Part shown: positions 1 to 64,000 of the stretch, piece after piece
Layout of the letters: each line of letters opens with the position of its first letter
Numbering within the stretch: the stretch's first letter is position 1
Assembly (NCBI GenBank): GCA_000405225.1
Contig: ASMP01000002.1
Location: 70,073-134,072, forward strand
Reading direction: 5' to 3'
DNA length: 64,000 nucleotides
From: Nanoarchaeota archaeon SCGC AAA011-D5
GTDB lineage: Archaea > Nanobdellota > Nanobdellia > Pacearchaeales > GW2011-AR1
Notes under the pieces: model-generated
The model's database searches: none
What the model was told of the DNA's origin: nothing
What the model saw: the letters and a program-made list of their open reading frames with translations, nothing else
Program-made: the position numbers and the translations under genes

Positions 1-4
1 GACA

Positions 5-34
5 AACTCGTCTAAGCGTAGCCGAGTTAGAGCA
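5..34. repeat. REP-like palindromic extragenic unit (copy 1)
   Basis: AACTCG-T-CTA-AGCG-TAG-C-CGAGTT-AGAG hairpin; related copies at 46776-46835 (two tandem) and ~48455-48484. Confidence 0.6.
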
Positions 35-57
35 AACTTCCGAGTCTACATAATTTT

Positions 58-270
58 TTAGATAATATTTTCTTCGATAATTTGGGAAATAGGTTTTCCC
101 GTCTTTTCCTTTATTTTCCTGAGTTTATTTATGGCTTCAACTGAGAGAGTTATATCTATTCTCTTCCTTTGAAAAGGGAGTTCCCTTGTCTTATCATATT
201 CCTCAAGCATTTCAAAGGCCTTCCTATTTTTTTTCAATATCTTATCAATTGTTCTCTTATTTAATCGCAT
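58..270 (-). CDS. Putative antitoxin / ribbon-helix-helix DNA-binding protein
   Basis: 70 aa, C-terminal RIDITLSVEAINKLRKIKEKTGKPISQII RHH-like pattern; overlaps the 3' end of the Fic/Doc gene. Confidence 0.55.
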   Translation of the reverse strand: MRLNKRTIDKILKKNRKAFEMLEEYDKTRELPFQRKRIDITLSVEAINKLRKIKEKTGKPISQIIEENII

Positions 271-598
271 TTTTAATTCTCCATTCTATCTGCCTTATAT
301 TTGCCAAATTTTTTTGTGCTATCGAGACTGCCTGATAAACCAGTAAATCTCTGTCCACGTATTTTTTGTGTTCATCTGCAAAAGCATATGCGAGGAATAC
401 GGCAGTTCTCTTGTTTCCGTCTGAAAAGGGGTGATCAACGAGTATTGCTCTCCACAAATAAGCCAGCTTCTTATAAAACCCCAGTTTAGGATTACTTGCT
501 TTTTCAATGGCAAAGTCAAGACTCGAATCGCTTCTTAAATTCCCTCCGAATCCCTTGTTTATACGTAACAAATCTACCATACTAATTTCCATACACAT
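257..598 (-). CDS. Fic/Doc family toxin
   Basis: HPFSDGNKRTA Fic/Doc catalytic motif in a 113-aa protein. Confidence 0.85.
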   Translation of the reverse strand: MCMEISMVDLLRINKGFGGNLRSDSSLDFAIEKASNPKLGFYKKLAYLWRAILVDHPFSDGNKRTAVFLAYAFADEHKKYVDRDLLVYQAVSIAQKNLANIRQIEWRIKNAIK

Positions 599-681
599 AA
601 ATAATAGTAAGATATTTATAAATGTTTGTGTAGAAAAGAATAATCAATAAATTAATAAACTATTTTCCCCTCTAAAAAAAC

Positions 682-1248
682 ATGGAAAAAAGAGGGAGAT
701 TTCTTGCCAGAAATCATAGATTGGCAATTTTTCCAGAGAAAAATCGCAGGGGGCAAATCTATCTCGTTTCTGCCATAATCCTCGCTGTAATAATGATGAG
801 TGTTATCGTGGTTTCAAATTATTCAAAGAAGGACGAATATCTGGATTTAAACAGCCTCAGGGATGAATTGAGGATAGAGAGCGGAAAAATTCTGGATTAT
901 GGAATTAACAACCAGCTTAGCCAGCTGGCAATGAATCAGCTTCTTCAGGACTTCTCTCAGAAATACATAGACACCGAATCACGGGACAAGAATCTTTATT
1001 TTGTTTTTGGGACGCAAAGCAACATCACGCTCAAAGGATACCAGAATACAGCGCATACTGTTTCTCTGGACAGCACAGAAGTCAATTCTTCTTCAGGGGC
1101 ATTCTTAGGAACCATCAGCCCATCTGGAAACAGCGCCACTCTGAATATAGATGAAAACTCTTATATTTTTACTTTAAAAAACGGCGAAAATTTCTTTTTC
1201 GTGATTTCCCGCGAAACCGGAGGAAAGGAATATGTTGTTACAGGATGA
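682..1248 (+). CDS. Archaeal pilin-like protein (class III signal peptide)
   Basis: RRG/QIYLVSAIILAVIMM prepilin-like cleavage site followed by a hydrophobic helix; pilus locus context. Confidence 0.65.
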   Translation: MEKRGRFLARNHRLAIFPEKNRRGQIYLVSAIILAVIMMSVIVVSNYSKKDEYLDLNSLRDELRIESGKILDYGINNQLSQLAMNQLLQDFSQKYIDTESRDKNLYFVFGTQSNITLKGYQNTAHTVSLDSTEVNSSSGAFLGTISPSGNSATLNIDENSYIFTLKNGENFFFVISRETGGKEYVVTG

Positions 1249-1249
1249 A

Positions 1250-3109
1250 ATGATAAAAAATAAGAAAGGAGTGAGCATAATGATCGGTTATGTTCTTCTG
1301 CTAGTCTTCGCGGTGATAATGGGTGTTATAACCTTTGCCTGGCTCAAGTCCTATGTTCCCGCAGAAGCTCTGAATTGCCCCGAGGGCGTCTCAATTTTCA
1401 TTAACGAGGCAACATTCAACGATTCAACATCTGAGCTAAATTTAAGCTTGGTAAACAACGGAAGATTTGATATTGCAGGATATTTCATACATGCATCTGT
1501 CTCTGAACAGGAATTACCGACGATAGATTTGTCCTCTTATCTCAACGAGGGTTTTAGCGGAAAGAAATTAGGAACTTCTGTAATCATTGGGAATGCAGAT
1601 ATACTTTTTGGTCAAGAAGGGAACCTTTTCGAAGCAGGAGACCGGGAAAAGAATATTTTTAACATTCCTCCCGGTATTACTAAAATTCATTCTATCAGGA
1701 TAACTCCTACAAGATTCCAGGAAGAAAATGGCAGGCAAAGGTTCGTGAGTTGTGGCGATGCAAAAGTGCAGCTGCAGCTGGCCACAGCGCCTATAGTATG
1801 CATACCTTCCTGCACCGGAAAGGCCTGTGGAGGCGATGGCTGCGGGGGAAGCTGCGGAAGTTGTAATTCAAGTTTCTTTTGTGATGCTAGTAGCCAGTGT
1901 ATTTCAACAAATTGTGTGCCTGCTGCAAATTCAACACTTTCAGAAATTTGCGGTTCTTTCGTTTGCGGAACAGCTCAGAATGGAACCTGTGGCAATGTAA
2001 GTTGCGGGACATGTACAGGAGGCAATTCATGCAACCAGACATCGGGGCAGTGTGTTTTCATAAGTTGCGTGCCTGCTTCAGATCCAACACTTTCAGGAGT
2101 TTGTGGTTCTTCTGTTTGTGGAACAGCTCAGAATGGAACCTGTGACACTGTAAGTTGCGGGACATGTACAGGAGGCAATTCATGCGACCAGACAACAGGT
2201 CAGTGTATTTCAGCAAATTGTGTGCCTGCTTCAAATCCAACACATTCAGGAGTTTGCGGTTCTTCTGTTTGCGGAACAGCTCAGAATGGAACATGTAGCA
2301 CCGTAAGTTGCGGAACATGTACAGGAGGTGCTTCATGCAACCAGGCAACAGGTCAGTGTGTTGCAGCAAGTTGTGTGCCTGCTTCAAATCCAACACTTTC
2401 AGGAGTTTGTGGTTCTTCTGTTTGCGGAACAGCTCAGAATGGAACATGTAGCACTGTAATTTGCGGGACATGTACAGGATTTCCAATAGTTGCTGCATCT
2501 AAGACATCGTCAAGGTCTAGTAACGCCGCTGACGACGTAATTACAATGCCCACCGGGATTGTGGCGGGTGACTTGCTTCTTGTCATCCACGCCACAGATG
2601 CAGGTGGAAGTGCAACACGAACATGGAGTGGTGGATTTACCGAAATTCTGGACAAGAGCGCAAGCTCGAATATAGGGGTGGCTTGGAAAATTGCGGCAGG
2701 GGGAGACTCCCTTACTGTCACTAAGTCAGCCTCAGAGAGATTCTCAGCCATTGCCCTTAGGATTACTGGAGCTCATGCATCGTCTGCTCCTAAGATTTCT
2801 ACCACTGCGACAGGGGAAAACACTGACCCTAATCCCGATTCTGTTACTGCATCCTGGGGCGCGGAGAACAATCTCTTTATCGCCTTTTATGGGCAAGATA
2901 CAAATATTACTGATACGATAGTTGATGCATGGCCAACGAACTATGACGACAATCAGATTCAAGGTGTTTTTGTTGCCTCTGCTGGTGAACCCAACATGGC
3001 AACCCGGGATTTGGCAGCGGCTACAGATGACCCTGGAACATTTACCATCAATACGTTGATAGGGTGGAGGGGGTGGCGGGCTGGAACAATAGTTGTTAGA
3101 CCAGCATAA
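1250..3109 (+). CDS. Pilin-anchored Cys-rich repeat surface protein/adhesin
   Basis: KKG/VSIMIGYVLLLV archaeal pilin N-terminus, 51-aa Cys-rich repeats, distinct C-terminal domain; start at ATG 1250 preferred (ORF track 1232). Confidence 0.75.
   Translation: MIKNKKGVSIMIGYVLLLVFAVIMGVITFAWLKSYVPAEALNCPEGVSIFINEATFNDSTSELNLSLVNNGRFDIAGYFIHASVSEQELPTIDLSSYLNEGFSGKKLGTSVIIGNADILFGQEGNLFEAGDREKNIFNIPPGITKIHSIRITPTRFQEENGRQRFVSCGDAKVQLQLATAPIVCIPSCTGKACGGDGCGGSCGSCNSSFFCDASSQCISTNCVPAANSTLSEICGSFVCGTAQNGTCGNVSCGTCTGGNSCNQTSGQCVFISCVPASDPTLSGVCGSSVCGTAQNGTCDTVSCGTCTGGNSCDQTTGQCISANCVPASNPTHSGVCGSSVCGTAQNGTCSTVSCGTCTGGASCNQATGQCVAASCVPASNPTLSGVCGSSVCGTAQNGTCSTVICGTCTGFPIVAASKTSSRSSNAADDVITMPTGIVAGDLLLVIHATDAGGSATRTWSGGFTEILDKSASSNIGVAWKIAAGGDSLTVTKSASERFSAIALRITGAHASSAPKISTTATGENTDPNPDSVTASWGAENNLFIAFYGQDTNITDTIVDAWPTNYDDNQIQGVFVASAGEPNMATRDLAAATDDPGTFTINTLIGWRGWRAGTIVVRPA
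1913..2479 (+). repeat. 153-bp (51-aa, 8-Cys) tandem coding repeat, ~3.7 copies
   Basis: Units start at 1913, 2066, 2219, 2372 (CVPAS..CGSSVCGTAQNGTC..VSCGTCTG). Confidence 0.95.
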
Positions 3110-3336
3110 GCAGCAGGCGCCATAAACCCTGTCGCCTCATTCTGAACAAATCCTGCAGACAATGTAAACAGGAGCAACTCGTCTGTTACAGTAAAATTTG
3201 AGAGTAAAGCAGATGCCGACAACGACGATTTCTATTTTGACGGGTTAAAAATTACAAAAATAGGATAATTACATTGTGGGACAGAAACATCCCACAAATT
3301 TATAATATGTTGCTCTAAAAATAGCACTATATTAGA

Positions 3337-4080
3337 TTATTCTTTAGCTGATTTCCATAATATTTCAAATACATTACGATAAGAATCTGCGACGTGTTTG
3401 TTGTCAATTATGGTAACTATTGGTTTATCCGTCCAAATAACAAAAGAAACCTTATCACCATAGATAGTTGTTTCAGTTAAAGGTTCAAATTCGGTGTCGA
3501 AGAATCTGACTTTAATTTCCTTATGATGTATTATTTTTTTCCAATGTTTAAGAGATTTATGGAAAATCATTCGCGCCTTAACGCCAGATTCATGCTGTTT
3601 GGTATGAAGATTTTCCCAGTAAAAGTCAGGAATAATTTTCTCAGATTGGAGAGGGCTTCCAAAAACACAATAGTCTAATTTATTATCTATTATCTCGGAA
3701 TATATTCTCTTAATTCCCGCAACTCCACTAAAAACTGCAGCTGTTTCTTTTAGAATCCTATGTTTTTTTAATAAGACTACCTCTTTAGAGATTTTATAGG
3801 CTAATTCTTTTTGCTTATCGAGCTCTTCTTTTTTCTTTTCAATAAATTCGACTAATGCTGAAGGGTCTTGAATCTGGTATACTCTATGATTTTTTTCTAT
3901 TATTTTGGATATCATTCCTTTGTCACATAATCTTTCAAGAGCTTGGTAAGTGTTAGCTTTGTAGAATCCTGTTTCTTGTAGCAATCCTTGAACATCAGAA
4001 GCTCCAAGTTTTAACAGGGTTAGATATAAAGTCGCCTCTGCTTGAGACAATCCTAATTTCATTAAATCTTCTTTGTCCAT
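3337..4080 (-). CDS. TrmB-family transcriptional regulator
   Basis: LGLSQAEATLYLTLL wHTH plus C-terminal effector domain. Confidence 0.85.
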   Translation of the reverse strand: MDKEDLMKLGLSQAEATLYLTLLKLGASDVQGLLQETGFYKANTYQALERLCDKGMISKIIEKNHRVYQIQDPSALVEFIEKKKEELDKQKELAYKISKEVVLLKKHRILKETAAVFSGVAGIKRIYSEIIDNKLDYCVFGSPLQSEKIIPDFYWENLHTKQHESGVKARMIFHKSLKHWKKIIHHKEIKVRFFDTEFEPLTETTIYGDKVSFVIWTDKPIVTIIDNKHVADSYRNVFEILWKSAKE

Positions 4081-4139
4081 AATAGTAGTATTAATCTAGT
4101 ACTACTCATATATAAATCTGTCTATTTTGAAAGATTGCT

Positions 4140-4655
4140 ATGAAAAAGATAATACAAAAAATTGCAAATGTATATAGGCAAGATGGTAAAACTTTTCTTT
4201 ATCATCTAGCTAGCGTTGGAATTTCAACAATAGCTGGTGCTATAAATGCTGGTTGTTTAGAGAAGTATGGATTTGAACCTGCTTTGAATAGTTCAATAAC
4301 TACCGGGGTTGGAACTGCTAGTTATTGGATACCTTTTATTGGTTTGCTGGCTAGAAATGAGAGGAGCGAAATGAAAGACGAGAATGGGAAGTATATAGCT
4401 AGTAAAATTCGCTCTAAAGCTATTCAGTATGCCTCTTTTGTTGGAATTGGAGAAGTTTTATTTGCAGCAGTTAGAGGATTCACGCAGTACCAAATACAAA
4501 AAAGACTTGAATTGGATGCGACCTCAGCTTCTGCTCTGACAGATTTGACTTGTGCAACTGCCTATGGTGTTTTGGTTCCACCTATTAGACAAATTCTTAG
4601 AAAAAGTGCTAGAGAAAGTAACCTGGAAAAAATAGCTAAGGAGGTTACAACATAA
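4140..4655 (+). CDS. Hypothetical membrane protein
   Basis: Several hydrophobic segments; adjacent to the methyltransferase. Confidence 0.5.
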   Translation: MKKIIQKIANVYRQDGKTFLYHLASVGISTIAGAINAGCLEKYGFEPALNSSITTGVGTASYWIPFIGLLARNERSEMKDENGKYIASKIRSKAIQYASFVGIGEVLFAAVRGFTQYQIQKRLELDATSASALTDLTCATAYGVLVPPIRQILRKSARESNLEKIAKEVTT

Positions 4656-4656
4656 A

Positions 4657-5322
4657 ATGGGAAATTATAACGATTTTGCAGCAGAATATGCAGAAAAGAC
4701 TAAACTACTAGAACAAAAATCAAGAAACCATTATTATTCTCATTTACCACTAATCCTGAATAATAAAAAAATTTTAGATGTTGGTTGTGGGTCTGGGCAG
4801 GATGCAGTTTATTACTCGAAGAGGGGAGCTAAAGTTTATGGAATTGATATTTCTGAAAAGGAAATTGAGATGGCGCAAAATCTCGGAGTAGGACATTTTG
4901 TAGTTGGCACTATGAATAAACTGCCTTATGATTCAGATTCATTTGATTACGTAACCAGCTTTTATGCATTACAAGCTTCAAATAATATTGAACAGACTAT
5001 AAGTGAAATGATAAGAGTAACTAAATCTAGAGGGACTATCTTAATCCAAACAAAACACCCATTTAGGAACCTTATCGAAGGATGGAAGAATAACAATAAA
5101 ATGGATTATTATTCTCCTGGCAATGTAACTTCCCATATACTGAATAAAACAATTACACTAAATGAACCAAGCCATACAGTTATGGAGTATTTATCTTCTA
5201 CAATATTAAGCAAAGTGAGGTTAATGAGTTTTGAGGAGCACTCAGACTTTCCAGCTAGTGAAGAAATAGTAAGTGGTTTAGTATATCCAACTTATTTGAT
5301 TTTGAAATTTCATAAGCTGTAG
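4657..5322 (+). CDS. Class I SAM-dependent methyltransferase
   Basis: ILDVGCGSG motif I, GIDIS motif II, FDYV. Confidence 0.9.
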   Translation: MGNYNDFAAEYAEKTKLLEQKSRNHYYSHLPLILNNKKILDVGCGSGQDAVYYSKRGAKVYGIDISEKEIEMAQNLGVGHFVVGTMNKLPYDSDSFDYVTSFYALQASNNIEQTISEMIRVTKSRGTILIQTKHPFRNLIEGWKNNNKMDYYSPGNVTSHILNKTITLNEPSHTVMEYLSSTILSKVRLMSFEEHSDFPASEEIVSGLVYPTYLILKFHKL

Positions 5323-5469
5323 TTAATATACTGCCATTTTCGTAGCAGTATGTTTATAACATAATGGGCTATATTTTTTATGATAAAGATTGTGACAGAT
5401 TTTATTATGTAGTAATTACAAAGTAGTTATAAAAGAAGGATTTAAAAAGTTTGAATCCTCTTAAGAAAT

Positions 5470-6780
5470 ATGAAGAAAGGAGAAGATTTTGAAGTATACG
5501 AATATCCTAATGGCTTTCGTTTAGTATGGCAAAAAACTCCAACGAATACTATTTTTGGGAATCTGAGAATAAATCATGGAGCATTACATGAGAATGAAGG
5601 AGAAGAGGGAATTGCCCATTTTTTAGAACATATGCTTGTAGAAGGAGGAACTGAAAAATATACTCCTGAAGAACAAGCAAGAATAAAGGGGGATTTTGGC
5701 TATACTAATGCCTTTACCTCTAGAGATAGAACAATGATTCCTTGGGGAATGATTCCGTCTGGTTTAGAGAGTTATTTAGATATGGCTGCTCAAATGGCAT
5801 TTCATCCCCGTTTAGACTCAAAAACCTTAGAGCAACAAAAAAAAGTGGTTCTGAGGGAAATAGCAAGAACAAAAGGAGCTCCTTATTTTGAAGATGTAAT
5901 TAAGTTTTATTGGCCAAGCGTAGCAAGAGATAGAGACCACACTTATTTTGTTTTAGGTAATGAAGAAGTCATACAAAATGTTAACAAAACAAAATTAAGG
6001 GAATTTCATAGGCGAGGATATGGCCCGAATAATATGATTTTAATGCTAGCTGGAGATTTACCTCTAGGCATTGTTGATAAAGTAGCAGAGTATTTCGCTC
6101 ATCAACAAAAAGGAGAAGGTAAACCATTTGAATTTTCGCAGGTTTTGCCTCTCAATGAAAAAGCGGTAAGATATTCTAAGGCAGAGGATTTAGTTGATAA
6201 AGATAATCCTCAAGAAAGCAATTCTGAATTAATGCTGGGCATTGTTGTTCCAGATGAACTTCATCCAGACAGCCCTAACTTAATTGTGGCATCAGAGATT
6301 TTAGGAAAGAGTTGGACTGCTGGTTTAAAGAAGAGGATTAGAAGCGAAGAGGGAATGGCTTATGATATAGGAAGTTCCTATAACGGAGACAAAAGATTTG
6401 GTTACTTCGGAATTAATGGAAACATTCATGCAAAAAGACAGGAAAGAACAATAGAAATAATTTTTGAAGAGATGAGCAAGCTAGGGCAATCTACCTCAGA
6501 TGAAGATGAAGTATCTAGTGCAAAAAAGAGAGTTTCTTATAAGGTCGCAAGTGGTTTGGAGAATAAATTCAGGATGTTAGTGAATATAGACCCTGTAAAT
6601 GTTGGAGCAATAGCAAGAATGGATTATGCTTTGGAAGGAAGAATTCCAATTGAGGAAAAACTATCTAGAATAGAACAGGTTAATCCATTAACATTACAAA
6701 CCGTTGCTGAAAAATATTTGCCTTCTGATAGAGAGAAAGATAATTATGTTCTTCTTGTAAGAAACCCATTGGAACCTTAA
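5470..6780 (+). CDS. M16 family (insulinase-like) zinc peptidase
   Basis: GIAHFLEHM inverted HxxEH, NAFTS, EEGMAY. Confidence 0.9.
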   Translation: MKKGEDFEVYEYPNGFRLVWQKTPTNTIFGNLRINHGALHENEGEEGIAHFLEHMLVEGGTEKYTPEEQARIKGDFGYTNAFTSRDRTMIPWGMIPSGLESYLDMAAQMAFHPRLDSKTLEQQKKVVLREIARTKGAPYFEDVIKFYWPSVARDRDHTYFVLGNEEVIQNVNKTKLREFHRRGYGPNNMILMLAGDLPLGIVDKVAEYFAHQQKGEGKPFEFSQVLPLNEKAVRYSKAEDLVDKDNPQESNSELMLGIVVPDELHPDSPNLIVASEILGKSWTAGLKKRIRSEEGMAYDIGSSYNGDKRFGYFGINGNIHAKRQERTIEIIFEEMSKLGQSTSDEDEVSSAKKRVSYKVASGLENKFRMLVNIDPVNVGAIARMDYALEGRIPIEEKLSRIEQVNPLTLQTVAEKYLPSDREKDNYVLLVRNPLEP

Positions 6781-6885
6781 TCCATTAATTTCTCACTATC
6801 TGCCCACTTTTTCAAACCACAAAAATAAATTATGCCCCAGAAAACCGGGCTTAAATTTATAAATTAAAACATTCTGAATGATAAT

Positions 6886-7374
6886 ATGAAAAGGGAGATT
6901 GCTGTGAAGAGGGATATGAAGCAAGGAGTTTCTCCCGTAATTGCGACCACGCTCCTGATTGCGATGGTCATTGTAATAGGTCTTATAATTTTTTTATGGT
7001 TTCGCGGATTTACGCAGGAAGCTATCACAAAATTTGGAGGTGTGAATGTAGAACTTGTATGCGGAGATGTGCAGTTTGATTCCAGTTATTCTTCAGGGAA
7101 TCTTCTTCTTTCAAATACTGGAAATGTTCCTATCTACAGTTTCAAGCTGAAAGTGGAAAAACCAGGGAGCTTTGAAACTCTGGATATAGAGAACATTTCA
7201 GGCAACTGGCCAAAAACAGGGCTTAACCAGGGAGGGGTTTTCTCAGGAGACATAAGTTCTTCTGCCCTCGGTGCAGAAAAAATAACGGTGATTCCTGTTC
7301 TGAGGGGAACTACAGAGTCTGGGGCAAAAACCCATGCCTGCGATGAGCAGTATGGGGAAGAAATAATCTTATAA
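6886..7374 (+). CDS. Archaeal type IV pilin
   Basis: QG/VSPVIATTLLIAMVIV classic archaeal pilin N-terminus. Confidence 0.85.
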   Translation: MKREIAVKRDMKQGVSPVIATTLLIAMVIVIGLIIFLWFRGFTQEAITKFGGVNVELVCGDVQFDSSYSSGNLLLSNTGNVPIYSFKLKVEKPGSFETLDIENISGNWPKTGLNQGGVFSGDISSSALGAEKITVIPVLRGTTESGAKTHACDEQYGEEIIL

Positions 7375-7420
7375 AAATTGCTTAGCTAAAATTAATAAAC
7401 TATTTTTCACTAATGAGGTT

Positions 7421-7945
7421 ATGATAAAAAACAAAGGCGGAGTTTCAACTGTTGTGGAAACTATCCTGCTGATAGCATTAACGATAGGAATCGTGGCTAT
7501 TGTATGGACAGTGGTCAGCAATCTGGTAGAGAAAAATATCAGCAGCTCTGAATCCTGCTTCGGGGTTTTTGAAAAAGTCACCTTAAATCCGAGATACACA
7601 TGCTACAACAATGTTACTGGAACTGGTAATGACGAGGTCTGGTTTTCCATAAGCCTTGGCGACATAGAAAAAGTTGATGACATTCTCGTCGCAATATCTG
7701 GAGAGGGGAATTCTGCAAGTTTCAAGATAATGGAAGACAAACCTGCCGGACTTTCATATTATCCTGACAGAACAAGGCCGGTCGTAATCCCCAGAAAAAG
7801 TCAGGGTCTCACCTATATTTATGAACTTCCTTCTTCTTTTACCCAGACACCTGAAAGGATAGAAATAGCTGCAATAGTCGACGGAGAAGTTTGCGGAAAT
7901 ATCAATCCTCTAGAACAGTTCGAGAGCTGCTCCTCACTGGGCTGA
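7421..7945 (+). CDS. Archaeal type IV pilin
   Basis: KGG/VSTVVETILLIALTI. Confidence 0.8.
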   Translation: MIKNKGGVSTVVETILLIALTIGIVAIVWTVVSNLVEKNISSSESCFGVFEKVTLNPRYTCYNNVTGTGNDEVWFSISLGDIEKVDDILVAISGEGNSASFKIMEDKPAGLSYYPDRTRPVVIPRKSQGLTYIYELPSSFTQTPERIEIAAIVDGEVCGNINPLEQFESCSSLG

Positions 7946-7991
7946 CTGACGCAAAGAAAAATATTATAAACTATTTTTAGCTTAAGTGTAA

Positions 7992-8555
7992 ATGGATAAA
8001 GAGAGGTTTCTGCCTGGGAAATTTCCAGAGAAAAATCACAGGGGACAAATCTGGGTGGAAACTGTCGTTTACACTTTAATCGGTTTCTCCCTGATGGGAC
8101 TTGTTCTCGCATTTGTCATTCCCAAAATAGAAGAAACCAGAGACAGGGGAATAATAGAGCAGTCTATTGGCGTGCTTCGGGACATAGATTCTTTGATAAG
8201 GAATCTTGGAGGTCCTGGAAACCAGAGAATTCTCGAGCTTGGAATAAACAAAGGTTCAATGACCATAGATGCCGACGATAACAAGATTTTCTTCGAGCTG
8301 GAAAGCAGGTACTCTTACAGCCAGCCAGGAAAAAATGTGGACATAGGAAAAATAATAGCTAATACAAAAGAAAAAGGCAAAATTAATATAGTGACACTCA
8401 CCTTGGACTATAACGGAGAGTATAACATAACTTACAAGGGGCAGGAAGAAAATAAAACATTAAGTAAGGCTCCTATTCCATACAGTCTTTCCATATCTGA
8501 TAAGGGAGGAGACTCTTCTGGAAAAACAGTAATCAACATGGAGGTGATTGAATAA
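7992..8555 (+). CDS. Pilin-like protein
   Basis: RG/QIWVETVVYTLIG class III signal. Confidence 0.7.
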   Translation: MDKERFLPGKFPEKNHRGQIWVETVVYTLIGFSLMGLVLAFVIPKIEETRDRGIIEQSIGVLRDIDSLIRNLGGPGNQRILELGINKGSMTIDADDNKIFFELESRYSYSQPGKNVDIGKIIANTKEKGKINIVTLTLDYNGEYNITYKGQEENKTLSKAPIPYSLSISDKGGDSSGKTVINMEVIE

Positions 8556-10099
8556 TGCCCAAAATAAAAGATTATCCCAGGGTGAAGATAGATTTTAGTC
8601 CGTATATTCCGCCGCTAAAAAAAACCAAAGATAAGACTAAGATAGATGTCAGATATGCGGTCATCTCGCCTTTTGCTTTTATCCATATATATTGGGACCC
8701 TAAAGAATATGAGGTCATCTATGAAGTAGAGGAACCAATACTGACGGAGGCGGAAAAAAATCAGCTGGACCAGATTCTTTCTGCGATGAGGGATTTGATA
8801 GATTTTGATGTTATTGTGGAAAAAGAGACCGAGAAACTTTTGGAATACATAGACAAAAGACTCAAGATAATTGCATTCGAGCTTGGGCTCAGCCTTTCTT
8901 ATGAAAGTTACAAAAAGATATATTATTACCTCGTCAGGGATTTTGTGGGTTTCAACGAGATAGAGCCTTTGCTCAGGGATTTTTTTGTTGAGGATATAGA
9001 ATGCAACGGAGTTGACAGTCGAATATACATAGTTCACAGGATTTTCAGGAATCTCAAGACAGGCCTCATTTTTAAAAACGGGGATAAGCTTGAAAGTTTT
9101 ATTGAAAAACTGGCACAGAGGAGCGGGAAATACATTTCCTATGCCTCTCCAATTCTGGATGCGAGCCTTCCAGACGGGAGCAGAATAAATGCTACATACA
9201 CCAAAGACATAACGAGCAGGGGGCCAACATTCACAATAAGGAAATTCACGAAGACTCCGTGGACTCCTCCGCAGCTTTTATATTTCAGGACCCTGAGCCC
9301 TGAGATGCTTGCTTATCTCTGGATTCTCGTTCAGTATAAGATGAACATTCTAATCACTGGAGGGACATCTTCAGGAAAGACCACGTTGCTGAATGCGATT
9401 GCCTTTTTCATACCGCCAGAGGCGAGAGTTGTTTCCATAGAAGATACCAGGGAGCTGAATCTCCCAAGAGAAAACTGGCTTCCGAGCGTTGTGAGAAGCG
9501 CTGTAGGAGGAGGAAACGTTGGGGAGATAGACCTCTTCACGCTTTTAAAGAGCTCTTTCAGGCAAAACCCAGACTATGTGATTGTTGGAGAAGTTCGTGG
9601 AAAAGAGGCATACGTATTGTTCCAGGGAATGGCTTCAGGGCACTCTTCCATAAGCACCATGCACGCAGATTCTGTTGACACAGTTATAAAAAGGCTTGAA
9701 ACTCCGCCGATAGATCTTTCCCCTGCTCTTCTGAATGTTCTGGATTGTGTATGCATCATGACCCATGCAATCGTAAAAAAACAGGAAACCAGAAAACTGA
9801 AAGAGATAGTCGAAATAATCAACGTAACCCCTGATGGGGTGGCCCTGACAAATACACCGTTCATATGGAATCCGTCAGATGACAATTTTTACTTCAAAAA
9901 GAACAGCAAGATCTTTGAAAAAATTGCAAAGAACTACGGAATAACTCTGCAGGAAATTGATGCTGAATTTAAAAGAAGGGTGAAAATCATTTATGGCCTT
10001 TACCAAAAAAATGTATTTAATTTTCAGCAGTTCCAGGACGTAGTTACCCAATATTACAAGAAGCCACAGGAAATTTTATCAAAGCTGGGTATTGCTTGA
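8555..10099 (+). CDS. Type II/IV secretion (pilus assembly) ATPase
   Basis: GGTSSGKTT Walker A, SIEDTREL, RQNPDYVIVGEVRG, GHSSISTMHA. Confidence 0.95.
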   Translation: MPKIKDYPRVKIDFSPYIPPLKKTKDKTKIDVRYAVISPFAFIHIYWDPKEYEVIYEVEEPILTEAEKNQLDQILSAMRDLIDFDVIVEKETEKLLEYIDKRLKIIAFELGLSLSYESYKKIYYYLVRDFVGFNEIEPLLRDFFVEDIECNGVDSRIYIVHRIFRNLKTGLIFKNGDKLESFIEKLAQRSGKYISYASPILDASLPDGSRINATYTKDITSRGPTFTIRKFTKTPWTPPQLLYFRTLSPEMLAYLWILVQYKMNILITGGTSSGKTTLLNAIAFFIPPEARVVSIEDTRELNLPRENWLPSVVRSAVGGGNVGEIDLFTLLKSSFRQNPDYVIVGEVRGKEAYVLFQGMASGHSSISTMHADSVDTVIKRLETPPIDLSPALLNVLDCVCIMTHAIVKKQETRKLKEIVEIINVTPDGVALTNTPFIWNPSDDNFYFKKNSKIFEKIAKNYGITLQEIDAEFKRRVKIIYGLYQKNVFNFQQFQDVVTQYYKKPQEILSKLGIA

Positions 10100-10144
10100 G
10101 ATAAAAGAGTTAAATATTAAAGGAAATCTAGATGAGGAAGTCCA

Positions 10145-10717
10145 CTATAATTTTCTTTTTTTTATCTTTTTATTTATTTTCACTAATATATAAATTATCA
10201 ATATTATAATTATTATTGGAATAATGCCTCTAATAAATTCTATAAAACTTGTAAAGATATTAATAATTAATTGTAATATAGAATTTTTTGTTGTTGGTTT
10301 ATTTACCCAGATATCTATAACTTGAACAAAGGCAGATAATGCCAAAACAATTGTTGCCCATTTTATAACATTGGATTGATTTTCCTCTGTTTGTAATTTT
10401 TTATATTTCATTAAAAAAACAATCCCCTCATTTGTCATACTATAAAGTTCTCCACCTTTCTTTTTAGAAACTAAGGAGTAAGTAAGATAGTTGTTTGAAA
10501 TACCTAAATCTTTAAAGAAGTTGAATTTTTCTTCTGTCAGCCTTCTTTTTTTGATTAATGTATTTTTATCTATCTCTTTTTTTATAAAAATTAATTTAAG
10601 AAAATAAAAGAAATCGGAGTCAAGGTAATCTAAATCTCTATCTAATTCTTTTTGTCTTCTCCTTTGTCCACTAATAAACTTATTTTTTGCTCTTTTTATT
10701 AAATTTTTGAATTTCAT
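10145..10717 (-). CDS. Hypothetical membrane protein
   Basis: AT-rich ORF with two C-terminal hydrophobic helices. Confidence 0.5.
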   Translation of the reverse strand: MKFKNLIKRAKNKFISGQRRRQKELDRDLDYLDSDFFYFLKLIFIKKEIDKNTLIKKRRLTEEKFNFFKDLGISNNYLTYSLVSKKKGGELYSMTNEGIVFLMKYKKLQTEENQSNVIKWATIVLALSAFVQVIDIWVNKPTTKNSILQLIINIFTSFIEFIRGIIPIIIIILIIYILVKINKKIKKRKL

Positions 10718-10720
10718 TTT

Positions 10721-11593
10721 TTAATCCTGATTATTTCTCCAAAGATTTCTAAAATTAAGAACTACTAATGGAACTGTAACAAATGCTACTGCTAGAAATG
10801 CTAGAAAAAACTGGATAAACCTCTCTTTATTCTTTTGAAATTCATCTTTATCAATGAAAGAATATGGGTAACCTACCTCGAATTTCACTTCTGTACCATT
10901 TAAATAAGTTTCAAAAACCCTTATTCCAAGATAAGTAGTATTTTCTAAAGCAATATTACTCATTATAGGGTTAGCCTTTTCATTATTTATAGTTAAAACA
11001 GGAATAATTTTTTCTTTTTCTGGTACAAATTGATCCTTCTCGTTTAAATCCGTTTTACAAATAATCTCGTCTCCAATAATAGCTGGACCTTGTGTTCCAC
11101 CACATTTTATTGTACCAACAGCATTCATTGTGCTGGTATCAAAAAGGTTAAGTGATAATGGGGGATTTCCTATAGAAGAATCAAGAGCATAAAAACCAAA
11201 TATCAGAACAAAACAAATAAGGAAAATGTTTAAAATTAACCATTTATTCTTTGTTATTCTTTTATTTAATCCTGAAATCAATAAGACAATTATAGGAGAA
11301 AATATTCCTGCTAAAAGGATAGAGGCAAAAAGTTCTGTTAGAAGTGTAGATACTAAAAACTTACCGAAATTCCTTATAGCTATATCAAGAATACCTTTGA
11401 CCAGAAAATTAGTCAAATAAACAACCACAAAAAGTAAAGAACCTATAAAAATTAAATAAAATAATAAAACGAAAAACAATCTTGTTTTACTTCCTTTAAA
11501 GAGATTTTCTAGAGTTTTCTTACTAGATAAAAAACCCCGTCTATCACTAAGAGAGAATTTGGATTTTCTAATCATCACATTCATATGGGGCAC
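10721..11593 (-). CDS. Hypothetical multi-pass membrane protein
   Basis: Four or more hydrophobic segments. Confidence 0.55.
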   Translation of the reverse strand: MPHMNVMIRKSKFSLSDRRGFLSSKKTLENLFKGSKTRLFFVLLFYLIFIGSLLFVVVYLTNFLVKGILDIAIRNFGKFLVSTLLTELFASILLAGIFSPIIVLLISGLNKRITKNKWLILNIFLICFVLIFGFYALDSSIGNPPLSLNLFDTSTMNAVGTIKCGGTQGPAIIGDEIICKTDLNEKDQFVPEKEKIIPVLTINNEKANPIMSNIALENTTYLGIRVFETYLNGTEVKFEVGYPYSFIDKDEFQKNKERFIQFFLAFLAVAFVTVPLVVLNFRNLWRNNQD

Positions 11594-11651
11594 TTATTTT
11601 TAAGCATTATGGAATAATAAGATATAAAAATAAGGGGGTCTCGAATTATTT

Positions 11652-12221
11652 ATGTTAATAAAAATTGATACGACTCCAAATATCATAAAAGTCCCAGATA
11701 TCAGAAAGCAAATTGAAGCTCAATTTAAAGAAAAAATAGAAAAAGAACTCCCTTCAATATTAGATAGAATGGGTGAGGTTAAAGCTCTTCTTACAGCCGA
11801 AGTGGGATTTTATTCTAACTTACTAGATGAGGCTAAAAGATGTTATGAATATGGTCAATATCATGCGACTCTTTCTATGGTAGGAATTACAGCAGAAAGA
11901 TTTTGTCTTGAATTATCAGAGCAAATGGTTTTTAAGATTAATGATTATCCAATTACTGAAGGAGAATTATTTGATGGGAGACCAATACAAAAACAAGAAT
12001 GGAGATTAAACCTATTAGAAAAAGCCAAAATAATAAAACCAGAAATATGTACGCAATTAAAAGAAATTAATACCATCAGAAATAAGTATATACATCCAAG
12101 AGAAGAGGGGGATGCAAAAGCAGATTCATTGAAAATATTAAATTCATTTATTGAAGTTCTTAACTCAAGATTTTCAGAGAAATATGACATAAAAGAGGGT
12201 AGAATTGTTATTAGAACATGA
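11652..12221 (+). CDS. HEPN/DUF4145-like protein
   Basis: YHATLSMVGITAERF helix and RNKYIH (Rx4H) motif. Confidence 0.5.
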   Translation: MLIKIDTTPNIIKVPDIRKQIEAQFKEKIEKELPSILDRMGEVKALLTAEVGFYSNLLDEAKRCYEYGQYHATLSMVGITAERFCLELSEQMVFKINDYPITEGELFDGRPIQKQEWRLNLLEKAKIIKPEICTQLKEINTIRNKYIHPREEGDAKADSLKILNSFIEVLNSRFSEKYDIKEGRIVIRT

Positions 12222-12293
12222 GATTAAAAGAAAATCCCTTAATATTTAACCATCTTGGGAAATATTTAATAACGCTTTTTCCCTCTTTTCCTT

Positions 12294-12491
12294 ATGAAAA
12301 AAGAGGGTGGGAATTCTTCAGGTTTTCTAGTAGATGATGAAATTTCCACAATAAACCATCTCATAAGAGTTTTAGGAAAGCATATAGAAAAATTTGAGAA
12401 AGCATACATTAGGCGGGATTCTGGGGAATTCAATTCACTAAAAAAGGAGGTACTTCAGATACAGAGAAAGATAAATAGTCTCGTCAAATAA
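12294..12491 (+). CDS. Small hypothetical protein
   Basis: 65-aa ORF ending 9 nt before the platform-protein gene. Confidence 0.5.
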   Translation: MKKEGGNSSGFLVDDEISTINHLIRVLGKHIEKFEKAYIRRDSGEFNSLKKEVLQIQRKINSLVK

Positions 12492-12499
12492 TAATTAAG

Positions 12500-13834
12500 A
12501 TGGCCTCAGAAAAATTAAGGGGAAGTTTTGAAAGGCAGAAAAAGATAGCAGAAGAGATAATGGAGCTTTCAGGGGAACTGAAAAATTCAACAGAAAGGGG
12601 TGAAAGGGAGATGATTTCTTCCCAGATAAAATCGCTGAAAAAATCTTTAAGGAAATCCGGAGAGAGGGTTGTTGAAGCGGCAGAGGGCATTTCTGTACTC
12701 AAACCATTAAATAAGTTCCAAGACATGTCTCTGACTTTTTCAGGCTCTCAAATGCAGCCCGGAGGAGTTATTTCTTCAGGAGAGGCGGAAGGGAAGGCAA
12801 AGGAATTTGCGGAAACTCGTCCAGGCTTGGCTAAGTTAGGGGAAAAAGTTTCAAGTCTTGAAGAGCTAACCTTAAAGAGGATGAAAAAGAAAGAGGTAAA
12901 AGTCATTAAGAAGAAGGAGAAAAAGCCGAGCCTGTATGTCAAGATTGCGAGCAGCCTTTTTTATGACAATTCAATGTCCATGATAAAGAAAGGAAAATTT
13001 TACATGCTGAGAAGGGATTTGATCAGGGCAAATATGGAATTTGTCCCCGCAAATTATATTTCCTTGATTTTTTTCACAACCATAGTTTCCTTTTTTGCGG
13101 CGATACTGGTAACCGTCTTTTTTCTTTTCTTTAGTCTCGCTGCTTCTCCTCCTTTTATTGTTTCTGTGGAAGATGGCCTTGGAGCGCGATTTCTGAAAGT
13201 ATTTTGGATTCTTTTTGCTGTTCCGGCAGGAGTTATTTTGTTAGGATATTTTTATCCTTCGATGGAGAAAAAGTCCATTGAAAGCAAGATCAATCAGGAG
13301 CTTCCGTTTGCAACAATCCATATGTCCTCTATTTCAAATTCGATGATAGAGCCCAGCAAGATTTTTTCAATAATAATCTCCACCGGAGAATACCCTCATC
13401 TCGAGAAGGAATTCACGAAGGTTTTCAACGAGGTTAATATTTACGGTTATGATCTTGTTACTGCATTGAGAGAAATGGCATTTAACTGTCCGAGCAGAAA
13501 ACTGGCAGAATTGTATAATGGACTGGCAACAACAATAACCTCTGGGGGAAACCTGCCTGAATTTTTCGATAAAAGGGCGCAGGCCCTTCTTTTTGATCAC
13601 AGGATTCAAATGGAAAAAAATTCAAAGGCTGCAGAAACTTTTATGGACATATACATAAGTGTGGTCATAGCTGCACCCATGATTCTCATGCTTCTACTGG
13701 TGATGATGAAGCTGAGCGGCTTAGGAATCTCCTTGAGTACAGGAATGATAACTCTCGTCATGATTCTGGGAGTTTCCGCCCTGAACGTGTTATTCCTTTT
13801 CTTCCTTCAGTTAAAACAGCCGGGAAATGCATAA
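12500..13834 (+). CDS. Type II secretion system F / TadC-like pilus platform protein
   Basis: INQELPFATIHM...YGYDLVTALRE T2SSF pattern and TM helices. Confidence 0.9.
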   Translation: MASEKLRGSFERQKKIAEEIMELSGELKNSTERGEREMISSQIKSLKKSLRKSGERVVEAAEGISVLKPLNKFQDMSLTFSGSQMQPGGVISSGEAEGKAKEFAETRPGLAKLGEKVSSLEELTLKRMKKKEVKVIKKKEKKPSLYVKIASSLFYDNSMSMIKKGKFYMLRRDLIRANMEFVPANYISLIFFTTIVSFFAAILVTVFFLFFSLAASPPFIVSVEDGLGARFLKVFWILFAVPAGVILLGYFYPSMEKKSIESKINQELPFATIHMSSISNSMIEPSKIFSIIISTGEYPHLEKEFTKVFNEVNIYGYDLVTALREMAFNCPSRKLAELYNGLATTITSGGNLPEFFDKRAQALLFDHRIQMEKNSKAAETFMDIYISVVIAAPMILMLLLVMMKLSGLGISLSTGMITLVMILGVSALNVLFLFFLQLKQPGNA

Positions 13835-13852
13835 ATAAAGAATACCAATAGA

Positions 13853-14695
13853 ATGGAATTAAAAAAATCACACTGGGCAGGGATGATTGCCGGAATCTTG
13901 GTAATAATTGCTTCCCTATTTTTTATGGATACCAGGTTTTTCTTTTTTATCGCAGGAATAGGGGTTTTGTTCATTGTCACTCCTTTTGTTCTTGCAATAG
14001 TCAGCGAAACGAATATTGCTACTGAAAAAGAAGATATGTTTCTGGAATTTGCCAGAAACCTGGTGGAAAGCGTAAAAACAGGCACCCCTATAAGCAAGAG
14101 CATAATCAATGTAAGAAACAAGCCTTATGGCGTCCTGAGTGAGCACATAAAAAAACTGGCAAATCAGATTTCAATTGGAATTCCCCTGAGTTCTGCGCTT
14201 CAGACTTTATCGAAAGATGTAAAAAATAAAACAATCTCAAGGGCATTGACTCTTATAGGTCAGGCAGAGCGAAGCGGGGGCGAGATAGGGGAGATTCTCG
14301 AATCTGTGACAGAAGCTGTAAGCACGTCTGACAAGCTGAAAAAAGAAAGAAAGGCTGCAATTTCAAGCCTCGTGGTTCAGGGATACATAATATTTGTAGT
14401 GTTTATAGTAATTATCTTTGTTCTGCAGTTCCAGATTCTCCCGATGTTGGTAGGTATAGTACCTGCCGCGGGCTCTTTGGGAATTGGCGGGCTGAGCGGG
14501 GGATCTTCCATAGAACAGGGAGAGCTGGCAAATGCTTTCCTATATCTTCTCCTGGTTCAGGGGTTTTTTTCAGGATTGATTATAGGAAAACTTTCTGAAG
14601 GGAACGTTAAATCAGGAATAAGGCATTCTTTCGTTCTGATGCTCCTTGCCTTTTTAACTTCAGCAGGAGCTAATGTGCTTTTTGGAGGAAGCTAA
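13853..14695 (+). CDS. Type II secretion system F / TadB-like pilus platform protein
   Basis: FLEFARNLVESVKTGTPI, GQAERSGG, GKLSEG. Confidence 0.9.
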   Translation: MELKKSHWAGMIAGILVIIASLFFMDTRFFFFIAGIGVLFIVTPFVLAIVSETNIATEKEDMFLEFARNLVESVKTGTPISKSIINVRNKPYGVLSEHIKKLANQISIGIPLSSALQTLSKDVKNKTISRALTLIGQAERSGGEIGEILESVTEAVSTSDKLKKERKAAISSLVVQGYIIFVVFIVIIFVLQFQILPMLVGIVPAAGSLGIGGLSGGSSIEQGELANAFLYLLLVQGFFSGLIIGKLSEGNVKSGIRHSFVLMLLAFLTSAGANVLFGGS

Positions 14696-14747
14696 AAAAT
14701 AAATCAGGCGCAAATAAAATGATGAATAGAGTTTTCATTTATGCCAA

Positions 14748-15467
14748 ATGAAGTCAAAAAATAAAAAAGCCACCCATGTTGGTTTTGTTGTATCTTTCGT
14801 CCTGTTCATAACCTTCCTGGTCTTCATGTACGCCATCCTTTCCTCAAGAGTGGATTTGGGGAATGAAAAGGATAATTCCTTAAATTATGCAAAAGCAGAA
14901 ATTATGGAGAGGGTCTCCGGAAACATGACAAGTGTTTCGGTGAGTATCAGCGAGCAGGGTGTGCAGCGTTGCGTGCGTTTGATAGATTTTTTTTTGAAAA
15001 CAGAGATGGGGGACAGGTTTGTTGTCGGAAGCGATTCAGGGGATGTTCTTCAGTCTGGCAAAGACGGGAATGATTTATTCGTGGAAAGGGACAGAAATAT
15101 TTTCTTCAGGGTTTACGGCTCAGAAGAATTTAATATTTCAGGGGAGGCATTGAGGAACTGCCAGGCATTGAGCGAAGAGAGCGAAGGATACTCTCTAGGG
15201 CTTAGCAGAGACAGCAGAGATGTTTTTGAATCAAAAGTGCTGAGGCTTTTTAAAAATTACACAGAAGATTACGAGGCTCTGAAGAGGGGCATGAGAATAG
15301 GCCCTGGAAATGAATTTGGTTTCGGGTTTACTTATAACAACGGAACAGAGATAAAAACTCCTGAAAAAAATGCGACTATAAATATTTATGCAGAAAGAAT
15401 GTCTATTCAGTACATAAAAAAAGATGGAACCAGGGAATCCGGTTTCATGGAATTCGTGGCCTGGTAA
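14748..15467 (+). CDS. Pilin-like / pilus accessory protein
   Basis: KKA/THVGFVVSFVLFI class III-like signal. Confidence 0.55.
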   Translation: MKSKNKKATHVGFVVSFVLFITFLVFMYAILSSRVDLGNEKDNSLNYAKAEIMERVSGNMTSVSVSISEQGVQRCVRLIDFFLKTEMGDRFVVGSDSGDVLQSGKDGNDLFVERDRNIFFRVYGSEEFNISGEALRNCQALSEESEGYSLGLSRDSRDVFESKVLRLFKNYTEDYEALKRGMRIGPGNEFGFGFTYNNGTEIKTPEKNATINIYAERMSIQYIKKDGTRESGFMEFVAW

Positions 15468-15495
15468 AAACAAGGTATCCTTTCCAGCTATGTAA

Positions 15496-15960
15496 ATGAC
15501 AAAATATAAAATTAAAAACAGACGGGGGTGGATAAGGATAGTTGAAGCTTTCGTGGCGATGCTCCTGATTGCAGGAGTTGTTTTTGTAATCATAGGGAAT
15601 GAACAGATCAAGGGAGAAGATGTTTCTTCAGAGGCATACACCTCCATGGTTTCCATCCTCAGGGAGATTGAGTTAGATGGCAATCTGAGAAGTGAGATAA
15701 TAAATACTGAGGATTCGAGCCTCCCTGTGGAATGGGCAGATTTCAGTGTGTCTGCACAGCAGACAAGGGCAAGAATAATGGAAAAAACTCCAGGCTATCT
15801 GAAATGTGTCGGAAAAATCTGTGTGACAAACGATGCCTGCCTGCTTGCACAAGATGCACAAAACCAGGAGAAAACGATATATGCAGAGTCTGTTGTAATC
15901 AGCTCAAACCTTCAAACCTATAATCCAAGACTTCTGAAACTATTCTGCTGGACAAAATAA
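15496..15960 (+). CDS. Pilin-like protein
   Basis: RRG/WIRIVEAFVAMLLI class III signal. Confidence 0.65.
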   Translation: MTKYKIKNRRGWIRIVEAFVAMLLIAGVVFVIIGNEQIKGEDVSSEAYTSMVSILREIELDGNLRSEIINTEDSSLPVEWADFSVSAQQTRARIMEKTPGYLKCVGKICVTNDACLLAQDAQNQEKTIYAESVVISSNLQTYNPRLLKLFCWTK

Positions 15961-15961
15961 A

Positions 15962-17137
15962 TTATCTTCTTCTATATCTTCCTTCGCCCTGCCAGTTTAT
16001 GAAGGGCTTTAAATGGCTGATAACTTTTATTGACTCTTTCTGCATTTCCAAGACACTATAAATATTTTTGTAGGCTTCCGGTGCCTCGTCCAAAGAGTCA
16101 TAGGTAAAGTTTCCGATGACTCCGGCGGCCTCCATTTGTTTTCTGAATGAATCAACATTTAGAATTTCTTTAGCCTTCTTCCTGCTCAATGCCCTGCCTG
16201 CTCCATGAGATGAGCTGGAAATAAAATCTTTGTTTCCTTTTCCCAATACCAAAAAAGACCCGTCTCTCATGTTTGCCGGAATTATTCCTCTTTCGCCTTT
16301 TTTTGCAGGGGTGGCTCCTTTCCTATGAACAAACAAACCATTTTCTTTCAGGGCATGGTTGTGATTTTTATTTGTCCATATTGTGTATTTTATTTTTTTA
16401 TCAAGGACTTTTTCTATTGATAAAACAGCATGGCGCACCATTTCCAGACGGTTTAATTTTGCAAACTCCAGGCAGAAATCAAGAAGATTCTGATATTCTT
16501 TGCCTTCCTGTGAATCTGAAGAAAGGGGGTTGGTTGCCTCAAAACCCTCTTCTTTTCCAGAAGATTTTTTCATGTACAAGGTGGCAATCCAATGTCCAAC
16601 TCCCCTCGAGCCAGAATGAATAACAATCCAGGGATTTCCGGAAGAGTCCGAGTTCAAGGAAATAAAATGATTTCCGTGTCCGAGAGTTCCCAAGCTTCGC
16701 AGGGGTTTTTCGGATTCAAGAAATTGTAATACATTCATGTTATAAGGGCCTTTTTTAAAATTTGACAGGATTGCTTTGTAATCTTTCTTTGTTTTGTCTG
16801 TTATCGTGGAATCAGATTTATGAACTGCGCCGAGGCCCATTGGAATCTGCCTCTTTATTTGCTCGTAGACCAAGCTTGCTTTTTCCCTGAGATCTTTTAA
16901 AATATTTTTCGGAAGTTTGGCTGCAGTCATGCCGCATCCTATATCATATCCTACCCACGCAGGAACAAGATGTCCTTTAGTGACCAAAACCGCACCTATT
17001 GGAGCAACATATCCTAGGTGCGCATCCGGCATTAAAGATGCCTTAACCACATAGGATTCAGAATAACAATTCCTGAACTGCTCCATTGTTTTTTCATCGG
17101 GATCCAATGCGAAGTTTGTTATCTGTTTTTTTATCAT
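15962..17137 (-). CDS. rtcB: RtcB family RNA ligase
   Basis: MPDAH, VGYDIGCG, GNHF, HSGSRG, HRKGAT, SHGAGR; start at ATG 17137 preferred (ORF track 17185). Confidence 0.95.
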   Translation of the reverse strand: MIKKQITNFALDPDEKTMEQFRNCYSESYVVKASLMPDAHLGYVAPIGAVLVTKGHLVPAWVGYDIGCGMTAAKLPKNILKDLREKASLVYEQIKRQIPMGLGAVHKSDSTITDKTKKDYKAILSNFKKGPYNMNVLQFLESEKPLRSLGTLGHGNHFISLNSDSSGNPWIVIHSGSRGVGHWIATLYMKKSSGKEEGFEATNPLSSDSQEGKEYQNLLDFCLEFAKLNRLEMVRHAVLSIEKVLDKKIKYTIWTNKNHNHALKENGLFVHRKGATPAKKGERGIIPANMRDGSFLVLGKGNKDFISSSSHGAGRALSRKKAKEILNVDSFRKQMEAAGVIGNFTYDSLDEAPEAYKNIYSVLEMQKESIKVISHLKPFINWQGEGRYRRR

Positions 17138-17281
17138 GATTATAAAAGCAGAGTGAAGTTTAAGAAAGTTGTGAATATTATGCACTGTTATCCGGGCATC
17201 TTCAAGATTTTCCGAGAAAACAAGAATATTTATAAAAGATATTCGATTAATAAAGGAGATACAATAACAATATACGGAAAA

Positions 17282-19474
17282 ATGAGGTTGAAAATAAGGT
17301 TGGAAGAGGGAGGATTTTTGCCTCTTATGGTTTTATTGGCGGTTATTTTTTTATCATTGGCTTTCATATTCGGGCTTTTCGGACTCTTCTCAGACAGAGT
17401 AACTGCTATTATAATTGACGGTGATGGCGAAGTATGCGGGCCTGGATTATTTAGATGCGGGCCTGTTAATAATGGAGTGTGCTGCCAAAGTGGCAGTGAA
17501 CGCTGTGTCTCTGGAGAATGCGTTGCCATTGATGCTACACCTAACGGAACTTTCTTTGATGTACAGAATGCTGCATATTGTTCTATTAGTACACCAGGCG
17601 TTGGTTATTGCGGCGGCTCATGCAAGAAAACCATTCAGATAGTGCCGGATGCATGCACAAAAAAAATTACTTTAACAAGTGTCACTTTTAATGACGAGGG
17701 CGAAACAGCTGCCAATGGAACTGTTCTTGTAAAAGACTATAGTTGCACTTGCAGAGCTGGTTCTGCTCCCTCCCCATTAGGTTCATGCGCTATTTATCCA
17801 AATGGTCCTGACGGCAACTGCGGTGGAGGAACAAACTGTGGCTCTGAATCCGGTGACGGCTTTGGCGGCGGCCAGTGTACAGGCACCCGTACATATAATA
17901 TAAATGTCCCATTCACAAGAGGTATACCGGTATCTGCATATATTTATGCAATAGATGATTGCAGGTCAAAGGGGGCAGGTCTGTGGGGTGAAGGCAGAGC
18001 AATTTATACAGAAAATCGTTTGAGGTGTGATACTGGGTATAAATGTGATGCATCTACAGGCAGCCCGCGATGCGTGCTTCTCTGCGGTGATGGTTTTTGC
18101 GATGCGAGTGAAGATATAACAAGCTGTCCCCAGGATTGCACGCCGCCGCAAATTTGCGGCAATGGATTAGTAGAAACAGGCGAGCAATGTGATGATGGAA
18201 ATACCGATTCAGGTGATGGTTGTTCAAGCACATGCCAGATAGAATCCCCAAACAACCCTAAAGGAAGCTTTGATAGCTTATACTACGTACCTGGTGAGTT
18301 ATGTGATACTAGTAGTCGTGCACCACTTGATGGATGGGCATGTGATGCTGATAATTATAGCCAGACATTGAATGTAGAACTTTATGCAGACGGACAAAGA
18401 GGAAGCGGTGTTTTAATAGGAACTGTGCGTGCAAACAGAACAAGAGAACAAGCTGTTGGCAATGAATGTGGCGGCATTAGAAACCATGGTTTTGTGTTTA
18501 AACTTGAAAGTATTCCTGAAGATTTTAAGGATGGAGCAAATCACCAAATCTATGCTTATGGAATTAATATAGGCTCAGGCAATGATACCTTGCTTAAAAA
18601 TTCACCGATAACAATTAATTGTGAACCGCCTCCGCCTCCGCCTCTATCATGTGTTTTAAACTCTGCCTCATGGAGTGTAAACCAAACTGTCGAAGGTCAG
18701 ATTGTTGATTTGAGAGTCACAACTATAGACTGCCAAGGTCAAGAACTATTTTTCAAAGTTAAAGAGAACGATGTCCCCCCTCTTCCTGATACTCCTGCAA
18801 ATATAAATCCTGCAAATGTTTTTGTTGCGGTTGGCGGAACAGCTATATCAGTATCAAACTGGACTGCAGAATGGATTGATGATGGTCTTTTCCAAGGAAA
18901 TCCTGAATATTATTTCACAGCAACTCTTGTAAGCACAGGACAAAACATACAGAGTTCAAATGAACTGCAGGTTTATCAGCAAGCTCCTTTACTTTGTGAG
19001 GGTGTTGTTACCTGCTCAAATTACTTAAACCAGCAGGACTGTGAAAATGATATTTGTATAGTGGCAAACAACAGTGTTCCAGTTTCGGTTGACTGCAGTG
19101 ATCCTGACACAGATTGCTCATGTTTGTGGAATACAACCAAAAATAGCTGTGAGGGAAGCTGGAAAAGAACCAGTAAAGGCTCAGATATCGGAACCTGCCA
19201 ATATACAGAAAATACTGCAGACACCTGCGAAGATGACGGATATCTGACAGTAGATTTAACTGCAAGATGGATTTGGGATTCGGGATGTGATAATACTTGC
19301 CGTGCAGACAATCAGGAAGCCGCATCAAAATGCCAGTCAACTACAGAAATTTTCCAGTGCCCTGCGCAGATACCTCTGCCTTTCTTCGGATTCTACAATG
19401 CGCTGGCCTCAATTGTTTTAATCGCAGTAATTTACTGGACAATAAGTTTAAGAAAAAGAGGGAAGAGAAAATAA
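17282..19474 (+). CDS. Large Cys-rich surface protein with Myxococcus-type Cys-rich repeat and C-terminal anchor
   Basis: N-terminal hydrophobic helix; CGNGLVETGEQCDDGN..GDGCSSTCQ repeat; LPFF + TM + basic tail; start 17282 preferred (ORF track 17153). Confidence 0.75.
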   Translation: MRLKIRLEEGGFLPLMVLLAVIFLSLAFIFGLFGLFSDRVTAIIIDGDGEVCGPGLFRCGPVNNGVCCQSGSERCVSGECVAIDATPNGTFFDVQNAAYCSISTPGVGYCGGSCKKTIQIVPDACTKKITLTSVTFNDEGETAANGTVLVKDYSCTCRAGSAPSPLGSCAIYPNGPDGNCGGGTNCGSESGDGFGGGQCTGTRTYNINVPFTRGIPVSAYIYAIDDCRSKGAGLWGEGRAIYTENRLRCDTGYKCDASTGSPRCVLLCGDGFCDASEDITSCPQDCTPPQICGNGLVETGEQCDDGNTDSGDGCSSTCQIESPNNPKGSFDSLYYVPGELCDTSSRAPLDGWACDADNYSQTLNVELYADGQRGSGVLIGTVRANRTREQAVGNECGGIRNHGFVFKLESIPEDFKDGANHQIYAYGINIGSGNDTLLKNSPITINCEPPPPPPLSCVLNSASWSVNQTVEGQIVDLRVTTIDCQGQELFFKVKENDVPPLPDTPANINPANVFVAVGGTAISVSNWTAEWIDDGLFQGNPEYYFTATLVSTGQNIQSSNELQVYQQAPLLCEGVVTCSNYLNQQDCENDICIVANNSVPVSVDCSDPDTDCSCLWNTTKNSCEGSWKRTSKGSDIGTCQYTENTADTCEDDGYLTVDLTARWIWDSGCDNTCRADNQEAASKCQSTTEIFQCPAQIPLPFFGFYNALASIVLIAVIYWTISLRKRGKRK

Positions 19475-19632
19475 TAAAGTTGTCATTCTTCACAATAAAT
19501 CTTAAATAATACTAGAAGAGTGCTTATTAATGGAATTTAGAGAGATAATGGAAATGCCTCAAATATTTCTTATGATAATTGGATTAATCATAGTACTTCC
19601 TCCAATTTTCTTGATAAAAACAATTAAATTTC

Positions 19633-20244
19633 TTAGAGAGTAAGAATATAATCGAAACCTTGATTAAATAATCTTTCTTCTTTACTTAATATCCTCTTTT
19701 TTTGAGTGAGTCTTACATTAAACATTTTTTTACCAACTTTATTAAGAACTAATAATCCAGTAGGAATAATTTTTGGGCCAAATAGATTAATCTGCTTTTT
19801 AGATGCATGTATGTCTCCTAAAATAACAAATATTTTTTCATTATTAATTAGTTTAAGTATATTCTTCGCGAGTCCCATCTCTTTTTCCTCTTGATTATAT
19901 GCAAAGGGTTCTATAAAAAATATCTTTATATTTTTCTGATTTTTCAAATTTATTTTATAAATCTCTTTTATAAAATTAATATATTCTTGGTTATTTCTGC
20001 TATCTAAGTTTTCTTTTGAAAAGAAGGGAATTTTTTTGAGTATATTATAATTTCCATTTTTCATGAAAGAATCTATCTGACTTTGGAATTCTATAGGAAT
20101 CTCGAGGCATAAATTAAAATCTTGTTCTTTAGCTATTTCAGAAAAAAACCTTAAAAGCATTCTATAATTTTCTTTGGTTCCATGAATTTCACCAAATAAG
20201 ATAAGTTTTTTATCCTTTATTTTATCTTTTAATTCTTCAAACAT
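19633..20244 (-). CDS. EreA/ChaN/Tiki-superfamily protein (possible metallo-hydrolase/peptidase)
   Basis: LILFGEIHGT (GExH), CLEIP, ILGDIHA; 1 nt downstream of the ATP-grasp gene. Confidence 0.55.
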   Translation of the reverse strand: MFEELKDKIKDKKLILFGEIHGTKENYRMLLRFFSEIAKEQDFNLCLEIPIEFQSQIDSFMKNGNYNILKKIPFFSKENLDSRNNQEYINFIKEIYKINLKNQKNIKIFFIEPFAYNQEEKEMGLAKNILKLINNEKIFVILGDIHASKKQINLFGPKIIPTGLLVLNKVGKKMFNVRLTQKKRILSKEERLFNQGFDYILTL

Positions 20245-20245
20245 T

Positions 20246-21205
20246 TTATTCTATAAAGTTTTCGGCAACTAATTTGGTTAAATTATAACCTGATTTAAGT
20301 TCAAGCCATAACCATTGCCCATTTGGATTTAGTTCTAAAAATACGTATTCTCCACTATCAGAGTATATAAAATCAAAAACACCGAAATGTAACCCATAAT
20401 GTTTTAGCATATTTGAACAAAATCTTTGAACATTTTCAGGTAATTCTAAATGTTTATAAGGAACATTTTTGAAATCATATCTTCTGTAATCAACCTGTGA
20501 AATTTCCGATTCCTGAGAATAAATTGCTATTCCTGATGAATTTCTGTCAGTTGAAATTATCCTAATTTCAAACTCTTTATTGATATATTCTTGAAATATG
20601 CATGGATGAGAAGAAACAAGTTCAACATTTTCCATATTCTTTCTAGTTACCTTATTTGTGTATATCATTTTATTTCCTTCTTCAGTATCAATAACTGCCC
20701 CTTTATGTAGTTTAAAACAAATATTCCCATTATGTTTTTCATAAAAATCCCTTACTCTATCAGGATCGTTTGTTACAATTGTATCTGGAATCAAGATATC
20801 TCCCCCTATGTTTTGGGCTAACCTAAGCTGATCTATTTTATTATTAGCATGTAATTGGTTTTGGGGTCTGTTTATTACTTTACCTTGATGTGACATAAGT
20901 AAACCATCCCAAGCTCTTTCTGTCTCATCAAATATTATGTCGGTTAAACTTCTTGGGGTTATTTTCCTTACATCCGGATTCATTACTCTTCTATTCCAAA
21001 TATTCCATGATGGATTAATAACTACTTTCCTATTTCCCTTATTTATTTTATAAAGAGAAGATTCTGAATCAAATGTTAATTTATATCTGTCTGGCAAGCA
21101 TTCTGTATCAACTACAAAAAAATCAATTCCTTTTCCAGAAAGATAATTGCAGACCGACTCTGCATGTGGGTCTTCACCATAAGTCAAGACTAATATATTC
21201 TGCAT
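20246..21205 (-). CDS. MvdC/MvdD-like ATP-grasp peptide macrocyclase
   Basis: IWNRR, NKIDQL, IPDTIVTND, FQEYINKEFEIR, DYRR, FGVFDFI, FLELNPNGQWLWLE. Confidence 0.9.
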   Translation of the reverse strand: MQNILVLTYGEDPHAESVCNYLSGKGIDFFVVDTECLPDRYKLTFDSESSLYKINKGNRKVVINPSWNIWNRRVMNPDVRKITPRSLTDIIFDETERAWDGLLMSHQGKVINRPQNQLHANNKIDQLRLAQNIGGDILIPDTIVTNDPDRVRDFYEKHNGNICFKLHKGAVIDTEEGNKMIYTNKVTRKNMENVELVSSHPCIFQEYINKEFEIRIISTDRNSSGIAIYSQESEISQVDYRRYDFKNVPYKHLELPENVQRFCSNMLKHYGLHFGVFDFIYSDSGEYVFLELNPNGQWLWLELKSGYNLTKLVAENFIE

Positions 21206-21220
21206 GTTTAGAGTGTTTAT

Positions 21221-21424
21221 TTAGAAATCATCCCAAATTGGCACACCTCTATAGGTACATGCTGTAGCACTAAACTTTGCTAAACAACTCCCTTCTGCAC
21301 CTGCAAATACAGGGGTTTCAAAATACTGTTCAGCAAAAGATATATACCTTTTCTCTTGTAAGGAGGTATTTTTTACTCCTTCTTTAGAAGATTCCTCAAG
21401 CCTGTCCTCTACTGTTTTTGCCAT
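21221..21424 (-). CDS. Putative graspetide (RiPP) precursor peptide, 67 aa
   Basis: MAKTV...ISFAEQYFE...SCLAKFSATACTYRGVPIWDDF; ends 15 nt upstream of the ATP-grasp gene; ATG at 21424. Confidence 0.7.
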   Translation of the reverse strand: MAKTVEDRLEESSKEGVKNTSLQEKRYISFAEQYFETPVFAGAEGSCLAKFSATACTYRGVPIWDDF

Positions 21425-21519
21425 AAAAAATAAGGACCAAGTTATATTTAAATATTTCTGTAATTCACAATTCACAAACAAATTTATAAAGTATTCTCGC
21501 TATTTTACGGGATAAAAAG

Positions 21520-24150
21520 ATGGCTGAAAAAAAGGGGCTTTTTGTTGGGTTTTTTTTAGGGGTGTTTCTCATTTCTATTATCAGTTTTGCCTCTGCAAGT
21601 TCTAGTATTGGAAATCCCAAGCATTCTTTGGAGACAGTTTACGGGCCTTCTGATAATATCACCGGGTGGGTAAATATCAGTTTTTCCTCAGAGCCCGTGA
21701 ACTCTGTTCTTAGCGATTCCAGGGGAAATTCCGCAAATCTGTCATCTGTATTAAAAAAAAATGTGGCATATCCTTATTCCTGCAGTCCAATAGACTGCAA
21801 TGACGACTACACGGCAAGCAGCGGAAGCGAGACAAAGACCATTACCCTGGATTATGGAAATTCAAAAATTTACGGAGTTAAGCTGACAGGAAATATCTTC
21901 AGCATAGATTCTTTCAAGTTTGCTCTTGACAGCACCGCCGGCGCTTATTGCACGAACCAAATTGAAATTGATTTCCTTGATGATTCTGTTCTGGATGCCA
22001 GAAACAAGAATTCTTCGGATTCGGAAAGCTGCTCTAATCCAAAGAATTACGGGTGCTTTGATTCTGAAAGAACTTTGGAGGAATTCGCGATAGGAACAAC
22101 TCCTTACTGTGAAAAGGTTTTTTTCACCGACTCTCCCGGTTTTTTCATAGGAGGATGGATAAAAAAAATTAGCGGTTCAAAAACAATAAAGGCCTCTGTT
22201 TACGAAACATTAGGAGGAGGGGAAATTGCAAACTGCATACTGCCAGATACCTCCACTACTGGACAAGAAGTTTCCTGCAACGTGAGTTATTCTATTACCG
22301 AACCTAAAGAGCATTACGTCTGCATTTCTTCTGTCAATGGTTCAGGGGAATACAGGACAAGAGGATATTCGATTAGTAATGGCTGCGGATTCTATGGGAC
22401 GCCTGTTCCCTCTGCAACGCCTGCAGCTTACCAGATATTTAGCCAAGGAAAGCAATTCGGTCCTGTTGGAACCGCTGAAATAAATAAATCCATCGGTGAC
22501 GGAAGAAGCCTTGCAGAACTTGCAGGAGAATACATCACAAAAAAATATGGGGCTCAAAATTGTTCTTCGGGATGCATCATCCCTATAAAGATAAAATCCA
22601 ACTTAAACCAGGATATAACCCTGAAAAATTTGCAGGTAAACTATCAGAAAGACATCGGGATAGCTACGGAGAGCAACTTCTATGAAGTTTCAAAAACACC
22701 CGCAAAGGTTTCTTCTGGTTCCAATAAACTTTACCTGGACGGCTTGGGATTTTCTGTTCCTTCAAATCTCGGGAACTACACTTTTTCCCTCAGGCTTAAC
22801 AACCAGAGCATGATTTCTGAAAAAATAGAAGTGAAAGACATCCCCATAATAAAATCGGTAAATCCTGCAAAGACAGCATCGGCATATCCGACAGAATTTA
22901 GTGTCAGCGTCACTTCCAAATATAATCTCACCAGATTTGCCTGGGACTTTGGTGACGGCACGCCGGAAATAACAACGACGGGAAATAAAGCCAGCCATGC
23001 CTACAGTTCAACAGGAGTTTACAATCTAAAAGTGAGAGTTACAGATCAGAGGCAACTCAGTGCTTCCAAGTCTTTTGTGATGAATGTCAGCTCTCCAAGG
23101 GAACTGATAAATTCCAGTCTTTATGATGCAGAAAGAGACATTTCAAATCTAGAAAAAGAGATTTCGGCTTTTTCCGGGTTTTATCAGGATGTTTTAAATC
23201 TGTCCTTAAATCTGGACAATACCAAACAAAAAGTCACTTCTTTAAGAAAGTCCTACCAGAACGCAACCTCAGAGGAGCAGTACAATGCAATAGTCACAGA
23301 AATAGTTGAATTAAATATCCCTGAAGGAATATCCAAGAGCAAAAGCGCAGAGGGTCTTACTTTGTTTTCCGGGCCAGATTACGTGAATCTTCCTGTTCTT
23401 AAGGAAATAGGCGGAGGCACTTACGACGCAAATAGGGAAGGGGACTACGTAAACGCTGTTTTATCATGGAAGCAGGAAAACCTTGACACTGGCCTTGGTT
23501 TCAGCGAACTTTCTGGAAGATATCCTGGATACATAGAACCCCTGGCAAGAATTTTTGAGATAGATGTCAGCGAAAAAAGAGACATACCTTATGATTATTA
23601 TCTGATTATTCCGGAGCTGGAAGGGTTCAAGACAGATACAGAATCCAGCGTGGAAGCGTTAGAAGGATATGTCTATATCAATCTCAAAGGAAAGAAGTCT
23701 GTCTCTTTTTCAACCACAGAAGACATTGATTTCACAAATCTTCCTGTATTCATATCCCCTGCAATAAGCAGGCTGACTGTTATAGAAGAAGCCCCTCCTG
23801 AAGAAAAGCCCAGATGGAAGGTCTTCATTCTCATAGTCTTCTCGCTCCTTGTCATTGGCTTCGTGGTATACATAATAATGCAGGAATGGTACAGGAGGAA
23901 ATACGAAAATTATCTCTTCAAAAATAAGAATGACCTTTACAATATGGTGAATTATGTAAACAACGCCAGGAAAAAAGGGATTGATAACAGAAAGATAGAG
24001 GAAAATCTGAAGAAAGCAGGATGGAGTTCTGAGAGGATAAGGTATGTGATGAGAAAATATTCCGGAAGAAGGACAGGAATGCTGGAAATCCTCCCGATAA
24101 GAAAACTGACAGAAAAATCCGGAGGGGGCGGCGGAAAACCGAATAATTAA
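21520..24150 (+). CDS. PKD-domain membrane-anchored surface protein
   Basis: Signal peptide, WDFGDG PKD motif, C-terminal TM and LKKAGWS cytoplasmic domain. Confidence 0.8.
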   Translation: MAEKKGLFVGFFLGVFLISIISFASASSSIGNPKHSLETVYGPSDNITGWVNISFSSEPVNSVLSDSRGNSANLSSVLKKNVAYPYSCSPIDCNDDYTASSGSETKTITLDYGNSKIYGVKLTGNIFSIDSFKFALDSTAGAYCTNQIEIDFLDDSVLDARNKNSSDSESCSNPKNYGCFDSERTLEEFAIGTTPYCEKVFFTDSPGFFIGGWIKKISGSKTIKASVYETLGGGEIANCILPDTSTTGQEVSCNVSYSITEPKEHYVCISSVNGSGEYRTRGYSISNGCGFYGTPVPSATPAAYQIFSQGKQFGPVGTAEINKSIGDGRSLAELAGEYITKKYGAQNCSSGCIIPIKIKSNLNQDITLKNLQVNYQKDIGIATESNFYEVSKTPAKVSSGSNKLYLDGLGFSVPSNLGNYTFSLRLNNQSMISEKIEVKDIPIIKSVNPAKTASAYPTEFSVSVTSKYNLTRFAWDFGDGTPEITTTGNKASHAYSSTGVYNLKVRVTDQRQLSASKSFVMNVSSPRELINSSLYDAERDISNLEKEISAFSGFYQDVLNLSLNLDNTKQKVTSLRKSYQNATSEEQYNAIVTEIVELNIPEGISKSKSAEGLTLFSGPDYVNLPVLKEIGGGTYDANREGDYVNAVLSWKQENLDTGLGFSELSGRYPGYIEPLARIFEIDVSEKRDIPYDYYLIIPELEGFKTDTESSVEALEGYVYINLKGKKSVSFSTTEDIDFTNLPVFISPAISRLTVIEEAPPEEKPRWKVFILIVFSLLVIGFVVYIIMQEWYRRKYENYLFKNKNDLYNMVNYVNNARKKGIDNRKIEENLKKAGWSSERIRYVMRKYSGRRTGMLEILPIRKLTEKSGGGGGKPNN

Positions 24151-24205
24151 AAATGATTAGTTCAATCACGGAAAATTTAATAAACCTTTTTGACAAACCT
24201 TTAAT

Positions 24206-24847
24206 ATGGTGGTAAACACTTTCAAGAATTTTTTCATAAAAATATTTTCCGGTATTTTTAGGACAAAAAGAGAGCTTAAGCTGGGATTCTACGGACCTCC
24301 GAATGCAGGAAAAACAAGCCTGGCTAACAGAATCTGCAAGGATTTCACAGGAGAGGAGATAGGGAAAGTAAGCAAAATCCCCCATGAAACCAGGACTATT
24401 CAGTTCAAGGAGAAAGTGCAGATAGACTTCAAGGGCAAGAAAATGGTGTTTAAAATAATAGACACTCCGGGAATAACCACAAAAATAGATTACGAAGATT
24501 TCCTTAAATACAAGATGAGTAAGAAAGAAGCCAAGATAAGGGCGAAGGAAGCCACACAGGGAGTTGTCGATAGCATAAAATGGCTTGATGACATGGATGT
24601 CGTCGTGATTGTCCTTGATGCGACGGAGAATCCTTACAACCAGGTTAATCTTACGATAATAGGGAACCTTGCAGCAAGAAAAATTCCTGTCCTGATAGTT
24701 GCAAATAAAATTGACCTGAGAAAAGCCAGCATCAAAAAGATAGAATCTGCATTTCCGGAATATGAAGTTGTAGGCATAAGTGCAAGATACGGAAAAAACC
24801 TGGAGGAGTTTTACGAATCGATATTTAAGCTGGCCAGAAAGGCCTAA
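24206..24847 (+). CDS. oapA: OapA-like (Era-like) GTPase
   Basis: GPPNAGKT, DTPG, NKID, SA; precedes DUF2073-like and Zn-ribbon genes. Confidence 0.8.
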   Translation: MVVNTFKNFFIKIFSGIFRTKRELKLGFYGPPNAGKTSLANRICKDFTGEEIGKVSKIPHETRTIQFKEKVQIDFKGKKMVFKIIDTPGITTKIDYEDFLKYKMSKKEAKIRAKEATQGVVDSIKWLDDMDVVVIVLDATENPYNQVNLTIIGNLAARKIPVLIVANKIDLRKASIKKIESAFPEYEVVGISARYGKNLEEFYESIFKLARKA

Positions 24848-24889
24848 AAAATTAAAAAGTATATTTTGCAATATATATAATAAAAGACA

Positions 24890-25291
24890 ATGATAAAAAG
24901 AAAATTGGGGAAAATCAAGGGATTCAGCATCCAGTTTCTTCCGTACTCGGAGATAAGGGGTCTGGACAGCAACCATAGAATCAGGAAAATTCTTAATATA
25001 ATTCTCGGAAATAATATTTTGATTCTACAGGGAAGGCTCGAGCCTGAGGAAGAGACAAGACTTATAGGGGACACTATGGCAATCATAGGGCATGTGAAAA
25101 GTTTCAAGGGAGTGGAACTGGCTGTAATTTCCGGAAACAATAATGAAGGACTTTTAGGAAAATTCAGGAAAAATCTCGTGAGCGCAATTGCCGGAGGAGA
25201 TATCGGTGCTGTGACTATCATAGGACCTGCAACAATAATCAAGGAAATAAAAAGAAATCCAAAGAAAATCGAACTATTACTGAAAAGGTAG
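24890..25291 (+). CDS. oapB: OapB / DUF2073 family protein
   Basis: ILILQGRLEPEEETRLI, GVEL, TIIGPA pattern; oap operon position. Confidence 0.75.
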   Translation: MIKRKLGKIKGFSIQFLPYSEIRGLDSNHRIRKILNIILGNNILILQGRLEPEEETRLIGDTMAIIGHVKSFKGVELAVISGNNNEGLLGKFRKNLVSAIAGGDIGAVTIIGPATIIKEIKRNPKKIELLLKR

Positions 25292-25342
25292 AAAGACAGC
25301 ATACAAAAATTTATAATTCTTGATTTCTTCTTCAAATAAAAC

Positions 25343-25960
25343 ATGGGAATATGCGAATTTTGTGGTAATAAAATAGAAGCAGAATCAAGATGGAAGAGAT
25401 TTTGTAATAATATTTGTCAAAGAAGGCATTATAATAGGAGGCCTGAAATAAAAGAAAAGAATAGAATAAGAACGAGAGAATATAGAAAGAATCACCCTGA
25501 ATGGAAAGAAAGACACAGATTTTTGGAATTAACAAGACATAGGGAAAGAAGAGCAAGATATTGGAAAGAATACGGAAAAAGGCCAGAAGTCAGGGCGAAA
25601 ATAAATGAAAAAGATAGATTAAGAAGACAAATAGATGTAGAATATGCTATTGCTGATAGACTTAGACGCTCTTTAAACCATGCTTTGACAAAATACTCAA
25701 AAAATGGGAAGATAATGAGTTCAAAGAAATATGGAATTGATTGGGAAAGGATAATTGAAAATTTAAGGCCATTCCCAGAACATCTAGAACATTTTGAAAT
25801 AGATCATATAACTCCATTACACACATTTAATCTTACAAATCCTGAAGAGGTTAAAAAGGCATTCGATCCTTCAAATTTACGATGGCTAACTATAGGAGAA
25901 AATCGAAAGAAGAGTGGAAAGATTGTTGAAGAAAAAAAATTAAATTTAGGAGGAAACTAA
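25343..25960 (+). CDS. HNH homing-type endonuclease with N-terminal Zn finger
   Basis: CEFC..FCNNIC; EIDHITPL...NLRWLTIGENRKKS. Confidence 0.8.
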   Translation: MGICEFCGNKIEAESRWKRFCNNICQRRHYNRRPEIKEKNRIRTREYRKNHPEWKERHRFLELTRHRERRARYWKEYGKRPEVRAKINEKDRLRRQIDVEYAIADRLRRSLNHALTKYSKNGKIMSSKKYGIDWERIIENLRPFPEHLEHFEIDHITPLHTFNLTNPEEVKKAFDPSNLRWLTIGENRKKSGKIVEEKKLNLGGN

Positions 25961-25961
25961 A

Positions 25962-26372
25962 ATACCGCATCAGTGTGTTAGGTGCTCCAGAATAATTACT
26001 GCCGGAAGCAGGGAAATCCTCGAAGGATGCAAAGAGTGCGGAAGCCATTTTTTCTTCTATATAAGGGATGACCAGCTGGAAAAAATCCAGAGCCAGATTG
26101 TGGATATTCCTGAAAAAGAAAAAACCCGTGTTGAGGAAGACATAAGGGAAATGGTTGGCATTGCCGATGAACAGACCCCTGTCATTCTTGATGTTGAATC
26201 AATAAGGGTTACAGGAGAGGGAAAATTCGAGCTGGACATAGCTAAAATATTCAGAAAAGACAGGCCTTTGATATACAAGCTGGAAGAGGGAAAATACATA
26301 ATAGACCTGGCATCCACATTGAAAGGGAGCGTAAAAGACCTGATAAAAAACCCTAAAAAAAGGAAGAATTAG
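25962..26372 (+). CDS. oapC: OapC / Zn-ribbon protein (apparent ATA start)
   Basis: Frame open from ATA CCG CAT CAG TGT GTT AGG TGC (IPHQCVRC...GCKECGSHFF), SD AGGAGG at 25948-25953; the ORF track start (26100) loses both CxxC pairs. Confidence 0.8.
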   Translation: MPHQCVRCSRIITAGSREILEGCKECGSHFFFYIRDDQLEKIQSQIVDIPEKEKTRVEEDIREMVGIADEQTPVILDVESIRVTGEGKFELDIAKIFRKDRPLIYKLEEGKYIIDLASTLKGSVKDLIKNPKKRKN

Positions 26373-26460
26373 CGAGCAGAATTTACTATATTTCTATTAG
26401 CAAAAACCCTGTTGTTAAACTAATGTTAAATTAATAAACTATTTTCGCTTATTTTAAAAC

Positions 26461-27744
26461 ATGGTCAAAATAAGCTCTATCTTAAAAGAAGTTCTCACGG
26501 AAATAAAGCCGTCTGAAAAAGAACTTGAGTACATAGAAAAAACCCTCTCAATTTACAGGAAAAAAATCAAAAGAAACATACAAACCAGAAGGATAAATGC
26601 AGAGGTTTTTGTCGGAGGGAGCACGGCAAAGGGAACACTAATAAGAAAAGACTATTATGACATAGACGTCTTCTTAAGGTTTGACAAAAAATACAAGAAT
26701 GAGGCGCTTTCAGACATTGCAGAAAAGGCCATTGCCGGAATAAAAAATACGAGAATCCACGGCTCCAGAGATTATTTCAGGATAAAGGCAGGAGGGAATC
26801 TTTTTTTTGAGATTGTTCCTGTAAGAAGGATTACAAACCCAAGAGAAGCGGAGAACGTCACAGACCTTTCTTATTCCCACGTGAATTATATAAAAAAGAA
26901 AATAAAAAGCCAAAAAATCCTTGACGAAATAAGGCTGGCGAAGGCTTTCTGCTATGCAAACAATGCCTATGGTGCAGAGTCTTATGTCAGCGGATTTTCA
27001 GGGTATGGCCTGGAATTATTGATATACTATTATAAGAGTTTTTTAAAATTGGTAAAGGAAATTGCCAAAATGAACACTGATTTTAACAATAAAATTGTCA
27101 TAGATATTGAAAAGCATCATAAAAATAGGGGCAGGGTCTTAATGGACCTTAATGAAGCAAAACTAAAATCACCGATAGTTCTCATAGATCCTACCCACAG
27201 GCAGAGAAATGTCCTGGCTGCGCTTTCCCGTGAAACACTCGAAAATTTCCAGAACGAGTGCAGGGATTTTTTGAAGAAACCAGAAAAAGAATTTTTTATC
27301 AAGAAGAGTTTCAATGTGAAAGAAAAGAAAAAATTGGCTGATGGTAAAGGTTATGATTTTGCCTCACTAAAAACAACAACCAACAAACAGGAAGGAGATA
27401 TTGCTGGAAGCAAGTTGCTGAAGTTTTACAGGCATTTGAGGAGTGAGCTGGAAAAATTTTATGATATTAAGGGAAGCGGCTTCGAATACAAAGACGGGAA
27501 AAACGCCCTGTGTTTCTTTTCTGTTAAAAGAAAGCCTTGGATTCTTGTTCAGGGACCAAAAATAGATGACAAAAATAATGTTGCCAGATTTAAATCAGCA
27601 CATAGAAAGGTCTTTACCAAAAATAGGAGATTTTATTCAAAAGAAAAAAATAACTTATCACTGAAATCTTTTGTTCAATTATGGAAAAAGAAAAATATAA
27701 AAAAACTAAAAGAAATGAGCATCAGCAAGCTAGAGATTGCTTAG
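26461..27744 (+). CDS. cca: Archaeal class I CCA-adding enzyme
   Basis: GGSTAKGT...DIDVF, GAESYVSGFSGY, LIDPT. Confidence 0.9.
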   Translation: MVKISSILKEVLTEIKPSEKELEYIEKTLSIYRKKIKRNIQTRRINAEVFVGGSTAKGTLIRKDYYDIDVFLRFDKKYKNEALSDIAEKAIAGIKNTRIHGSRDYFRIKAGGNLFFEIVPVRRITNPREAENVTDLSYSHVNYIKKKIKSQKILDEIRLAKAFCYANNAYGAESYVSGFSGYGLELLIYYYKSFLKLVKEIAKMNTDFNNKIVIDIEKHHKNRGRVLMDLNEAKLKSPIVLIDPTHRQRNVLAALSRETLENFQNECRDFLKKPEKEFFIKKSFNVKEKKKLADGKGYDFASLKTTTNKQEGDIAGSKLLKFYRHLRSELEKFYDIKGSGFEYKDGKNALCFFSVKRKPWILVQGPKIDDKNNVARFKSAHRKVFTKNRRFYSKEKNNLSLKSFVQLWKKKNIKKLKEMSISKLEIA

Positions 27745-28127
27745 AAATCCTGCACAAAGGTAACAGGACCGTAATTCCATTTTCCGAAAAATAATTTAAC
27801 CCCTCTTTCGAGGATTCTTCTTTCACCTTTATTTAAAAGTTCATCATTTATTTTCGTGTTTCCGTGGGTCGAGCAATCTTTGATGTAATAACTATTTTCT
27901 TTAGAGTCATAACCTATTACAGCCTGCCTCCTTGAGATTCCACGGATGATAAATACAGCTGCATTTGGTTCTCCTTTTTCATTTTCGCCCAGAAGAATGT
28001 CTGCGTTTTTGGCACCTGGTGTAGAATCTCTTCTTCCAATTATTAGTTCTGATTTATCATACAATAAGCTCGTTAAATCATGAACCCTGATTTTTAAACT
28101 AATTTCTATGAGCTTTGCAGGTATCAT
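27741..28127 (-). CDS. FHA domain protein
   Basis: IIGRR, ISRRQAVI, IKDCSTHGNT. Confidence 0.8.
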   Translation of the reverse strand: MIPAKLIEISLKIRVHDLTSLLYDKSELIIGRRDSTPGAKNADILLGENEKGEPNAAVFIIRGISRRQAVIGYDSKENSYYIKDCSTHGNTKINDELLNKGERRILERGVKLFFGKWNYGPVTFVQDF

Positions 28128-28160
28128 TTTTGTTCCAAAAGTTTTTCTATTTAAGCTATT

Positions 28161-28967
28161 TTATTTTTCTTCGACACCAATAGCCCTCTCAAAGAGCGTT
28201 GCAAATGCCTGGGCAAAGAACTCAGAGTTAAGCCAGATTGCAGTATCATTAGGGTCGCTGTTTTTTGACAGGTAAAAAAGTATTTCTTTTTTATCAACTA
28301 TGAAGAATTTGGCATCAACATCTACCTTCTTTATTTTTGTTCCAATGACTTTTTCAATCTTCTTTATCAGCTTTTCATCGCCGGAGAGGGCGAGCTTAAT
28401 CTTGATGTTATTTTTGTTAAGGTCTTCAAAAGTTTGCTGGAAAAGTTTGAGTTTAAAGTTTATTTCCCCGGCATTTGTGCAGATTATCACTTCCTTAGAA
28501 GCTTTCTGCAGGATTTCTTTCAGATAATTGGATATGTTTGACCTTCCTTTTATGGCTGCAGATAGGTCTTCGTGTTTTACAGGGTTCAGCCCTTCTCTGT
28601 AAAGTTTTTCAAGTTTAACGAATTCCTCAGAGGTTTTTATATTGGAAAGGCTGATTATCCTTTCTTCAGCGTCTGATCTGACATTATTTTTAAGTTTTTC
28701 AAGAATCATGTGCGGCTTTATCCCAATGTATTTTACTGGCTTCCCGAGTTTTATGATTGTAAAGCCTTTCTTTTCCAGGCTCTCAAGAACATCATAGGTT
28801 CTTGAGCGGGGAACGCGGGAAATTTCTGCAATCTCTCCGGCAGAAGCCACGCCCTTTCCAAGCAGGGCTAGCCAGACCTTTGTCTCATAAATGTTAAGAT
28901 CAAAGTAATCCTTAATCCTGCTTATCAATTCCTGTCTTACGAGCATTTTATTTATTACCTCCTTCAT
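28161..28967 (-). CDS. TrmB-family transcriptional regulator
   Basis: DLNIYETKVWLALL...VPRSRTYDVLESLEKKG. Confidence 0.9.
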   Translation of the reverse strand: MKEVINKMLVRQELISRIKDYFDLNIYETKVWLALLGKGVASAGEIAEISRVPRSRTYDVLESLEKKGFTIIKLGKPVKYIGIKPHMILEKLKNNVRSDAEERIISLSNIKTSEEFVKLEKLYREGLNPVKHEDLSAAIKGRSNISNYLKEILQKASKEVIICTNAGEINFKLKLFQQTFEDLNKNNIKIKLALSGDEKLIKKIEKVIGTKIKKVDVDAKFFIVDKKEILFYLSKNSDPNDTAIWLNSEFFAQAFATLFERAIGVEEK

Positions 28968-29706
28968 TCACAACAACTACCCGACCATAAGCAAGAGAGT
29001 TGTTCAAGTCCCAGTTGTAGGATTCTAGGACCAAGACGGTGTTCAGGTCCAACCTGGAAAGGCCAGAATCTCTTGTGTAAAGGGTTCTGTTTCCTTCACC
29101 TAATTTTGTTGGAAGTCCTGTTTTTTCATCAATGTCTTCTGAATTAAATCTCCCTCTTTCGTTTAATACAGGTGCTTCATAAACTTTAGCATTCTCCCTT
29201 AATCTGAATGTTAAACCATAATCATTATCTCCATTCGCAAGTTCAAGTCCTGTTAAAGGAACCATTACTGGATTCTTAGGACTGAATTTTATTCCCCTTG
29301 CCCTAAGTTGAGAACCAATGTCTTTCGCTAAAGGAGTATTTCTAGAAAAATCTCTGTCTTCTTCGCTTCTTAATACAAGCCCAGTATCTTCATATGTTCC
29401 TATTAAATCACAACCAATTCTAAGTGCTTTTTCAAGGTCAGCTTGTGTAGCTGTTCTTAATCCCTCTTGCCTTAAAATCTGGTTTGCAAGAACAACTGCA
29501 AAAGAGTTGCTTCCTTTTACAACGCCAGAATCATGTCTAAGAACATTTAATGCCGAAACATCTTTGTAATCAGATTTAACTCTTCCTTGATATTCTTCTA
29601 AGAAAGCTATTCCAAAATCTCCTTCAAGAAATCCTATTTGAAGTGTTTCTGTTGGATTTTCAGTTAAAGGTGTTCCTCTGAATGTTGGGAGCCTTGTTTC
29701 TGTCAT
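28948..29706 (-). CDS. DGR-target-like (CLec-fold-like) protein
   Basis: C-terminus SGLSRLDLNTVLVLESYNWDLNNSLAYGRVVVV resembles DPANN DGR variable proteins; variable-looking codons end in C. Confidence 0.55.
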   Translation of the reverse strand: MTETRLPTFRGTPLTENPTETLQIGFLEGDFGIAFLEEYQGRVKSDYKDVSALNVLRHDSGVVKGSNSFAVVLANQILRQEGLRTATQADLEKALRIGCDLIGTYEDTGLVLRSEEDRDFSRNTPLAKDIGSQLRARGIKFSPKNPVMVPLTGLELANGDNDYGLTFRLRENAKVYEAPVLNERGRFNSEDIDEKTGLPTKLGEGNRTLYTRDSGLSRLDLNTVLVLESYNWDLNNSLAYGRVVVVNEGGNK

Positions 29707-29707
29707 T

Positions 29708-29956
29708 TTAGTTTTGTAGTAGTAATTCAGTTAAATTTTCTCGATTAACAGACACTAATGCACTAAGGCCCTCGCCTGTTTCTCTTCCAAATTGCAGATG
29801 CAAGTAGATTGGACTAAGATTAAAAAGATGGTTTTGTATTTCACAAAGTGATTCTCTGTTCGGTCCTATTCTTGAAGGATTTTTTCTGCAATATTCTATG
29901 ATTGTTTGATATCTTCCAATCTCTGTTTCGAGTTTTGTTAAGTCTTTGTCTTCCAT
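29708..29956 (-). CDS. Hypothetical protein
   Basis: 82-aa ORF with own promoter, stop 1 nt before the next gene. Confidence 0.55.
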   Translation of the reverse strand: MEDKDLTKLETEIGRYQTIIEYCRKNPSRIGPNRESLCEIQNHLFNLSPIYLHLQFGRETGEGLSALVSVNRENLTELLLQN

Positions 29957-29980
29957 AGTAAAAATCCAAGAATTCTGGTA

Positions 29981-30004
29981 TTTATAAATCTTGCTATTTT
30001 GTTA
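29981..30004 (-). promoter_or_regulatory. Shared 24-bp promoter (1 mismatch)
   Basis: TAACAAAATAGCAAGATTTATAAA vs consensus TAACAAAATAGAAAGATTTATAAA. Confidence 0.75.
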
Positions 30005-30063
30005 CTTTTTGAGAGTGAGAACACCTTAAAAAGGTTTATAAATAATCTCTTTATCTGCCGAAT

Positions 30064-30843
30064 ATGGTAAGAAAAATATCTGATAAAAAAACACAATTAA
30101 TGCAAGAATTGTATGATAAAGGTTTAGATGTTGTAGAAATAGCCAGAAGAGTGAATGTTTCTTATAGCACAGCATACGGTTATACAAAATTGAAACAAAG
30201 AATTAATCCGGAAACAGGAAGGAAGTTTGAATCAATAAGTCAATTAAGGGATTACCAAGCGAGACATAGGATTAATCCGGAAACAGGACAGGCGTTTGAA
30301 TCAAGAAGTCAATATGAGGAATATAGAGCGAGACATATGTTTAATCTGGAAACAGGACAGGCGTTTGAATCAAGAAGCCAATATGAGGAATATAGAGCGA
30401 GACATAGGATTAATCCGGAAACAAGAAAGGCGTTTGAATCAAGAAGCCAATTAATGGATTACCAAGCGAGACATAGGATTAATCCGGAAACAGCCCAGGC
30501 GTTTGAATCAAGAAGTCAATATGAGGAATATAGAGCAAGACATAGAATTAATCCAGAAACAGGACAGGCGTTTGAATCAAGAAGTCAATATGAGGAATAT
30601 TTAGCTGAGCAGAGACAAAGAAGGCTAAAAAATAAAAAGCTTAGCAATTTAATAAAAAAGAGATTAAAAAAGCTTAGGAAAAACCAGTCCTGGTTATCCA
30701 GAGAAGTAGATGTTTCAAAAGAAACTGCTTCTATGTATACACATGGAAAAAGTATACCAACTGAAGAAAGATTAGAAAGATTGTTTTCTGCACTTGGTGT
30801 CAAATGCAGAACCTTGGAGGATTTATTAGAGGAAAAACACTAA
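30064..30843 (+). CDS. HTH - 23-aa repeat array - XRE HTH DNA-binding protein
   Basis: N-terminal HTH, six RINPETGxxFESxSQ repeats, C-terminal NQSWLSREVDVSKETASMYTHG XRE motif. Confidence 0.8.
   Translation: MVRKISDKKTQLMQELYDKGLDVVEIARRVNVSYSTAYGYTKLKQRINPETGRKFESISQLRDYQARHRINPETGQAFESRSQYEEYRARHMFNLETGQAFESRSQYEEYRARHRINPETRKAFESRSQLMDYQARHRINPETAQAFESRSQYEEYRARHRINPETGQAFESRSQYEEYLAEQRQRRLKNKKLSNLIKKRLKKLRKNQSWLSREVDVSKETASMYTHGKSIPTEERLERLFSALGVKCRTLEDLLEEKH
30193..30606 (+). repeat. 69-bp coding tandem repeat x6
   Basis: Six units of AGGATTAATCCGGAAACAGGACAGGCGTTTGAATCAAGAAG-type sequence. Confidence 0.95.
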
Positions 30844-31733
30844 AAAATCAGATAGCTGGCCAAAATCCCAAGGAAAATTCCTGCTGTTATGAAAGGCATT
30901 GCAGGATAAAACTTCTTTTTTTCAGCTGCAAAGAAAAGGTATGCCAGGCCAATAGTTGCTCCTGCAATCACGAATAAGGCTGGAAAAATACCAAGAGTCT
31001 TAAGCATTACTCCTGCAGTAATTATCGGGAAAACAATGTCTCCTCCGCCAAGAATCGCGACATTTACCTTAATTTTCTTCTTTTTTAACTGAGACTCGGA
31101 AAGTGTCTTTTTCCACCTGCTTATCTGCTGCCTTACTTTTTCTGAAAAGTAAGGTACAAAAAATCCAGAAAATACCTTAAGAGTGTTTATTTGGTATTTT
31201 GCCATTTTTTGCATGATTCCGGAATGCCATACAGCCCACATGTCATATATGGATATCAAAACCAGAAGCGCCATCATTGTCCATATGTTGAGCAAAGGGA
31301 CAAAAACAGAGGCAATTCCAGGATATATCAAAAGCTCTGTGAAATTATGCATGAGGAAACTTCTTCCAGATATTTTTACGATTGCAAGAGGGATTGCTAT
31401 AACAAAAGCGACAATGGCTGTCTTTACAGGAAGGATTGCAATAAAAGATATGGAAAGTGCCAGGACAATCACGACGAAGAACCAGGCCTTTAATATGAAT
31501 TTCCATTTGAACTTGGTGAGAAAAAAGAGAAGAAATACCGCAATTATGAATGCGAAGATTATTCCTGAAAATAGGCTGGCAAATTCAGAAGTTGTTTCTG
31601 GCTGCGGCGGGTCAAGCCCAAAGGGAAGAACAACATTCTCAGGCATGTAATAGCTAACAACGTAAATGCCTATGGCTTGGGTAAGAAGAAACATAGCCAG
31701 GAGAAGGGCTGTGATTTTTAAGTTGTGTTTCAT
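30840..31733 (-). CDS. Presenilin/SPP-like (A22) intramembrane aspartyl protease
   Basis: SIYDMWAV, ILGGGDIVFP, YPAMPF, multiple TM helices. Confidence 0.9.
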   Translation of the reverse strand: MKHNLKITALLLAMFLLTQAIGIYVVSYYMPENVVLPFGLDPPQPETTSEFASLFSGIIFAFIIAVFLLFFLTKFKWKFILKAWFFVVIVLALSISFIAILPVKTAIVAFVIAIPLAIVKISGRSFLMHNFTELLIYPGIASVFVPLLNIWTMMALLVLISIYDMWAVWHSGIMQKMAKYQINTLKVFSGFFVPYFSEKVRQQISRWKKTLSESQLKKKKIKVNVAILGGGDIVFPIITAGVMLKTLGIFPALFVIAGATIGLAYLFFAAEKKKFYPAMPFITAGIFLGILASYLIF

Positions 31734-31869
31734 ATTTTATAATTGGGAAAAATAGCTTTTAAAGTTTTAGTGTAGATAACTTATTTAATATTCTAATGTC
31801 ACAATTTAATCTGGAATTTTTTATTTGTTAAAATCTTATCTGCTATGCACCTATCAAAATTTATCCAAT

Positions 31870-33756
31870 TCACCTCAACCTTAAAGTTTCCAGAACCCTT
31901 GGAACATTGGTTTCAACATGGTTCAATTTGTAAAGAGCAGAGGCAAGGTCAAGGCATTTGGAAACTTCTCCGTGATTTATCATTATTCTTTTTGGTTTTG
32001 GCCGCATGTTATTGAAGAAGCTGATTATCTCGTTTCTTCCTGCATGTGCAGACAGACCAGCTATAGTGTGGACTTCCAAGTTGATTTTAACGTCTTCCTC
32101 ATGGCCCTCAAACATCATCTTTGTTTCTTTAAGGCCTTCCTGCACCTGTCTTCCAAGGGAACCAACTCCCTGGTAACAGACAAAGACTACGGAATTTTTT
32201 TCATTTCCTGCAAATTCCCTGAAATATTCAACTGAAGCACCTCCAACTAACATCCCGGAAGTCGCAAGGACAACACAGGGACCGCCTTCAATGACTTTTC
32301 TTCTTTCCTGGGGGCTTCCTACACGGGAAAATATTTCTGAAACAAACGGGTTTTGGTCCTGGAATATCGAAGCCCTGACCTTGTTGCTCAAAAAATCCGG
32401 ATATGCTGTATGAATTGCGTTTATATCCCATATCATTCCGTCTATGTAAACAGGGATATTTTTCAGCTTGCCTTCTTTTATAGCATCCTCTAATATAAGC
32501 ATTGTTTCCTGCGCTCTTCCGAGACCAAGTTCGGGAATCAGGACCTTGCCTCCGCGGTTAATCGTTTTGTTGATTATTTCCAGCATTTTTTCTTCAGACT
32601 CTATCCTTGGAGGAAGGATGTCTGTCTTAGCTCCATAAGTTGCTTCTGTCAGGACAGATTCTATTCTCGGGAAAGATGTTACGGCAGGATCGAGAAGCCT
32701 TGTCCTCGCATACTTGTAATCTGCACTGTATAAGAAATTATGGAGTCCATTTCCGATGTTAAAGTGAACCATCGCACTTCCTAGTGCATGACCGGAATTG
32801 TAAAAAGTGATTCTTATATCAGGGGCTATGTCTGTAACCTCGTTAAAATTCAAAACAACAGTGTGTTTTACCATTTCCTTGATGTCCTTGGAGGTGTATA
32901 ACGGGGTTGCCGCCTGTTTGTAAGCAACGCCGATGAAATCCAGGCAGAGAAGCGCAGCCAGGTCCACCGTTGGAGATGTCATATACACAGGGCCTTTATA
33001 TCCCATCTTGTAAATGTAAGGAAGCAGGCCCACGTGGTCGAGATGAGCGTGGCTCAAGATAATTGCATCAAGATGTCTTATGTCGAATTCAGGTATATCG
33101 AAATAAGGGAATCTGTCTTTTCCGTGCGCAGCTACGTTTACCCCACAATCTAACAGGATTTTTGAATTGGGGGTCTGTAAGAGTAAACAACTGCGGCCAA
33201 CTTCTCTGGCGCTTCCCAGCAAGGTCAATCTTACCCACTCCTCAACCTTTTCGGGATTCCACCCCTCGTAGATTTTTTCTCCTATACTGTTCAGGAATTT
33301 TCTTCTGTAGTTGGTGTTTGCATACAGGACTTCACGGATGTTTTCGGTAATCTGGCTTTTAATGGCTGGAGACCTTTGAATCTGGGGTGTCCAAAGCGTG
33401 GTTTTCTTAATTTCATCAAGTGTACTTCCCTGCTTGCCTATCACCATTCCCGGCTTCTTTGCCTCGATTATTACTATGCTCCTGTGGAAATCAAAAATTA
33501 TATTTGTTATATCGGCTTCTGCCGGGACAATTTTTGTTATTTGTTCTTTAACTTTTTCCTGGTCTTGAAGTATTTTCTGGTCTGCACGAAGTTCTATTCT
33601 CTTTTTTATTTCATTAACGAGCTCCTTTATTTTGCCCTCCCCTTCCCTGAAAAAATTCTCGTTGTCTGTGTAGAGAACTATGTTTGCGCCTTCAAAATTA
33701 GCTTCTGTTATGCTGCTGTGCAACTTATCTTTTATATGTTTCAGAATGTCTGTCAT
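31870..33756 (-). CDS. Beta-CASP ribonuclease aCPSF1 (KH + MBL)
   Basis: KH IGKQG, SHAHLDH, GHALGS, SAHAG. Confidence 0.95.
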   Translation of the reverse strand: MTDILKHIKDKLHSSITEANFEGANIVLYTDNENFFREGEGKIKELVNEIKKRIELRADQKILQDQEKVKEQITKIVPAEADITNIIFDFHRSIVIIEAKKPGMVIGKQGSTLDEIKKTTLWTPQIQRSPAIKSQITENIREVLYANTNYRRKFLNSIGEKIYEGWNPEKVEEWVRLTLLGSAREVGRSCLLLQTPNSKILLDCGVNVAAHGKDRFPYFDIPEFDIRHLDAIILSHAHLDHVGLLPYIYKMGYKGPVYMTSPTVDLAALLCLDFIGVAYKQAATPLYTSKDIKEMVKHTVVLNFNEVTDIAPDIRITFYNSGHALGSAMVHFNIGNGLHNFLYSADYKYARTRLLDPAVTSFPRIESVLTEATYGAKTDILPPRIESEEKMLEIINKTINRGGKVLIPELGLGRAQETMLILEDAIKEGKLKNIPVYIDGMIWDINAIHTAYPDFLSNKVRASIFQDQNPFVSEIFSRVGSPQERRKVIEGGPCVVLATSGMLVGGASVEYFREFAGNEKNSVVFVCYQGVGSLGRQVQEGLKETKMMFEGHEEDVKINLEVHTIAGLSAHAGRNEIISFFNNMRPKPKRIMINHGEVSKCLDLASALYKLNHVETNVPRVLETLRLR

Positions 33757-33863
33757 TTTTCGTGTTTCATTTTAATGAGTTTATTAATTGCTTAGCAAAC
33801 TGCATCATCTTGTTATAACAAGAATATGTTGAATATTAAAATAAACAATGATTTTTTTATTAA

Positions 33864-34565
33864 TTACTTGTCTTTAAAGCTTCCTATTCTAGGACTTGCT
33901 TTTTTGTTTTCGTAACTTGGTGAGATTTCTTGTTCTATAACATGAGTTATTGTATCTTTTGTTATTGTGAAAACATCAATCCCATTTCCGCTTCCAACAT
34001 CCCTCTGTGTTGAGCTCTTGACTGCTTCAATGGCAAGTTCAACGCCTTCTTTTACAGACATTCCTTTTTTGTATTGCCTCTCAAGCAACCCAAGAACAAA
34101 GGGCATACCGGAACCAAAATTAGCATCATAGTCTTCAACCTGCATTGCAGTTCCTGCCGGTTCTATAGTATAAAGTTCTGCAGAACCATCTTCATTAAAT
34201 CCTGCCACCAAAGTTCCTACAATGCTCGGTATCATTGAAGGCTGCCTTATGCTTGAATATGTTACTGCGCCTACAAGGTTTGCAGCTTGTTTTACTGTTG
34301 GTCTTGATTTTGAATGAAGCTCTTTTAGTTTTAGATGAGCCGCAATAACCTTTTTTTGCATTTCAATATCGGAAGCATTTCCTGTTCCAGACATAACCAG
34401 GTAATCGTTTATCTGGACGGCTTTCAGAACATTTTTGCTCATGACAAGATTTCCAGCTGTTGATCTTCTGTCTGCAGCCATGACTATTCCGTCTTTGCAT
34501 ACAATTCCCAATATCGTTGTTCCCGTCTTAAGAATTGAATTTTTTAGTTCGTTATCCATTTCCAT
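33864..34565 (-). CDS. psmB: Proteasome subunit beta
   Basis: Propeptide then KTG/TTILGIVCKDGIVMAADRR, RDVGSG. Confidence 0.95.
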   Translation of the reverse strand: MEMDNELKNSILKTGTTILGIVCKDGIVMAADRRSTAGNLVMSKNVLKAVQINDYLVMSGTGNASDIEMQKKVIAAHLKLKELHSKSRPTVKQAANLVGAVTYSSIRQPSMIPSIVGTLVAGFNEDGSAELYTIEPAGTAMQVEDYDANFGSGMPFVLGLLERQYKKGMSVKEGVELAIEAVKSSTQRDVGSGNGIDVFTITKDTITHVIEQEISPSYENKKASPRIGSFKDK

Positions 34566-34751
34566 TTTTATTTTCCCACATCGTTCCCATCTTTCTTCAT
34601 ATTAATCTTTTTATCCTTCTTCACCCATCCCTTCAGTAAATCCTATTTCTTGCTCCATAGTGTAATTACCTCAGAATCAACCTATAAAATCTTGGTATTT
34701 CAGTTTTATAAAGTTTTCGTTCGAAAACTTTATTGGCTAATATAGATAAAA

Positions 34752-36812
34752 CTAAATCAGTCTCTCCTCAACTATTCTAGAGATGCCGTGCTCTTTGCGG
34801 AATCGTATCACGTTTTCTACAAAGCTCTCTATTTTCGGCTCATGACTGACAATTATAAGCTGCTTAACTTCCAGCTGCCGCAAAACATCGCGCATCTTAT
34901 CGAGTTGCTGCTCTGAAAATCCGTCGGTAGGCTCGTCGAGAATGACCAAATCCTTGGTCTTTATCCTGCTCATGAGTGAATTGACCACCCGGTTCAGCGA
35001 AAGCCTGTAGGCAAGGGCTATTGCTGTTCTTTCGCCCCCGGAAAGATAAGAGTAGTCTATCTCATAATCCTGATGATATATTATAGGAGTGAATTCCTCG
35101 TCCAGGCTCACATCAAAAACATCTGAGACAAGCATAGAGAACCATTCTGCAAACAACCTTGAGAACTCTGATTTCAGTCTCACCATTACATTTTTCTCTG
35201 TGAAAGAAATCAGAGAGACGAAGTTTCCTGAAAACCATTCTTCCAGTTTCGTTATGATTTCCATCTTTTCTCTTATTTCCTCTGTCTTTTTGATTCTGGC
35301 TTTTAAGTCTTCTATCTGGCGAGAGAATACTTCTATCTCTTTTTTCAGCTCTGCGACTTTTATCTCTGCTATTCTTTCCTGCTTTATTGCTTCTTTGAGT
35401 TCTTTGTCTTTCAATTCAAGAACAGTTTCAAATTTTTTCATTTCAAAAACACTCTTAGTGAGGTTTTCCGCGTGCTGCTCCAAAAGAACTATGTCTTTCC
35501 TGAGAATCTCGCTGGATTTTTCCATCTCCGCAAGCCCTGCTCTTTTGCCGTCTATTTCCTGAAATCTCATTTTTTGCATCCTTAACTCTGAAAGCCTTTT
35601 TTCTTCTGCAGAGATGTCTGCTTCTATTTTTTTCATATCTTCCAGGATCTTTTTCTTTTCAGAGGCCAGAGACTCTATTTTTTTCAGATTTTCCGTTGTT
35701 TCTGAATCAATGTTATTTAAGACATTTGTTTTGTAAACAGGGCCAACATTCTGCAGGCATATTGGGCATATCTCTATGTGTTTTAACTGCTCTTTTATCT
35801 TCCTGATGTCCTGGTTTTTTAGATTAAGGGAGTTTATCTGTGAGGTGATTTTTATGTTTTCCTCGTTCAGCTTTTCTTTTTCTGCTTTCTTGAACTGCAT
35901 CTTTAATTCTGCTTCCTTTATTTTGGTTTCATCAAATTTTAGGCTTTCCAGATCTTTTATCTGAATTTTCAGCTGCTCAAGGGTTTTTTCGTTATTCAAG
36001 AGGGTTTCTTTTTTGTTTGCAGAGACAATTTTTGTCTTTTCTATTTCCTGCTGCAGTTTTCTCCTTTCCTCTGTCTTTTTTAAGACCTCGTCTCTTTCTT
36101 CCTGTGCATGCCCCATTTCCTCTGTCCTTAGAAAGAGCTCTTTTTCTACAGAAGAAAGATTCAGATGTTTTCCTTCAAGTTCTTCTTCTTTGGAGAGAAG
36201 GGATTCTTTGTCTTCTTCAAGATTTGCAATCTGGCCTTCTTTCAGTCTTTTTTCCTCACGAAACTTTGAGGCAACTATAGACACATTCTCAATTATCACT
36301 TTGTATTTGTCTATCCCAAAAACATGCCTTAGAGAGTTTATCCTTGTTTCAGGATCTTCAAGAATAATCTGCTTCATCTCTTCCTGCGGAGTGTAAACTG
36401 TGAATTTGTAGAGGATATTCTGTTTTTTTGAAAACTCTTTAGGATAGCTTAGGATTTCGAGGACCTTGTCTTTCAGTTCTGTGACGGACAGCTCTTTTTT
36501 TCTCCCTTCTAGTGTTATAGAGCAGTAATCCTGAGAAACCGCTTTTCCCTTTTTCAGTTTCCTTTCAATTATAATCTCTTTTCCATCAACATCCAGACGG
36601 AGGACAACCCCTCCTTCACTGGTTCCGTTTCTCAGAAGAGCAGTTCCCCTCTGTCCTGGTTGCAGTCCAAAAAGCGCAAACTCTATCCCAAGGAGTATGG
36701 ATGTTTTTCCTGAGCCTATGTCTCCTGAAAGAAGCGTGGACCCCTCTGGAAAAGATACTTCCTGATTTTCATAACTTCTGATATTGTTGAGGATTATTTT
36801 TTTAATTATCAT
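34752..36812 (-). CDS. rad50: Rad50 / SMC-like ATPase
   Basis: GDIGSGKT, CPIC zinc hook, LSGGE, LDEPT; real start MIIKKI at 36812 (ORF track 36911). Confidence 0.95.
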   Translation of the reverse strand: MIIKKIILNNIRSYENQEVSFPEGSTLLSGDIGSGKTSILLGIEFALFGLQPGQRGTALLRNGTSEGGVVLRLDVDGKEIIIERKLKKGKAVSQDYCSITLEGRKKELSVTELKDKVLEILSYPKEFSKKQNILYKFTVYTPQEEMKQIILEDPETRINSLRHVFGIDKYKVIIENVSIVASKFREEKRLKEGQIANLEEDKESLLSKEEELEGKHLNLSSVEKELFLRTEEMGHAQEERDEVLKKTEERRKLQQEIEKTKIVSANKKETLLNNEKTLEQLKIQIKDLESLKFDETKIKEAELKMQFKKAEKEKLNEENIKITSQINSLNLKNQDIRKIKEQLKHIEICPICLQNVGPVYKTNVLNNIDSETTENLKKIESLASEKKKILEDMKKIEADISAEEKRLSELRMQKMRFQEIDGKRAGLAEMEKSSEILRKDIVLLEQHAENLTKSVFEMKKFETVLELKDKELKEAIKQERIAEIKVAELKKEIEVFSRQIEDLKARIKKTEEIREKMEIITKLEEWFSGNFVSLISFTEKNVMVRLKSEFSRLFAEWFSMLVSDVFDVSLDEEFTPIIYHQDYEIDYSYLSGGERTAIALAYRLSLNRVVNSLMSRIKTKDLVILDEPTDGFSEQQLDKMRDVLRQLEVKQLIIVSHEPKIESFVENVIRFRKEHGISRIVEERLI

Positions 36813-36819
36813 TGCCCAA

Positions 36820-37980
36820 TCATATAGCAAAGATTTTTTTAGTTTCATCCAAAAGCCTGTTGGTAAAACTTTCCGTGGTTTCACCTTCCTGTTTTTCAGT
36901 GGACAGTGCACTCATTATTTGGGGGATAAACTTGTTGAATGCCGCAGGATTTTGTTCGGAATATTTTTTTATTGACTCCTCCTCTATATTTTCTGTTTCG
37001 GGGATTTCAGTCGCAATCTCTGCCTCTTTTGTCTTCAAATCGTGGGTATTTCGCAGCAAAAAAAAAGCTCCTTTTTTCTTTGCGGTTTCCTCTATCTTGG
37101 CAAATTTTATATCAGAGTGTTTTCCGCTTTCCAGAATCCCGCGTATCCTCAGAAGAACTATCTTGTCTTCCAGATCTTGCTTTTCAAGTTCGGAGAGAAT
37201 CTGCTCTGTTGCCCTTATGGCGTTTTTTACCTCTATATCAAAAGAAACCACGTTCTTGATTTTCAGGTCGATTCTTTTTAAGGGTTTTTCAAGACTGGAA
37301 TCCACGATGTAAAATCTTCCGTGCTGCAAATCTTCCAGTTCCTGGAAATTATTCGGAAATATTGGACCGGGATAAACAAAATTTTCATATTGAAAATCAA
37401 TGTGCAGGTGTCCAAGGGCATAATAGTCTGCCTTGGGGACTTTTGAAATTTCAAGAGCGTCTATGGGAAGGTTCCCTTTCGCCTTGTCTATAGTCGTATG
37501 CAGCAGAAAGATTTTGAATAAGCCAGGGGCTTCGTCAAACTGAGCTCTTCTCAAATCCCCCACTTCAAGTCCAGAGGTTTTTCCAGGATATCCGTAGAGT
37601 GCAACCCCTTTATGAATCGTCGGACTCAATATTATCCTATCATTTTTTTCTTCAAACACGGCGACGTTTTTGCAAAAACCTGCCTTCTCCAAAACATCGA
37701 GGAAAGTTTTTCCAGAAACAGAATAGTCGTGGCTTCCTGCAATTAAAAAACACGGGATTCCTGCTTCTTTTAGTTTTCTGAATTCCGCAAAACTTTCTTT
37801 AAGGACGTCTATTGGCGGGAAAGCTGCATCAAAAAGATCTCCTGCAATAACCACGAATTCTACTTTCTCCCCGATGCATATTTCAAGAGCCTTTTTGAAG
37901 GACTCGAGATTAAGATCCTGCAGAGGCTGTTGTTTCCATCCTCCGAGATGTACGTCAGCTATATGGGCAAATTTTACCAT
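36820..37980 (-). CDS. mre11: Mre11 nuclease
   Basis: ADVHLG, AGDLFD, GSHD, LLHT, LGHLH. Confidence 0.95.
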   Translation of the reverse strand: MVKFAHIADVHLGGWKQQPLQDLNLESFKKALEICIGEKVEFVVIAGDLFDAAFPPIDVLKESFAEFRKLKEAGIPCFLIAGSHDYSVSGKTFLDVLEKAGFCKNVAVFEEKNDRIILSPTIHKGVALYGYPGKTSGLEVGDLRRAQFDEAPGLFKIFLLHTTIDKAKGNLPIDALEISKVPKADYYALGHLHIDFQYENFVYPGPIFPNNFQELEDLQHGRFYIVDSSLEKPLKRIDLKIKNVVSFDIEVKNAIRATEQILSELEKQDLEDKIVLLRIRGILESGKHSDIKFAKIEETAKKKGAFFLLRNTHDLKTKEAEIATEIPETENIEEESIKKYSEQNPAAFNKFIPQIMSALSTEKQEGETTESFTNRLLDETKKIFAI

Positions 37981-38073
37981 TTTGCTTCACCATTTTTTAC
38001 TAAATTTAAAGCATACAAGAACTATATAAAATTGATTGTGATTTAGTCCAAATTTTATATAAAAGGTCTTAGC

Positions 38074-38384
38074 AGCTAAGGCCATTCCAAAAGCACAGCT
38101 GTTCTCGTTGTTGCCATGGTTGTTCGAGTTAACATTCAACCTGTTGTTGCCCAAGTTCCTGTTGGAATTCAGACTCGCAACCCAGCTATGTAGCCAGTTT
38201 ATCTCATGAAATTTTTATTTTTCATGTCAGGAATCTTGCCTGCACAGAGCAAAATTTAATTTGCACACCATCGCTTCAAGTTTCGCAAATATTAGATATA
38301 AAAACTACTATTTGTCGCGATTGAATTTTATGACTTAAAATAAACCTGAATAATGCCTTAATAAACTGGCGTGTGGCCTTAGCT
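38074..38384 (-). ncRNA. Putative DGR template RNA (structured 5' domain + TR), bounded by long-range pairing
   Basis: 11-bp IR 38374-38384/38074-38084 encloses TR; nested 10-bp IR 38361-38370/38193-38202; hairpin 38205-38226; no avd ORF. Confidence 0.6.
38087..38183 (-). repeat. DGR template repeat (TR)
   Basis: 97 nt, 30 adenines on minus strand (12 AAY codons in target frame); differs from VR only at adenines. Confidence 0.97.
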
Positions 38385-38447
38385 CAAGCTTTTTTTAAGC
38401 TCTGCTAAGACAAATAAATAAGTAAAAACAGGTTTAAATTTTTTGCG

Positions 38448-38464
38448 AACCAGCTTCGCTGGTT
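38448..38464 (-). other. DGR target-recognition hairpin (7-bp stem, GAA loop)
   Basis: AACCAGC-GAA-GCTGGTT immediately after the target stop codon. Confidence 0.85.
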
Positions 38465-39165
38465 TACTTCAACACCCCAAAAGCACAGCAGTACTCGTCG
38501 CTGCCACGGTCGTACGAGACAACATCCAACCCGTCGTCGCCCAAGTCCCCGTCGGAACCCAGACCCGCAACCCCTGCTTCTGGTGTTTTCAAACTTGATA
38601 AATCTGGAACCCAAATGTGAGCTTTTTTATCTGGGTGTTTTGATGCAAGTTCTGCAAGTTTTTCAGCTCCTTCTTCACCACCAGCCCATGCAACAAAGTA
38701 AGGATGCTTTCCTACTTCTTTCCAGCTAACAGGACCTTGCCTAAGATGTTCAAAAGAAACTTGCGCACGGCTTTCGGCTAATCTTTTTAGCAAACCACCT
38801 CTATCAACAACAGAATTCTCATCAAATTCAGGATTATCTATAAAATGAGCAATTCTTTCTTTTGGAAGGTAAAGAATTCCTGTAAATCCTCTGAAATATC
38901 TATCTTTCATAATCTGATTAACTTCTCTTGCTTGAGGTTCATTGCCACTAAAATATTCATGAACAAAAGAAACTAATTCCGAAGTTGTTGGTTCTCTATA
39001 ACCAGTTGGATTTTCAGAAGAACCTCTTATTCGCCTTAAAAGATTCAGGGAATTTGCAGGGCCATAAAACGGATGCACCGCTGTTAAAATTTTTCCCTTG
39101 TGTGGAAAATCCATTTCTGTTCTTCCAACTCTTATTCTTTGTCTTGTGTCAGATTGAGTTTCCAT
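38464..39165 (-). CDS. DGR variable (target) protein, CLec-like
   Basis: C-terminal VR encodes VAGLGSDGDLGDDGLDVVSYDRGSDEYCCAFG. Confidence 0.92.
   Translation of the reverse strand: METQSDTRQRIRVGRTEMDFPHKGKILTAVHPFYGPANSLNLLRRIRGSSENPTGYREPTTSELVSFVHEYFSGNEPQAREVNQIMKDRYFRGFTGILYLPKERIAHFIDNPEFDENSVVDRGGLLKRLAESRAQVSFEHLRQGPVSWKEVGKHPYFVAWAGGEEGAEKLAELASKHPDKKAHIWVPDLSSLKTPEAGVAGLGSDGDLGDDGLDVVSYDRGSDEYCCAFGVLK
38477..38573 (-). repeat. DGR variable repeat (VR)
   Basis: Aligns to TR at offset 390: 19 mismatches (15 A>G, 4 A>T), none at the 67 non-A positions. Confidence 0.97.
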
Positions 39166-39186
39166 AGTTTTCTCATAAAAATGAAG

Positions 39187-39210
39187 TTTATAAATCTTTC
39201 TATTTTGTTA
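39187..39210 (-). promoter_or_regulatory. Shared 24-bp promoter of DGR target
   Basis: TAACAAAATAGAAAGATTTATAAA, identical to 41556-41579 and 46902-46925. Confidence 0.8.
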
Positions 39211-39243
39211 TTCTTTTTAAGAGGTAACAAAAGAGGAGTGATT

Positions 39244-39639
39244 TTAAAACAATGCCCTAAAGAAAAGATTGCTGAAAAAGAGAGATATTTCTTCTTTGAA
39301 GAAAATAACGGCAGCCAGAACTCCAAATGAGAGAAGAAGAAGGGCAAAAAGTATGAATGTTATTGCTGTTCCTGTTCTGCTTGGTTTTTTTCCGTAGTTT
39401 CCGTATTCCGAAACTCTCTGGACAACTGTCTGAGCCGTCATAGGGGAGGGAATTTTCTGCTGCGGTTGCTGGAATTGCGGCTGGGGCTGATAAGTTGTCG
39501 GCATCTGCAAAACACTTGCGGCTTCTTCGATGTCTTCTTTCGAATAACCTGCATTAAAAAAACTGGTCAGAGCCTTTTCCAGAGGCTCTCCTTTGGAAAC
39601 AGCCTGCCTCAAGCCCTCAACAATCTCCTCTTTAGTCAT
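39244..39639 (-). CDS. Hypothetical C-terminally anchored membrane protein
   Basis: NAGYSKEDIEEA N-domain, Gln/Pro linker, TM helix. Confidence 0.6.
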   Translation of the reverse strand: MTKEEIVEGLRQAVSKGEPLEKALTSFFNAGYSKEDIEEAASVLQMPTTYQPQPQFQQPQQKIPSPMTAQTVVQRVSEYGNYGKKPSRTGTAITFILFALLLLSFGVLAAVIFFKEEISLFFSNLFFRALF

Positions 39640-39760
39640 GTTTGATAAAAGAAGTTTTAGTTTAAAAACATTAGTCTGGAGATTGGTAATAAAAACTGTT
39701 AATTTAAAAAAGATTTATAGTTATATAGTTAGATGGTATGTGTAAGTTAGAAATTTCTTT

Positions 39761-41110
39761 TTAATCAAACCTCAGAATTTTTCCGTTGGGGGATAAATGA
39801 GAAGTTTCGCCAAACTTATAGCCGAGTTCTCCCACAAGTTCAATTAAAGGGGTTTCCTGCTGTAAAGAACCATGTGCAGGGATTACGTGCTCTGGTTTTA
39901 ACATATTCACGAGATCCCTCATGTCTTCCCTGGCGCCATGCCCTGAAACATGCACATCTGTCTGAATCCTCACTCCCTTTTTTCTAAGCCTTTTGTCCAT
40001 TCTTTCTCTGGCGTTTATATTAACAGGGTCTGGAATGACGCTGGAGCAGAAAACTATGTTGTCTCCTTCCCTGAGTTTTAGAGGAGTTTCGTCCTTTACT
40101 ATCCTGTCAAGTATAGAGCCGGGTTCTGCCTGATGTCCTGTGCACACAATCAGGTATTTCCCCCTGTTTTTTTCCACTTTTCCCAAGAAAGAATCTACCT
40201 GCTTCCTGTATTTCATCATCGCTATGTCTTTTTTGAAGGGGCATTGTCCTACTTTTATTGCTGCATTTGTATATTTGTAAAGGCTTCTTCCAACAAAGAT
40301 TATCTGCCTTCCTGTTTTTTTTCCGAAATCAACTATGCTCTTAAGCCTTGATATATGGGAAGAAAAAGTCGTGACAATGAAGGCAGCATTTCTGTCTCTT
40401 ACAGAAGAAATGGCATCTTCAACCATATTTCTTGCTATTCTCTCACTCGGTGTTTTCCTTTCTAATTTTGAATAAAGGGCATCAAGCACGAGTACTTTGA
40501 TTCCTTTTCTTCCAAGCTCCCTTAGTTTGTTGTATCTCGGGGGGTCTCCTATTATAGGATAGTTATCGAATTTAAAATCCAGCGCATAAAAAAAAGTTCC
40601 TTCAGAAGTATGCATTGCTATGAAAACGCACTGCAAAGTTGAATGCGTCGCGTGAATGAACTCCATCTTTATCTGACCAGAGCTTCCATTTAAGACATAA
40701 GTTGAATCTTCCTTGACAATTCGCCTTCTGTTTTTAACGACAATTTTTTCACTTTCCAGAATTTCATCAAGAACAGCCATCGTGAAAGGTGTTGCAATTA
40801 TTTCTGCCTGAGGATACCTGTGAACAAGATAAGGCAATGCCCCTAAATGGTCCAGATGTGCGTGTCCTATGACTATAGCCTTAACTTTATTTGTCCAGCC
40901 GTATTTGTCAAGGACAAGATCATCCGGAAGCGCTCCAATTCTCCTTAAATCTTTCTCGTTATAGATGCGCTCATGGCTTTCTTCTTCCTGGATTTCTATT
41001 ATTGCAGGAAGATAAATCCCTGCATCAAAGATTATCACGTCGTCCTTGACTTTTACAGCAGTCATGTTCTTTCCAACCTGCTCAAATCCACCAATTGTGC
41101 AAACTTCCAT
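39761..41110 (-). CDS. rnj: Ribonuclease J
   Basis: GGFEQVGKNMT, GHAHLDHLG, HVSGH, PAHG. Confidence 0.95.
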   Translation of the reverse strand: MEVCTIGGFEQVGKNMTAVKVKDDVIIFDAGIYLPAIIEIQEEESHERIYNEKDLRRIGALPDDLVLDKYGWTNKVKAIVIGHAHLDHLGALPYLVHRYPQAEIIATPFTMAVLDEILESEKIVVKNRRRIVKEDSTYVLNGSSGQIKMEFIHATHSTLQCVFIAMHTSEGTFFYALDFKFDNYPIIGDPPRYNKLRELGRKGIKVLVLDALYSKLERKTPSERIARNMVEDAISSVRDRNAAFIVTTFSSHISRLKSIVDFGKKTGRQIIFVGRSLYKYTNAAIKVGQCPFKKDIAMMKYRKQVDSFLGKVEKNRGKYLIVCTGHQAEPGSILDRIVKDETPLKLREGDNIVFCSSVIPDPVNINARERMDKRLRKKGVRIQTDVHVSGHGAREDMRDLVNMLKPEHVIPAHGSLQQETPLIELVGELGYKFGETSHLSPNGKILRFD

Positions 41111-41268
41111 TTCATAAAGGAAGTTTGTTTGGTTTAAAAAGTTTTAATGTTAAAACTTTTAATTTTAAGCTGATAGGGTGACTAATTTGATTAGTTGATT
41201 ATAATATGCCTGCTAGTAATACCATGATTCATGGCTAATTTTATAAATAAACTTGTTCTATTTAATTC

Positions 41269-41541
41269 ATGAAACCATTAAAGCCAAGCATGAGGGAAAA
41301 CAAAAGGTATCTCCTTGTAAAAGGGAATGGTCTCGGAAAAAATGTCAAGAAAGCAATTCTGGAAGGCATAGGTGTTTTGGGGCTTTCTAAGGCCGGTTTT
41401 TCCTGGATAAAGAAAGGAGAAGAATCCGCAATTATCGCCGTAAACAGGGAAGCCCTGAGTGAAGTGAGGGCGAGCTTTGCGATTTCTCCGGAGAAAATTC
41501 AGGTTGAACGAGTTTCCGGAAGCCTGAAAAAGCTAAGATAG
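41269..41541 (+). CDS. RNase P protein Pop5/Rpp14
   Basis: LKPSMRENKRYLL...VSGSLKKL. Confidence 0.85.
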   Translation: MKPLKPSMRENKRYLLVKGNGLGKNVKKAILEGIGVLGLSKAGFSWIKKGEESAIIAVNREALSEVRASFAISPEKIQVERVSGSLKKLR

Positions 41542-41555
41542 TAATTCTTTAGTAA

Positions 41556-41579
41556 TAACAAAATAGAAAGATTTATAAA
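41556..41579 (+). promoter_or_regulatory. Shared 24-bp promoter
   Basis: TAACAAAATAGAAAGATTTATAAA, 21 nt upstream of ATG 41601. Confidence 0.8.
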
Positions 41580-41600
41580 TATTATATTGTTTGGTGAAAA

Positions 41601-41981
41601 ATGGAAAGTTTAGAAGATATTGCTGGTATTGATTGGTCTAAAGCATTGCCCAAAGGCAGAAATCCAAATGAGACAAGAAGGATGGTATTATACGAAATAA
41701 GAAGAGGAATCAAAGGGAGATGGGGATTTTTAAGGAACCTCACCAAAACAGAAGATGAAGTTATTCAAATTATTATGTCAACAAGAATAACAAATGATAC
41801 TGAAGCTGCTAAAAAAGTTATAAGATATTTAGAGAACACTAATTATGTTCATTATAGTGATGGTTCTGGTGATATCTCTCTTTGTAATGATGGATATTAT
41901 AATTTAAAAAGAGTTCAGGATAGAAAGGAAAATATAAGATTTAAAATCCTGGATCTTCATTTGCCTACCCATTGGGACTGA
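41601..41981 (+). CDS. Hypothetical protein
   Basis: 126-aa ORF with own promoter, inserted between pop5 and psmA. Confidence 0.6.
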   Translation: MESLEDIAGIDWSKALPKGRNPNETRRMVLYEIRRGIKGRWGFLRNLTKTEDEVIQIIMSTRITNDTEAAKKVIRYLENTNYVHYSDGSGDISLCNDGYYNLKRVQDRKENIRFKILDLHLPTHWD

Positions 41982-42193
41982 TTAATTCTGGTGTAATATC
42001 ATAAATCTTTATAAAAGTGTTTATTTGCTGATAAAGAATATTAAAATGTCATTAGTGAATAAGCTAGAAGGGATGATATAGAATAAAGCTTAAACTCCCC
42101 ACAAAAAGGTTTTTAAACCTCAAGATTTTTTAATTCTTGGTTGAGAAGAAATAGAGAATCAGTTTAAATTATACACTTCTCCAAAATTAGAAA

Positions 42194-42919
42194 ATGGACA
42201 TGCCAATAGACATGCAGCACCAGGCAATGGGCTATGACCGAACTGCCACTATGTTTTCCCCTGAAGGAACCATCCTCCAGGTTGAATATGCGCAGAAGAC
42301 GGTCAGGCTCGGAAGCTCGAGCATAGGAATGATTTGTGTAGACGGGGTTTTTCTTATAGCTGACAAAAGAATGAAAGATAAGCTTGTAATTCAGAAATCC
42401 GCAAACAAGATTTATGAGATAGATTCCCATATAATTGTATGTGCGGCAGGAATAGTCTCTGATGCAAGGGTTCTCATAGAAAGAGGCCAATTGAGTGCGC
42501 AGCAGCACAGGATTACTTACGATTCTCCCATAGAGCCAGAACTCATAATAAAAGAGATTTCAAACATTAAACAGCAGTTCACCCAGTATGGAGGAGCAAG
42601 GCCTTTCGGTGTTTCTCTGATGGTTGCGGGAATAAGGGCAAAAAAGCCAGAGCTTTACACCAGCGACATCACCGGAAATTATTTCTCTTATCATGCAAAT
42701 GCGATAGGTGAAAATGAAGAAAAAATAAGGGAAAAACTGAGAGAACAGTACAAGCCTGAGCTAAACATCAAGAAAGGAGTTAAGCTTGCTTTAGATATCT
42801 TCAAGGAAATCCAGGGTAAAAACTTTGACTTGGAAAGGTTCGATCTCGTGTACATAAAAAATGAAGAAGGACGACTCCAGAGAGTGAAAGAAGAAGAATT
42901 GAAGGAGTTTGTCAAGTAA
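42194..42919 (+). CDS. psmA: Proteasome subunit alpha
   Basis: GYDRTATMFSPEG..QVEYA, RPFGVSL. Confidence 0.97.
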   Translation: MDMPIDMQHQAMGYDRTATMFSPEGTILQVEYAQKTVRLGSSSIGMICVDGVFLIADKRMKDKLVIQKSANKIYEIDSHIIVCAAGIVSDARVLIERGQLSAQQHRITYDSPIEPELIIKEISNIKQQFTQYGGARPFGVSLMVAGIRAKKPELYTSDITGNYFSYHANAIGENEEKIREKLREQYKPELNIKKGVKLALDIFKEIQGKNFDLERFDLVYIKNEEGRLQRVKEEELKEFVK

Positions 42920-42930
42920 TTATTATTAAT

Positions 42931-43614
42931 ATGGTTCAGACTACAGCAAGAATAAAGCAGAGCGGAAAACATTTTGAGATTATGGTTGATCTGGACAAGG
43001 CCCTTAAGTTCAGGAAAGGGCAGTCTTCAAGCACGGATTTTCTGGAATCAGAAAGTATTTTTACAGATTCAAAAAAAGGATTTCATGCTTCTGAAAAAGA
43101 TCTCATGGAATCTTTCGGAACCAAAGATGCTGTAGAAATCGCGAAAAAAATAGTGAAGTCCGGGGAAATTCTTCTCACTCAGGAACACAGAGACGGGGAA
43201 AAGGACAAAAAAATAAAACAAGTGATTGATTTTCTCGCCGTCAATGCATCTGACCCAAAAACAGGAATGCCCCACACTCCTGAAAGAATAAAAAATGCTC
43301 TGGAACAAGCTCAGGTAAACATAAAAAATACCCCTATAGAATCCCAAATAAGAGAAATTATTGAAAAAATAAGCCATATCCTTCCCATAATGTTAAAGAC
43401 AAAGAGGATAAGAATTTTAGTTCCTGCAATCCATACGGGAAGAGCTTACGGAATTTTCAGCCAGTATAAAGAAAGCGAAAACTGGCTTTCAAATGGCGAC
43501 CTTGAAGCGATAGTCAATATTCCTTCAGGATTGCTGATGGAGTTTTATGAAAAATTAAATGCTATAACTCATGGTGCAGCAGTCACAGAAGAAATTAAGG
43601 AGAAGGAAAAATGA
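42931..43614 (+). CDS. Ribosome maturation factor SBDS/Sdo1
   Basis: KHFEIMVD, IFTDSKKG, PHTPERI. Confidence 0.92.
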   Translation: MVQTTARIKQSGKHFEIMVDLDKALKFRKGQSSSTDFLESESIFTDSKKGFHASEKDLMESFGTKDAVEIAKKIVKSGEILLTQEHRDGEKDKKIKQVIDFLAVNASDPKTGMPHTPERIKNALEQAQVNIKNTPIESQIREIIEKISHILPIMLKTKRIRILVPAIHTGRAYGIFSQYKESENWLSNGDLEAIVNIPSGLLMEFYEKLNAITHGAAVTEEIKEKEK

Positions 43615-43838
43615 GTAGTCCTGAGATGTTTTATTTAGAAATGCTTGCGAACATTGAAACTCCGGCTCTTTCCGGAGGATTTGGTGTTAAAGAGAATCAT
43701 CAGATTTACCATGATTACTGTCAATTAAGAAACTCTGCTAAAGATTTATTAAGCAACCCCCAAGATACAGAAGCAAGAAGAAAGTTATCAGAATTAATAA
43801 TTAAATTAGAATTATTAGAATTAACAAAAATAAATTGA
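43611..43838 (+). CDS. Hypothetical protein
   Basis: 75-aa ORF overlapping the SBDS stop (ATGA). Confidence 0.5.
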   Translation: MSSPEMFYLEMLANIETPALSGGFGVKENHQIYHDYCQLRNSAKDLLSNPQDTEARRKLSELIIKLELLELTKIN

Positions 43839-43840
43839 AA

Positions 43841-44512
43841 ATGGAACGCAAAGTTGTAATCCCGGGGGAAGTTATTGCATCTGGAGAAGACTATCTGCCG
43901 GGTGAGGGAACAGAAAAACGCGGCCAGGAAATAGTTGCAATCCGCTATGGCCTTGCAGAAGAATCAAACAGGCTTGTCAGAGTGATTGCCCTTTCCGGAA
44001 TCTATCAAGCAAGAAGAGGCAATGTAATCATAGGAAAAGTGGAAAACATCACATTCAATGGATGGGTTGTGGACATAGATTCTCCAATAGGGGCATTTTT
44101 GCCTTTATCAGAAGTGCCAAGGTTTGTCAGCAAAGAAGCAATGGCTGAGGTTTTTGACATAGGAGATATGATTGTAGCGAAGATTCTCGGAGTCAACGGA
44201 AGAGGAATAGATTTGACGATAAAATCCAGAGGATTGGGGAGGATAGAAGAGGGAATGATAATAAAGGTAAATTCCAACAAGGTTCCGAGAGTGATTGGAA
44301 AGGAGGGAAGCATGATAGGGATAATAAAGAAAGAAACAGGCTGTGAAATAACTGTGGGCCAGAACGGATTGATATGGGTCAAAGGAAACAAAATAGAGGA
44401 CGAGCTTTTTGTGAAAAGGGCTATAATGTTTGTCGCAGAAAAATCCTCAACTTCTGGATTGACAGAAGAAGTGCAGAAATGGTTTGACAAACAGAAAGGA
44501 GGAAAAGAATAA
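43841..44512 (+). CDS. rrp4: Exosome RNA-binding subunit Rrp4
   Basis: VVIPGE, S1 domain, KH VPRVIGKEGSMI, VGQNG; ATG 43841 preferred. Confidence 0.95.
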   Translation: MERKVVIPGEVIASGEDYLPGEGTEKRGQEIVAIRYGLAEESNRLVRVIALSGIYQARRGNVIIGKVENITFNGWVVDIDSPIGAFLPLSEVPRFVSKEAMAEVFDIGDMIVAKILGVNGRGIDLTIKSRGLGRIEEGMIIKVNSNKVPRVIGKEGSMIGIIKKETGCEITVGQNGLIWVKGNKIEDELFVKRAIMFVAEKSSTSGLTEEVQKWFDKQKGGKE

Positions 44513-44514
44513 GA

Positions 44515-44883
44515 ATGAAGAAAAAAATTAATTTATATGCAATAGGAAATGAAGGGAATTTTAGTTATTATTTATTTGATAAAAAGAATGAGGTTTATCT
44601 TTCCTTGGAAAGATTACTAAATGAAATTTTTGACTTTTATCTTGAAGAATTTGTTCATGAGAATAACAAAAAAACCAATGTTGAAAAGTATAATGACCTT
44701 CATAAAAGAAGTCCTATAAATACCTCTAACAATTCTCGAGTTGACATTTTTTATGGTAACAAAAAAATGTTTGTTACAATTCATTCTTCCCTGAAGTTAA
44801 GACTAAAATTTAATGAAAAGTTATTCAAAATTGTAAATATGCCAAAATTAGTACAAATTAAATCAAAGAAAAATAAGAAATGA
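44515..44883 (+). CDS. Hypothetical protein
   Basis: AT-rich 122-aa ORF between rrp4 and rrp41, overlapping the rrp41 start. Confidence 0.5.
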   Translation: MKKKINLYAIGNEGNFSYYLFDKKNEVYLSLERLLNEIFDFYLEEFVHENNKKTNVEKYNDLHKRSPINTSNNSRVDIFYGNKKMFVTIHSSLKLRLKFNEKLFKIVNMPKLVQIKSKKNKK

Positions 44884-45584
44884 CAACAAAAACTTTCAAA
44901 AGACCTGACGGAAGGAAGCCAGAAGAAATAAGGCCGATGAGTGCAAAAGTGGGAGTTGTCCCAAATGCAGACGGAAGCGCTATGTTCTCTTTTGGAGACA
45001 CTGTAGCAATAGCAGCTGTTTATGGTCCGAGAAAAATGCATCCGCAGCATTCGCAAAATCCTGAAAAAGGGACTTTGAGATGCAACTACAACATGTTCAG
45101 CTTTTCCGTCGCAGAGAGGGCACGCCCAGGTCCCAATAGAAGAAGCACAGAGATAAGCAAGATAACAGAATGGGCACTTGAGCCGATAGTCATGATCAAG
45201 AAATATCCGAACATGGTAGTTGATGTTCACATAGGCATTCTGCAGGCAAACGCTTCCACGAGATGCGCAGGAATAAATGCCGCTGCCCTTGCACTTGCAC
45301 ATGCAGGGATTCCCATGAAAGAGATGGTTTCAAGCGTTTCTATAGGAAAACTCGACAAAAACCTGGTAGTTGATGTTGTAAAAGAAGAGGAAGATTGGGA
45401 AGAGGGAGAAGGAGCCACAGACATTCCAATAACACTTACAAACAGCGGAAAGATAACGCACATTCAGTTAGACGGAAAAATAACTTCCGAGGAGCTGAAA
45501 CAAGTCTTAAAACTCGCAAAAAAAGTAAACAAAGAAATCTATGAAGTACAGAAAAAAGCATTAAAGGAGTCTGTCAAATTTTGA
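44880..45584 (+). CDS. rrp41: Exosome subunit Rrp41
   Basis: RPDGR, ADGSA, YGPR, RRSTEIS, ASTRCAG. Confidence 0.95.
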   Translation: MTTKTFKRPDGRKPEEIRPMSAKVGVVPNADGSAMFSFGDTVAIAAVYGPRKMHPQHSQNPEKGTLRCNYNMFSFSVAERARPGPNRRSTEISKITEWALEPIVMIKKYPNMVVDVHIGILQANASTRCAGINAAALALAHAGIPMKEMVSSVSIGKLDKNLVVDVVKEEEDWEEGEGATDIPITLTNSGKITHIQLDGKITSEELKQVLKLAKKVNKEIYEVQKKALKESVKF

Positions 45585-45596
45585 AGACAATAAAAA

Positions 45597-46397
45597 ATGG
45601 AAACATCAAAAATAACAGGAGAGAGAATTGCAGAATACTTAAAACAAGGAAAGAGATTTGACGGAAGGAAGCCTGAGGAGTTCAGGAAGATAGAGATAGA
45701 GACAGGAGTCTCAAAAAAGGCAGAAGGCTCTGCAAGAGTCAAGATAGGAAAGACAGAAGTCATAGTCGGCGTTAAAATGGATGTCATGGAACCTTATCCT
45801 GATTCTGCAGATAGGGGAAATCTGATAGTTTCTGCCGAGCTTCTTCCTTTAAGCTCTGAAAGATTCGAGAGCGGGCCTCCAAGATTCCCTGCCATAGAAA
45901 TAGGAAGGCTTACAGACAGGGCGATAAGAGAAAGCAAATTCATACAGATGGAAAAACTATGCATAAAAGAAGGGGAAAAAGTATGGGCTATTTATATAGA
46001 CATATACTCTTTGAATGACGACGGAAATCTGATGGATGCGGCAGAAATCGGGGCAGTTGCTGCCCTTAAAACAGCAAGGATGCCAAAATATGACGAAGAA
46101 ACAGAAAGGGTTGTCTATGGAGAGTTCACAGACAAGAAAATACCCCTGCAAAAAGAGCCTCCTATAATGATAACTGCCTACAAGATAGGGGATTCGTGGA
46201 TAGTTGATCCGACTCTTGAAGAAGAGGATATCTCACAGGTAAAAGTAAGCATTGGAGCAACACCCGAGGGAATAATCTCCTCTATACAGAAAGGGGAAGC
46301 CAGTGAGATAAGCATAGAGGAATTTGAAGACGTGATAGAGCTTACAGAAGAAATCAGAAAGAAAGTTTTTTCAAACATAAAAAATTCGCTGGAGTAA
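45597..46397 (+). CDS. rrp42: Exosome subunit Rrp42
   Basis: RFDGRKPEEFR, AEGSA, DDGNLMDA, VDPTLEEE. Confidence 0.95.
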   Translation: METSKITGERIAEYLKQGKRFDGRKPEEFRKIEIETGVSKKAEGSARVKIGKTEVIVGVKMDVMEPYPDSADRGNLIVSAELLPLSSERFESGPPRFPAIEIGRLTDRAIRESKFIQMEKLCIKEGEKVWAIYIDIYSLNDDGNLMDAAEIGAVAALKTARMPKYDEETERVVYGEFTDKKIPLQKEPPIMITAYKIGDSWIVDPTLEEEDISQVKVSIGATPEGIISSIQKGEASEISIEEFEDVIELTEEIRKKVFSNIKNSLE

Positions 46398-46398
46398 A

Positions 46399-46776
46399 AT
46401 GCAACAGGAAAAGGAAAAATTCAGCAAATATGAAATCGCGAGGATTCTTGGAGCAAGGGCCCTTCAGATAGCGATGAATGCCCCTTTGCTGATAAAATTA
46501 AGCAAAGAAGACCTGGAAAAAGTAAAATATGATGCCCTAAAAATAGCTGAAATTGAATTTGAATCGGGAGTTCTTCCAATCTCTGTCAAAAAACCTTTCC
46601 CGGAAAGAAAAGAAGACGTTCTAAGGAGACCAAAGGAGCAGAAGATAAGCGACGAGAAAATCGAGGAAAAAGAAGCTGCAGAAGAAGGGGAGATTGCAAA
46701 ACAGGGAGAAATTATGGGCCTTGTAAACCCGGAGGAAGAAACAGAAGAGGAAGTTGTGGGGGGAGAAAGTGAGTGA
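46399..46776 (+). CDS. rpoK: RNA polymerase subunit K (Rpo6) with acidic tail
   Basis: FSKYEIARILGARALQIAMNAP. Confidence 0.95.
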   Translation: MQQEKEKFSKYEIARILGARALQIAMNAPLLIKLSKEDLEKVKYDALKIAEIEFESGVLPISVKKPFPERKEDVLRRPKEQKISDEKIEEKEAAEEGEIAKQGEIMGLVNPEEETEEEVVGGESE

Positions 46777-46835
46777 ACTCGTCCAAGCGTGGCCGAGTTA
46801 GAGGAAACTCGTCCTAGCTATGCCGAATTAGAGGA
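46776..46835. repeat. REP-like unit, two tandem 30-bp copies
   Basis: AACTCGTCCAAGCGTGGCCGAGTTAGAGGA / AACTCGTCCTAGCTATGCCGAATTAGAGGA. Confidence 0.7.
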
Positions 46836-46901
46836 AGTTGCGGATGAAGGAATCGGGGAAGGGTAGTTTTTTCTTACAGATTAGTTGTTATTATAGAAAG
46901 G

Positions 46902-46925
46902 TAACAAAATAGAAAGATTTATAAA
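46902..46925 (+). promoter_or_regulatory. Shared 24-bp promoter
   Basis: TAACAAAATAGAAAGATTTATAAA, 21 nt upstream of ATG 46947. Confidence 0.8.
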
Positions 46926-46946
46926 GTTGGAATTTCTGGGAAAAAT

Positions 46947-47189
46947 ATGGGAAAAACAGATGTAAGACCAAAATTAACGGATTTAATTCCTTTTTACGGA
47001 TGGACCGATTATGTTGGGAGAACTACATTTGGTACTTGGGAAGAAGTTCCAATAAGAAATCAAATAAAAAGAGGGGTTATCATATTAGCTCAGGTAGCCT
47101 ATAATAGCTATATTGGAGCAGAGATTTTAAATATGTTAGAAGGAAAACCTTCTTTCACATACAAACTTCTTGAAAAGATTCTTAATTAA
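46947..47189 (+). CDS. Hypothetical protein
   Basis: 80-aa ORF with own promoter between rpoK and eno. Confidence 0.6.
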   Translation: MGKTDVRPKLTDLIPFYGWTDYVGRTTFGTWEEVPIRNQIKRGVIILAQVAYNSYIGAEILNMLEGKPSFTYKLLEKILN

Positions 47190-47278
47190 TTCTAGAATCC
47201 TCAAAGACTAGATGTAAGAAATTCTTTAATAATCAAAATCATCAGTAAATTTATATACTGAAATATTTTTTCTAATTA

Positions 47279-48448
47279 ATGGTCGTTATAAAAAGCGTTT
47301 CTGCCAAATCTATTTTTGATTCAAGAAAAGAGAGAACGATCCTTGTTTCCATAATGACAAACGTTGGAGAATTCAGAGCAAGCGCACCAAACGGAAAATC
47401 CAGGGGAAAACACGAACAGAGTCCATATAAGAAAGATTTAAAGGGGGACATAAAAACCCTGAAACAATTCAGCAGATACTTTTCTGAGGACGAGATAGAA
47501 AAATTTTGGGATTTGAGAAGAATAGAGGACATAGTTGAAGGGCATGTCGGGGCAAATACCCTTTTTGCTTTGGAATCAGCTATCTTAAAGGCCCTTGCAA
47601 GGGAAAAGAAAAAAGAAGTCTGGCAGCTGATTAATCCAAACGCAAAAAAATTCCCGAGATTAATCGGAAATTGCATCGGCGGGGGAAAACACTCCAGAGC
47701 TTCTTCAATTACAGGAAAGAAGCCCGATTTTCAGGAATTTTTACTTATACCAAAAGCAAATTCTGTTAAGGATTCTTTTAAGATAAACAAAGAAACAAAA
47801 AAAGAAATTTGGTATGCACTTAAAAAAGGGGATGGAAAATTTCAGGGCAAAAAAAATGATGAGGACGCGTGGCAGACTTCCCTTAATGAAAAAGAAGTTC
47901 TGGATATTTTAAGAAATTTTGGGATTGCTTTAGGGATGGATGTGGCGGCTTCAGGTTTTTACAAAAGAAAGAAATACCATTACCAGAATCCGGTTCTTCA
48001 GAGGACAAAAGAAGAGCAATTTTCCTATATTTCAAACCTGATAAAAAATTTTTCGCTTTTTTATATTGAAGATCCTTTTGAAGAAGAGGATTTTGAGGGC
48101 TTTTCCAGGCTTTTAAAAAAATATCCGAATTTCTTGATAGTGGGAGATGATCTCACCGTCACTAATGGAAAAAGACTTGGGAGAGCTATAGGAGAAAAAA
48201 GCATAAATGCAATAATTGTCAAGCCAAACCAAAACGGTTCTTTGATCCAGGTCATGGACATATGCGGGTCTGCAAAAAAACATGGCATAAAGATTGTTTT
48301 TTCCCACAGGAGCGGAGAAACGATGGAAAACATTCTCGCCGACCTGGCTTTCGGATTTCAGGCTGATTTCTTCAAGTGTGGTATAACGGGAAAGGAACGC
48401 GAGGCGAAAATAAAACGTCTTATAGAGATAGAAAAGAAAATTCGATAA
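47279..48448 (+). CDS. eno: Enolase (short, divergent)
   Basis: DSRKE, GMDVAAS, IEDPF, VGDDLTVTN, VKPNQ, SHRSGET. Confidence 0.92.
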   Translation: MVVIKSVSAKSIFDSRKERTILVSIMTNVGEFRASAPNGKSRGKHEQSPYKKDLKGDIKTLKQFSRYFSEDEIEKFWDLRRIEDIVEGHVGANTLFALESAILKALAREKKKEVWQLINPNAKKFPRLIGNCIGGGKHSRASSITGKKPDFQEFLLIPKANSVKDSFKINKETKKEIWYALKKGDGKFQGKKNDEDAWQTSLNEKEVLDILRNFGIALGMDVAASGFYKRKKYHYQNPVLQRTKEEQFSYISNLIKNFSLFYIEDPFEEEDFEGFSRLLKKYPNFLIVGDDLTVTNGKRLGRAIGEKSINAIIVKPNQNGSLIQVMDICGSAKKHGIKIVFSHRSGETMENILADLAFGFQADFFKCGITGKEREAKIKRLIEIEKKIR

Positions 48449-48523
48449 GTTACTGCTTCGTCCAAGCTTGGTCAAATCAGAGATTGATTGAGATTGAGAA
48501 GAAGATTAGATAATCTTAAAGAA

Positions 48524-49276
48524 TTATTTTTTAGCTATTTTCCAAATAAGTTTAAAATATTCTATGAAACTTTTAGCAATTTCTTTGCTCTTAATGACGA
48601 AAAACATTGGTTCTTCTGAAAAAACTGATATAATTGATGAATTTCCGTAGATGTTAATTGAAACAAAGGATGAAAATGGTATATATTTAACCTCACAAAA
48701 TTTTGATTTTTCTATAAATGGCATAGTGCCCTTTGCATCTTCTCCAAAAATAAATTTTCTTTTTAGCTTTAAATTGTCCTTCTTACCTTCTAATCTTTCA
48801 AAGAAGTTGTATACATATTTTTCGTATTCTTTTGTTGCTCCAATAACATAATTTATTTCTTTAGGATTCTCAATAAGAAACTCTGTTTCTTCATTAAAAA
48901 CAGATATCATACCTTTCATTCCCATATAGATTTCAGCTTGTTGCTTCTCTTTAACAGAATCAAGCCTTTTTGTTAATTTTGGAAGAATTTTCTCTATCTC
49001 ATTTTTTCTTTTTATGATTTCTTTTTCTTGCTCTTCCAATAATTCCATTATTCTTTTTGGATTTGCAGCATTCCAATGTGCAATATTTCTTATTATTATA
49101 TGACTAACCAAACCTTTTTTCTCTAATCTCTTTAAAATTTTATATGTTTTAGATGTAGATACACTCGATTTTTCCACTATAGGTCCTGTAGTAGATTGAC
49201 CTAAATCAAGTAAGGCTAAATATACTTTTGCTTCTCCTCTTGTTAGACCAATTTTCTCTAATATCTCTGGCTCCAT
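48524..49276 (-). CDS. TrmB-family transcriptional regulator
   Basis: IGLTRGEAKVYLALLDLG...KTYKILKRLEKKGLV. Confidence 0.85.
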   Translation of the reverse strand: MEPEILEKIGLTRGEAKVYLALLDLGQSTTGPIVEKSSVSTSKTYKILKRLEKKGLVSHIIIRNIAHWNAANPKRIMELLEEQEKEIIKRKNEIEKILPKLTKRLDSVKEKQQAEIYMGMKGMISVFNEETEFLIENPKEINYVIGATKEYEKYVYNFFERLEGKKDNLKLKRKFIFGEDAKGTMPFIEKSKFCEVKYIPFSSFVSINIYGNSSIISVFSEEPMFFVIKSKEIAKSFIEYFKLIWKIAKK

Positions 49277-49375
49277 GTTATCTTTATCTTTTATTTCTTT
49301 TTAAATCTTTTCTATCTTTGTTCACCCTGGGGGAACATAATATTTATATAGCTGTCATTTTCACATAAAATTATC

Positions 49376-49921
49376 ATGAAATCACTAAAAGGATTAATTA
49401 AGAGAAAGTTTGGAGCAATAGCACTTGCCTCACTCATAGGTTTAAGTGGATGTCAAAGACTACCTCAAAAAAGTGATATTGTTTATGATAAAGAAATAAA
49501 CTGGCAAAGAGTGGTTTATATTAAAGGTAATCATAAGTTTATACCTCCTACTCCAGACCAAATAAGAATATATCAAGATGGCAGGCTGGAAAAAGTTATG
49601 GAAGATTTTGATGGGGATGGTACAATAGTAAATAATAATAGGGATAGTTATACAGAGAGAGTAAATGATAATGCATGGGTTAGATATACACAACTTTATG
49701 TAACAGAACCATATAAACCATATGAATCTTATGATGAAATAGCAACAGGAAAAGAGCCAAAAGTACAATGGGTTTTAGGTCCACAGAGATATTATAGAGG
49801 AAACCAATATAATGAAAAATTACAAAAAGCAGGAGAACTTTATAAAAAGTTAAAGAGTGAAATTCAAAGCAAACTTGAATCAAAAAAAATTCAAAAGTTG
49901 ATTTCTAAAATAAGCTATTAA
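49376..49921 (+). CDS. Putative lipoprotein / secreted protein
   Basis: Basic N-terminus, hydrophobic stretch, LSGC lipobox-like motif. Confidence 0.55.
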   Translation: MKSLKGLIKRKFGAIALASLIGLSGCQRLPQKSDIVYDKEINWQRVVYIKGNHKFIPPTPDQIRIYQDGRLEKVMEDFDGDGTIVNNNRDSYTERVNDNAWVRYTQLYVTEPYKPYESYDEIATGKEPKVQWVLGPQRYYRGNQYNEKLQKAGELYKKLKSEIQSKLESKKIQKLISKISY

Positions 49922-49955
49922 AAACCTTTAAAAACTAAATTCTCTGTGAATTTCT

Positions 49956-50816
49956 ATGCCAAGGAAAAAGAAAGAATCAAAAGAAGATATTGCTGAAGAG
50001 TCGGAAGAACAGCCGGAAGAGGCTGAATCAGAATCTTCGGATGAGAAAATCAAAGAACTTGAGGAAAAAAAGAAAGTTCTTGCAGAAAAGGTGAAGAAAC
50101 TCAAGGAAAAAATTTCTGCTAAAGAGGTAAGCACAGAGGAACTTAAGGAAAAAATCAAAGCTAAAAAAAGAACAGATATGCTTGTTCCTCTAGAGGAGTA
50201 TGTCAAGGCAGGAATTTATCTCGGAACAAGGGTTGTGACACCCAACATGAAGCCTTTTGTTTACAGGAGAAGGGCAGATGGCCTTGCAATCTTTAATACA
50301 GACACTATAGACGAGAAATTAAAAGAAGGGGTGGAATTCTTGTCAAGGTTTGCTCCAGAAGACGTAATTCTTGTCTGCAAAAGGCAGGCAGGATGGCGAG
50401 CTGCAGAAAAGTTTTCCGAATTGACAGGGGTAAAAGCTTTCACAAAAAAGTATCCTGCAGGAATTCTTACCAATAGCCAGCTCCATGATTTTTTTGAAAA
50501 TGAGCTTACTATAATCACAGACCAATGGGTTGACAAAAACGCACTTAACGATACTTTAAATGTCCGTAAGAAAGTTCTCATGATCTGCGACACAAACAAT
50601 TTCTCCCAAGGAGCAGACCAAATAATAATAGGAAACAACAAAAGCCCTAAAAGTCTCGGGCTTATTTTTTATATTTTGGCCAGGGGATATTGCAAGGCCC
50701 GCGGCCTTAACACGGAGAAAATTCCTGATTTGGAGTGGTGGACGGGCGAGGAAGGGGAAACGGTTGAAAAAAGAACTCTGATAAAACCAGAGCCTGTCGC
50801 AGAATTTGGCGTATAA
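49956..50816 (+). CDS. rps2: 30S ribosomal protein uS2 with charged N-terminal extension
   Basis: YVKAGIYLGT, RRRADGL, YPAG, DTNN, GNNKSPKSL. Confidence 0.92.
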   Translation: MPRKKKESKEDIAEESEEQPEEAESESSDEKIKELEEKKKVLAEKVKKLKEKISAKEVSTEELKEKIKAKKRTDMLVPLEEYVKAGIYLGTRVVTPNMKPFVYRRRADGLAIFNTDTIDEKLKEGVEFLSRFAPEDVILVCKRQAGWRAAEKFSELTGVKAFTKKYPAGILTNSQLHDFFENELTIITDQWVDKNALNDTLNVRKKVLMICDTNNFSQGADQIIIGNNKSPKSLGLIFYILARGYCKARGLNTEKIPDLEWWTGEEGETVEKRTLIKPEPVAEFGV

Positions 50817-51174
50817 GATTATGGAGAAAAGAACCAAAAATTATTCAAGAAAAACAAAGCCTAAATTTAAAAAATCCCTGAATATTTTTCTTGGTGTTGT
50901 TATTTTTGTTGCCCTTATAGGCTCTGCATTTGCAATAAGCATTCTTTTTGGTGTTGCCTTCATCATAGCTTTCTCCCTGGCGGTTTATACAGGAGAACTG
51001 AAGAAAAAACCGTGGAAACCAATGGCAATATTCATCGGTGCAGTACTGATAAGGCTTGCCCTTAAGCAATATCTTGACCCTGTCCTTGCATCAAAAACAC
51101 TTCTGGACCTGGCTGTTTCAGCGCTGATATTTTTATCAATACTGATTTTCGGATGGAAAATCAAGAAGAGTTAA
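50806..51174 (+). CDS. Hypothetical membrane protein
   Basis: Four hydrophobic helices; overlaps the rps2 end. Confidence 0.6.
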   Translation: MAYKIMEKRTKNYSRKTKPKFKKSLNIFLGVVIFVALIGSAFAISILFGVAFIIAFSLAVYTGELKKKPWKPMAIFIGAVLIRLALKQYLDPVLASKTLLDLAVSALIFLSILIFGWKIKKS

Positions 51175-51540
51175 GGGAAGAATTTTTTATATGAAATTAT
51201 AAAGTAGTAACAAAAGAGAAAGATTTAAATAGTAGAAGATTAGTAAAAATTTATGGAAAAAAATTTGGTAGATCTTGTTATAATTGGTAATGCTTTTGTT
51301 TTAGGTGGTGCTTTAAGTCAGTTAATGCTTTATGGTCTACACAAAGCAAGACTTTCAGAAAGAGAATTTACAACTGGTAAAGAAGAAACAAGAAAGTATG
51401 TAGAAAGAGTTCAAGAACTAAATAAATCTTCTCTAAGAAGAATAGTTTTTTATGGTGCGAATCTAGCAAATAGAAAATATTTAGAAAGTATTAAATAACA
51501 ATTCATATTCAACGTAAGTTGATTTCATAATTAATTCTTC
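51175..51540 (+). mobile_element. Inverted-repeat-bounded gene cassette, copy 1 (intergenic)
   Basis: Left end 51175-51197 identical to 58628-58650; right end 51503-51540 is 37/38 identical to 59102-59139. Confidence 0.8.
51253..51498 (+). CDS. Cassette cargo: hypothetical protein with N-terminal hydrophobic helix
   Basis: 81 aa; preceded by shared-promoter variant 51208-51231. Confidence 0.6.
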   Translation: MEKNLVDLVIIGNAFVLGGALSQLMLYGLHKARLSEREFTTGKEETRKYVERVQELNKSSLRRIVFYGANLANRKYLESIK

Positions 51541-51576
51541 TTGATTATTTTTATCAAACCTTGAACCACAACCAGC

Positions 51577-51959
51577 TCACTTAACAAACTCAACGTTTTC
51601 AATGTCTTTAAATTGTTTATCTCCAGTAAGGAATTTTGCATTGTTCTTTTTTGCTATAATATATCCTATACAATCAATATAAGATAGTTTTCTTTTTTAT
51701 TTAATAATTTGAATTCATTTGATTTTTTTATTATCTCATCTGAAATTTCCATTATTAGGGGCAGAAGAAAATCATAATGAAAATCGGCTTCTTTTTTACC
51801 TGCAGTACGCAATAAAAAGTAATGCAATTCCATTAAATTCAATTTTGTGGTAATAAAGTGGCCTTTTTTGTATAATTCATAATTCTTATTACGGTTAATT
51901 ATTTCAATTAAAGCATAAGTATCTAAGAAGTATGCCGTTTCTTCAAATGCTGTTTCCAT
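51577..51959 (-). pseudogene. vapC: VapC (PIN) toxin, frameshifted
   Basis: YFLDTYALI N-terminus; LSYIDCIGY..FLTGDKQF C-terminus lies in the -1 frame after an A6 run near 51690; stop at 51577. Confidence 0.85.
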
Positions 51960-52186
51960 TCTTTTTCCTCAAGATCCCATTCTTCTTTTCTCATCTCGTC
52001 TTTAAACTTCTGGGCATCTAATTTTAGATTCTTCAGGGAGCCAAAAATGGAAGAGAGATCTGTCTCTTTAATTATGCTTATAGACACTTTTTCGTTTTCT
52101 TTAAGTCTCTGTCTATCAACGATTTCCTTAGGTAAGATTATTCCCATAGAATTTCCCCATCTCCTTAATCTAACTTGTATTGTCAT
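51923..52186 (-). CDS. vapB: AbrB/MazE-type antitoxin (VapB)
   Basis: LRRWGNSMGIILPKEI. Confidence 0.9.
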   Translation of the reverse strand: MTIQVRLRRWGNSMGIILPKEIVDRQRLKENEKVSISIIKETDLSSIFGSLKNLKLDAQKFKDEMRKEEWDLEEKEWKQHLKKRHTS

Positions 52187-52245
52187 TTTACCTTTAGTGA
52201 TACTTTAATTATACATATGTATAACTTGTTTATAAACCTTCCTAT

Positions 52246-52701
52246 TTAAACCTTCATCCACAGCCACCCGTTTTTCACATAACCTGTTTTTACAAGAACG
52301 TAATTTCCTTTTAGCTTCTTGCCATTAAGTTCAAACTCTATTTTCTTTTCATCTTTGCTCTTTAGCATATAAGTTCCGTTATCCCAGATTTCAACCTTGC
52401 CAGCGCCGTAATTCCCTTCAGGAATTGTGCCTTTGAATTTTGCATATTCTAAAGGATGGTCTTCAACATGGATAGCAAGTCTTTTTTCTGACTTTATGGT
52501 TGGCGGAGGTTTTGGAACAGCCCAGCTCCGAAGAACTCCGGACATTTCCAGGCGAAGGTCGTAATGCAAATGAGAAGCTTGATGTTTGTGAATAACAAAA
52601 ATAGGTTTTCGTGCCGGCGGCGTTCGAGGTAATTTTATTTTTCCTTTTGGTTCAGGGGTTTCAGAGAATTTTCTTTTATTTTTGTAGATTTCTAAGGGCA
52701 T
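52246..52701 (-). CDS. Stand-alone LigD 3'-phosphoesterase (PE) domain
   Basis: FVIHKHQASHLHYDLRLEMSGVLRSWAVPK, VEDHPLEY, WDNG. Confidence 0.92.
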   Translation of the reverse strand: MPLEIYKNKRKFSETPEPKGKIKLPRTPPARKPIFVIHKHQASHLHYDLRLEMSGVLRSWAVPKPPPTIKSEKRLAIHVEDHPLEYAKFKGTIPEGNYGAGKVEIWDNGTYMLKSKDEKKIEFELNGKKLKGNYVLVKTGYVKNGWLWMKV

Positions 52702-52762
52702 ATATTTCTTAAGGAAGAAGTATATAAATAATTAATGTGCAGGTCCTCAAGGTGGACTATTT

Positions 52763-53731
52763 TCAGTTTTCAACGGCTAAGACTTCGCCTGTTTCAGAGT
52801 CTATGATGACGTCTGTCTCGACTCCATTTCTTGAATCGACTATTTCAACAACATACGCTGTTTTTCCAAGTTTCGTTTCAATTGCAACATCTGTGATTTT
52901 TCCTGGAACTTCTTTTAATGCTATTTCCCTGGCTTCAGCCTCTGTTATCTTTGTTTCCAGTTGTCCAAGAAGTTTTTCAGCAGGAGTTGGCTGTGCATTA
53001 TATTCAACACTTATTAGTTCAAGCCTTTCTCCACTTTCAATACTTACTTCCAGAACGGCAAATCCAACTTCGGGGCAATAATACTTGTGCTCCTTGGCGC
53101 TTGAATCTAAATAGCTATAATCATAAGTTTTCAAACAATTGTTTAAGACTTTGTATTTTGTCGTTACTGTTTCTCCTAAAGCGAGAACATCTGCTGCATC
53201 TTCTGCCACGCCTTTATAATATTCCTGCCTATAAGAATCACCAGGAACAGGATTTGCTTTCATGATTATTCCGGGTTTCGCGCCATCGACTCCTACCTCC
53301 CAAGCACCTGCTTTATTTACAATTCTTTTATTCAGTACTTCCATAGTGTCTTCGCCGAAGTACCAGACATTTCCTTCTTTGTCCTGGGCATACCAGTCTT
53401 TTGTGTCCTCGATGAGGTTTCCATCAAGCCAGACACGGTCCCAAACAACAGTTGCTTCCACGCCCATGACTTTTTTGGTTTCTTTCATTACATAGATTTC
53501 TATTCTTTCTTTTCCATCCTGAGTCACTGATTCATAAACCATTTTTTTCCCGGGTGTCAGGGAAAAATATTTGTTATCCACATTTGAGGTAAAATCAGAG
53601 GGGTTGATTGTTGGGTTATAGGTTTCTTCTGTACCTGGTTTTTTTGAATAAAAATAAAAAAGAGAAGCGTTGATTAATAGCAAAGCTAAGACTAATACTG
53701 CGATGAGGTAAATCTTATTCATTTTCTCCAT
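52763..53731 (-). CDS. Secreted/anchored protein with C-terminal PepSY domain
   Basis: N-terminal TM; DWYAQD.EGNVWYFGE domain; ITEAEAREIALKEVPG...YVVEI PepSY. Confidence 0.8.
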   Translation of the reverse strand: MEKMNKIYLIAVLVLALLLINASLFYFYSKKPGTEETYNPTINPSDFTSNVDNKYFSLTPGKKMVYESVTQDGKERIEIYVMKETKKVMGVEATVVWDRVWLDGNLIEDTKDWYAQDKEGNVWYFGEDTMEVLNKRIVNKAGAWEVGVDGAKPGIIMKANPVPGDSYRQEYYKGVAEDAADVLALGETVTTKYKVLNNCLKTYDYSYLDSSAKEHKYYCPEVGFAVLEVSIESGERLELISVEYNAQPTPAEKLLGQLETKITEAEAREIALKEVPGKITDVAIETKLGKTAYVVEIVDSRNGVETDVIIDSETGEVLAVEN

Positions 53732-53944
53732 TTTTTATTGTCCAAGTGAAAGAAAACAGTCAAATTGCCCTATTTATAATTATCTATTGTCTTTATTTTT
53801 TCTTCTGTTTTTAGTGATTCCATAAATTCTAAAGATATTGCCGATAACATCAGAATTTAACGAAGTTGCCGAAACGAAGCGTAGGCAATTTGGGTGATTG
53901 GTGAGCCCCAAAAAATTAGAAGGATTTTATAAATTCTATGAAAT

Positions 53945-54892
53945 CTAGTGTCTTTTATGACCATGCACTTTCTTTATTACAACTAGAGTCAAGTCATCTT
54001 CTAGCGGACAAAAGGAGTATAATTCCCTTTTTATTGCTTCACATATCTCTTTTGCAGGTTCGTCTTTGGTCTCTCTTAATATATTTTCAAGTTTTGTGTC
54101 TCTGAATCGTGATGTCCCATCATTGTGTTCTGTCAGACCGTCTGTATAGAGGAGCATTATGTCGCCATGCCCCAAGAGGTGTATTTCATTAACATCGAAT
54201 CCTCCGTTTGTATTGTTTAGTGGGTCGAAATGTTCTGTGTTTATGCTGAATTTTCCAGGAAGGACCCCTAGCGGCGTTGACGCTTTTGTACGATCGCTGC
54301 AGAGCATCTGGATTTTATTGAATTCATTTGAAAAAATAATTGGCTGAGGATGACCTGCTGAAAGAAACCTGAAGCGTCCGTCGCCATGGATCTCTCCGTA
54401 AAGCAGGGTTGTGTACGGCTTAACCTGCAGATAATCGGGCTGCATATGTGTATAAAGATCTGAGTTAACTATTTCAAAAAGTTCTTGAGTAATCTCTCCG
54501 TTGTGATTAAGTTCATATATAATCCCTGTTTTGAACGCTCCATGCAGGTAGTTGACTATAACATTGCTCCCAATCATATGCCCTGCGACATCTGCAATCA
54601 GTATGCCGAAGCCGTCGAGATTTTTTTTTAGCCTTTCTGTCAGCACAGTATTGCCGGATTTTGTTGCCTCTGCTATTTTTTGTTTCAGTTTGTATTCCCT
54701 GAAGTTTACCAAGATAACATGATCACCGCCGATGCATCCCCTTAAAGGCTCTATGGACACGTGATAGTCTATTCCAGGAAGCCTCGGATAATTTCTTGGT
54801 AACACGAGAGATCCGACTTCCTGAAAGTGTAGCAACTCATCAACCAGTTCATCCTTTGGCCATTCCCTGATAGGTTTTATTGTATGTTTCAT
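53945..54892 (-). CDS. PP2C/SpoIIE-family Ser/Thr phosphatase
   Basis: IGGD, IADVAGH, SAGH, LYTDGL, EDDLT; ATG 54892 preferred (ORF track 54949). Confidence 0.88.
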   Translation of the reverse strand: MKHTIKPIREWPKDELVDELLHFQEVGSLVLPRNYPRLPGIDYHVSIEPLRGCIGGDHVILVNFREYKLKQKIAEATKSGNTVLTERLKKNLDGFGILIADVAGHMIGSNVIVNYLHGAFKTGIIYELNHNGEITQELFEIVNSDLYTHMQPDYLQVKPYTTLLYGEIHGDGRFRFLSAGHPQPIIFSNEFNKIQMLCSDRTKASTPLGVLPGKFSINTEHFDPLNNTNGGFDVNEIHLLGHGDIMLLYTDGLTEHNDGTSRFRDTKLENILRETKDEPAKEICEAIKRELYSFCPLEDDLTLVVIKKVHGHKRH

Positions 54893-55006
54893 AATGATAT
54901 ATCCAGAAACTTGCCACAAATTTATACAAGCGATAAGTCGCGAATACAAAAATTGTAGACGCTGCCATGACTAGAAAGCATCAAAAGAGCTTTTTGATTT
55001 ATAAGA

Positions 55007-55108
55007 TTATTTGCTTTTTCTTGGTCTTCCTCTTCCCTTTTTCTGCGGCTCTTTCTTATCTTCGTCTTTTTCGTCTAATTCTTCTTTCATTTCCTGTTCT
55101 GATTCCAT
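55007..55108 (-). CDS. 33-aa AT-hook microprotein (not in ORF track)
   Basis: MESEQEMKEELDEKDEDKKEPQKKGRGRPRKSK; TTTAAA promoter-like box ~25 nt upstream. Confidence 0.55.
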   Translation of the reverse strand: MESEQEMKEELDEKDEDKKEPQKKGRGRPRKSK

Positions 55109-55476
55109 AAATTTTTCATGAATGTTTGATTTAAAAAACTTGCGCAAATCGACGAAACATTTATAAACAAAAAGATTTCTTATTCCTTGTTAACTAAGAT
55201 GAGTGCCTTAAAAATGTGCATATTTCACGTCAAAATCAAAGACGTTAATAGCATTAAGGTATGAAGTATGTAGAAGCAGTCACTTAGTTGTATTCTTATA
55301 AATCTCAATAAACGAGTTAAATTTAGGCTAAAGCCAATAGGAGGATTGAGTGAAGTGTTCGTTTCTTACCAAAAATAACGAATGCGCGGAGATTTTCTTG
55401 CTTATTTTGCCGTCGGAAACGGCGAGTTAAATGAGTGAGCAATATTTATCTAATTAAATAAAAATCTATGAAGTTA

Positions 55477-56921
55477 AATCCAGTTGATCCTGCTGGCGGC
55501 TGCGGCTCTCTGGTTTGCACTTAGACATGCAAGTTGTTTCTCTTAGAAATAGGAGGAAAGCGAACTGCTCAGTAACACGTAGCTAACCTACACTTAGGTC
55601 AAGGATAACCTCGGGAAACTGAGGCTAAACCCTGATAAATGTGAGACCCTGGAAAGAACTCACATTCAAACTCGCGCCTAAGGATGGGGCTGCGGCGGAT
55701 TAGGTAGTTGGCGGGGTAATAGCCCACCAAGCCTGTGATCCGTAAGGGCTCTTAGCGGAGAGGCCCTGAGAGGGAATCTGAGACACTATTCCCAGCCCTA
55801 CGGGGTGCAGCAGTTAGGAATCATCTGCAATGCGCGAAAGCGTGACAGTTTGAACCAGAGTGCTTCTCAATTGAGAAGCTTTTGCCAAATGTAAAAAGTT
55901 TGGCGAATAAGGACTGGGTAAGACGAGTGCCAGCCGCCGCGGTAATACTCGCGGTCCAAGTCGCAGCCACAATTATTGGGTCTAAAACATCCGTAGCTTG
56001 TCTGGTAAGTTCCTTGTGAAATCTTATCTCTTGAAGATGAGGCGTGCGAGGAATACTGCCAGACTAGAGACCGGTAGACGCAGGAAGTATGTTCGAAGTA
56101 GCGGTAAAATGCTTTAATCTCGGACAGACTCACAACAGCGAAGGCATCCTGCGAGAACGGTTCTGACTGTCAGGGATGAAGGCTAGGGGCGCAAAGTGGA
56201 TTAGATACCCATGTAGTCCTAGCAGTAAACACTGCACACTAAACATCAGTACCTCCTCGAGAGGCATTGGTGCTGCAGCGAAGGCGAAGAGTGTGCTACC
56301 TGGGAAGTATAGTCGCAAGGCCGAAACTTAAAGGAATAGGCGGGGAGACACTACAACGGGTGACGCGTGCGGTTCAATTAGATTCTACACCGTGAACCTC
56401 ACCAGGACCGACAGCAGAATGAAGGTCAGTCTGAAGGGCTTACCTGACACGCTGAGAGGAGTTGCATGGCCGACGTAAGCCTGTGTCGTGAGATGACCTG
56501 TTAAATCAGGTAACAGGCGAGACCCACATGTATATTTACTACGTGTACAATATACAGATTGCCTCGGTAACGTGGATGAAAGCGTGGGCAACGTTAGGTG
56601 AGTACAGCCTGAATGCCCTGGGCGACACGCGCGCGTCAATGGTGGATACAGTGGGATGCGACTCCGAAAGGAGAAGCTAATCTCTTAAAGTCCATCTCAG
56701 TCCAGATTGAAGCTTGCAATTCAGCTTCATGACGCTGGAATCCGTAGTAATCGTTTGTTAGCAGCGAACGGTGAATACGTCACTGTCTCTTGCACTCACT
56801 GCCCGTCAAACCAACCAAGTTGTGTTATGGTGAAACCAGTTTTGGGAGAACCTTAGCATGGTGAGGTAGGTTAAGTCGTCACAAGGTATCTGTAGGGGAA
56901 CCTGCAGATGGATCACCTCCT
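55477..56921 (+). rRNA. rrs: 16S rRNA (archaeal, no intron)
   Basis: AATCCAGTTGATCCTG 5' end, GTGCCAGCCGCCGCGGTAA, 3' GGATCACCTCCT. Confidence 0.98.
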
Positions 56922-57074
56922 AAAATTTAAAGATACGAGACAAGAGAAATCACAACAAAATAATTGTTTCTACATACTCATCTAGTTTCAGAAAAGTCCA
57001 AGTGGAAAACGGGCAAGCGTTTAGTTTTTAATAATAAAAAATTTAAAAACAACTGCTGGCTCATTTTTTGTTAT

Positions 57075-57145
57075 GGGCCTGTAGTCTAATGGTAAAACAC
57101 TTCGCTTGCACCGATGAGCTCCGAGTTCGATTCTCGGCAGGTCCA
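57075..57145 (+). tRNA. tRNA-Ala(UGC), CCA not encoded
   Basis: Cloverleaf with TGC anticodon, G3:U70 pair, A73; single mismatches in D and anticodon stems. Confidence 0.92.
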
Positions 57146-57171
57146 TAAGTTTTTCTGAAATAAATTAGTTA

Positions 57172-57273
57172 ACTGAAAACCACCTGCGGGTTTTTCACAA
57201 TTCCTGCAGCTAGGTTAGATCACAAATCATATTCACTGAAAACCACCTGCGGGTTTTTCACAATTCCTGCAGC
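57172..57273. repeat. 39-bp direct repeat x2 in ITS
   Basis: 57172-57210 = 57235-57273, separated by 24 nt. Confidence 0.9.
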
Positions 57274-58627
57274 CGTGGACGTGAAAACATGGTGAGGGAA
57301 GAAGTTCCTTTATCAGTTTGAGAAAATAACTCACAATTATTTTCAATGAGATAAGCAACGAATGGTTTTCCTGATTTAGAAGGACATACTATTACCGACG
57401 CTGTTAGATGGATGGCTTGGTTTTGGTTTCGATGAAAGACGTGGCAAGCTGCGATAAGCTTGGGGGAGCCGCATGCAAGCTTTGATCCCAAGATTTCTGA
57501 ATCGTGCACCCATGTTTACATGGTCTGCAAGAATACGCCGGGAATTGAAACATCTTAGTACCGGCAGGAAGAGAAAATAAATTAATGATTCCCCTATTAG
57601 CAGAGAGCGAAAAGGGAAGAGGGCAAACCGAATCTCCTCTTGAAAGGGAGGCAGAGATGTGGTGAGCGTAAATTCCTAAGTCGTCGAGTCAAACTTCTCT
57701 GGAATGAGAGGCCTTGGAGAGTGATAGCCTCGTAGACGAAGATGATATGGAGTTGCTTTAAAGAGTAGGGCTCCCTGGATTGGGGGTCTGAATACGGCAG
57801 GATTAACTGCCAACCCTAAATAAAACCAAAGTCCGATAGCGCACTAGTACCGCGAGGGAATGCTGAAAAGAACCCGTAACAGGGAGTGAAAAGATCTGAA
57901 ATCTAACAGTTACAGTTTGTTACTGCCCTTTCCTCTTCGGAGGATTGGGGTTGTAACGTACGTTTCGAAGAACGAGCCAGGGAGTTTATTTGTGTGGCGA
58001 GGCTAATCATCTATAATGAGTAACCGAAGCGAAAGCAAGTTGGAAACAGCGAGAGTCACACGAATCAGACCTGAAGCCAGGTGATCTAATCATGGGCAAG
58101 GTGAAGTCTTCCGAAAGGAGGATGGAGGCCTGAACCAGTGTTGTGTACATGCACTTGGATGATCTGTGATTAGGGGTGAAAAGCCTATCTAACCTGGTGA
58201 TGGCTGGTTCCTGCTGAAATATGCCTCCGTATAGTCTTGTCTAGCTTGTCGACGGTGTAAAGTACGGATAAAATTTGCAGAGGCTAATGCCTACGGAATT
58301 TTTTCCAACTCAGAATCTGTCGACTGCATAGGACAAGAAACAGGGTGTGTATGTAAGATACACCTCCGAGACCCAAAAAAGGGAGACCAGAGTTAAGGTC
58401 CCTAAATTCATGCTAAGTGCGACAAAAGGTGTCCTGGACCTGAGACACTAGGGATGTAAGCTTAGAAGCAGCTATCATTTAAAGAAAGCGTAACAGCTCA
58501 CCTATCGAGGCCCAAGGCCCTGAAAATGGACGGGGCTAAGCATGGTACCGATACTCTGGAGGCACTCGGTTTAAAATAGTATAACAAAAATCAAAGATTT
58601 TTGTGCGTCTGCCAAGATGGTAGGCGC

Positions 58628-59140
58628 GGGAAGAATTTTTTATATGAAATAGGAAAAGAAAAGGTTTTTAAACTTTAAAGTAACAACAAAATTATGAATT
58701 TGAAGACGCTCCTTACAACAAAAAAAGATGAAAGAATAATGATGGATTTTGCTAGAGGAAAGATTAATTATTTAGAGGATGGTTTTCTTCAAAAAAATTT
58801 CCCAGACTTGTTTAGAAATCTTAAAAGTTATCGCGGTAGATGGGATGAGTTTGGAGAAGAACTTGAAAGAAGGTGTATAGAAAGAACAAGAGATATTTCA
58901 CAAAGAAAGGTAGATTATGGTGCAATACTTCATAATGTTGGAGTTGCTATTCCATTTTATTTTTTTACTGCACTCGTTAATATTGTTGGTGGTCTTGGTG
59001 GGGGGATTCATAAAACCCAAGAGATGCTTGATGAGGATTTAAGACCATATATGAAACCAACTTATAAATTGGCAAATTCTAATTAAAATATAATTCACAA
59101 ATCATATTCAACGAAAGTTGATTTCATAATTAATTCTTCC
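58628..59140 (+). mobile_element. Inverted-repeat-bounded gene cassette, copy 2 (inside 23S)
   Basis: Ends match 51175-51197 and 51503-51540; left and right ends pair 9 bp + 8 bp. Confidence 0.8.
58694..59086 (+). CDS. Cassette cargo: hypothetical 130-aa protein with hydrophobic segment
   Basis: Intact ORF with upstream TTTTAAA box; no LAGLIDADG/HNH/GIY-YIG motif seen. Confidence 0.7.
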   Translation: MNLKTLLTTKKDERIMMDFARGKINYLEDGFLQKNFPDLFRNLKSYRGRWDEFGEELERRCIERTRDISQRKVDYGAILHNVGVAIPFYFFTALVNIVGGLGGGIHKTQEMLDEDLRPYMKPTYKLANSN

Positions 59141-59838
59141 TGTACTATACAGAGTGTTCTGGTAAGCAGGCGTCTTTTCTGCGTCGAAGCTTCTTCGAGA
59201 GAAGGGGTGGAGCGGAAAGGAATGAGAATCCTGGTGGTAGTAGGATGTGATTTCTCTGAGAAAGAGAAACGTCGAAAGGGTAAGGTTTCCTTGGCAATAT
59301 ATTTTAGCCAAGGGTTAGTCAGCGCCTAAGTTGTGCCCTAACAGAGTACGACGATGGACAACAGGTTAATATTCCTGTACTGATCAAATTTTACATTTTA
59401 GGAAAGCTTTCGGATAAGCAAGCACCCGGAAGGGTGTTCTGGGAAAGAGACGGGGGGAGCGTAATGCAAAGATCTCTGTGAATTTTTCAGACAAAATTTC
59501 TGACTCCGAGAGCCAGTGAAAAGTTCTAGAGTTAAACGAGTTTGGTTAGCTGTACCCACAACCGACACTGGTGCCCTAGCTGAGAAGGCTAAGACGTGAA
59601 AGGAAAAACCAACTAAGGGAATTCGGCATATTGGTCCTGTAGCTTCGGCTGAAGGGATGTCTATCTTTGTGCTTCGGTTCGCAAGAATTTTAGGTGCATC
59701 GGTAGATTACAATAACAAAGATGGCCCGACTGTTTACCAAAAACGTAGCCAAGTGCTAATCTGTAAAGACTTGTATACTTGGTGAGCCCTGCCCAGTGGC
59801 GGTGTCTGAAACCCCTTTTCAAGGGGGCTAATGCCCGT

Positions 59839-59875
<37 letters not shown>

Positions 59876-60519
59876 GTAATGCCTTGTCGTCTGAATGGCG
59901 ACGTGCATGAATGGGTTAACGTGGTTGTCACTGTCCCTAGTTGGGACCTTCTGAACACACTTCGTGGTGAAAAGGCCACGGACGCCTAGTGGGAAGCGGA
60001 GACCTTGTGGAACTTTACTGCAACTTGTTGTTGTAATTTTAAGTGGAATGCATAGAATAGGTAGGAGCGTCGAGTCCCTCTTTTCGGAGGGGGAGGAGCG
60101 AAAGTGTAATACTACCCATTTTTATTAGAATTGCTTACCGTTTACGGAACAGCAGCAGGCGGGCAGTTTGGCTGGGGCGGCGCCCTGTCGAAAAGATATC
60201 GATAGGACCCAAAGTCAAGCTCATCCGGCTTGGAAACCCGGAGTTGAGTGCGAGGGCAAAAGCTTGACTGACTGTATTCTGAAAAGCAAGGAATGCAGGG
60301 ACGAAAGTCTGGCCTAGTGAACCCACGTGCTTTTTTAATAGAAGCCGTGTCTGATAGAAAAGTTACCCCAAGGATAACAGGCTTGTCGCACCCGATAGTC
60401 CATATTGACGGTGCGGTTTGGTACATCGCTGTCGGCTCTACCTATCCTGCGCGTGCAGAAGCGTGCAAGGGTGTCGGAGTTCACGCATTAAAAGGTATCG
60501 TTAGCTGGGTTAAGAACGT

Positions 60520-60842
60520 CAAAAATAGACCCAATTAACAGATAAGTACTGAACAAAGAACTTGACAAGCAAAAAATAAATAATTAACGCGGCGTTGCGC
60601 ACGAGTAATTGTGCGAAAAATAAAATCAGCTCATATCGGTGGAGGCTTGATGTTTAAATTGATTAAACTGTCAGCATCATGTTAATACCGAGGGAAGTCG
60701 TAATTGACCCCGTAGAGACTTAGAGTTTAAAACTCTGGAGTTCTGCTGTTAAAAGCAGAGCTAAGACGCTGATCTCCGTTGTGCAAACAACGGATGAAGG
60801 TATAGTCCATACAACACAAAATCATAAGTGTTGAGTAATATA
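60520..60842 (+). mobile_element. Group I intron (IA-like) at 23S position 2593, no homing endonuclease
   Basis: Exons GAACGT|CGCGAGACAG; IGS 60588-60596; P3 60625-60630/60768-60773; R GAGACT 60715-60720; S AAGGTATAGTCC 60797-60808; P8 with GCAA loop. Confidence 0.92.
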
Positions 60843-61099
60843 CGCGAGACAGTTTGTATGATATCTACTAGGTGTGTTGTTGTCTGAGTGGAACGAACTT
60901 GTAGTACGAGAGGAACCAGGTTCGGGAGCCTCTGGTGAGCAGTTGTCATCTGGCAGGCTGCATAGCTACGCTCCATACGGATAAGAGCTGAATGCATCTA
61001 AGCTCGAAGCCGCCCGCAAAACGAGACAACTAAGGCCGTCATAGAAGATGACGTTGATAGAGTTGGGGTGTAAGATTCAAGCTTTTGGTGAGGCGAGAA

Positions 61100-61217
61100 T
61101 TTCAGCCCACAACTACTAAAAGCCTCAATTTGAATTTTCTTTATAAGAAGATTCTATAATATGTTATGTCCACACAATTCTTTTTCAGAAAACCATTCGT
61201 TGTTTGTTGAGTTTTTT
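61100..61217 (+). repeat. 23S 3'-end repeat copy 1 (118 bp identical to 61891-62008)
   Basis: Exact direct repeat; first 39 bp also at 62571-62609. Confidence 0.95.
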
Positions 61218-61221
61218 GATT

Positions 61222-61542
61222 TTAATATCCAAATCTTCTTTCATAAGTCTTATGATCCATCCATTCAAGAATAATGGAGAAAACCAAGAGATTTTTTCCT
61301 TCTACACTATAAATCAATCTCCAAGCATCAGGCAAGTTATATTTCCATAAATTTTTAACATTATATTTTTTTAGGTATTCTTTTGGAATTAGCTTTTTAG
61401 GAATTTGTATTCCGCAAAAAGCATTATTTTCTATATCTTCAAAAGCTCTAGAAATGAGTCCATACATACTAGTGTCTTCATCTTCTAGTTTATGAAATGC
61501 ATTTTTTATTTTTTCACTGACAAACTGGATCTTACTTCTCAT
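61222..61542 (-). CDS. RelE/ParE-family toxin
   Basis: NLWKYNLPDAWRLIY...WMDHKTYERRFGY. Confidence 0.8.
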   Translation of the reverse strand: MRSKIQFVSEKIKNAFHKLEDEDTSMYGLISRAFEDIENNAFCGIQIPKKLIPKEYLKKYNVKNLWKYNLPDAWRLIYSVEGKNLLVFSIILEWMDHKTYERRFGY

Positions 61543-61831
61543 TTTTTCGCCACATAAGATGTGTTTTTTTCAACAACTTTTCAACATCTTTGGGATAATA
61601 AATCCATCCTATCTTCCCTTCAGAATCTACAGAAACCTTTCCAGATACTATCAGATAATCCAATATCAAGGAGAAAGTCTGATACATTACTCCCTTAGGA
61701 AGAGCACTCCAAAGCTGTTTTTTCCTGAACTCTCCGTCATGTTCTTTTATGAATTCCTCTACAAAAAGCACAGTATCCAGTCTAGGAAACCTTGCCGAAG
61801 GATTTTCTTTCCTTAACATGCTAAATGTCAT
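61532..61831 (-). CDS. Putative antitoxin (winged helix)
   Basis: PRLDTVLFVEEFI...YQTF..ILDYL; overlaps the toxin start. Confidence 0.65.
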   Translation of the reverse strand: MTFSMLRKENPSARFPRLDTVLFVEEFIKEHDGEFRKKQLWSALPKGVMYQTFSLILDYLIVSGKVSVDSEGKIGWIYYPKDVEKLLKKTHLMWRKNEK

Positions 61832-61890
61832 GGTTATATCAATTGATATACCTTTATAAATTTTTGGATTTTCTTATTTAGTTTAGGCTG

Positions 61891-62008
61891 TTTCAGCCCA
61901 CAACTACTAAAAGCCTCAATTTGAATTTTCTTTATAAGAAGATTCTATAATATGTTATGTCCACACAATTCTTTTTCAGAAAACCATTCGTTGTTTGTTG
62001 AGTTTTTT
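61891..62008 (+). repeat. 23S 3'-end repeat copy 2
   Basis: Identical to 61100-61217. Confidence 0.95.
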
Positions 62009-62047
62009 TATGATAAATCTTTTATACTTATATTTCCTTGTCTGTTC

Positions 62048-62359
62048 ATGAAGGAGTATTCTCTTTTATTTGATAAAGAATTTGTTAAAGCATACAGAAA
62101 ACTGGACAAATCGCTTCAGATAGAGGGAGACAAAAAACTTAAAAGATTAAAAATAAATCCAAGAGAGATTGGGAAACCTTTAAGATTTTTTCCAAATTTA
62201 TATGAATTGCATTTGAGGATGTACAGAATTTATTATGTGGTTGAGGAAGCAGAGATAAAGGTTCTCCTTCTGTCTATTTTGCACAAAGATGAGCAGGATA
62301 GATTTCTAAGAAGTCTAACAAAGGAAAGGATAAAGAGAATTATCGAAGAGAATTTCTAA
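62048..62359 (+). CDS. RelE/ParE-family toxin
   Basis: FDKEFVKAYRKL...NPREIGKPL...YELHLRMYRIYY; ATG 62048 preferred (ORF track 61952). Confidence 0.8.
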   Translation: MKEYSLLFDKEFVKAYRKLDKSLQIEGDKKLKRLKINPREIGKPLRFFPNLYELHLRMYRIYYVVEEAEIKVLLLSILHKDEQDRFLRSLTKERIKRIIEENF

Positions 62360-62507
62360 AGAATTCTTGTTCTGAAATGTAATTTCCAGAATTGATTCTA
62401 TTTAATGCTTCAGACAAATTTCTAATTAGTTTCCTGTTCATCAAAACAGCCAAGGCTCTCTTTAGCTCTTGGTTCTCTTCTCTTAGATTCTTCATTGCAG
62501 TATCCAT
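62340..62507 (-). CDS. Putative 55-aa antitoxin, convergent with toxin (not in ORF track)
   Basis: MDTAMKNLREENQELKRALAVLMNRKLIRNLSEALNRINSGNYISEQEFFRNSLR; upstream AAAAGTTTAAAAA promoter. Confidence 0.6.
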   Translation of the reverse strand: MDTAMKNLREENQELKRALAVLMNRKLIRNLSEALNRINSGNYISEQEFFRNSLR

Positions 62508-62570
62508 ATTTATCCTAAATGCCCAAAGTTTTTAAACTTTTACCCTGTTTTTAGGTTTCTTCGGCGACTG

Positions 62571-62644
62571 TTTCAGCCCACAACTACTAAAAGCCTCAAT
62601 TTGAATTTTATGTCTGGAAGAATCAGGAAAACCATTCGTTGCTT
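62571..62644 (+). repeat. 23S 3'-end repeat copy 3 (probable original) with perfect processing-stem strand
   Basis: 39-bp core, plus 62621-62644 is the exact reverse complement of pre-23S 57353-57376. Confidence 0.9.
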
Positions 62645-62654
62645 GTTGAGTTTT

Positions 62655-63038
62655 TTATCTCATTCTAACTAAACTCTTCAATACCCACCCATAATATGTT
62701 CCCTGATATCTGCTATCTGAAACAATTATCTTAACCCAATCGCCCTGTTCTTCTTCAATTAAAACTCGTACGCCCCCATTACAAAAATTGTCTGATTCAG
62801 GCAGCACATAATTAGATGCAAAATTTCCATTATCTGTTGGTTCTGTAAATAAAGGAACGGGTCCATTATCAATGCAAGTTCCATCGTCTTCTACTAAACT
62901 TAGATATCCTACTATTAAATTTTCAGAATTATTTGAAGAGGTTGCTTCTTTAGATAAAAATGGACTAGCAACAATACCAAGAATTATCAAACCAATGATG
63001 GCAGTTAAAATTGGATGTTTCTTTATCCAAGCATTCAT
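62655..63038 (-). CDS. Membrane-anchored protein with SH3-like C-terminus
   Basis: N-terminal TM; EEQGDWVKI...YYGWV pattern. Confidence 0.55.
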   Translation of the reverse strand: MNAWIKKHPILTAIIGLIILGIVASPFLSKEATSSNNSENLIVGYLSLVEDDGTCIDNGPVPLFTEPTDNGNFASNYVLPESDNFCNGGVRVLIEEEQGDWVKIIVSDSRYQGTYYGWVLKSLVRMR

Positions 63039-63088
63039 ACATTTTATAATTTCTCAAGCTATTTATATGTTGCTTTCATTCGTGCTTA

Positions 63089-63523
63089 TCAGTTGTTTTG
63101 TTTTTCCAAATCTAATCTTTTAAAAAATTCCTCTTCATTTCTTTCAATCATTTCCATCTCTTTCTCTATGTCTTCCTTAGCTTTGCTTTTACAATCAGCA
63201 CAGGAATCAAAAAAAAGAGGATTGTAATATTTCTTTTTACAATATTCACACAAGCGTAAACCTCTCTCTTCAATAAAATGACATTTTTTACATATAGTAG
63301 TTACTTTTGCTTCCTCATTGAAATATTCCTTTTTTGCTTTTTCCATTGCTTTCTCCAATCTCTCATAGTATCCTACTTCCTTTTTTGCTTTTTCCAAAGA
63401 GTCCCTGAAAGGAACTTCGTGATGAATTCCTAATTTTTCCTCACTGCCACATCTTTCGCATCTATCTTTAATTTTTCTCTCTTTAAATTGCTTGAATTCT
63501 TTAGTTCTCCAAATGTTTTTCAT
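63089..63523 (-). CDS. HNH-like Zn-binding protein
   Basis: CERCG..LGIHHEVP...TTICKKCH, further CxxC pairs. Confidence 0.65.
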   Translation of the reverse strand: MKNIWRTKEFKQFKERKIKDRCERCGSEEKLGIHHEVPFRDSLEKAKKEVGYYERLEKAMEKAKKEYFNEEAKVTTICKKCHFIEERGLRLCEYCKKKYYNPLFFDSCADCKSKAKEDIEKEMEMIERNEEEFFKRLDLEKQNN

Positions 63524-63569
63524 TTTTTCCTTTTATTCTAAACTATCTGTGCTTGTCTTAATTGTTTTT

Positions 63570-63992
63570 CTATTTAAAATATTCTGTAATTAAATCGAAT
63601 ATCATCTGTGGATTTTTATTATCTAATTCAGTTTTATTACTAATATGATAAAGTGAATGGGTTTTGTCATTGGCATCGTCTTTAAATTGCTCAGATAACT
63701 GAAGAATTCTTAACACTAGTTTTTTTTCTTGGGGGTCAAAAGCAGAGGCCTTATTTCTCAAATTTTTAATTAGGATAGATAAATCATGGGTTCGCCCCTC
63801 TGCTAAATCCAAGTATAATTCTTTTTCCTGTTTGGTATTATTTGGGAATTTCTTTTTTATCATTTCTGTAATTAAATTTTCTATAACTTTTCTTATCAAA
63901 ATAAATGAGGCAGTATAACAATTATGTGTATAACACCTGTTTATTTCATCTAAATGTGCCCTTAAAAATTTGTTCTGGGTTGTATATGTCAC
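63570..63992 (-). CDS. HEPN/DUF4145-like hypothetical protein (may extend beyond window)
   Basis: ASFILIRKVIENL helix, NDKTH; start at window edge uncertain. Confidence 0.5.
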   Translation of the reverse strand: MTYTTQNKFLRAHLDEINRCYTHNCYTASFILIRKVIENLITEMIKKKFPNNTKQEKELYLDLAEGRTHDLSILIKNLRNKASAFDPQEKKLVLRILQLSEQFKDDANDKTHSLYHISNKTELDNKNPQMIFDLITEYFK

Positions 63993-64000
63993 AAACTCTA

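Follow-up and report, generated by a model that had tools for sequence, protein, structure and literature searches.

The question raised by this locus is what is made by three closely spaced genes, all on the minus strand, which encode in this order a 67-aa peptide, a 319-aa ATP-grasp ligase and a 203-aa protein. The window (the whole stretch of DNA analysed, 64 kb in length) carries archaeal 16S and 23S rRNA genes, and the closest relatives of all three genes occur in MAGs labelled Pacearchaeota, Nanoarchaeota or Woesearchaeota; the assignment of the host to DPANN rests on these labels. Comparison of sequences and predicted folds indicates that the three genes very probably constitute an operon by which a DPANN-type archaeon would make a graspetide (omega-ester peptide), most likely a bicyclic one. 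A previous sequence-only reading of this DNA had proposed a graspetide-like RiPP cluster in such an organism, and the proposal is supported, the ligase being of the graspetide type and the small ORF conserved.

The ORF listing confirmed the positions, sizes and gaps given in that reading. The precursor gene (21221..21424, minus strand; MAKTVEDRLEESSKEGVKNTSLQEKRYISFAEQYFETPVFAGAEGSCLAKFSATACTYRGVPIWDDF) starts with the ATG at 21424 and ends with the stop codon at 21221-21223; the ligase ORF (20246..21205) begins 15 nt past this stop and the third gene (19633..20244) 1 nt past that of the ligase. The listing places the start of the small ORF at an upstream TTG, 21481, and the start Met of the relatives aligns with 21424. 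The cluster is also AT-rich, as had been stated, with 29.0% GC (ligase 30.4%, third gene 23.9%) compared to 37.6% for the window. No further copies of the precursor were found elsewhere within the 64-kb window.

By sequence and predicted fold the ligase is a microviridin-type graspetide macrocyclase, and its earlier description as an enzyme of the MvdC/D type was borne out. It matched TIGR04185 (MvdC) over its full length (residues 4-318) at 3.8e-61 and PF21068, the leader-binding MvdD pre-ATP-grasp domain, at 29.4 bits (gathering score 27). The profile of its family retrieved AMdnB, MdnB, CdnC and MdnC from the PDB, full length, at 1e-50 to 1e-58, and the same profile matched PsnB weakly (1.4e-11). 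The AF2 model (pLDDT 90.6) gave MdnC and CdnC as the best fold matches at TM 0.82-0.85, and Foldseek ranks 1-32 were taken by MdnC, CdnC, AMdnB, MdnB, PruB and PsnB (TM 0.66-0.85, E 1e-16 to 1e-28). The residues of the ATP-grasp site involved in Mg/ATP binding (K165, Q205/Y207, D278, E291 and N293) are invariant across 33 relatives. An identity of the RimK/LysX type, considered as the alternative, was rejected: the score was 207 bits with MvdC against 35.6 bits with RimK (TIGR00768, cutoff 143.4), and RimK/LysX/ArgX structures appeared first at Foldseek rank 33 (TM about 0.60-0.65, E about 1e-13). The ligase falls below every NCBIfam equivalog cutoff (207 of 425 bits for TIGR04185, 168 of 475 bits for TIGR04184), and therefore its specificity could differ from that of the known enzymes; on these scores it is a distinct subfamily and not a microviridin ligase in the strict sense.

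The precursor belongs to a family of 107 members of 55-101 aa, all labelled hypothetical, and a homologous small ORF adjoins the ligase in 16 related loci (L001-L016), among which the identity of the ligase goes down to 41%. Judged by this conservation the small ORF is a real gene, and the doubt raised in the sequence-only reading, that it might not be conserved, is excluded. The leader-like segment noticed there proved to be a strongly conserved F-A-E-[MQ]-Y-L-E motif with a putative recognition role. It lies at residues 27-38 (YISFAEQYFETP, 21311..21346, minus strand), was located in 106 of the 107 members and has the consensus Y-x-x-F-A-E-[MQ]-Y-L-E-x-P, with Y in 91, F in 103, E in 99, Y in 95, L in 98, E in 105 and P in 95 of these 106. 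The motif resembles the PFFARFL leader of microviridin, both being of the F-A-x-x-[FY]-L type, and also the Phhx(1,2)h signature (PMC8939145), but without the initial Pro of the latter. Comparison of close relatives showed nonsynonymous divergence of the leader at the N-terminus. Over the last 20 codons each pair differs by 2-3 synonymous and 2 amino-acid changes, and beginning with F51 every replacement is a conservative one (S/T or V/I).

The core peptide comprises residues 49-67 (AKFSATACTYRGVPIWDDF, 21224..21280, minus strand), and its consensus is [ST]x[TS]xCT[WFY][RK]G[IV]Px[IV]DD[WFY]. Counted over the 107 members, the first part has T/S in 103, T/S in 107, C in 97 or S in 10, and T/S in 107; the middle part W/F/I/Y in 106, R/K in 104, G in 93, I/V in 107 and P in 105; and the end T in 89, I/V/W in 107, and D in 107 at both Asp positions. 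W, F or Y follows DD in 98 of the 107 members, and in those 98 the aromatic residue is the C-terminal one. Thus two Asp (D65 and D66 in the window) and two Thr/Ser positions are invariant. The conserved hydroxyl positions of the window's precursor are S52, T54 and T57, which are the candidate ester donors, with D65 and D66 as candidate acceptors. The donors and acceptors proposed earlier, Ser/Thr/Lys and the terminal Asp-Asp, stood as regards Ser/Thr and Asp-Asp and failed as regards Lys, of which none is conserved in the family; omega-amide bonds are unlikely because K50 of the window's precursor occupies a variable position and Lys is not a conserved donor. It may be added that three conserved hydroxyl positions face only two conserved acceptors. 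To our knowledge, the conserved Cys (97/107) has no role in known graspetide chemistry.

Biosynthesis would start from a 67-aa precursor with the conserved leader, of helical type, and the conserved C-terminal core of 18-19 residues. The MvdC/MvdD-type ligase would bind the leader, activate the side-chain carboxylates of D65 and D66 with ATP and join them to Thr/Ser hydroxyls, giving two macrolactones with a mass loss of 36 Da, and judged from the conserved residues a two-lactone peptide is the most likely product. T54 and T57, at positions hydroxylated in 107/107 relatives, are the most probable universal donors. Relatives with P-T-I-D-D (83%) might alternatively form a link from Thr(15) to Asp(18) like that of marinostatin or microviridin.

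Among the known systems, microviridin and marinostatin (group 1; MdnB/MdnC, AMdnB, CdnC) provide the best sequence and fold matches of the archaeal ligase. They also share the layout of the core (Thr - P1 residue - basic - ... - Pro - Ser/Thr - x - Asp - acidic), and Thr/Ser-to-Asp ester links as well as a protease-inhibitor function are predicted likewise for the archaeal peptide. The differences are nevertheless considerable. The archaeal ligase is only about 25-30% identical to the ligases of this group and lies below the MvdC/MvdD equivalog cutoffs; the cluster has one ligase instead of two; and the core, unlike that of microviridin, contains no conserved Lys, hence no lactam is expected. 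The Thr-to-Asp spacing is +8/+9 instead of +6, an upstream Thr/Ser-x-Thr/Ser-x-Cys element and a C-terminal aromatic residue are added, neither an N-acetyltransferase nor an ABC transporter is present, and the host is archaeal. Plesiocin and thuringinin (group 2-3) are likewise produced by a single ATP-grasp ligase, which makes all Thr-acidic ester links, and their hairpin-like bicyclic units inhibit proteases; they differ in having repeated core units (TTxxxxEE and similar) and other leaders, and PsnB matched the archaeal ligase profile weakly, as stated above.

The graspetide loci of CPR branches 1 and 2 (PMC8939145) likewise occur in ultra-small, presumably symbiotic organisms and have a single ligase and an ester-only Thr...Asp core with the signature TxxxTx(6-10)Dx(1-4)D; for some loci of branch 2 the presence of a peptidase of the Tiki/TraB family has been noted. 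One CPR locus, L018, is a branch 1 member according to the supplement of that paper, and its precursor core SATRCGTKEFNIIDD resembles the archaeal SATACTYRGVPIWDD. Otherwise the CPR and archaeal precursors are unrelated in sequence, the ligases being at most 34% identical, and in the CPR loci L035 and L052 the precursors are short and located downstream of the ligase. The paper gives the L018 ligase no precursor and describes no DPANN cluster, and two GW2011_AR18 archaeal ATP-grasp proteins are merely listed in its supplementary table, without precursor. At the level of the precursors, a close parallel of the archaeal [ST]x[TS]xCT[WFY]...DD is found in graspetide group 27 (Carter et al. 2026, PMC13097080, Fig. 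S4), represented for instance by Candidatus Angelobacter, in which the core is T-x-T-x-C-T-hydrophobic ... D-G-D, e.g. ITATKCTVLANKFADGD. Group 27 likewise comprises minimal BGCs with uncharacterised products, but differs in the GG-type end of the leader, in DGD instead of DD and in several precursors per locus, and the co-occurring families listed for it include no TIKI-fold protein.

The third protein (19633..20244, minus strand, 203 aa) had been described as EreA/ChaN/Tiki-like with a GExH motif, and this description is upheld by a GEIHG at residues 18-22, by the match to PF04187 (ChaN/Tiki) and by the predicted fold. The Pfam match is marginal (29.8 bits, gathering score 27.7) and limited to the N-terminal residues 7-63. 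The AF2 model (pLDDT 92.7) matched ChaN, RRSP, the B. cereus Ere-family structures 2RAD/3B55/2QGM, EreC and HopBA1 at E <= 0.001, all with probability 1.00 and TM (query) of 0.55-0.74, ChaN being the best; PMT was just below this threshold. A set of two His and two Glu (E19, H21, E48 and H146) is invariant in 35 relatives and spaced as in RRSP, whose catalytic set is E3900/H3902/E3930/H4030 and for which the TIKI catalytic motif has been demonstrated (PMC6254334). The protein thus has the alpha/beta fold of the TIKI superfamily (Tiki1/2, RRSP, TraB/PrgY, EreA/B/C, ChaN, HopBA1) and keeps the E-x-H ... E ... H set of its hydrolases; unlike these, it shows on inspection by eye no evident signal peptide or other secretion signal, and it sits in a RiPP operon. 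With 203 aa it represents a bare catalytic core, lacking the accessory lobes of RRSP, whereas Ere enzymes have roughly 400 aa. On sequence and model it is predicted to be a minimal TIKI/ChaN/erythromycin-esterase-fold hydrolase. Of the relatives within the archaeal clade of ligases, 16 could be assessed, and in 14 of these a homologue adjoins the ligase; the same holds for three CPR loci (L018, L035, L052), the homologues of which retain the catalytic residues. Compared with most relatives, the window's protein is missing about 20 aa internally as well as the VTPCSF tail at the C-terminus.

What the hydrolase acts on is the point at which the possible readings diverge. Since the TIKI superfamily includes esterases (EreA/B/C) as well as non-enzymes (ChaN, PMT C1), the fold by itself does not imply a peptidase; the protein is probably the leader peptidase, and there is a slightly better than even chance that this cytoplasmic TIKI-fold hydrolase, with its intact 2His/2Glu site, would remove the leader, cutting at some point within the variable linker that follows the conserved E-x-P-[VI]-x-x-G. 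The idea, already proposed in the sequence-only reading, is reasonable and was partly anticipated by Makarova et al. 2022 (PMC8939145), who noted Tiki/TraB-family peptidases in CPR graspetide loci. The same authors raised modification or resistance as what an Ere-like protein might do in graspetide loci of gammaproteobacteria. The main rival, a less likely reading to which we give about one chance in four, is an omega-ester hydrolase resembling erythromycin esterase, which would open the lactone rings again and so provide self-protection, turnover or regulation. It is favoured by the profile of the family, whose only significant PDB sequence match is the Ere-family 2RAD/3B55 (5.5e-5), by the Ere-type fold matches (EreC and 2RAD/3B55/2QGM, TM 0.62-0.74), by the lactone esters of the predicted substrate, the type of bond cleaved by Ere enzymes, and by the apparently cytoplasmic location, where the protein would meet the freshly cyclised peptide. 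However, an enzyme undoing the product of a ligase encoded 1 nt upstream in the same operon would run a futile, ATP-consuming cycle unless regulated, the operon would be left without any leader-removal function, and RRSP and Tiki, with the same 2His/2Glu site, are endopeptidases (PMC6254334). It is improbable that the protein is non-catalytic on the peptide, acting as a partner or scaffold of the ligase or being a ChaN-like haem- or metal-binding neighbour. Graspetide synthetases dependent on partner proteins are now known (PMC13097080), and the best Pfam and fold matches are to the haem-binding ChaN family, but the invariance of the four catalytic residues in the 35 relatives and the CPR homologues points to catalysis, signal peptide and lipobox, both traits of ChaN, are not evident by eye, the pairing with the ligase in both archaea and bacteria speaks against a chance neighbourhood, and a Lutibacter locus retains precursor and ligase without the third protein. 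Once released by the preferred leader peptidase, the bicyclic peptide would, with about even chances, inhibit serine proteases of the subtilisin or chymotrypsin type in the manner of a substrate, C56-T57-Y58-R59 occupying P3-P2-P1-P1'. This is suggested by the C-T-aromatic-Arg...Pro segment, which resembles marinostatin and the loops of canonical serine-protease inhibitors: marinostatin (F-A-T-M-R-Y-P-S...) has Thr at P2, Met at P1 and Arg at P1', and canonical inhibitors often have Cys-Thr-P1 (PMC9623506, Table 3). A different role of the cyclised peptide, in signalling, adhesion or host manipulation, or as a toxin toward host or competitors, is possible but less probable than inhibition. Neither a transporter nor a target protease is encoded in the operon, the flanking genes encode large Cys-rich and PKD-domain surface proteins, and neither marinostatin nor microviridin has a counterpart of the nearly invariant Cys or of the aromatic C-terminus. 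Against this, T-aromatic-R-x-x-P-T-x-D-D parallels marinostatin (T-M-R-Y-P-S-D-S-D) and microviridin, the C-T-P1 element agrees with the canonical loops, and every graspetide characterised as of 2022 was a protease inhibitor (PMC8939145).

It was also considered whether the cluster belongs to this genome. The search with the ligase gave 411 database matches at E <= 1e-5, the best 120 of which were 44-100% identical. In a neighbour-joining tree the archaeal ligases form one clade with a Lutibacter sequence nested within it; the deep branching of the tree is star-like and untrustworthy, including the position of a Paceibacterota sequence as nearest outgroup. Identity is 41-90% within the archaeal clade against at most 34% to bacteria, and a neighbourhood of RtcB, PKD protein and GTPase is common to the window and two related loci (L084, L087), the synteny reaching relatives down to 47% ligase identity. 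The single clade and the synteny argue for a cluster that is resident and was inherited vertically. That it was acquired recently from bacteria, or is an artefact of binning or assembly, is very improbable. Such an origin would agree with the ligase and third gene lying 7-14 GC points under the window average, with the recurrence of this dip in most of nine relatives checked, with the CPR or other bacterial identity of the nearest non-archaeal ligases and with the close relative on the Lutibacter contig. However, the cluster lies inside a window bearing archaeal rRNA genes, the identity gap to bacteria is large, and since the Lutibacter sequence nests inside the archaeal clade, any transfer ran the opposite way. 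As evidence of transfer the GC dip was rejected. Although real, it may reflect no more than Lys/Asn/Ile-rich cytoplasmic against Gly/Cys/Thr-rich surface proteins, so that the amino-acid composition of the neighbouring genes' products is a confounder, and the synteny contradicts a transfer. In IMG/VR no close relative of the ligase was found, 33% being the best identity, and there was no sign of a viral vehicle. The Lutibacter locus (L003), in which the hydrolase is absent, fits the possibility that the ligase alone may suffice for cyclisation. One relative (P0025/L106) is labelled 'Patescibacteria', and its gene context leaves both a bacterial and a mis-binned archaeal contig standing.

Graspetides are already known, also from CPR loci that contain a peptidase of the Tiki/TraB family, and by its sequences the present cluster appears as a previously undescribed archaeal branch of this class. 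Neither the archaeal precursor motifs nor PF04187 were found in the searched portion of the published graspetide datasets (including the supplement of PMC13097080), and no prior description of a DPANN graspetide family was found in the literature searched, the largest published tables being covered in part. Within the same scope, the only archaeal graspetide group mentioned is one confined to Thermoprotei (PMC13097080), and DPANN ligases occur only as supplementary-table rows that carry no annotation. Archaeal graspetides have barely been described; the present family is large, with at least 107 precursor clusters and several hundred ligases, all labelled hypothetical, and it is tightly conserved. 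Its retention in very small genomes suggests that the peptide matters, and would be explained if the peptide contributed to the way these organisms live. Leader removal is poorly understood in graspetide biosynthesis, and a 2024 study stated that release of the core had until then not been demonstrated in vitro (PMC11626197). A concrete candidate for this step is the TIKI-fold enzyme of about 200 residues, whose active site is intact and whose gene accompanies that of the ligase in archaea and in CPR bacteria. The short core could in addition serve as a compact, engineerable inhibitor scaffold. The more speculative proposal, which we regard as tentative, is that in this family, shared by DPANN and some CPR, a two-lactone protease inhibitor of the marinostatin kind goes together with its dedicated leader peptidase, a minimal TIKI-fold enzyme. 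If true, the latter would be a new class of RiPP protease, and the system a rare case of a reduced-genome episymbiont with a specialised metabolite, perhaps blunting the proteases of host or competitors at the cell-cell interface.

Signals for transcription were also read from the sequence. A sigma-70 promoter scan gave sites no more frequent than in shuffled sequence, and the model is inapplicable to archaea. A TATA-box-like element, TTTAAATATA (21443..21452, minus strand), is located 18 nt upstream of the precursor ATG; its function is suggested by general archaeal promoter architecture, and from this position it would yield a leaderless or near-leaderless transcript. A T-run, TTGTTTTTATC (19613..19623, minus strand), 10 nt past the stop of the third gene, is a possible archaeal oligo-T terminator.

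The reading of the cluster as graspetide-like, put forward in the sequence-only reading, was supported at the level of sequence analysis by both the type of the ligase and the conservation of the precursor. All three ORFs reported there are present, tightly spaced and head to tail on the minus strand in the ORF listing: the precursor ORF (67 aa, 21221-21424, ATG start) is followed after 15 nt by the ligase ORF (319 aa, 20246-21205), and this after 1 nt by that of the third protein (203 aa, 19633-20244). ORF calling gave an alternative TTG start for the small ORF at 21481; the relatives start at a Met aligned with 21424. The GC content of the cluster is 29.0% versus 37.6% for the window. A TATA-like element, TTTAAATATA, located 18 nt upstream of the precursor ATG, and a T-run downstream of the final stop codon would fit a single archaeal transcript. 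The window is archaeal: a tRNA-Ala separates its archaeal 16S and 23S rRNA genes, and the closest relatives of all three proteins belong to MAGs labelled Pacearchaeota, Nanoarchaeota or Woesearchaeota.

Comparison of the ligase with NCBIfam models gave full-length matches to TIGR04185 MvdC (3.8e-61, 207 bits), TIGR04187 (4e-53) and TIGR04184 MvdD (2.2e-49), and only 35.6 bits for RimK; in Pfam, its MvdD pre-ATP-grasp domain exceeds the gathering score. A profile of 33 ligase relatives matched AMdnB, MdnB, CdnC and MdnC over the whole length at 1e-50 to 1e-58. The top 32 Foldseek matches of the AlphaFold model (pLDDT 90.6) were all graspetide macrocyclases (MdnC, CdnC, AMdnB, MdnB, PruB and PsnB; TM 0.66-0.85), and RimK, LysX and ArgX trailed the best of these by about fourteen orders of magnitude in E-value. 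Tested against RimK/LysX, the ligase thus groups with the graspetide macrocyclases instead, by both NCBIfam scores and Foldseek ranking. Residue K165, the QEY hinge, D278 and the E291-x-N293 motif are invariant across the relatives and presumably bind ATP and Mg, as expected from the ATP-grasp fold. Since the ligase scores under every equivalog cutoff, it belongs to a subfamily of its own, distinct from the microviridin ligases proper.

A scan using one genome per species yielded 17 loci with a ligase 41-68% identical to that of the window, ahead of bacterial and CPR ligases, which follow at 34% or less. Sixteen of these loci carry an archaeal label, the exception being a Lutibacter contig (L003). 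A homologue of the small ORF adjoins the ligase in 16 of the 17, and the seventeenth locus begins inside the ligase. Profile search extended the precursor family to 107 members of 55-101 aa, all unnamed or annotated as 'hypothetical'. The leader, located in 106 members, has the motif Y(91)-x-x-F(103)-A-E(99)-[MQ]-Y(95)-L(98)-E(105)-x-P(95). The core, counted in all 107, consists of [T/S](103)-x-[T/S](107)-x-C(97; Ser in the other 10)-[T/S](107)-[W/F/I/Y](106)-[R/K](104), followed by G(93)-[I/V](107)-P(105)-T(89)-[I/V/W](107)-D(107)-D(107), and in 98 of the 107 it is followed by a W, F or Y that forms the C-terminal end. The corresponding window residues are S52, T54, C56, T57, Y58, R59, G60, V61, P62, I63, W64, D65, D66 and F67. 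When the window was compared with two close relatives, whose ligases share 90% and 82% identity with its own, differences in the N-terminal leader were mostly nonsynonymous, and from F51 on only synonymous, S/T or V/I changes were found. Judged by its conserved leader and core and its place beside the ligase, the small ORF is a genuine and conserved precursor gene. The Lys donor suggested earlier has to be abandoned, no Lys being conserved among the family. In locus L012 of another genome (3681-3986) the precursor P0254 has 101 aa, with tandem leader motifs YKTFSEIFLEEQ and CMFFSEQFFERP and a C-terminal extension beyond the core (…IPTIDDPDLDDI), in which a further Asp-Asp pair is available.

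The Pfam match of the third protein to PF04187 (ChaN/Tiki family) is marginal and confined to the N-terminus. A profile of 35 relatives matched the Bacillus cereus erythromycin-esterase-family structure 2RAD/3B55 at 5.5e-5, and the AlphaFold model (pLDDT 92.7) matched the folds of ChaN, RRSP (a Ras/Rap1-specific endopeptidase), the B. cereus Ere-family proteins 2RAD/3B55/2QGM, EreC, HopBA1 and the PMT C1 domain, all members of the TIKI superfamily. Residues G18, E19, H21, G22, T23, K24, E25, E48, Q54, G143 and H146 are invariant in the 35 relatives. Among them, E19/H21/E48/H146 match in identity and spacing the 2His/2Glu set E3900/H3902/E3930/H4030 of RRSP, which is essential by mutagenesis and also present in Ere enzymes (PMC6254334). 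No signal peptide was seen by eye in the third protein; it comprises no more than the catalytic core of the TIKI fold.

The third gene stands beside the ligase in 14 of 16 assessable loci of the archaeal-type ligase clade, the exceptions being Lutibacter L003 and the divergent L014. Gene order and orientation vary: L010 has the precursor in last position, and in L084 the third gene is encoded on the other strand. Three CPR bacterial loci (L018, L035 and L052) likewise have, next to their graspetide ligases, homologues that retain the four 2His/2Glu residues, and sharing of this accessory hydrolase between the DPANN family and some CPR bacteria is supported by these sequences. The wider superfamily comprises 2690 representatives at E <= 1e-3, a number that drops to 65 at E <= 1e-30; a fusion to an S41 peptidase occurs in one distant relative. 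About 20 aa (consensus KGxFFNxGxK) are missing from the interior of the window protein (19633-20244, -), as from relatives P0122, P0123 and P0135; it also has no C-terminal VTPCSF tail, a feature of most relatives whose loss is shared with P0135 only.

In enzymes of the MdnC, PsnB and CdnC type, the ligase binds the leader, ATP phosphorylates acidic side chains, and these are then captured by Ser/Thr hydroxyls or Lys amines. In the present precursor the acceptors would be the two invariant Asp residues of the core (D65, D66), and two lactones would be expected in the cyclised product. T54 and T57 are the first choice as putative donors, since only these positions are hydroxylated in every family member. 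Alternatively, the 83% of members with P-T-I-D-D could form a Thr-to-Asp link at +3, which would copy both marinostatin (P-S-D-S-D) and microviridin (P-S-D-W-E); the window subclade has Ile or Leu at that Thr position, so such a link would not be universal. The C-T-[aromatic]-R...P segment parallels F-A-T-M-R-Y-P-S of marinostatin (P2 Thr, P1 Met, P1' Arg), and C-T-[aromatic] the Cys-Thr-P1 of ovomucoid and tomato protease inhibitor-II (TI-II) (PMC9623506, Table 3). Because of these inhibitor-loop parallels, and because the graspetides characterised by 2022 were all protease inhibitors (PMC8939145), the product may inhibit serine proteases in a substrate-like manner, with an aromatic residue at P1, a proposal whose chances we regard as about even. 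Leader removal by the third protein is slightly favoured, as the operon contains no other protease and TIKI-fold enzymes with the same active site include site-specific endopeptidases. The same fold also includes the erythromycin esterases, and hydrolysis of the lactones in their manner would be a serious rival to leader removal, if a less likely one.

Graspetides have been studied extensively as a class. Graspetide loci are known in CPR bacteria, a Tiki/TraB-family peptidase having been noted in some (PMC8939145). The latest RODEO survey gives 43 graspetide groups, one confined to Thermoprotei, and group 27 cores (T-x-T-x-C-T...D-G-D) that resemble the archaeal core (PMC13097080). No description of this DPANN family was found in the accessible parts of the published literature; the archaeal motifs and PF04187 were not found in the published supplements as far as their tables were searchable, which is not proof of absence. 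In the portions available, two ATP-grasp proteins of the DPANN archaeon GW2011_AR18 appear only as table rows without a precursor, and the L018 ligase has no precursor assigned (Makarova 2022, PMC8939145). The data support a graspetide family that extends across DPANN archaea and has a core motif of its own. Likely precursors ending in Asp-Asp accompany the TIKI-fold gene in the CPR loci (L018 3650-3907, L035 4982-5092, L052 3623-3772): in L018 …SATRCGTKEFNIIDDQRSSD, upstream of the ligase, and in L035 and L052 short …TASWTGQGSFKHQDD peptides downstream of it.

A neighbour-joining tree, unreliable at its deep nodes, places the archaeal ligases together in one clade. The window cluster lies between RtcB and a PKD-domain surface protein with a GTPase, these genes are also its neighbours in L084, where the ligase is 47% identical, as is RtcB in L087 (82%); the common flanks indicate that the cluster is resident and inherited. 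In most of the nine relatives checked, the ligase and third gene show a GC dip as in the window, the meaning of which is ambiguous. The Lutibacter sp. MAG contig NZ_JAWVXC010000003.1 (304 kb, bacterial, Bacteroidota) carries precursor and ligase (L003 3812-4966, 62% ligase identity) and no third gene, within an island that also encodes an ArsR regulator, heavy-metal-associated, E1/JAB-like (494 aa) and E2-like proteins, and an XRE/ImmA pair. Since its ligase nests within the archaeal clade of the neighbour-joining tree and its precursor occurs on three contigs, transfer from archaea to a bacterium is suggested, as is the ability of the two-gene module to stand alone.

Radical SAM/SPASM genes, absent from the window, lie 2-5 kb from the cluster in L084 (2886-3992, with an adjacent acetyltransferase) and L106 (4467-5390), which may be due to chance or to an extra tailoring step in some lineages. 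In the window, the cluster is flanked by a 773-aa Cys-rich, surface-protein-like protein with a DUF4215 repeat (17153-19474, +) and by the surface-like PKD-domain protein of 876 aa (21520-24150, +), followed by the GTPase of 213 aa.

The tRNA-Ala of the 16S-23S spacer is the single tRNA in the window. The archaeal LSU rRNA match (57384-61139, +) spans 3756 nt against a 2987-nt model, the extra 770 nt or so being insertions or introns, and contains no ORF of at least 150 aa. An Rfam RT-16 RNA match was found at 38185-38410 (-), with 105 bits against a gathering score of 50. No reverse transcriptase was present among the four neighbouring ORFs checked, which encode a Rad50/SbcC-like ATPase (34752-36911), an Mre11-like phosphoesterase (36820-37980), a 233-aa product without Pfam match (38464-39165) and an RNase J-like protein (39761-41110).

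Follow-up and report, generated by a model that had tools for sequence, protein, structure and literature searches.

TrmB-family proteins govern several described regulons of Euryarchaeota, with the TGM motif for TrmBL1/Tgr in Thermococcales, TACT-N3-AGTA for TrmB of Pyrococcus and Thermococcus, and TACT-N7-8-GAGTA for Halobacterium VNG1451C; such sites confer activation from upstream of BRE/TATA and repression from downstream (PMC4158304). Ptr2 of Methanocaldococcus and TFB-RF1 of Pyrococcus represent the archaeal promoters with upstream activating sites (PMC4158304). Here, we analyzed a DNA stretch of 64,000 nucleotides (the window) from Nanoarchaeota archaeon SCGC AAA011-D5, where the 24-mer TAACAAAATAGAAAGATTTATAAA precedes several genes. 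As in the euryarchaeal TrmB regulons, a palindromic element with ACT/AGTA-type half-sites adjoins BRE/TATA, lies 5' of BRE at targets but, in the promoter of the regulator's own gene, between TATA and the start, and a TrmB-family gene (PF01978 and part of PF11495, with the Y-D DNA-contact pair kept) stands under the same promoter. Unlike in those regulons, the half-sites and spacing predicted here match no characterised TrmB, fusion of the element with a fixed BRE/TATA gives a block of 24-45 nt conserved across more than 100 species, and the targets are orphan proteins, diversity-generating retroelement (DGR) targets and a small RNA, instead of genes of sugar and central metabolism. The conserved site lies immediately 5' of BRE, a position from which activators are able to recruit TBP or TFB, and this is also the arrangement of the Ptr2 and TFB-RF1 promoters; those sites are found at few promoters of single species, whereas here one composite sequence spans an order-level clade, and its factor is putative.

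The window scan found the 24-mer exact at 39187-39210 (-), 41556-41579 (+) and 46902-46925 (+), with one mismatch at 29981-30004 (-) and three at 51208-51231 (+), and 100 dinucleotide-preserving shuffles of the sequence yielded no match. The ATG followed 24 nt after copy 1 and 21 nt after each of copies 2, 3, 4 and 5, and thus the five copies of the original prediction, placed 21-24 nt before an ATG, were recovered. Mismatches over all the TTTAWAWA boxes of the window had a bimodal spectrum (0-1 in five sites, 3-4 in two, and 7-14 in the bulk), indicating that these sites are a discrete class and not the tail of the generic promoters. Two more degenerate copies had been overlooked, at 4109-4132 (-) and 49298-49323 (-), each before a TrmB paralogue. 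Copy 1 drives an operon running from 29956 to 27741, copy 2 a DGR target gene, copy 3, with ATT-N4-AGTAA just 5', a 126-aa orphan (41601-41981, +), copy 4 an 80-aa orphan (46947-47189, +) between RpoK and enolase, and copy 5 an 81-aa ORF (51253-51498, +). The expectation that all downstream genes are accessory held for four of the five, and the remaining one, copy 1, heads an operon with a clade-conserved TrmB regulator. When the window copies were aligned, no conserved block was observed outside the 24-mer, save scattered positions just 5' and an ATGG(A/G)A start.

The anatomy of the motif agrees with the claim that it is a promoter. Positions 17-24 (TTTATAAA) read as a TATA box and positions ~10-16 (AGAAAGA) as a BRE for TFB; the TATA centre is ~26 nt from the predicted start at +22, where a T/A dinucleotide is found, and this geometry matches the archaeal rule for TATA-to-start distance and start dinucleotide (PMC4158304). 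The ORFs downstream of the seeded loci had their ATG at +21-24 in 68 of 93 cases, and a covarying small RNA had its 5' end exactly at +22 in 11/11 loci. The A of the ATG, 22 nt past the motif, would be the first transcribed base, making the mRNAs leaderless. The class-specific element continues 5' of BRE for ~18 nt past the 24-mer, often with a dyad (TGTTAC...GTAACA; ACT...AGTA). Among the bases 5' of the 24-mer, which are free of search bias, T was found at -9 in 106/115 and C or T at -10 in 114/115; AGT was found at -4 in 50/119, and TGTTAC with at most one mismatch at -18 or -15 in 28/119, versus 2 and 5 in the controls. By comparison, a set of 118 generic leaderless promoters from relatives had no more than a weak BRE, and no conserved bases 5' of position 9. 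Conservation does extend beyond BRE/TATA, as suggested, but the proposed ~10 bp was too low, since across species it reaches ~27 bp further. A second promoter family, AATTAATAAACTATTTT, serves other genes of the window, including those for the CCA-adding enzyme, a GTPase and aCPSF1.

More widely, the same 24-mer was found in at least 116 contigs, nearly all from Pacearchaeota, Woesearchaeota or Nanoarchaeota MAGs, against ~0.07 to 3 expected by chance in our own arithmetic; the search of viral contigs gave no match. The 93 downstream proteins fell into 87 clusters and mostly lacked a Pfam domain, and 88 motif-driven proteins gave 23 Pfam family rows versus 82 for 88 length-matched neighbours. 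Ribosomal proteins, an EF-Tu-type GTPase and aminoacyl-tRNA synthetases are among the latter, whereas the motif-driven set contained no housekeeping gene and no ribosomal protein, synthetase or rRNA promoter. The original prediction had named a motif equally frequent at housekeeping genes as its counter-case; the motif avoids such genes, and the accessory-gene bias therefore survived. The proposal that the products are surface proteins gained no support, because a hydrophobic segment was found in only 9/88 motif-driven proteins versus 20/88 controls, and the products are mostly soluble. Recurrent downstream features were two DGR target families, the structured small RNA and the TrmB-family regulator operon, and two other types of regulator were also found downstream of the motif.

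This operon (27741..29956, -), delineated with Pfam, tblastn and conserved synteny, encodes an 82-aa orphan (29708-29956), a 252-aa protein (28948-29706) whose family serves as a DGR target in relatives, the TrmB-family regulator TrmB1 (28161-28967) and, as the last gene, an FHA-domain protein (27741-28127). Orthologues of TrmB1 occur in conserved synteny, and 54 of 80 metagenomic loci had a same-strand upstream promoter of the class, with TGT (-18..-16) and ACT (-11..-9) in more than 90% of the orthologue promoters. Five or fewer mismatches to the 24-mer were found in 27/50 TrmB1 upstream regions, versus 7/50 on the opposite strand and 2/45 downstream, and TACT/AGTA words near the start site amounted to 0.72 per TrmB1 promoter versus 0.29 in the seeded set. 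The three TrmB paralogues of the window all had a motif-like promoter (3/3). That of the paralogue at 3337-4080 (-) contains the degenerate copy TTTCAAAATAGACAGATTTATATA (4109-4132, within a feature at 4084..4132) and a perfect palindrome, AGTAGTA-N9-TACTACT (4084-4106), between TATA and ATG; the divergent gene 4140-4655 has this palindrome 5' of its own TATA; the copy GAACAAAGATAGAAAAGATTTAAAAA (49298..49323, -) is 21 nt before the paralogue at 48524-49276. Copy 1, including its upstream element TGTTCTCACT-N7-AG, spans 29981..30022 (-), and head-to-head with it stands the motif-like promoter GAACACCTTAAAAAGGTTTATAAA (30019..30042, +) of a divergent XRE-type gene (30064-30843), an arrangement that recurs in three other loci (L125, L166 and L174). 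Of the two regulator types proposed as leads, TrmB was strengthened and XRE was not, the XRE neighbour being limited to the window and a single close relative.

At copy 2 (39187..39210, -), the claim that the promoter drives a DGR target was supported. The 24-mer is 21 nt before the target gene (38464-39165), with an upstream TGTTAC inverted repeat at 39222-39227, and the cassette (38087..39165, -) contains VR (38477-38573), RT-16 RNA (38185-38410) and TR (38087-38183). The TR/VR pair has 21 mismatches, every one at a TR adenine, and both this pattern and the RT-16 RNA (Rfam RF03019) are as in other DPANN DGRs. In relatives, the order is target, RT-16 and RT, whereas the search of the window found no RT gene. 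Independently sampled homologues of this target had the promoter class in three of five cases, and the orthologous promoters of L203, L204 and L205 kept GTTAC and the motif. What is new relative to these DGRs is the placement of one promoter class before targets of two unrelated families. In relatives, where the RT gene follows directly and no other promoter was identified, this promoter probably drives the TR RNA and RT as well.

On balance, we consider it probable that a factor-dependent, TrmB-type regulon promoter class, common to Pacearchaeota and Woesearchaeota, has the 24-mer as its core. The sequence class, with its geometry, distribution, gene bias and recurrent association with TrmB genes, is observed, while the start site, binding and activation by a factor, and which factor this is, are deduced from sequence. 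Positions 1-9 and ~18 nt further 5' would form an operator-like element with (A)GTAACA and, in many copies, an inverted partner TGTTAC or an ACT...AGTA dyad. A dimeric regulator would bind this element just 5' of BRE and recruit or stabilise TBP/TFB, co-regulating an accessory set of orphan small proteins, DGR target operons, the small RNA and its own operon, to which whole DGR operons would be added in relatives. The most likely regulator would be TrmB1, possibly with its two paralogues, and the extra TACT/AGTA sites between TATA and start codon could mediate autorepression of the TrmB genes. The idea of a regulon of variable surface or orphan proteins gained support, apart from the surface part, from vertical inheritance of the promoter at DGR targets and at the TrmB1 locus with its synteny, and from an operator-like dyad. 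Several observations go against the regulon: the upstream element is heterogeneous, with TGTTAC in two registers and AGT at -4 missing from TrmB1 promoters; positions 4-9 (CAAAAT) are accounted for by neither BRE nor dyad; the TrmB-family genes could be regulon members rather than the master; and, because the promoters are head-to-head, the TrmB1-locus dyad consists of two opposed copies of the 5' element and can be read as simply that. Moreover, two distant DGR-target homologues lack the promoter class, and relatives with 74-86% identical enolase had no motif over 15-21 kb of syntenic sequence, suggesting that regulon membership turns over quickly.

Exact 24-nt identity amid unrelated flanks also comes easier by copying than by binding-site selection alone, and a less likely, though tangible, explanation is that the identical copies stem mainly from duplication or relocation of a short promoter segment, by itself or together with a small ORF in a mini-cassette flanked by inverted repeats, in one genome or among related ones; their identity would then reflect common descent rather than selection by a dedicated regulator. 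Copy 5 lies inside such a mini-cassette (51175..51549, +), whose 22-nt 5' flank and ~55-nt 3' flank form imperfect terminal inverted repeats of ~20 nt and are also present at 58628-59149 inside the 23S rRNA gene, there around another ORF, and L046 has motif and ORF at this same 23S site. Copy 4 shares 46 nt (-22..+24), after which the sequences diverge, with a motif promoter of the 97%-identical relative L202 that drives another orphan in another gap, between enolase and S2. The 3' end of this unit, TTAATTCTAGAATCCTCA (47186..47203, +), directly after the 80-aa ORF, also follows small ORFs in L202 (twice), L015 (inside 23S rRNA) and L197 (inside 16S rRNA), but only a degenerate remnant of its 5' end was found. 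At 74-86% identity, relatives have a small ORF with a plain promoter at the position of the 80-aa orphan, and L197 and L198 have no gene where the 126-aa orphan of copy 3 is inserted, between the RNase P Pop5 and proteasome alpha genes. Both the absence of the motif at syntenic sites and the number of downstream clusters fit copying. Similar to integron cassettes, MITE-like elements and ORF-bearing archaeal rRNA introns, these are small single-ORF units with conserved inverted-repeat ends, occupying, like gene cassettes, rRNA genes as well as hot spots that separate core genes, and differing among close relatives; unlike the mostly promoterless integron cassettes, each has its own promoter. 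With two copies in cassette contexts, cassettes in rRNA genes and different cassette genes in relatives, the prediction of a promoter travelling with inserted genes is partly supported. However, the shells also hold plain promoters (the window 23S cassette and L197), so shell and motif are separable, only 2/116 seeded loci are inside rRNA genes, and copies 2-4 have unrelated flanks right up to the element. Neither an integrase nor a homing endonuclease domain was found in the Pfam analysis of the window and the motif-driven proteins, no attC-like site was found either, no transposase was associated, and viral contigs carry no copy. In addition, the promoter stays with the TrmB1 and DGR-target genes in conserved synteny across lineages of 50-80% protein identity, arguing for vertical inheritance under selection. 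A regulon and a travelling promoter are not mutually exclusive, and each has evidence.

It is rather improbable that the motif is a constitutive consensus, an optimal surface for the basal machinery of the clade (TBP, TFB, perhaps TFE or a second TFB) kept wherever a gene must be very strongly expressed and acting without a gene-specific regulator. A textbook BRE/TATA makes up its 3' half, at positions 10-14 the same bases are weakly favoured by generic promoters of relatives, and the small RNA uses the promoter, small RNAs being typically highly expressed. Nevertheless, highly expressed housekeeping genes do without it, the three genes named above use AATTAATAAACTATTTT, the conserved part extends to ~45 bp upstream of the TATA box, past known TFB contacts, dyad symmetry and position-dependent extra sites occur at regulator genes, and the window has no TFB or TBP gene that would hint at a paralogue-specific class. 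It is highly improbable that the element mainly serves cassette insertion, as a target or att-like site, its promoter function being incidental, since its position at the 5' border of variable units that lie between conserved genes and its dyad symmetry, also typical of recombinase sites, are outweighed by fixed spacing to the ATG or small RNA 5' end, a canonical BRE/TATA, no linked recombinase and cassette ends made of other sequences.

More than 100 DPANN species of the Pacearchaeota and Woesearchaeota keep this promoter nearly letter for letter. It stands before fast-changing orphans, hypermutated DGR genes, a conserved regulator gene and a small RNA, so that these accessory genes probably form a single co-regulated set that it marks.

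The 24-mer TAACAAAATAGAAAGATTTATAAA was detected as three exact copies in the window, at 39187-39210(-) (copy 2), 41556-41579(+) (copy 3) and 46902-46925(+) (copy 4), with one mismatch at 29981-30004(-) (copy 1) and with three mismatches at 51208-51231(+) (copy 5). The original prediction had placed these five copies just before ATG codons, and this was borne out: no match was found in 100 dinucleotide-preserving shuffles, and the distance from the motif end to the ORF-opening ATG was 21 nt, and once 24 nt. When the five regions were aligned, no conserved block was observed outside the 24-mer, and the flanks had in common only scattered positions just upstream and an ATGG(A/G)A start. For every TTTAWAWA box in the window, the 16 nt preceding the TATA box were compared with the motif, and the mismatch distribution was bimodal, with five sites at 0-1 mismatches, two at 3-4 and the bulk at 7-14. 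This bimodality sets the motif apart as a discrete class, and we hold with high confidence that it is a class of promoters. Two degenerate members that had not been predicted were found at 4109-4132(-) and 49298-49323(-), the latter 21 nt from an ATG. The TATA box occupies motif positions 17-24, and a purine-rich, BRE-like AGAAAGA occupies positions 10-16, directly 5' of it. From the centre of TTTAWAWA it is 25.5 nt to the conserved ATG or to the 5' end of a small RNA found in relatives at +22, i.e., 22 nt after the motif end, and this position puts the TATA centre about 26 nt from the T/A dinucleotide at the predicted start. In archaeal promoters, the TATA box as a rule stands at -26/-27 and the initiator is pyrimidine-purine (PMC4158304); the TATA distance, taken to the predicted start site, and the position of the BRE agree with the archaeal arrangement. 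At 116 further loci, among the matches listed, the downstream ORF started 21-24 nt past the motif in 68 of 93 cases, and we infer that leaderless transcription starts at +22.

The genome-wide scan for which the original prediction had called was run on GTDB species representatives, with a pattern that permits the variants of the window, and the motif was found in at least 116 contigs. Nearly all of the motif contigs listed belonged to Pacearchaeota, Woesearchaeota or Nanoarchaeota MAGs, and among the few labelled differently was L046 (loci of relatives are given L-numbers), which carries an archaeal 23S rRNA gene like that of the window. By our own arithmetic, about 0.07 hits are expected by chance in the whole collection under uniform composition, and at most about 3 if all genomes were as A+T-rich as the motif-bearing ones. 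The pattern had 0 matches in 2.9 million viral contigs, and nothing relevant on the motif string or on DPANN promoter motifs was found in the searchable literature. The window itself is archaeal, as its 16S rRNA, tRNA-Ala and 23S rRNA matched archaeal models, and its closest relatives, compared as 8-20 kb pieces, were Pacearchaeota/Woesearchaeota ('Nanoarchaeota') MAGs, with a protein identity of 96-98% for L079.

The conserved element is longer than 24 nt. A logo built from 115 distinct sites showed features that were not imposed by the search (negative positions lie 5' of the 24-mer): T at -16 and -13, A at -11 and AGTAG at -4 to 0, with C or T at -10 in 114/115 sites and T at -9 in 106/115. 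TGTTAC, the reverse complement of the motif's GTAACA, was found with at most one mismatch at -18 or -15 in 28 of 119 sites, against 2 and 5 in two controls; AGT was present at -4 in 50/119 and A(C/T)T at -11 in 66%. Both the ACT(-11 to -9)...AGTA and the TGTTAC...GTAACA dyads were enriched, with variable registers and a spacing unlike that of all characterised TrmB sites. The 118 generic leaderless promoters taken from relatives, and not selected by the motif, had a weak BRE (A13, A14) as their sole feature and carried no information 5' of position 9; the A13/A14 preference is shared by the motif BRE. A second, unrelated recurrent promoter family, AATTAATAAACTATTTT, had 8 matches in the window, a number reached in no shuffle: exact copies at 650-666, 7390-7406 and 26429-26445, and copies with 3 mismatches at 7961, 21481, 24175, 33773(-) and 53529. 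These promoters precede the CCA-adding enzyme, a GTPase, aCPSF1 and genes of a type IV pilus-like locus.

Copy 1 precedes an operon of an 82-aa orphan, a 252-aa protein, the TrmB-family regulator TrmB1 (28161-28967(-); PF01978 and part of PF11495) and an FHA protein, and copy 2 a 233-aa DGR target. Copies 3, 4 and 5 precede orphans of 126, 80 and 81 aa, none with a Pfam match above the curated cut-off. Core genes are interleaved with the motif-driven ones: Rad50/Mre11, RNase J, Pop5, proteasome alpha, SBDS, exosome subunits, RpoK, enolase and S2. Among the matches listed, 93 downstream proteins fell into 87 sequence clusters; the recurrent members were two DGR target families, the small RNA and the TrmB1 operon, which stands behind the motif in the window, L010, L063 and L072. 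For 88 motif-driven proteins we obtained 23 Pfam family rows, as opposed to 82 for 88 length-matched neighbours from the same loci. Since these neighbours include ribosomal proteins, tRNA synthetases, an EF-Tu-type GTPase and Rad51, the counts speak against the motif being equally frequent before housekeeping genes, and the predicted avoidance of such genes survived. Phage and defence readings of the motif-driven genes were dropped, because the PHROG and PADLOC matches of the 88 downstream proteins were isolated singletons and the motif had no copy in viral contigs. Variable surface proteins had also been proposed among the products, and this label was rejected by the hydrophobicity counts: a hydrophobic segment was predicted in 9/88 motif-driven proteins versus 20/88 length-matched neighbours, so the products are mostly soluble.

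Divergent from copy 1 lies an XRE-type double-HTH protein (30064-30843) with six tandem 69-nt (23-aa) repeats (INPETGQAFESRSQYEEYRARHR, 30123-30674), conserved only in the close relative L079. The 64 kb of this small genome hold three TrmB-family regulators and, besides the FHA protein of the TrmB1 operon, two further loci: a PIN/AbrB-like toxin-antitoxin pair (51666-52186) and a SpoIIE-type phosphatase (53945-54892).

The DGR of the window is genuine. When TR (38087-38183) was aligned with VR (38477-38573), 21 mismatches were found over 101 nt, all at TR adenines (17 A to G and 4 A to T), and an RT-16 RNA was detected between VR and TR. With copy 2 directly in front of the 233-aa target gene, the prediction that the promoter drives a DGR target held. 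A search by tblastn with the RTs of four relatives found no DGR-type RT gene in the 64-kb window, and the RT may be encoded elsewhere in the genome. The cassette at 38087-39165 (also 36820-37980) has no RT gene, and Mre11 starts 106 nt past TR; the RT follows the DGR directly in L069, L073, L106 and L205, and L203 and L204 have a target with no adjacent RT. The 233-aa target family was found in the window, L069 and L030. The family of the 252-aa protein is the DGR target in L014, L073 and L106, where a DGR RT follows it, with the RT-16 RNA detected in L073 and L106. The 252-aa protein of the window was rejected as a second target of the window's TR, as its 3' end had no match to TR and no adenine-specific pattern; it is only a homologue of DGR targets elsewhere. 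Homologues of the window's DGR target were sampled without bias; of five, three (identity of at least 61%) carried the promoter class, one of them with a single mismatch and the canonical 21-nt spacing, and it was absent at the two most distant.

In relatives, the motif also precedes a structured small RNA of about 72 nt, found in L006, L008, L016, L021, L026, L037, L050, L060, L065, L078 (7514-7585), L093 and L100, and absent from the window. Its 5' end, AUCACCUC, fell exactly at +22 of the motif in 11 loci; it is conserved and non-coding, its stem is backed by eight covarying pairs, and no Rfam family matched it. The single-stranded AUCACCUC is identical to a stretch at the 3' end of the 16S rRNA of the window (GGAUCACCUCCU, around 56911-56922), which suggests that the RNA mimics the anti-Shine-Dalgarno sequence.

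We retrieved 80 metagenomic loci through the TrmB1 protein and not through the motif (the best 80, with 56-83% identity to TrmB1). Their synteny was conserved: Rad50, proteasome beta, aCPSF1, a membrane protein, then a promoter followed by variable small ORFs and TrmB1, and the CCA-adding enzyme. A same-strand upstream promoter of the motif class was found in 54 of the 80 loci; upstream sequence of 400 nt or more was available at only 67 of them. These promoters have the consensus aTGTtctcACT-N4-AAAAG-(T/C)AACA-N8-9-AAGATTTATAAA-N21/22-ATG, with TGT and ACT present in >90% of these promoters. The best 24-mer match had at most five mismatches in 27/50 TrmB1 upstream regions, 7/50 on the opposite strand and 2/45 downstream regions. 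TACT/AGTA words around the predicted start numbered 0.72 per TrmB1 promoter versus 0.29 in the loci fetched through the motif, and such a word at +8 to +34 was present in 71% of promoters directly before TrmB1 versus 24% of other copies. Moreover, motif-type promoters were observed at all three TrmB-family genes of the window (3337-4080, 28161-28967 and 48524-49276), and no homologues of the other two paralogues were found among the fetched loci. Between the TATA box and the ATG of the paralogue at 3337-4080 lies a perfect palindrome, AGTAGTA-N9-TACTACT (4084-4106), which recurs 5' of the TATA box at the divergent gene 4140-4655.

The sites bound by characterised TrmB proteins are TACT-N3-AGTA or TACT-N7-8-GAGTA; from a site upstream of BRE/TATA these proteins act as activators, and from a downstream site as repressors (PMC4158304). 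Here, the element stands upstream of the BRE in all copies and the palindrome of the paralogue at 3337-4080 downstream of TATA, a TrmB-type placement as far as the pattern goes; the Tyr-Asp contact pair is kept in TrmB1. The 54/80 link, the TACT/AGTA words, the promoters of the paralogues, the palindrome, the known placement of TrmB sites and the Tyr-Asp pair together favour a TrmB-type regulon. We judge it somewhat more probable than an even chance that the motif defines a factor-dependent regulon, and TrmB1 or one of its paralogues is a tentative candidate for the factor, with a probability somewhat short of even. A TrmB-type regulator would bind the element and activate transcription, and the TrmB genes would be autoregulated, with both binding and activation proposed from sequence patterns. 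Another reading of the dyad at the TrmB1 locus is a pair of head-to-head promoters, since the divergent promoter is itself motif-like. The element appears to work most like the TGM/TrmBL1-Tgr regulons, the Halobacterium TrmB regulons and UAS-dependent archaeal promoters; however, its half-sites and spacing differ from every characterised TrmB site and binding is only predicted, and for this reason we do not yet class it as a TrmB operator. It further differs from known cases in its block conservation over 24-45 nt across an order-level clade, in its targets (orphans, DGR targets and an sRNA) and in its association with promoter-bearing mini-cassettes.

The original prediction had posed a regulon and a promoter module travelling with inserted genes as alternatives; each received support, and the either/or did not stand. 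The promoter is vertically inherited at TrmB1 and at the DGR targets, which speaks for the regulon, and the cassette shells and the turnover among relatives speak for travel. The copy at 51.2 kb lies inside an inverted-repeat cassette, as had been anticipated, and among the copies only this unit (51175-51549) has terminal inverted repeats, imperfect and about 20 nt long. Its 22-nt 5' flank and about 55-nt 3' flank recur within the 23S rRNA gene, at 58628-59149, on either side of a different ORF whose promoter resembles a decayed motif; in L046, an ORF behind the motif occupies this 23S position. The ends of a second type of shell are CTAGAATT/AATTCTAG. The 46.9-kb unit terminates in TTAATTCTAGAATCCTCA, an element that also ends small-ORF units of L202, of L015 (within 23S and driven by the motif) and of L197 (within 16S and with a plain promoter). 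For the 5' cassette word CAGGAAAGACTAGAA, the window gave only weak matches, with 2-3 mismatches, and the 46.9-kb unit keeps a degenerate remnant. In relatives whose enolase is 74-86% identical, the core genes are in the same order, no motif is present over 15-21 kb, and a small ORF with a plain promoter is kept between RpoK and enolase. L202, a 97%-identical relative, has different genes around enolase: in the enolase-S2 gap, the window carries a TrmB paralogue and a 181-aa gene and L202 an orphan of 70 aa driven by the motif, and the promoter of this orphan equals the 46.9-kb copy of the window from -22 to +24 and then diverges. Cassette shells also occur with plain promoters, and, among the matches listed, only 2/116 motif sites lie inside rRNA genes. 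Full-length homology between copies is absent: only the promoter or only the shell is common, and copies 1-4 have unrelated flanks. Downstream and neighbouring proteins showed no transposase or integrase domain, and no recombinase was linked. The two readings may be joined: a clade-wide regulon promoter would make promoter-plus-ORF units functionally portable, with copying and selection acting together.

Other features were observed in the window and its relatives. The insertion in the 23S rRNA gene (57384-61139) spans about 520 nt and has its own promoter and a 130-aa ORF with a hydrophobic segment; related ORF-bearing insertions occur in the 23S of L015 and L046 and the 16S of L197, and no homing-endonuclease domain was found in any of the four. 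The Rad50-proteasome beta gap is another variable hot spot, about 2 kb in L079 (4438-6547; 96-98% identical) versus 186 nt in the window (34565-34752). Directly after the RpoK stop, a hairpin, AACUCG-N12-CGAGUU, occurs in two tandem copies and also at the window start (46777-46839, 5-38, 12814-12847); after RpoK in L197 and L200 it reads AAUCG...CGAUU, a compensatory change. The hairpin sequence extends the RpoK reading frame past its TGA stop (TRPSVAELEE repeats), and a related loop sequence follows the enolase gene. A 625-aa ORF with no Pfam match (1232-3109) contains 153-nt tandem repeats at 1895-2479, as three overlapping 279-nt copies with 87-89% identity. Just past the 23S rRNA gene, at 61092-62656, segments of 47-126 nt repeat at 791- and 680-nt spacings with 85-98% identity, bracketing small ORFs at 61222-61831 and 61952-62359.

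DPANN archaea are uncultivated, and the function of most of their genes is not known. No description of a regulon in DPANN lineages was found in the searchable literature. In the most far-reaching reading, which we regard as speculative and unlikely as a whole, a clade-wide accessory-gene programme would exist, in which one TrmB-type regulator, acting on one portable 45-nt promoter, would jointly turn on DGR diversification (target, TR RNA and RT), the anti-Shine-Dalgarno-copying sRNA and a rapidly exchanged pool of small soluble orphans, many of them on inverted-repeat mini-cassettes that also live in rRNA genes; if true, this would be a promoter-equipped cassette system without an integrase. 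Apart from that reading, a promoter recognisable by sequence alone labels a probably co-regulated orphan set in more than 100 species, ties DGR hypermutation to that set, and points to one conserved regulator as a candidate for in vitro expression and testing. It also reveals a population of promoter-bearing mini-cassettes common to intergenic hot spots and rRNA gene insertions, and may give future genetic work on these archaea a strong, portable promoter that is ready to use. Collectively, it would give a handle on which orphan genes act together, perhaps in host interaction.

Follow-up and report, generated by a model that had tools for sequence, protein, structure and literature searches.

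A template repeat (TR) and a variable repeat (VR) that differ only at adenines are a hallmark of a diversity-generating retroelement (DGR). The DGR RNA of phage BPP-1 runs from the 3' end of avd through TR into Sp (Rfam RT-10), and in the phage DGR ribonucleoprotein (RNP) a template:primer duplex, a 2-nt linker and a stop duplex lie on one strand, ahead of a thumb ring that is single-stranded and of a long stem, interrupted by two interior loops, that binds the reverse transcriptase (RT) (bioRxiv 10.1101/2023.10.23.563531). Absence of avd from 26% of DGR cassettes makes the gene common rather than universal (PMC5758913). Retrons are ordered a1, branching nucleotide, msr, msd, a2 and RT (PMC7736814). 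For nanoarchaeal DGRs an IMH of TGGGGT against an IMH* of TGGAAT, a hairpin after VR, four cassettes per genome and, in a nanoarchaeon, an incomplete cassette devoid of RT have all been described (PMC4372165). Separately, the RNA motif RT-16 was published as ending at the first TR bases, its function left open beyond being "found nearby to RT genes", and among the motifs of that study only RT-10 was tied to a DGR (PMC5737381); a sarcin-ricin-like loop has been remarked on (PMC13085918).

Here we analysed a stretch of 64 kb (the window) in which, to our minds, these threads meet. Our best explanation, to which we assign a probability of about 70% taken as a whole, is that the region described below encodes the template RNA of a DPANN-type DGR without avd. 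The DGR components proper are as follows.

38464..39165, minus strand: DGR target (variable protein) gene, an ORF of 233 aa with VR at its C-terminus
38473..38573, minus strand: VR, an ungapped TR match at an offset of 390 nt, ending in a fixed IMH-like GGGGUG
38449..38463, minus strand: target-site hairpin ACCAGC-GAA-GCUGGU directly after the target stop codon
38083..38183, minus strand: TR, an ungapped match to VR
38088-38084, minus strand: IMH*-like GGAAU in TR

VR makes up the C-terminal ~35 codons of the ORF at 38464-39165. The target protein has no Pfam or NCBIfam match, but DPANN-type metagenomes contain 62 homologues about 230 aa in length, of which the nearest is 73% identical, and a search for population variants gave none closer than that; the gene is syntenic with the target genes of a related locus, L013. 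Comparing TR (38183-38083) with VR (38573-38473), we find every mismatch at a TR adenine, 19 of them within 38183-38087 plus two fixed A>G changes of the GAAU motif, and zero over the roughly 65-75 non-adenine positions compared, which argues against old decay. As for GAAU itself, the motif is invariant in 35 related loci, and family VRs have GGG-U where TR has GAA-U in 27-28 of 28 cases. So its adenines are ruled out as mutagenised template positions and instead represent a fixed IMH/IMH* difference, seen in the window as GGGGUG (VR) against GGAAUG (TR). Hairpins with a GAA/GRA triloop come after VR in most related loci.

Between target gene and TR lies a structured RNA, whose parts are listed in 5' to 3' order together with the elements that flank TR.

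38185..38410, minus strand: RT-16 RNA (RF03019), covariance-model match
38404..38411, minus strand: outer terminal helix A0, 5' strand GUCUUAGC, from the minimum free energy (MFE) fold
38386..38402, minus strand: small hairpin GAGCUU-AAAAA-AAGCUU between A0 and A, from the MFE fold
38374..38384, minus strand: helix A, 5' strand AGCUAAGGCCA, ending in the invariant A of the CYA-CAC-GC motif
38371..38373, minus strand: linker CAC, 3 nt, between helices A and B
38360..38370, minus strand: helix B, 5' strand GCCAGUUUAUU, the long-range helix of Rfam RT-16
38334-38322, minus strand: conserved single strand GUCAUAAAAUUCA in the RT-16 core
about 38320-38266, minus strand: long stem with AGUA/GAA (sarcin-ricin-like) internal loops
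38262-38204, minus strand: insertion beyond the Rfam model, holding a 7-bp hairpin (38226-38205)
38193..38203, minus strand: helix B, 3' strand GAUAAACUGGC, adjoining TR through a conserved UACA
38192-38085, minus strand: segment looped out between the 3' strands of B and A
38074..38084, minus strand: helix A, 3' strand UGGCCUUAGCU, starting at the last two bases of TR/VR homology
38066..38073, minus strand: outer helix A0, 3' strand GCUAAGAC, from the MFE fold

Read on the minus strand, the features listed in an earlier note on this DNA are all where it had put them. Its ~170-nt noncoding domain is indeed present and closed by pairing, yet not new, being the known Rfam family RT-16 (RF03019), which the window matches over the full model (positions 1-158 of 158) with 105.2 bits against a gathering score of 50 and within the span of RT-linked relatives (55-113 bits). 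Likewise, the inner pairing it proposed (38370-38361 with 38202-38193) is real but already stands in Rfam as the closing helix of RT-16. Species-representative genomes hold 59 RT-16 instances, nearly all in DPANN and each with an AAC-rich TR directly after it. Scanning viral contigs with the core pattern gave no viral RT-16; of two matches, the one that was read (L120) proved to be a chance match. Two smaller elements of the earlier note, the 7-bp hairpin CATGAAA/TTTCATG at 38226-38205 and an 11-bp inverted repeat made of A and T only, TATATAAAATT (38061-38051) with AATTTTATATA (38033-38023), do exist on the minus strand. Their conservation as RNA parts is not supported, and other loci carry inserts of differing sequence at the place of 38262-38204.

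The unit sits, as the earlier note had it, where avd sits in the Bordetella phage cassette, namely between target gene and TR, and this position could be taken to mean that the domain is a decayed avd gene. Yet a full-length covariance-model match identifies a structured RNA, no ORF longer than 25 aa lies wholly inside the RT-16 domain (38185-38410), and ORFs overlapping 38060-38463 mostly pass through VR or TR. Moreover, the Avd family gave no match among the window ORFs or among 36 small ORFs beside 24 related cassettes, in a search whose sensitivity is limited because avd is poorly conserved. The terminal arms in turn resemble a1/a2 of retrons, which might suggest that the locus is a retron; this is at odds with neighbouring RTs in related loci that carry LGNLTSQ and score far under the retron family cut-off, and with a TR/VR pair differing only at adenines. 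Given the ORF check, the Avd search and the RT motif and family scores, we reject both readings, which have next to no likelihood left. The decay of an avd gene, which the earlier note had named as the finding that would speak against it, is thus not borne out.

The outer long-range pairing is an 11-bp helix, AGCTAAGGCCA (38384-38374) being the exact reverse complement of TGGCCTTAGCT (38084-38074), and the exact 11-mer AGCTAAGGCCA has just two sites in the 64-kb window, both strands counted, which are the two arms. Helix A thus placed falls outside the Rfam RT-16 model. For the inner pairing, GCCAGTTTAT (38370-38361) is the exact reverse complement of ATAAACTGGC (38202-38193), and helix B reaches 11 bp (38370-38360 with 38203-38193) through a terminal U:G wobble, 38360:38203, which counts as a 1-mismatch match in a pattern search. 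The linker between both helices has its C and A invariant in 35 loci (columns 15-17 of our alignment A1), and an extra pair from its third base (column 17) to G59 of GAAU was rejected as it finds no covariation support. Further out, the hairpin at 38386..38402 matches the apical part of Rfam's P1, and terminal 5'/3' pairing like A0 occurs in most of the 35 loci with differing sequences, for instance GTCTTGGCA/TGCCAAGAC, TGTCCTCGC/GCGAGGACA and TCCCAGCCGTGC/GCATGGCTGGGG. Sequence, thermodynamic prediction and comparison of loci together tell us that the 5' end of the RNA pairs with the sequence directly 3' of TR (A0 and A), that helix B closes the RT-16 core with its 3' strand adjoining the 5' end of TR, and that both template ends are held by one continuous strand (A, CAC, B). 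With A0 and A joining the RNA 5' end to the 3' flank of TR and B closing the core, TR is looped out from a three-way junction, in line with the proposal that the pairing closes the noncoding domain and loops out the template.

That this nested long-range pairing is real and under selection follows from compensatory changes in related loci, which we find for both helices. Alignment A1 was constructed for 35 DPANN loci by using motifs to anchor three segments of fixed length; the rule for anchoring was adjusted upon inspection, three earlier rules for the 3' arm having each misplaced 3-8 of the 35 loci, and the final rule uses motifs only. Covariation across DPANN TR flanks, which the earlier note had set as a test, is found for helix A: 11 of 14 aligned pairs changed on both sides, although the sequences are related and cell counts therefore overstate independent events. 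In fixed register the inner seven pairs are 80-100% paired, none of 500 shuffles matched the observed covariation score or percentage paired, and sliding the partner cuts pairing from 83% to 24-47%. A complementarity search comparing self with non-self arms, in which motif anchoring was not used, agrees with the fixed-register test. Helix B is paired in 93.8% of cells, with 10 of 11 pairs changed on both sides. Consistent with this, the MFE fold of the window RNA (38413-38060) has a free energy of -105.1 kcal/mol (z = -4.7 against 100 shuffles) and contains both helices plus the outer one, and when each of the 35 loci was folded on its own, with flanks set irrespective of complementarity, helix A appeared in 26 of the 35 MFE folds.

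The curated Rfam structure pairs the same arm of helix A locally, and one may therefore ask whether this P1 hairpin is the functional fold, with the complementarity after TR being incidental (e.g. a terminator or duplicated hairpin) or the off state of a switch. Indeed, by a criterion of at least 6 bp, 24 of 35 loci allow the helix-A strand to pair with the strand at the very 5' end, and in the window the post-TR segment could form its own 7-bp hairpin followed by UUUU. Nonetheless, P1 does not include the CYA:URG part of helix A, where covariation is perfect, the Y:R pair being UA in 22 and CG in 13 of the 35 loci; the arm of the GAUGGACUA subgroup is outside the local hairpin but pairs with the segment after TR nevertheless; in most loci the post-TR segment is unable to form a local hairpin; and the long-range helices prevail in the single-sequence folds counted above. 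So we consider P1 as the sole functional fold improbable. Since the alternative pairing is available in most loci, helix A may form only in some states.

Two further elements lie outside the paired arms.

38444-38431, minus strand: BRE/TATA-like element AAAAAA-TTTAAA-CC (AAAAAATTTAAACC)
38061..38064, minus strand: oligo-T run directly after the terminal stem, a possible archaeal terminator or RNA 3' end

The start of TTTAAA precedes the first base-paired nucleotide of the RNA by 27 nt. When 30 loci are aligned by the outer helix (5' strand), T prevails from -28 to -26 and A from -24 to -22 and from -33 to -31, with TATA-like hexamers peaking at -30 to -24; hence, the TATA-like element singled out by the earlier note is an archaeal TATA box conserved in position. 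At the other end, about 20 nt separate TR from the T-run in the window, and T-rich runs come after the 3' arm in most loci. With a conserved TATA box and a T-run after the 3' arm, the unit can be a self-contained RNA, and A0, the TATA box at about -27 and the 3' oligo-T mark out a predicted transcript of ~350 nt.

These features also bear on whether the arms could be terminal inverted repeats acting at the DNA level, as in a mobile or recombining TR cassette. Inverted repeats do flank the unit, which occurs with and without RT and in different genomic contexts, and one related copy (L051) is truncated beside an integrase-like ORF. But G:U is the commonest pair at one helix A position (18 of 35 loci), and abundant G:U, which would read as C/A mismatches on the other strand, fits RNA-level pairing on the minus strand only. 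In addition, the arms keep a fixed register with the motifs CYACACGC and GAAU of the RNA, the placement of the conserved promoter suits a transcription start at the 5' arm, and synteny with L013 speaks for a stable chromosomal position. We therefore regard DNA-level repeats as very unlikely and keep to a folded template RNA.

Where the window departs from its relatives is the RT. Neither a motif scan nor tblastn with 15 family RTs found an RT gene in the 64-kb window, nor was there one in about 6.5 kb beyond its left edge (Logan contigs); the [LIV]GxxxSQ motif of DGR-clade RTs is absent from the window, while relatives carry LGNLTSQ and YVDD. The RT adjacency to which RT-16 owes its name is thus missing here yet present in about 40 of ~59 related loci, where a DGR-type gene (RVT_1 with both motifs) begins directly after the 3' arm, its start 115-140 nt after that of TR. 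Of 25 loci that the TR 3' end retrieved in a metagenome scan, 8 are true relatives, and all 8 have RT in cis, 35-46 nt downstream of the motif that starts at TTTTGG at the TR 3' end; the exact 24-mer of the A-CAC-B junction had no match in the metagenome collection. Our findings therefore do not support the earlier idea that the fold is specifically a device for a trans-acting RT, as RT is encoded in cis in those ~40 loci and in 8 of 8 closest relatives.

Two options are left for this copy: it relies on an RT gene located elsewhere in the genome, or it is a cassette that was orphaned recently. According to the latter explanation, the RT gene was deleted and diversification ended, the fold being intact because the loss is recent, and with no RT in the window and cis RTs in its closest relatives the copy may be inactive. 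Loss is also what one would expect from the syntenic relative L013, in which the interval from TR to mre11, 85 nt long in the window, holds RT and a methyltransferase. In L048, a relative that is RT-less, TR and VR have 6 mismatches at non-adenine positions, in keeping with decay, and an RT-less nanoarchaeal cassette sets a precedent (PMC4372165). Against a relic, the window lacks any non-adenine mismatch, its three helices are perfectly paired, its Rfam score is top-tier and its promoter intact. RT-less modules in at least four other genomes (four other species) keep all helices and have 0-3 non-adenine mismatches, a pattern that suggests selection on units without RT. Furthermore, several cassettes with near-identical RT-16 RNAs are possible per DPANN genome, such as L023 and L090 in one MAG or the four per genome described before (PMC4372165). 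Taken together, we see the relic as rather unlikely, albeit a serious contender, and lean slightly towards putative service of this copy by an RT in trans.

Analogy to retrons and to the Bordetella phage DGR RNP suggests how a template RNA of this kind might work. The promoter (38444-38431) would drive a ~350-nt RNA from about 38411 to about 38061 on the minus strand, its 5' part being the RT-16 domain and its 3' part TR. Helix A, including the IMH*-like GAAU-URG edge, may present the TR 3' end to RT as a template:primer-type duplex, with cDNA synthesis possibly primed in cis from a junction nucleotide, either the invariant A (38374) or CA of the linker, and helix B could act as the stop at the TR 5' end. 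The RT-16 core, i.e. the 13-nt conserved single strand and then the long stem with two internal loops, would be a scaffold for RT binding that works without Avd. Adenine-mutagenised cDNA would eventually replace VR (38573-38473) in the adjoining target gene. A wider and tentative proposal, which we think possible rather than probable, is that RT-16-type cassettes form a distinct DGR class with all of an Sp-like RNA placed 5' of the template in retron order, circularly permuted relative to the Bordetella phage DGR RNA, where Avd is dispensable and RT-less modules are serviced in trans; such servicing of RNA, TR and target modules would follow from the RNA being a self-contained transcription unit with a terminal stem of its own to close it.

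For a large DPANN group, our findings offer a concrete, testable answer to how DGR RTs find and prime their template without avd: a defined RNA of ~250-350 nt with two helices that hold the template ends and few invariant junction nucleotides. The RT-less copies raise the question of DGR RTs serving several RNAs in trans and, if this is true, DPANN archaea would have a diversification network of "one RT, several template RNAs". Engineers of DGR- or retron-based targeted mutagenesis could also be interested in a template RNA that is compact, protein-light and modular at its ends.

With Rfam RT-16 the window shares the whole-model match, the long-range inner helix, the conserved core GUCAUAAAAU and the AGUA/GAA loops. 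What we add to the published motif are helices A and A0, the looped-out TR, the promoter and the link to DPANN DGRs, so that an orphan Rfam motif gains a role. The nanoarchaeal DUSEL4 cassettes have the same order of target, TR and RT and the same GRA-triloop hairpin after VR, come as several per genome and include one without an RT ORF, like the window (PMC4372165); the SCGC AAA011-G17 cassette of that study is our locus L020. A structured RNA upstream of TR or pairing of IMH* with RNA is not described there, and our data now account for the nanoarchaeal IMH* by assigning it to one strand of a helix.

Compared to BPP-1, a biochemically studied system set here against an RNA known by sequence, predicted fold and covariation, the strand order is the same: a stem-loop, a strand that pairs with IMH*, a linker of 2-3 nt and a strand pairing just 5' of TR, followed by a single strand and a stem with two interior loops, TR being looped out between the duplexes. 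The difference is one of circular permutation, as the pairing strand lies 3' of TR in BPP-1, with a structured spacer directly downstream, but 5' of TR in the window RNA, whose structured domain is upstream. Consequently, the proposed stop-side duplex is local here while the proposed primer-side duplex spans the whole RNA. BPP-1 has avd, for which we found no counterpart in the window cassette, and RT-10 gave no match at E <= 1, RT-16 and RT-10 being without detectable sequence or covariance-model similarity. The survey by Handa et al., which took in DGRs with avd and five archaeal genomes, reached no further than 40 nt before and 100 nt after TR (bioRxiv 10.1101/2023.10.23.563531), a span that would miss helix A.

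As to retrons, no description of a retron-like template-RNA layout for DGRs was found in the literature searched. The a1/a2 comparison made in the earlier note is apt in topology, in that the RT-16 core and TR lie between the strands of A0 and A as they would between retron arms (definition in PMC7736814) and the order is the same, with a 5' arm, a junction, non-templating stem-loops, the template by the 3' arm and, in relatives, RT downstream. In contrast to retron RTs, those of the family are of the DGR type (LGNLTSQ) and score 50 bits with the retron model against a cut-off of 235; in place of the conserved branching G the junction has C-A-C (C-A invariant); and a TR that has a VR partner, with changes specific to adenines, serves as template, a conserved msd hairpin being absent. 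The RNA layouts of DGRs and retrons may thus be linked through a simple permutation.

The window is a segment of archaeal chromosome (G+C 37.6%) whose genes include 16S and 23S rRNA, proteasome subunits, FttA, RNase J, SBDS and Mre11/Rad50. When its minus-strand sequence is read, all items listed in the earlier note (a TATA-like box, two long-range complements, a hairpin and an AT repeat) are found where the note places them, and both long-range complements are perfect. The nested pairing described there is confirmed, and its structural interpretation is supported - as well as extended - by an Rfam match, relatives, covariation and folding. To our minds, the system is known but its architecture here is a new variation: the element is a diversity-generating retroelement (DGR) template RNA of retron-like permuted order and without Avd. 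Its parts are as follows.

38464-39165, minus strand: target-gene ORF, 233 aa, ending in the variable repeat (VR)
38573-38473, minus strand: VR, ungapped match to the template repeat (TR)
38444-38431, minus strand: A/T-rich, TATA-like box
38411-38404 (GUCUUAGC) with 38073-38066 (GCUAAGAC), minus strand: terminal helix A0, the extreme 5' strand paired with bases past the 3' strand of helix A
38384-38374 with 38084-38074, minus strand: helix A, the outer pairing
38370-38360 with 38203-38193, minus strand: helix B, the inner pairing of the earlier note and the long-range helix of the RT-16 model
38226-38205, minus strand: 7-bp hairpin within 38262-38204, an insertion relative to the Rfam RT-16 model
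38183-38083, minus strand: TR, ungapped match to the VR
38061-38051 with 38033-38023, minus strand: 11-bp AT-only inverted repeat past the predicted RNA 3' end, between the DGR RNA and mre11 (start 37980)

No family match was found for the target ORF. TR and VR mismatch at TR adenines without exception, and this VR is the sole one for the TR in the 64-kb window.

The noncoding domain, as proposed, is a structured RNA yet not a new one: Rfam's RT-16 motif (RF03019) matches 38410-38185 over the full model (105.2 bits; gathering score 50), though the model covers only part of the fold. It ends at the first bases of the TR and pairs the 5' arm of helix A locally, as the 3' half of a hairpin (P1). 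RT-1 to RT-19 were described merely as motifs near reverse transcriptase (RT) genes, of which just RT-10, corresponding to the Sp region of phage BPP-1, was linked to a DGR, while a DGR role was speculated for others (Weinberg et al. 2017, PMC5737381); in the literature searched, we found no later functional work on RT-16. A 17-base core pattern, run against species-representative genomes, picked out 119 loci. A profile search retained 59 of these as genuine RT-16 instances, and almost all of them belong to MAGs of Woesearchaeota, Pacearchaeota, Nanoarchaeota and Micrarchaeota; Rfam confirmed 17 of the 17 submitted. An AAC-rich TR starts a few bases past the 3' strand of helix B in every instance and, at loci with a VR in the same 8-kb block, this differs from the TR only at adenines.

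The outer pairing is borne out by several approaches across 35 loci. At each locus, the 18 nt that end with CYAC of CYACACGC were matched to their closest complement within 330 nt past helix B. Downstream sequence was long enough at 34 loci, and at about 29 of these the partner lay 82-120 nt downstream, directly after the TR; as a control, a locus's own arm usually outscored those of the other 34. A fixed-register count made no use of complementarity: its anchors were the conserved CYACACGC for the 5' arm and, for the 3' arm, GAAU where the TR ends. In the underlying gapless alignment - a constructed one, whose anchor rule was refined after inspection and whose sequences are related, so that counts are not independent events - 11 of 14 aligned pairs show changes on both sides, and pairing reaches 80-100% in the seven closest to the junction. 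Immediately beyond P1, 22 loci have a U:A pair and the other 13 have C:G, with zero exceptions, and at another pair G:U is the most frequent state (18/35), which fits RNA pairing on the minus strand rather than a DNA inverted repeat. Shifting the partner by 1-3 columns lowers pairing from 83% to 24-47%. Of 500 shuffles, none attains the covariation score of the real alignment or its share of paired cells, and one attains its number of pairs changing on both sides. Helix B is 93.8% paired in the same count, as expected from Rfam. With each locus folded alone between fixed flanks, the minimum-energy structure includes helix A at 26 and helix B at 29 of the 35 loci; the window's fold combines A0, a small hairpin inserted between A0 and A, helix A itself, a CAC linker and B (-105.1 kcal/mol, z = -4.7). 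Strand A can alternatively pair with the extreme 5' strand, as in P1, in many loci including the window, and we speculate that P1 might form first, then be exchanged for A0 and A upon transcription of the 3' arm.

The RNA's probable ends are indicated by A0, an equivalent of which, differing in sequence, occurs in most of the 35 loci and is followed by a T-run. When 30 loci are aligned on the first A0 base, positions -33 to -31 are A-rich, -28 to -26 are T and -24 to -22 are A, a signal of the archaeal BRE/TATA type; the window's TTTAAA begins at -27. The suggested TATA-like box therefore holds in a conserved position, from which transcription would start at the terminal stem. Judged by sequence, the simplest reading would be a self-contained RNA of about 350 nt in the window and 250-390 nt in relatives. 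The other two proposed elements are both present, but the hairpin sits in an insert foreign to the model, at a site where other loci carry inserts differing in sequence and length, and the AT-only repeat lies outside the RNA. The latter includes TTTATATA, which precedes the mre11 start by about 45 nt, and is probably a promoter (mre11 TATA box) or terminator element of the neighbouring gene rather than part of the DGR RNA.

Promoter-like boxes (AAAGATTTATAAATA) recur upstream of several genes in the window (29981-30023 / 39187-39229, 41556-41607 / 46902-46953) and are usable as a TATA consensus of the source genome itself. Other repeats were seen as well. The 23S rRNA match (57384-61139) spans 3756 nt for a 2987-nt model, i.e. 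an insertion of about 770 nt, which holds an ORF (58694-59086, 130 aa, no family match) and is tied by a 93-nt repeat (59050-59142 / 51451-51543) to a site 7.6 kb upstream; it may be a mobile rRNA intron. Directly past the 23S 3' end lie two to three copies of a 47-126-nt repeat (61092-61225, 61883-62016, 62563-62609) with a ParE-like toxin ORF (61952-62359) between copies. In-frame tandem repeats occur at 30123-30674 (69-nt units, at least 6 copies, inside the HTH-domain protein gene 30064-30843) and at 1895-2479 (153-nt units, inside ORF 1232-3109).

Nanoarchaeal DGRs, including a genome represented among our loci (L020), carry TGGGGT at the VR end versus TGGAAT at the TR end (the IMH and IMH* motifs), and a GRA-triloop hairpin after the VR (Paul et al. 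2015, PMC4372165). Among 28 VRs of our loci, 27-28 carry G in place of the two GAAU adenines, and an adenine immediately 5' of the motif is unchanged in 6 of 6, which makes these positions a fixed discriminator rather than randomised sites. Helix A begins at the U of GAAU and its complementary continuation is absent from the VR, so VR transcripts are unable to form it; by analogy, IMH* would gain a structural role like that of phage TR117-129. An extra pair across the junction found no covariation support.

About 40 loci have an RT gene directly after the 3' arm, its start lying 115-140 nt past that of the TR. Neither a motif scan nor tblastn with 15 family RTs found one in the 64-kb window, where only 85 nt separate the 3' arm from mre11. 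A syntenic relative (L013) has RNase J, a small ORF, targets, RT-16/TR, then RT and methyltransferase, then Mre11 and Rad50; since RT is also present in all eight closest metagenome relatives, it was probably lost from the window locus. Several features argue against long-standing decay: TR and VR have zero non-adenine mismatches, pairing in the helices is perfect, the Rfam score is top-tier and the promoter is intact. RT-less modules with adenine-only VR differences exist in at least four other species, and DPANN genomes can carry several cassettes. An RT encoded elsewhere in the source genome may use this RNA, as the trans-RT proposal of the earlier note would have it.

Eight RT-16/TR units have no RT within their 8-kb block: L042, L081, L048, L025 and L050, which form one subgroup and keep an adjacent VR (0-6 non-adenine mismatches), and L066, L117 and L108. 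Their cores and that of the window measure 136-185 nt versus the usual 85-100 nt. The methyltransferase gene of L013, small and MTS-family, directly follows RT (oriented 4115-4627; locus 3374-3886, minus strand) and is missing from the window along with it. At L051 (Micrarchaeales MAG JBOGSA01, contig 4, oriented ~60-780), an RT-16 core with intact helix B is followed by a TR that ends after about 25 nt, with an integrase-like ORF on the opposite strand in its place; the same MAG holds a complete cassette (L080).

Cassettes of relatives run target(s) - RT-16 - TR - RT. Their RTs are RVT_1 proteins with LGNLTSQ and YVDD, closest to group II intron RTs at scores under that family's cut-off, as expected of DGR RTs. 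Neither the window's 131-aa ORF nor any of 36 small ORFs lying up to 2.5 kb from 24 cassettes gave an Avd-family match, which fits "architecture A" of Wu et al., for which an Avd-independent mechanism was proposed.

In the phage DGR RNA (Handa et al., bioRxiv 10.1101/2023.10.23.563531), the Sp strand presents an Avd-binding stem-loop, then Sp47-56, which pairs with TR117-129 to give the template:primer duplex, with primer A56 facing U118. A linker of two bases leads to Sp59-70, whose partner is the stretch of avd immediately 5' of TR ("cPRT Stop"); next come a short element, 13 unpaired nt called the "thumb ring", and a long stem that binds RT and has two interior loops. Their duplex survey, made on DGRs with avd plus five archaeal genomes, reached from 40 nt upstream to 100 nt downstream of TR; helix A, with its 5' strand 100-230 nt upstream, would escape such a design. 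Like the Bordetella phage RNA, a single RT-16 strand offers a hairpin, strand A paired with the TR 3' edge, a linker (three bases, C-A invariant) and strand B paired directly 5' of TR; beyond a short stem come GUCAUAAAAUUCA, which is conserved and single-stranded, and a long stem interrupted by AGUA/GAA internal loops. RT-10 has no match in the window even at E <= 1, and the likeness is one of analogy, not homology. Unlike in phage, where it lies 3' of TR, the RT-16 strand sits 5' of it - a circular permutation whose order resembles that of a retron: a1 - junction - msr - msd - a2 - RT.
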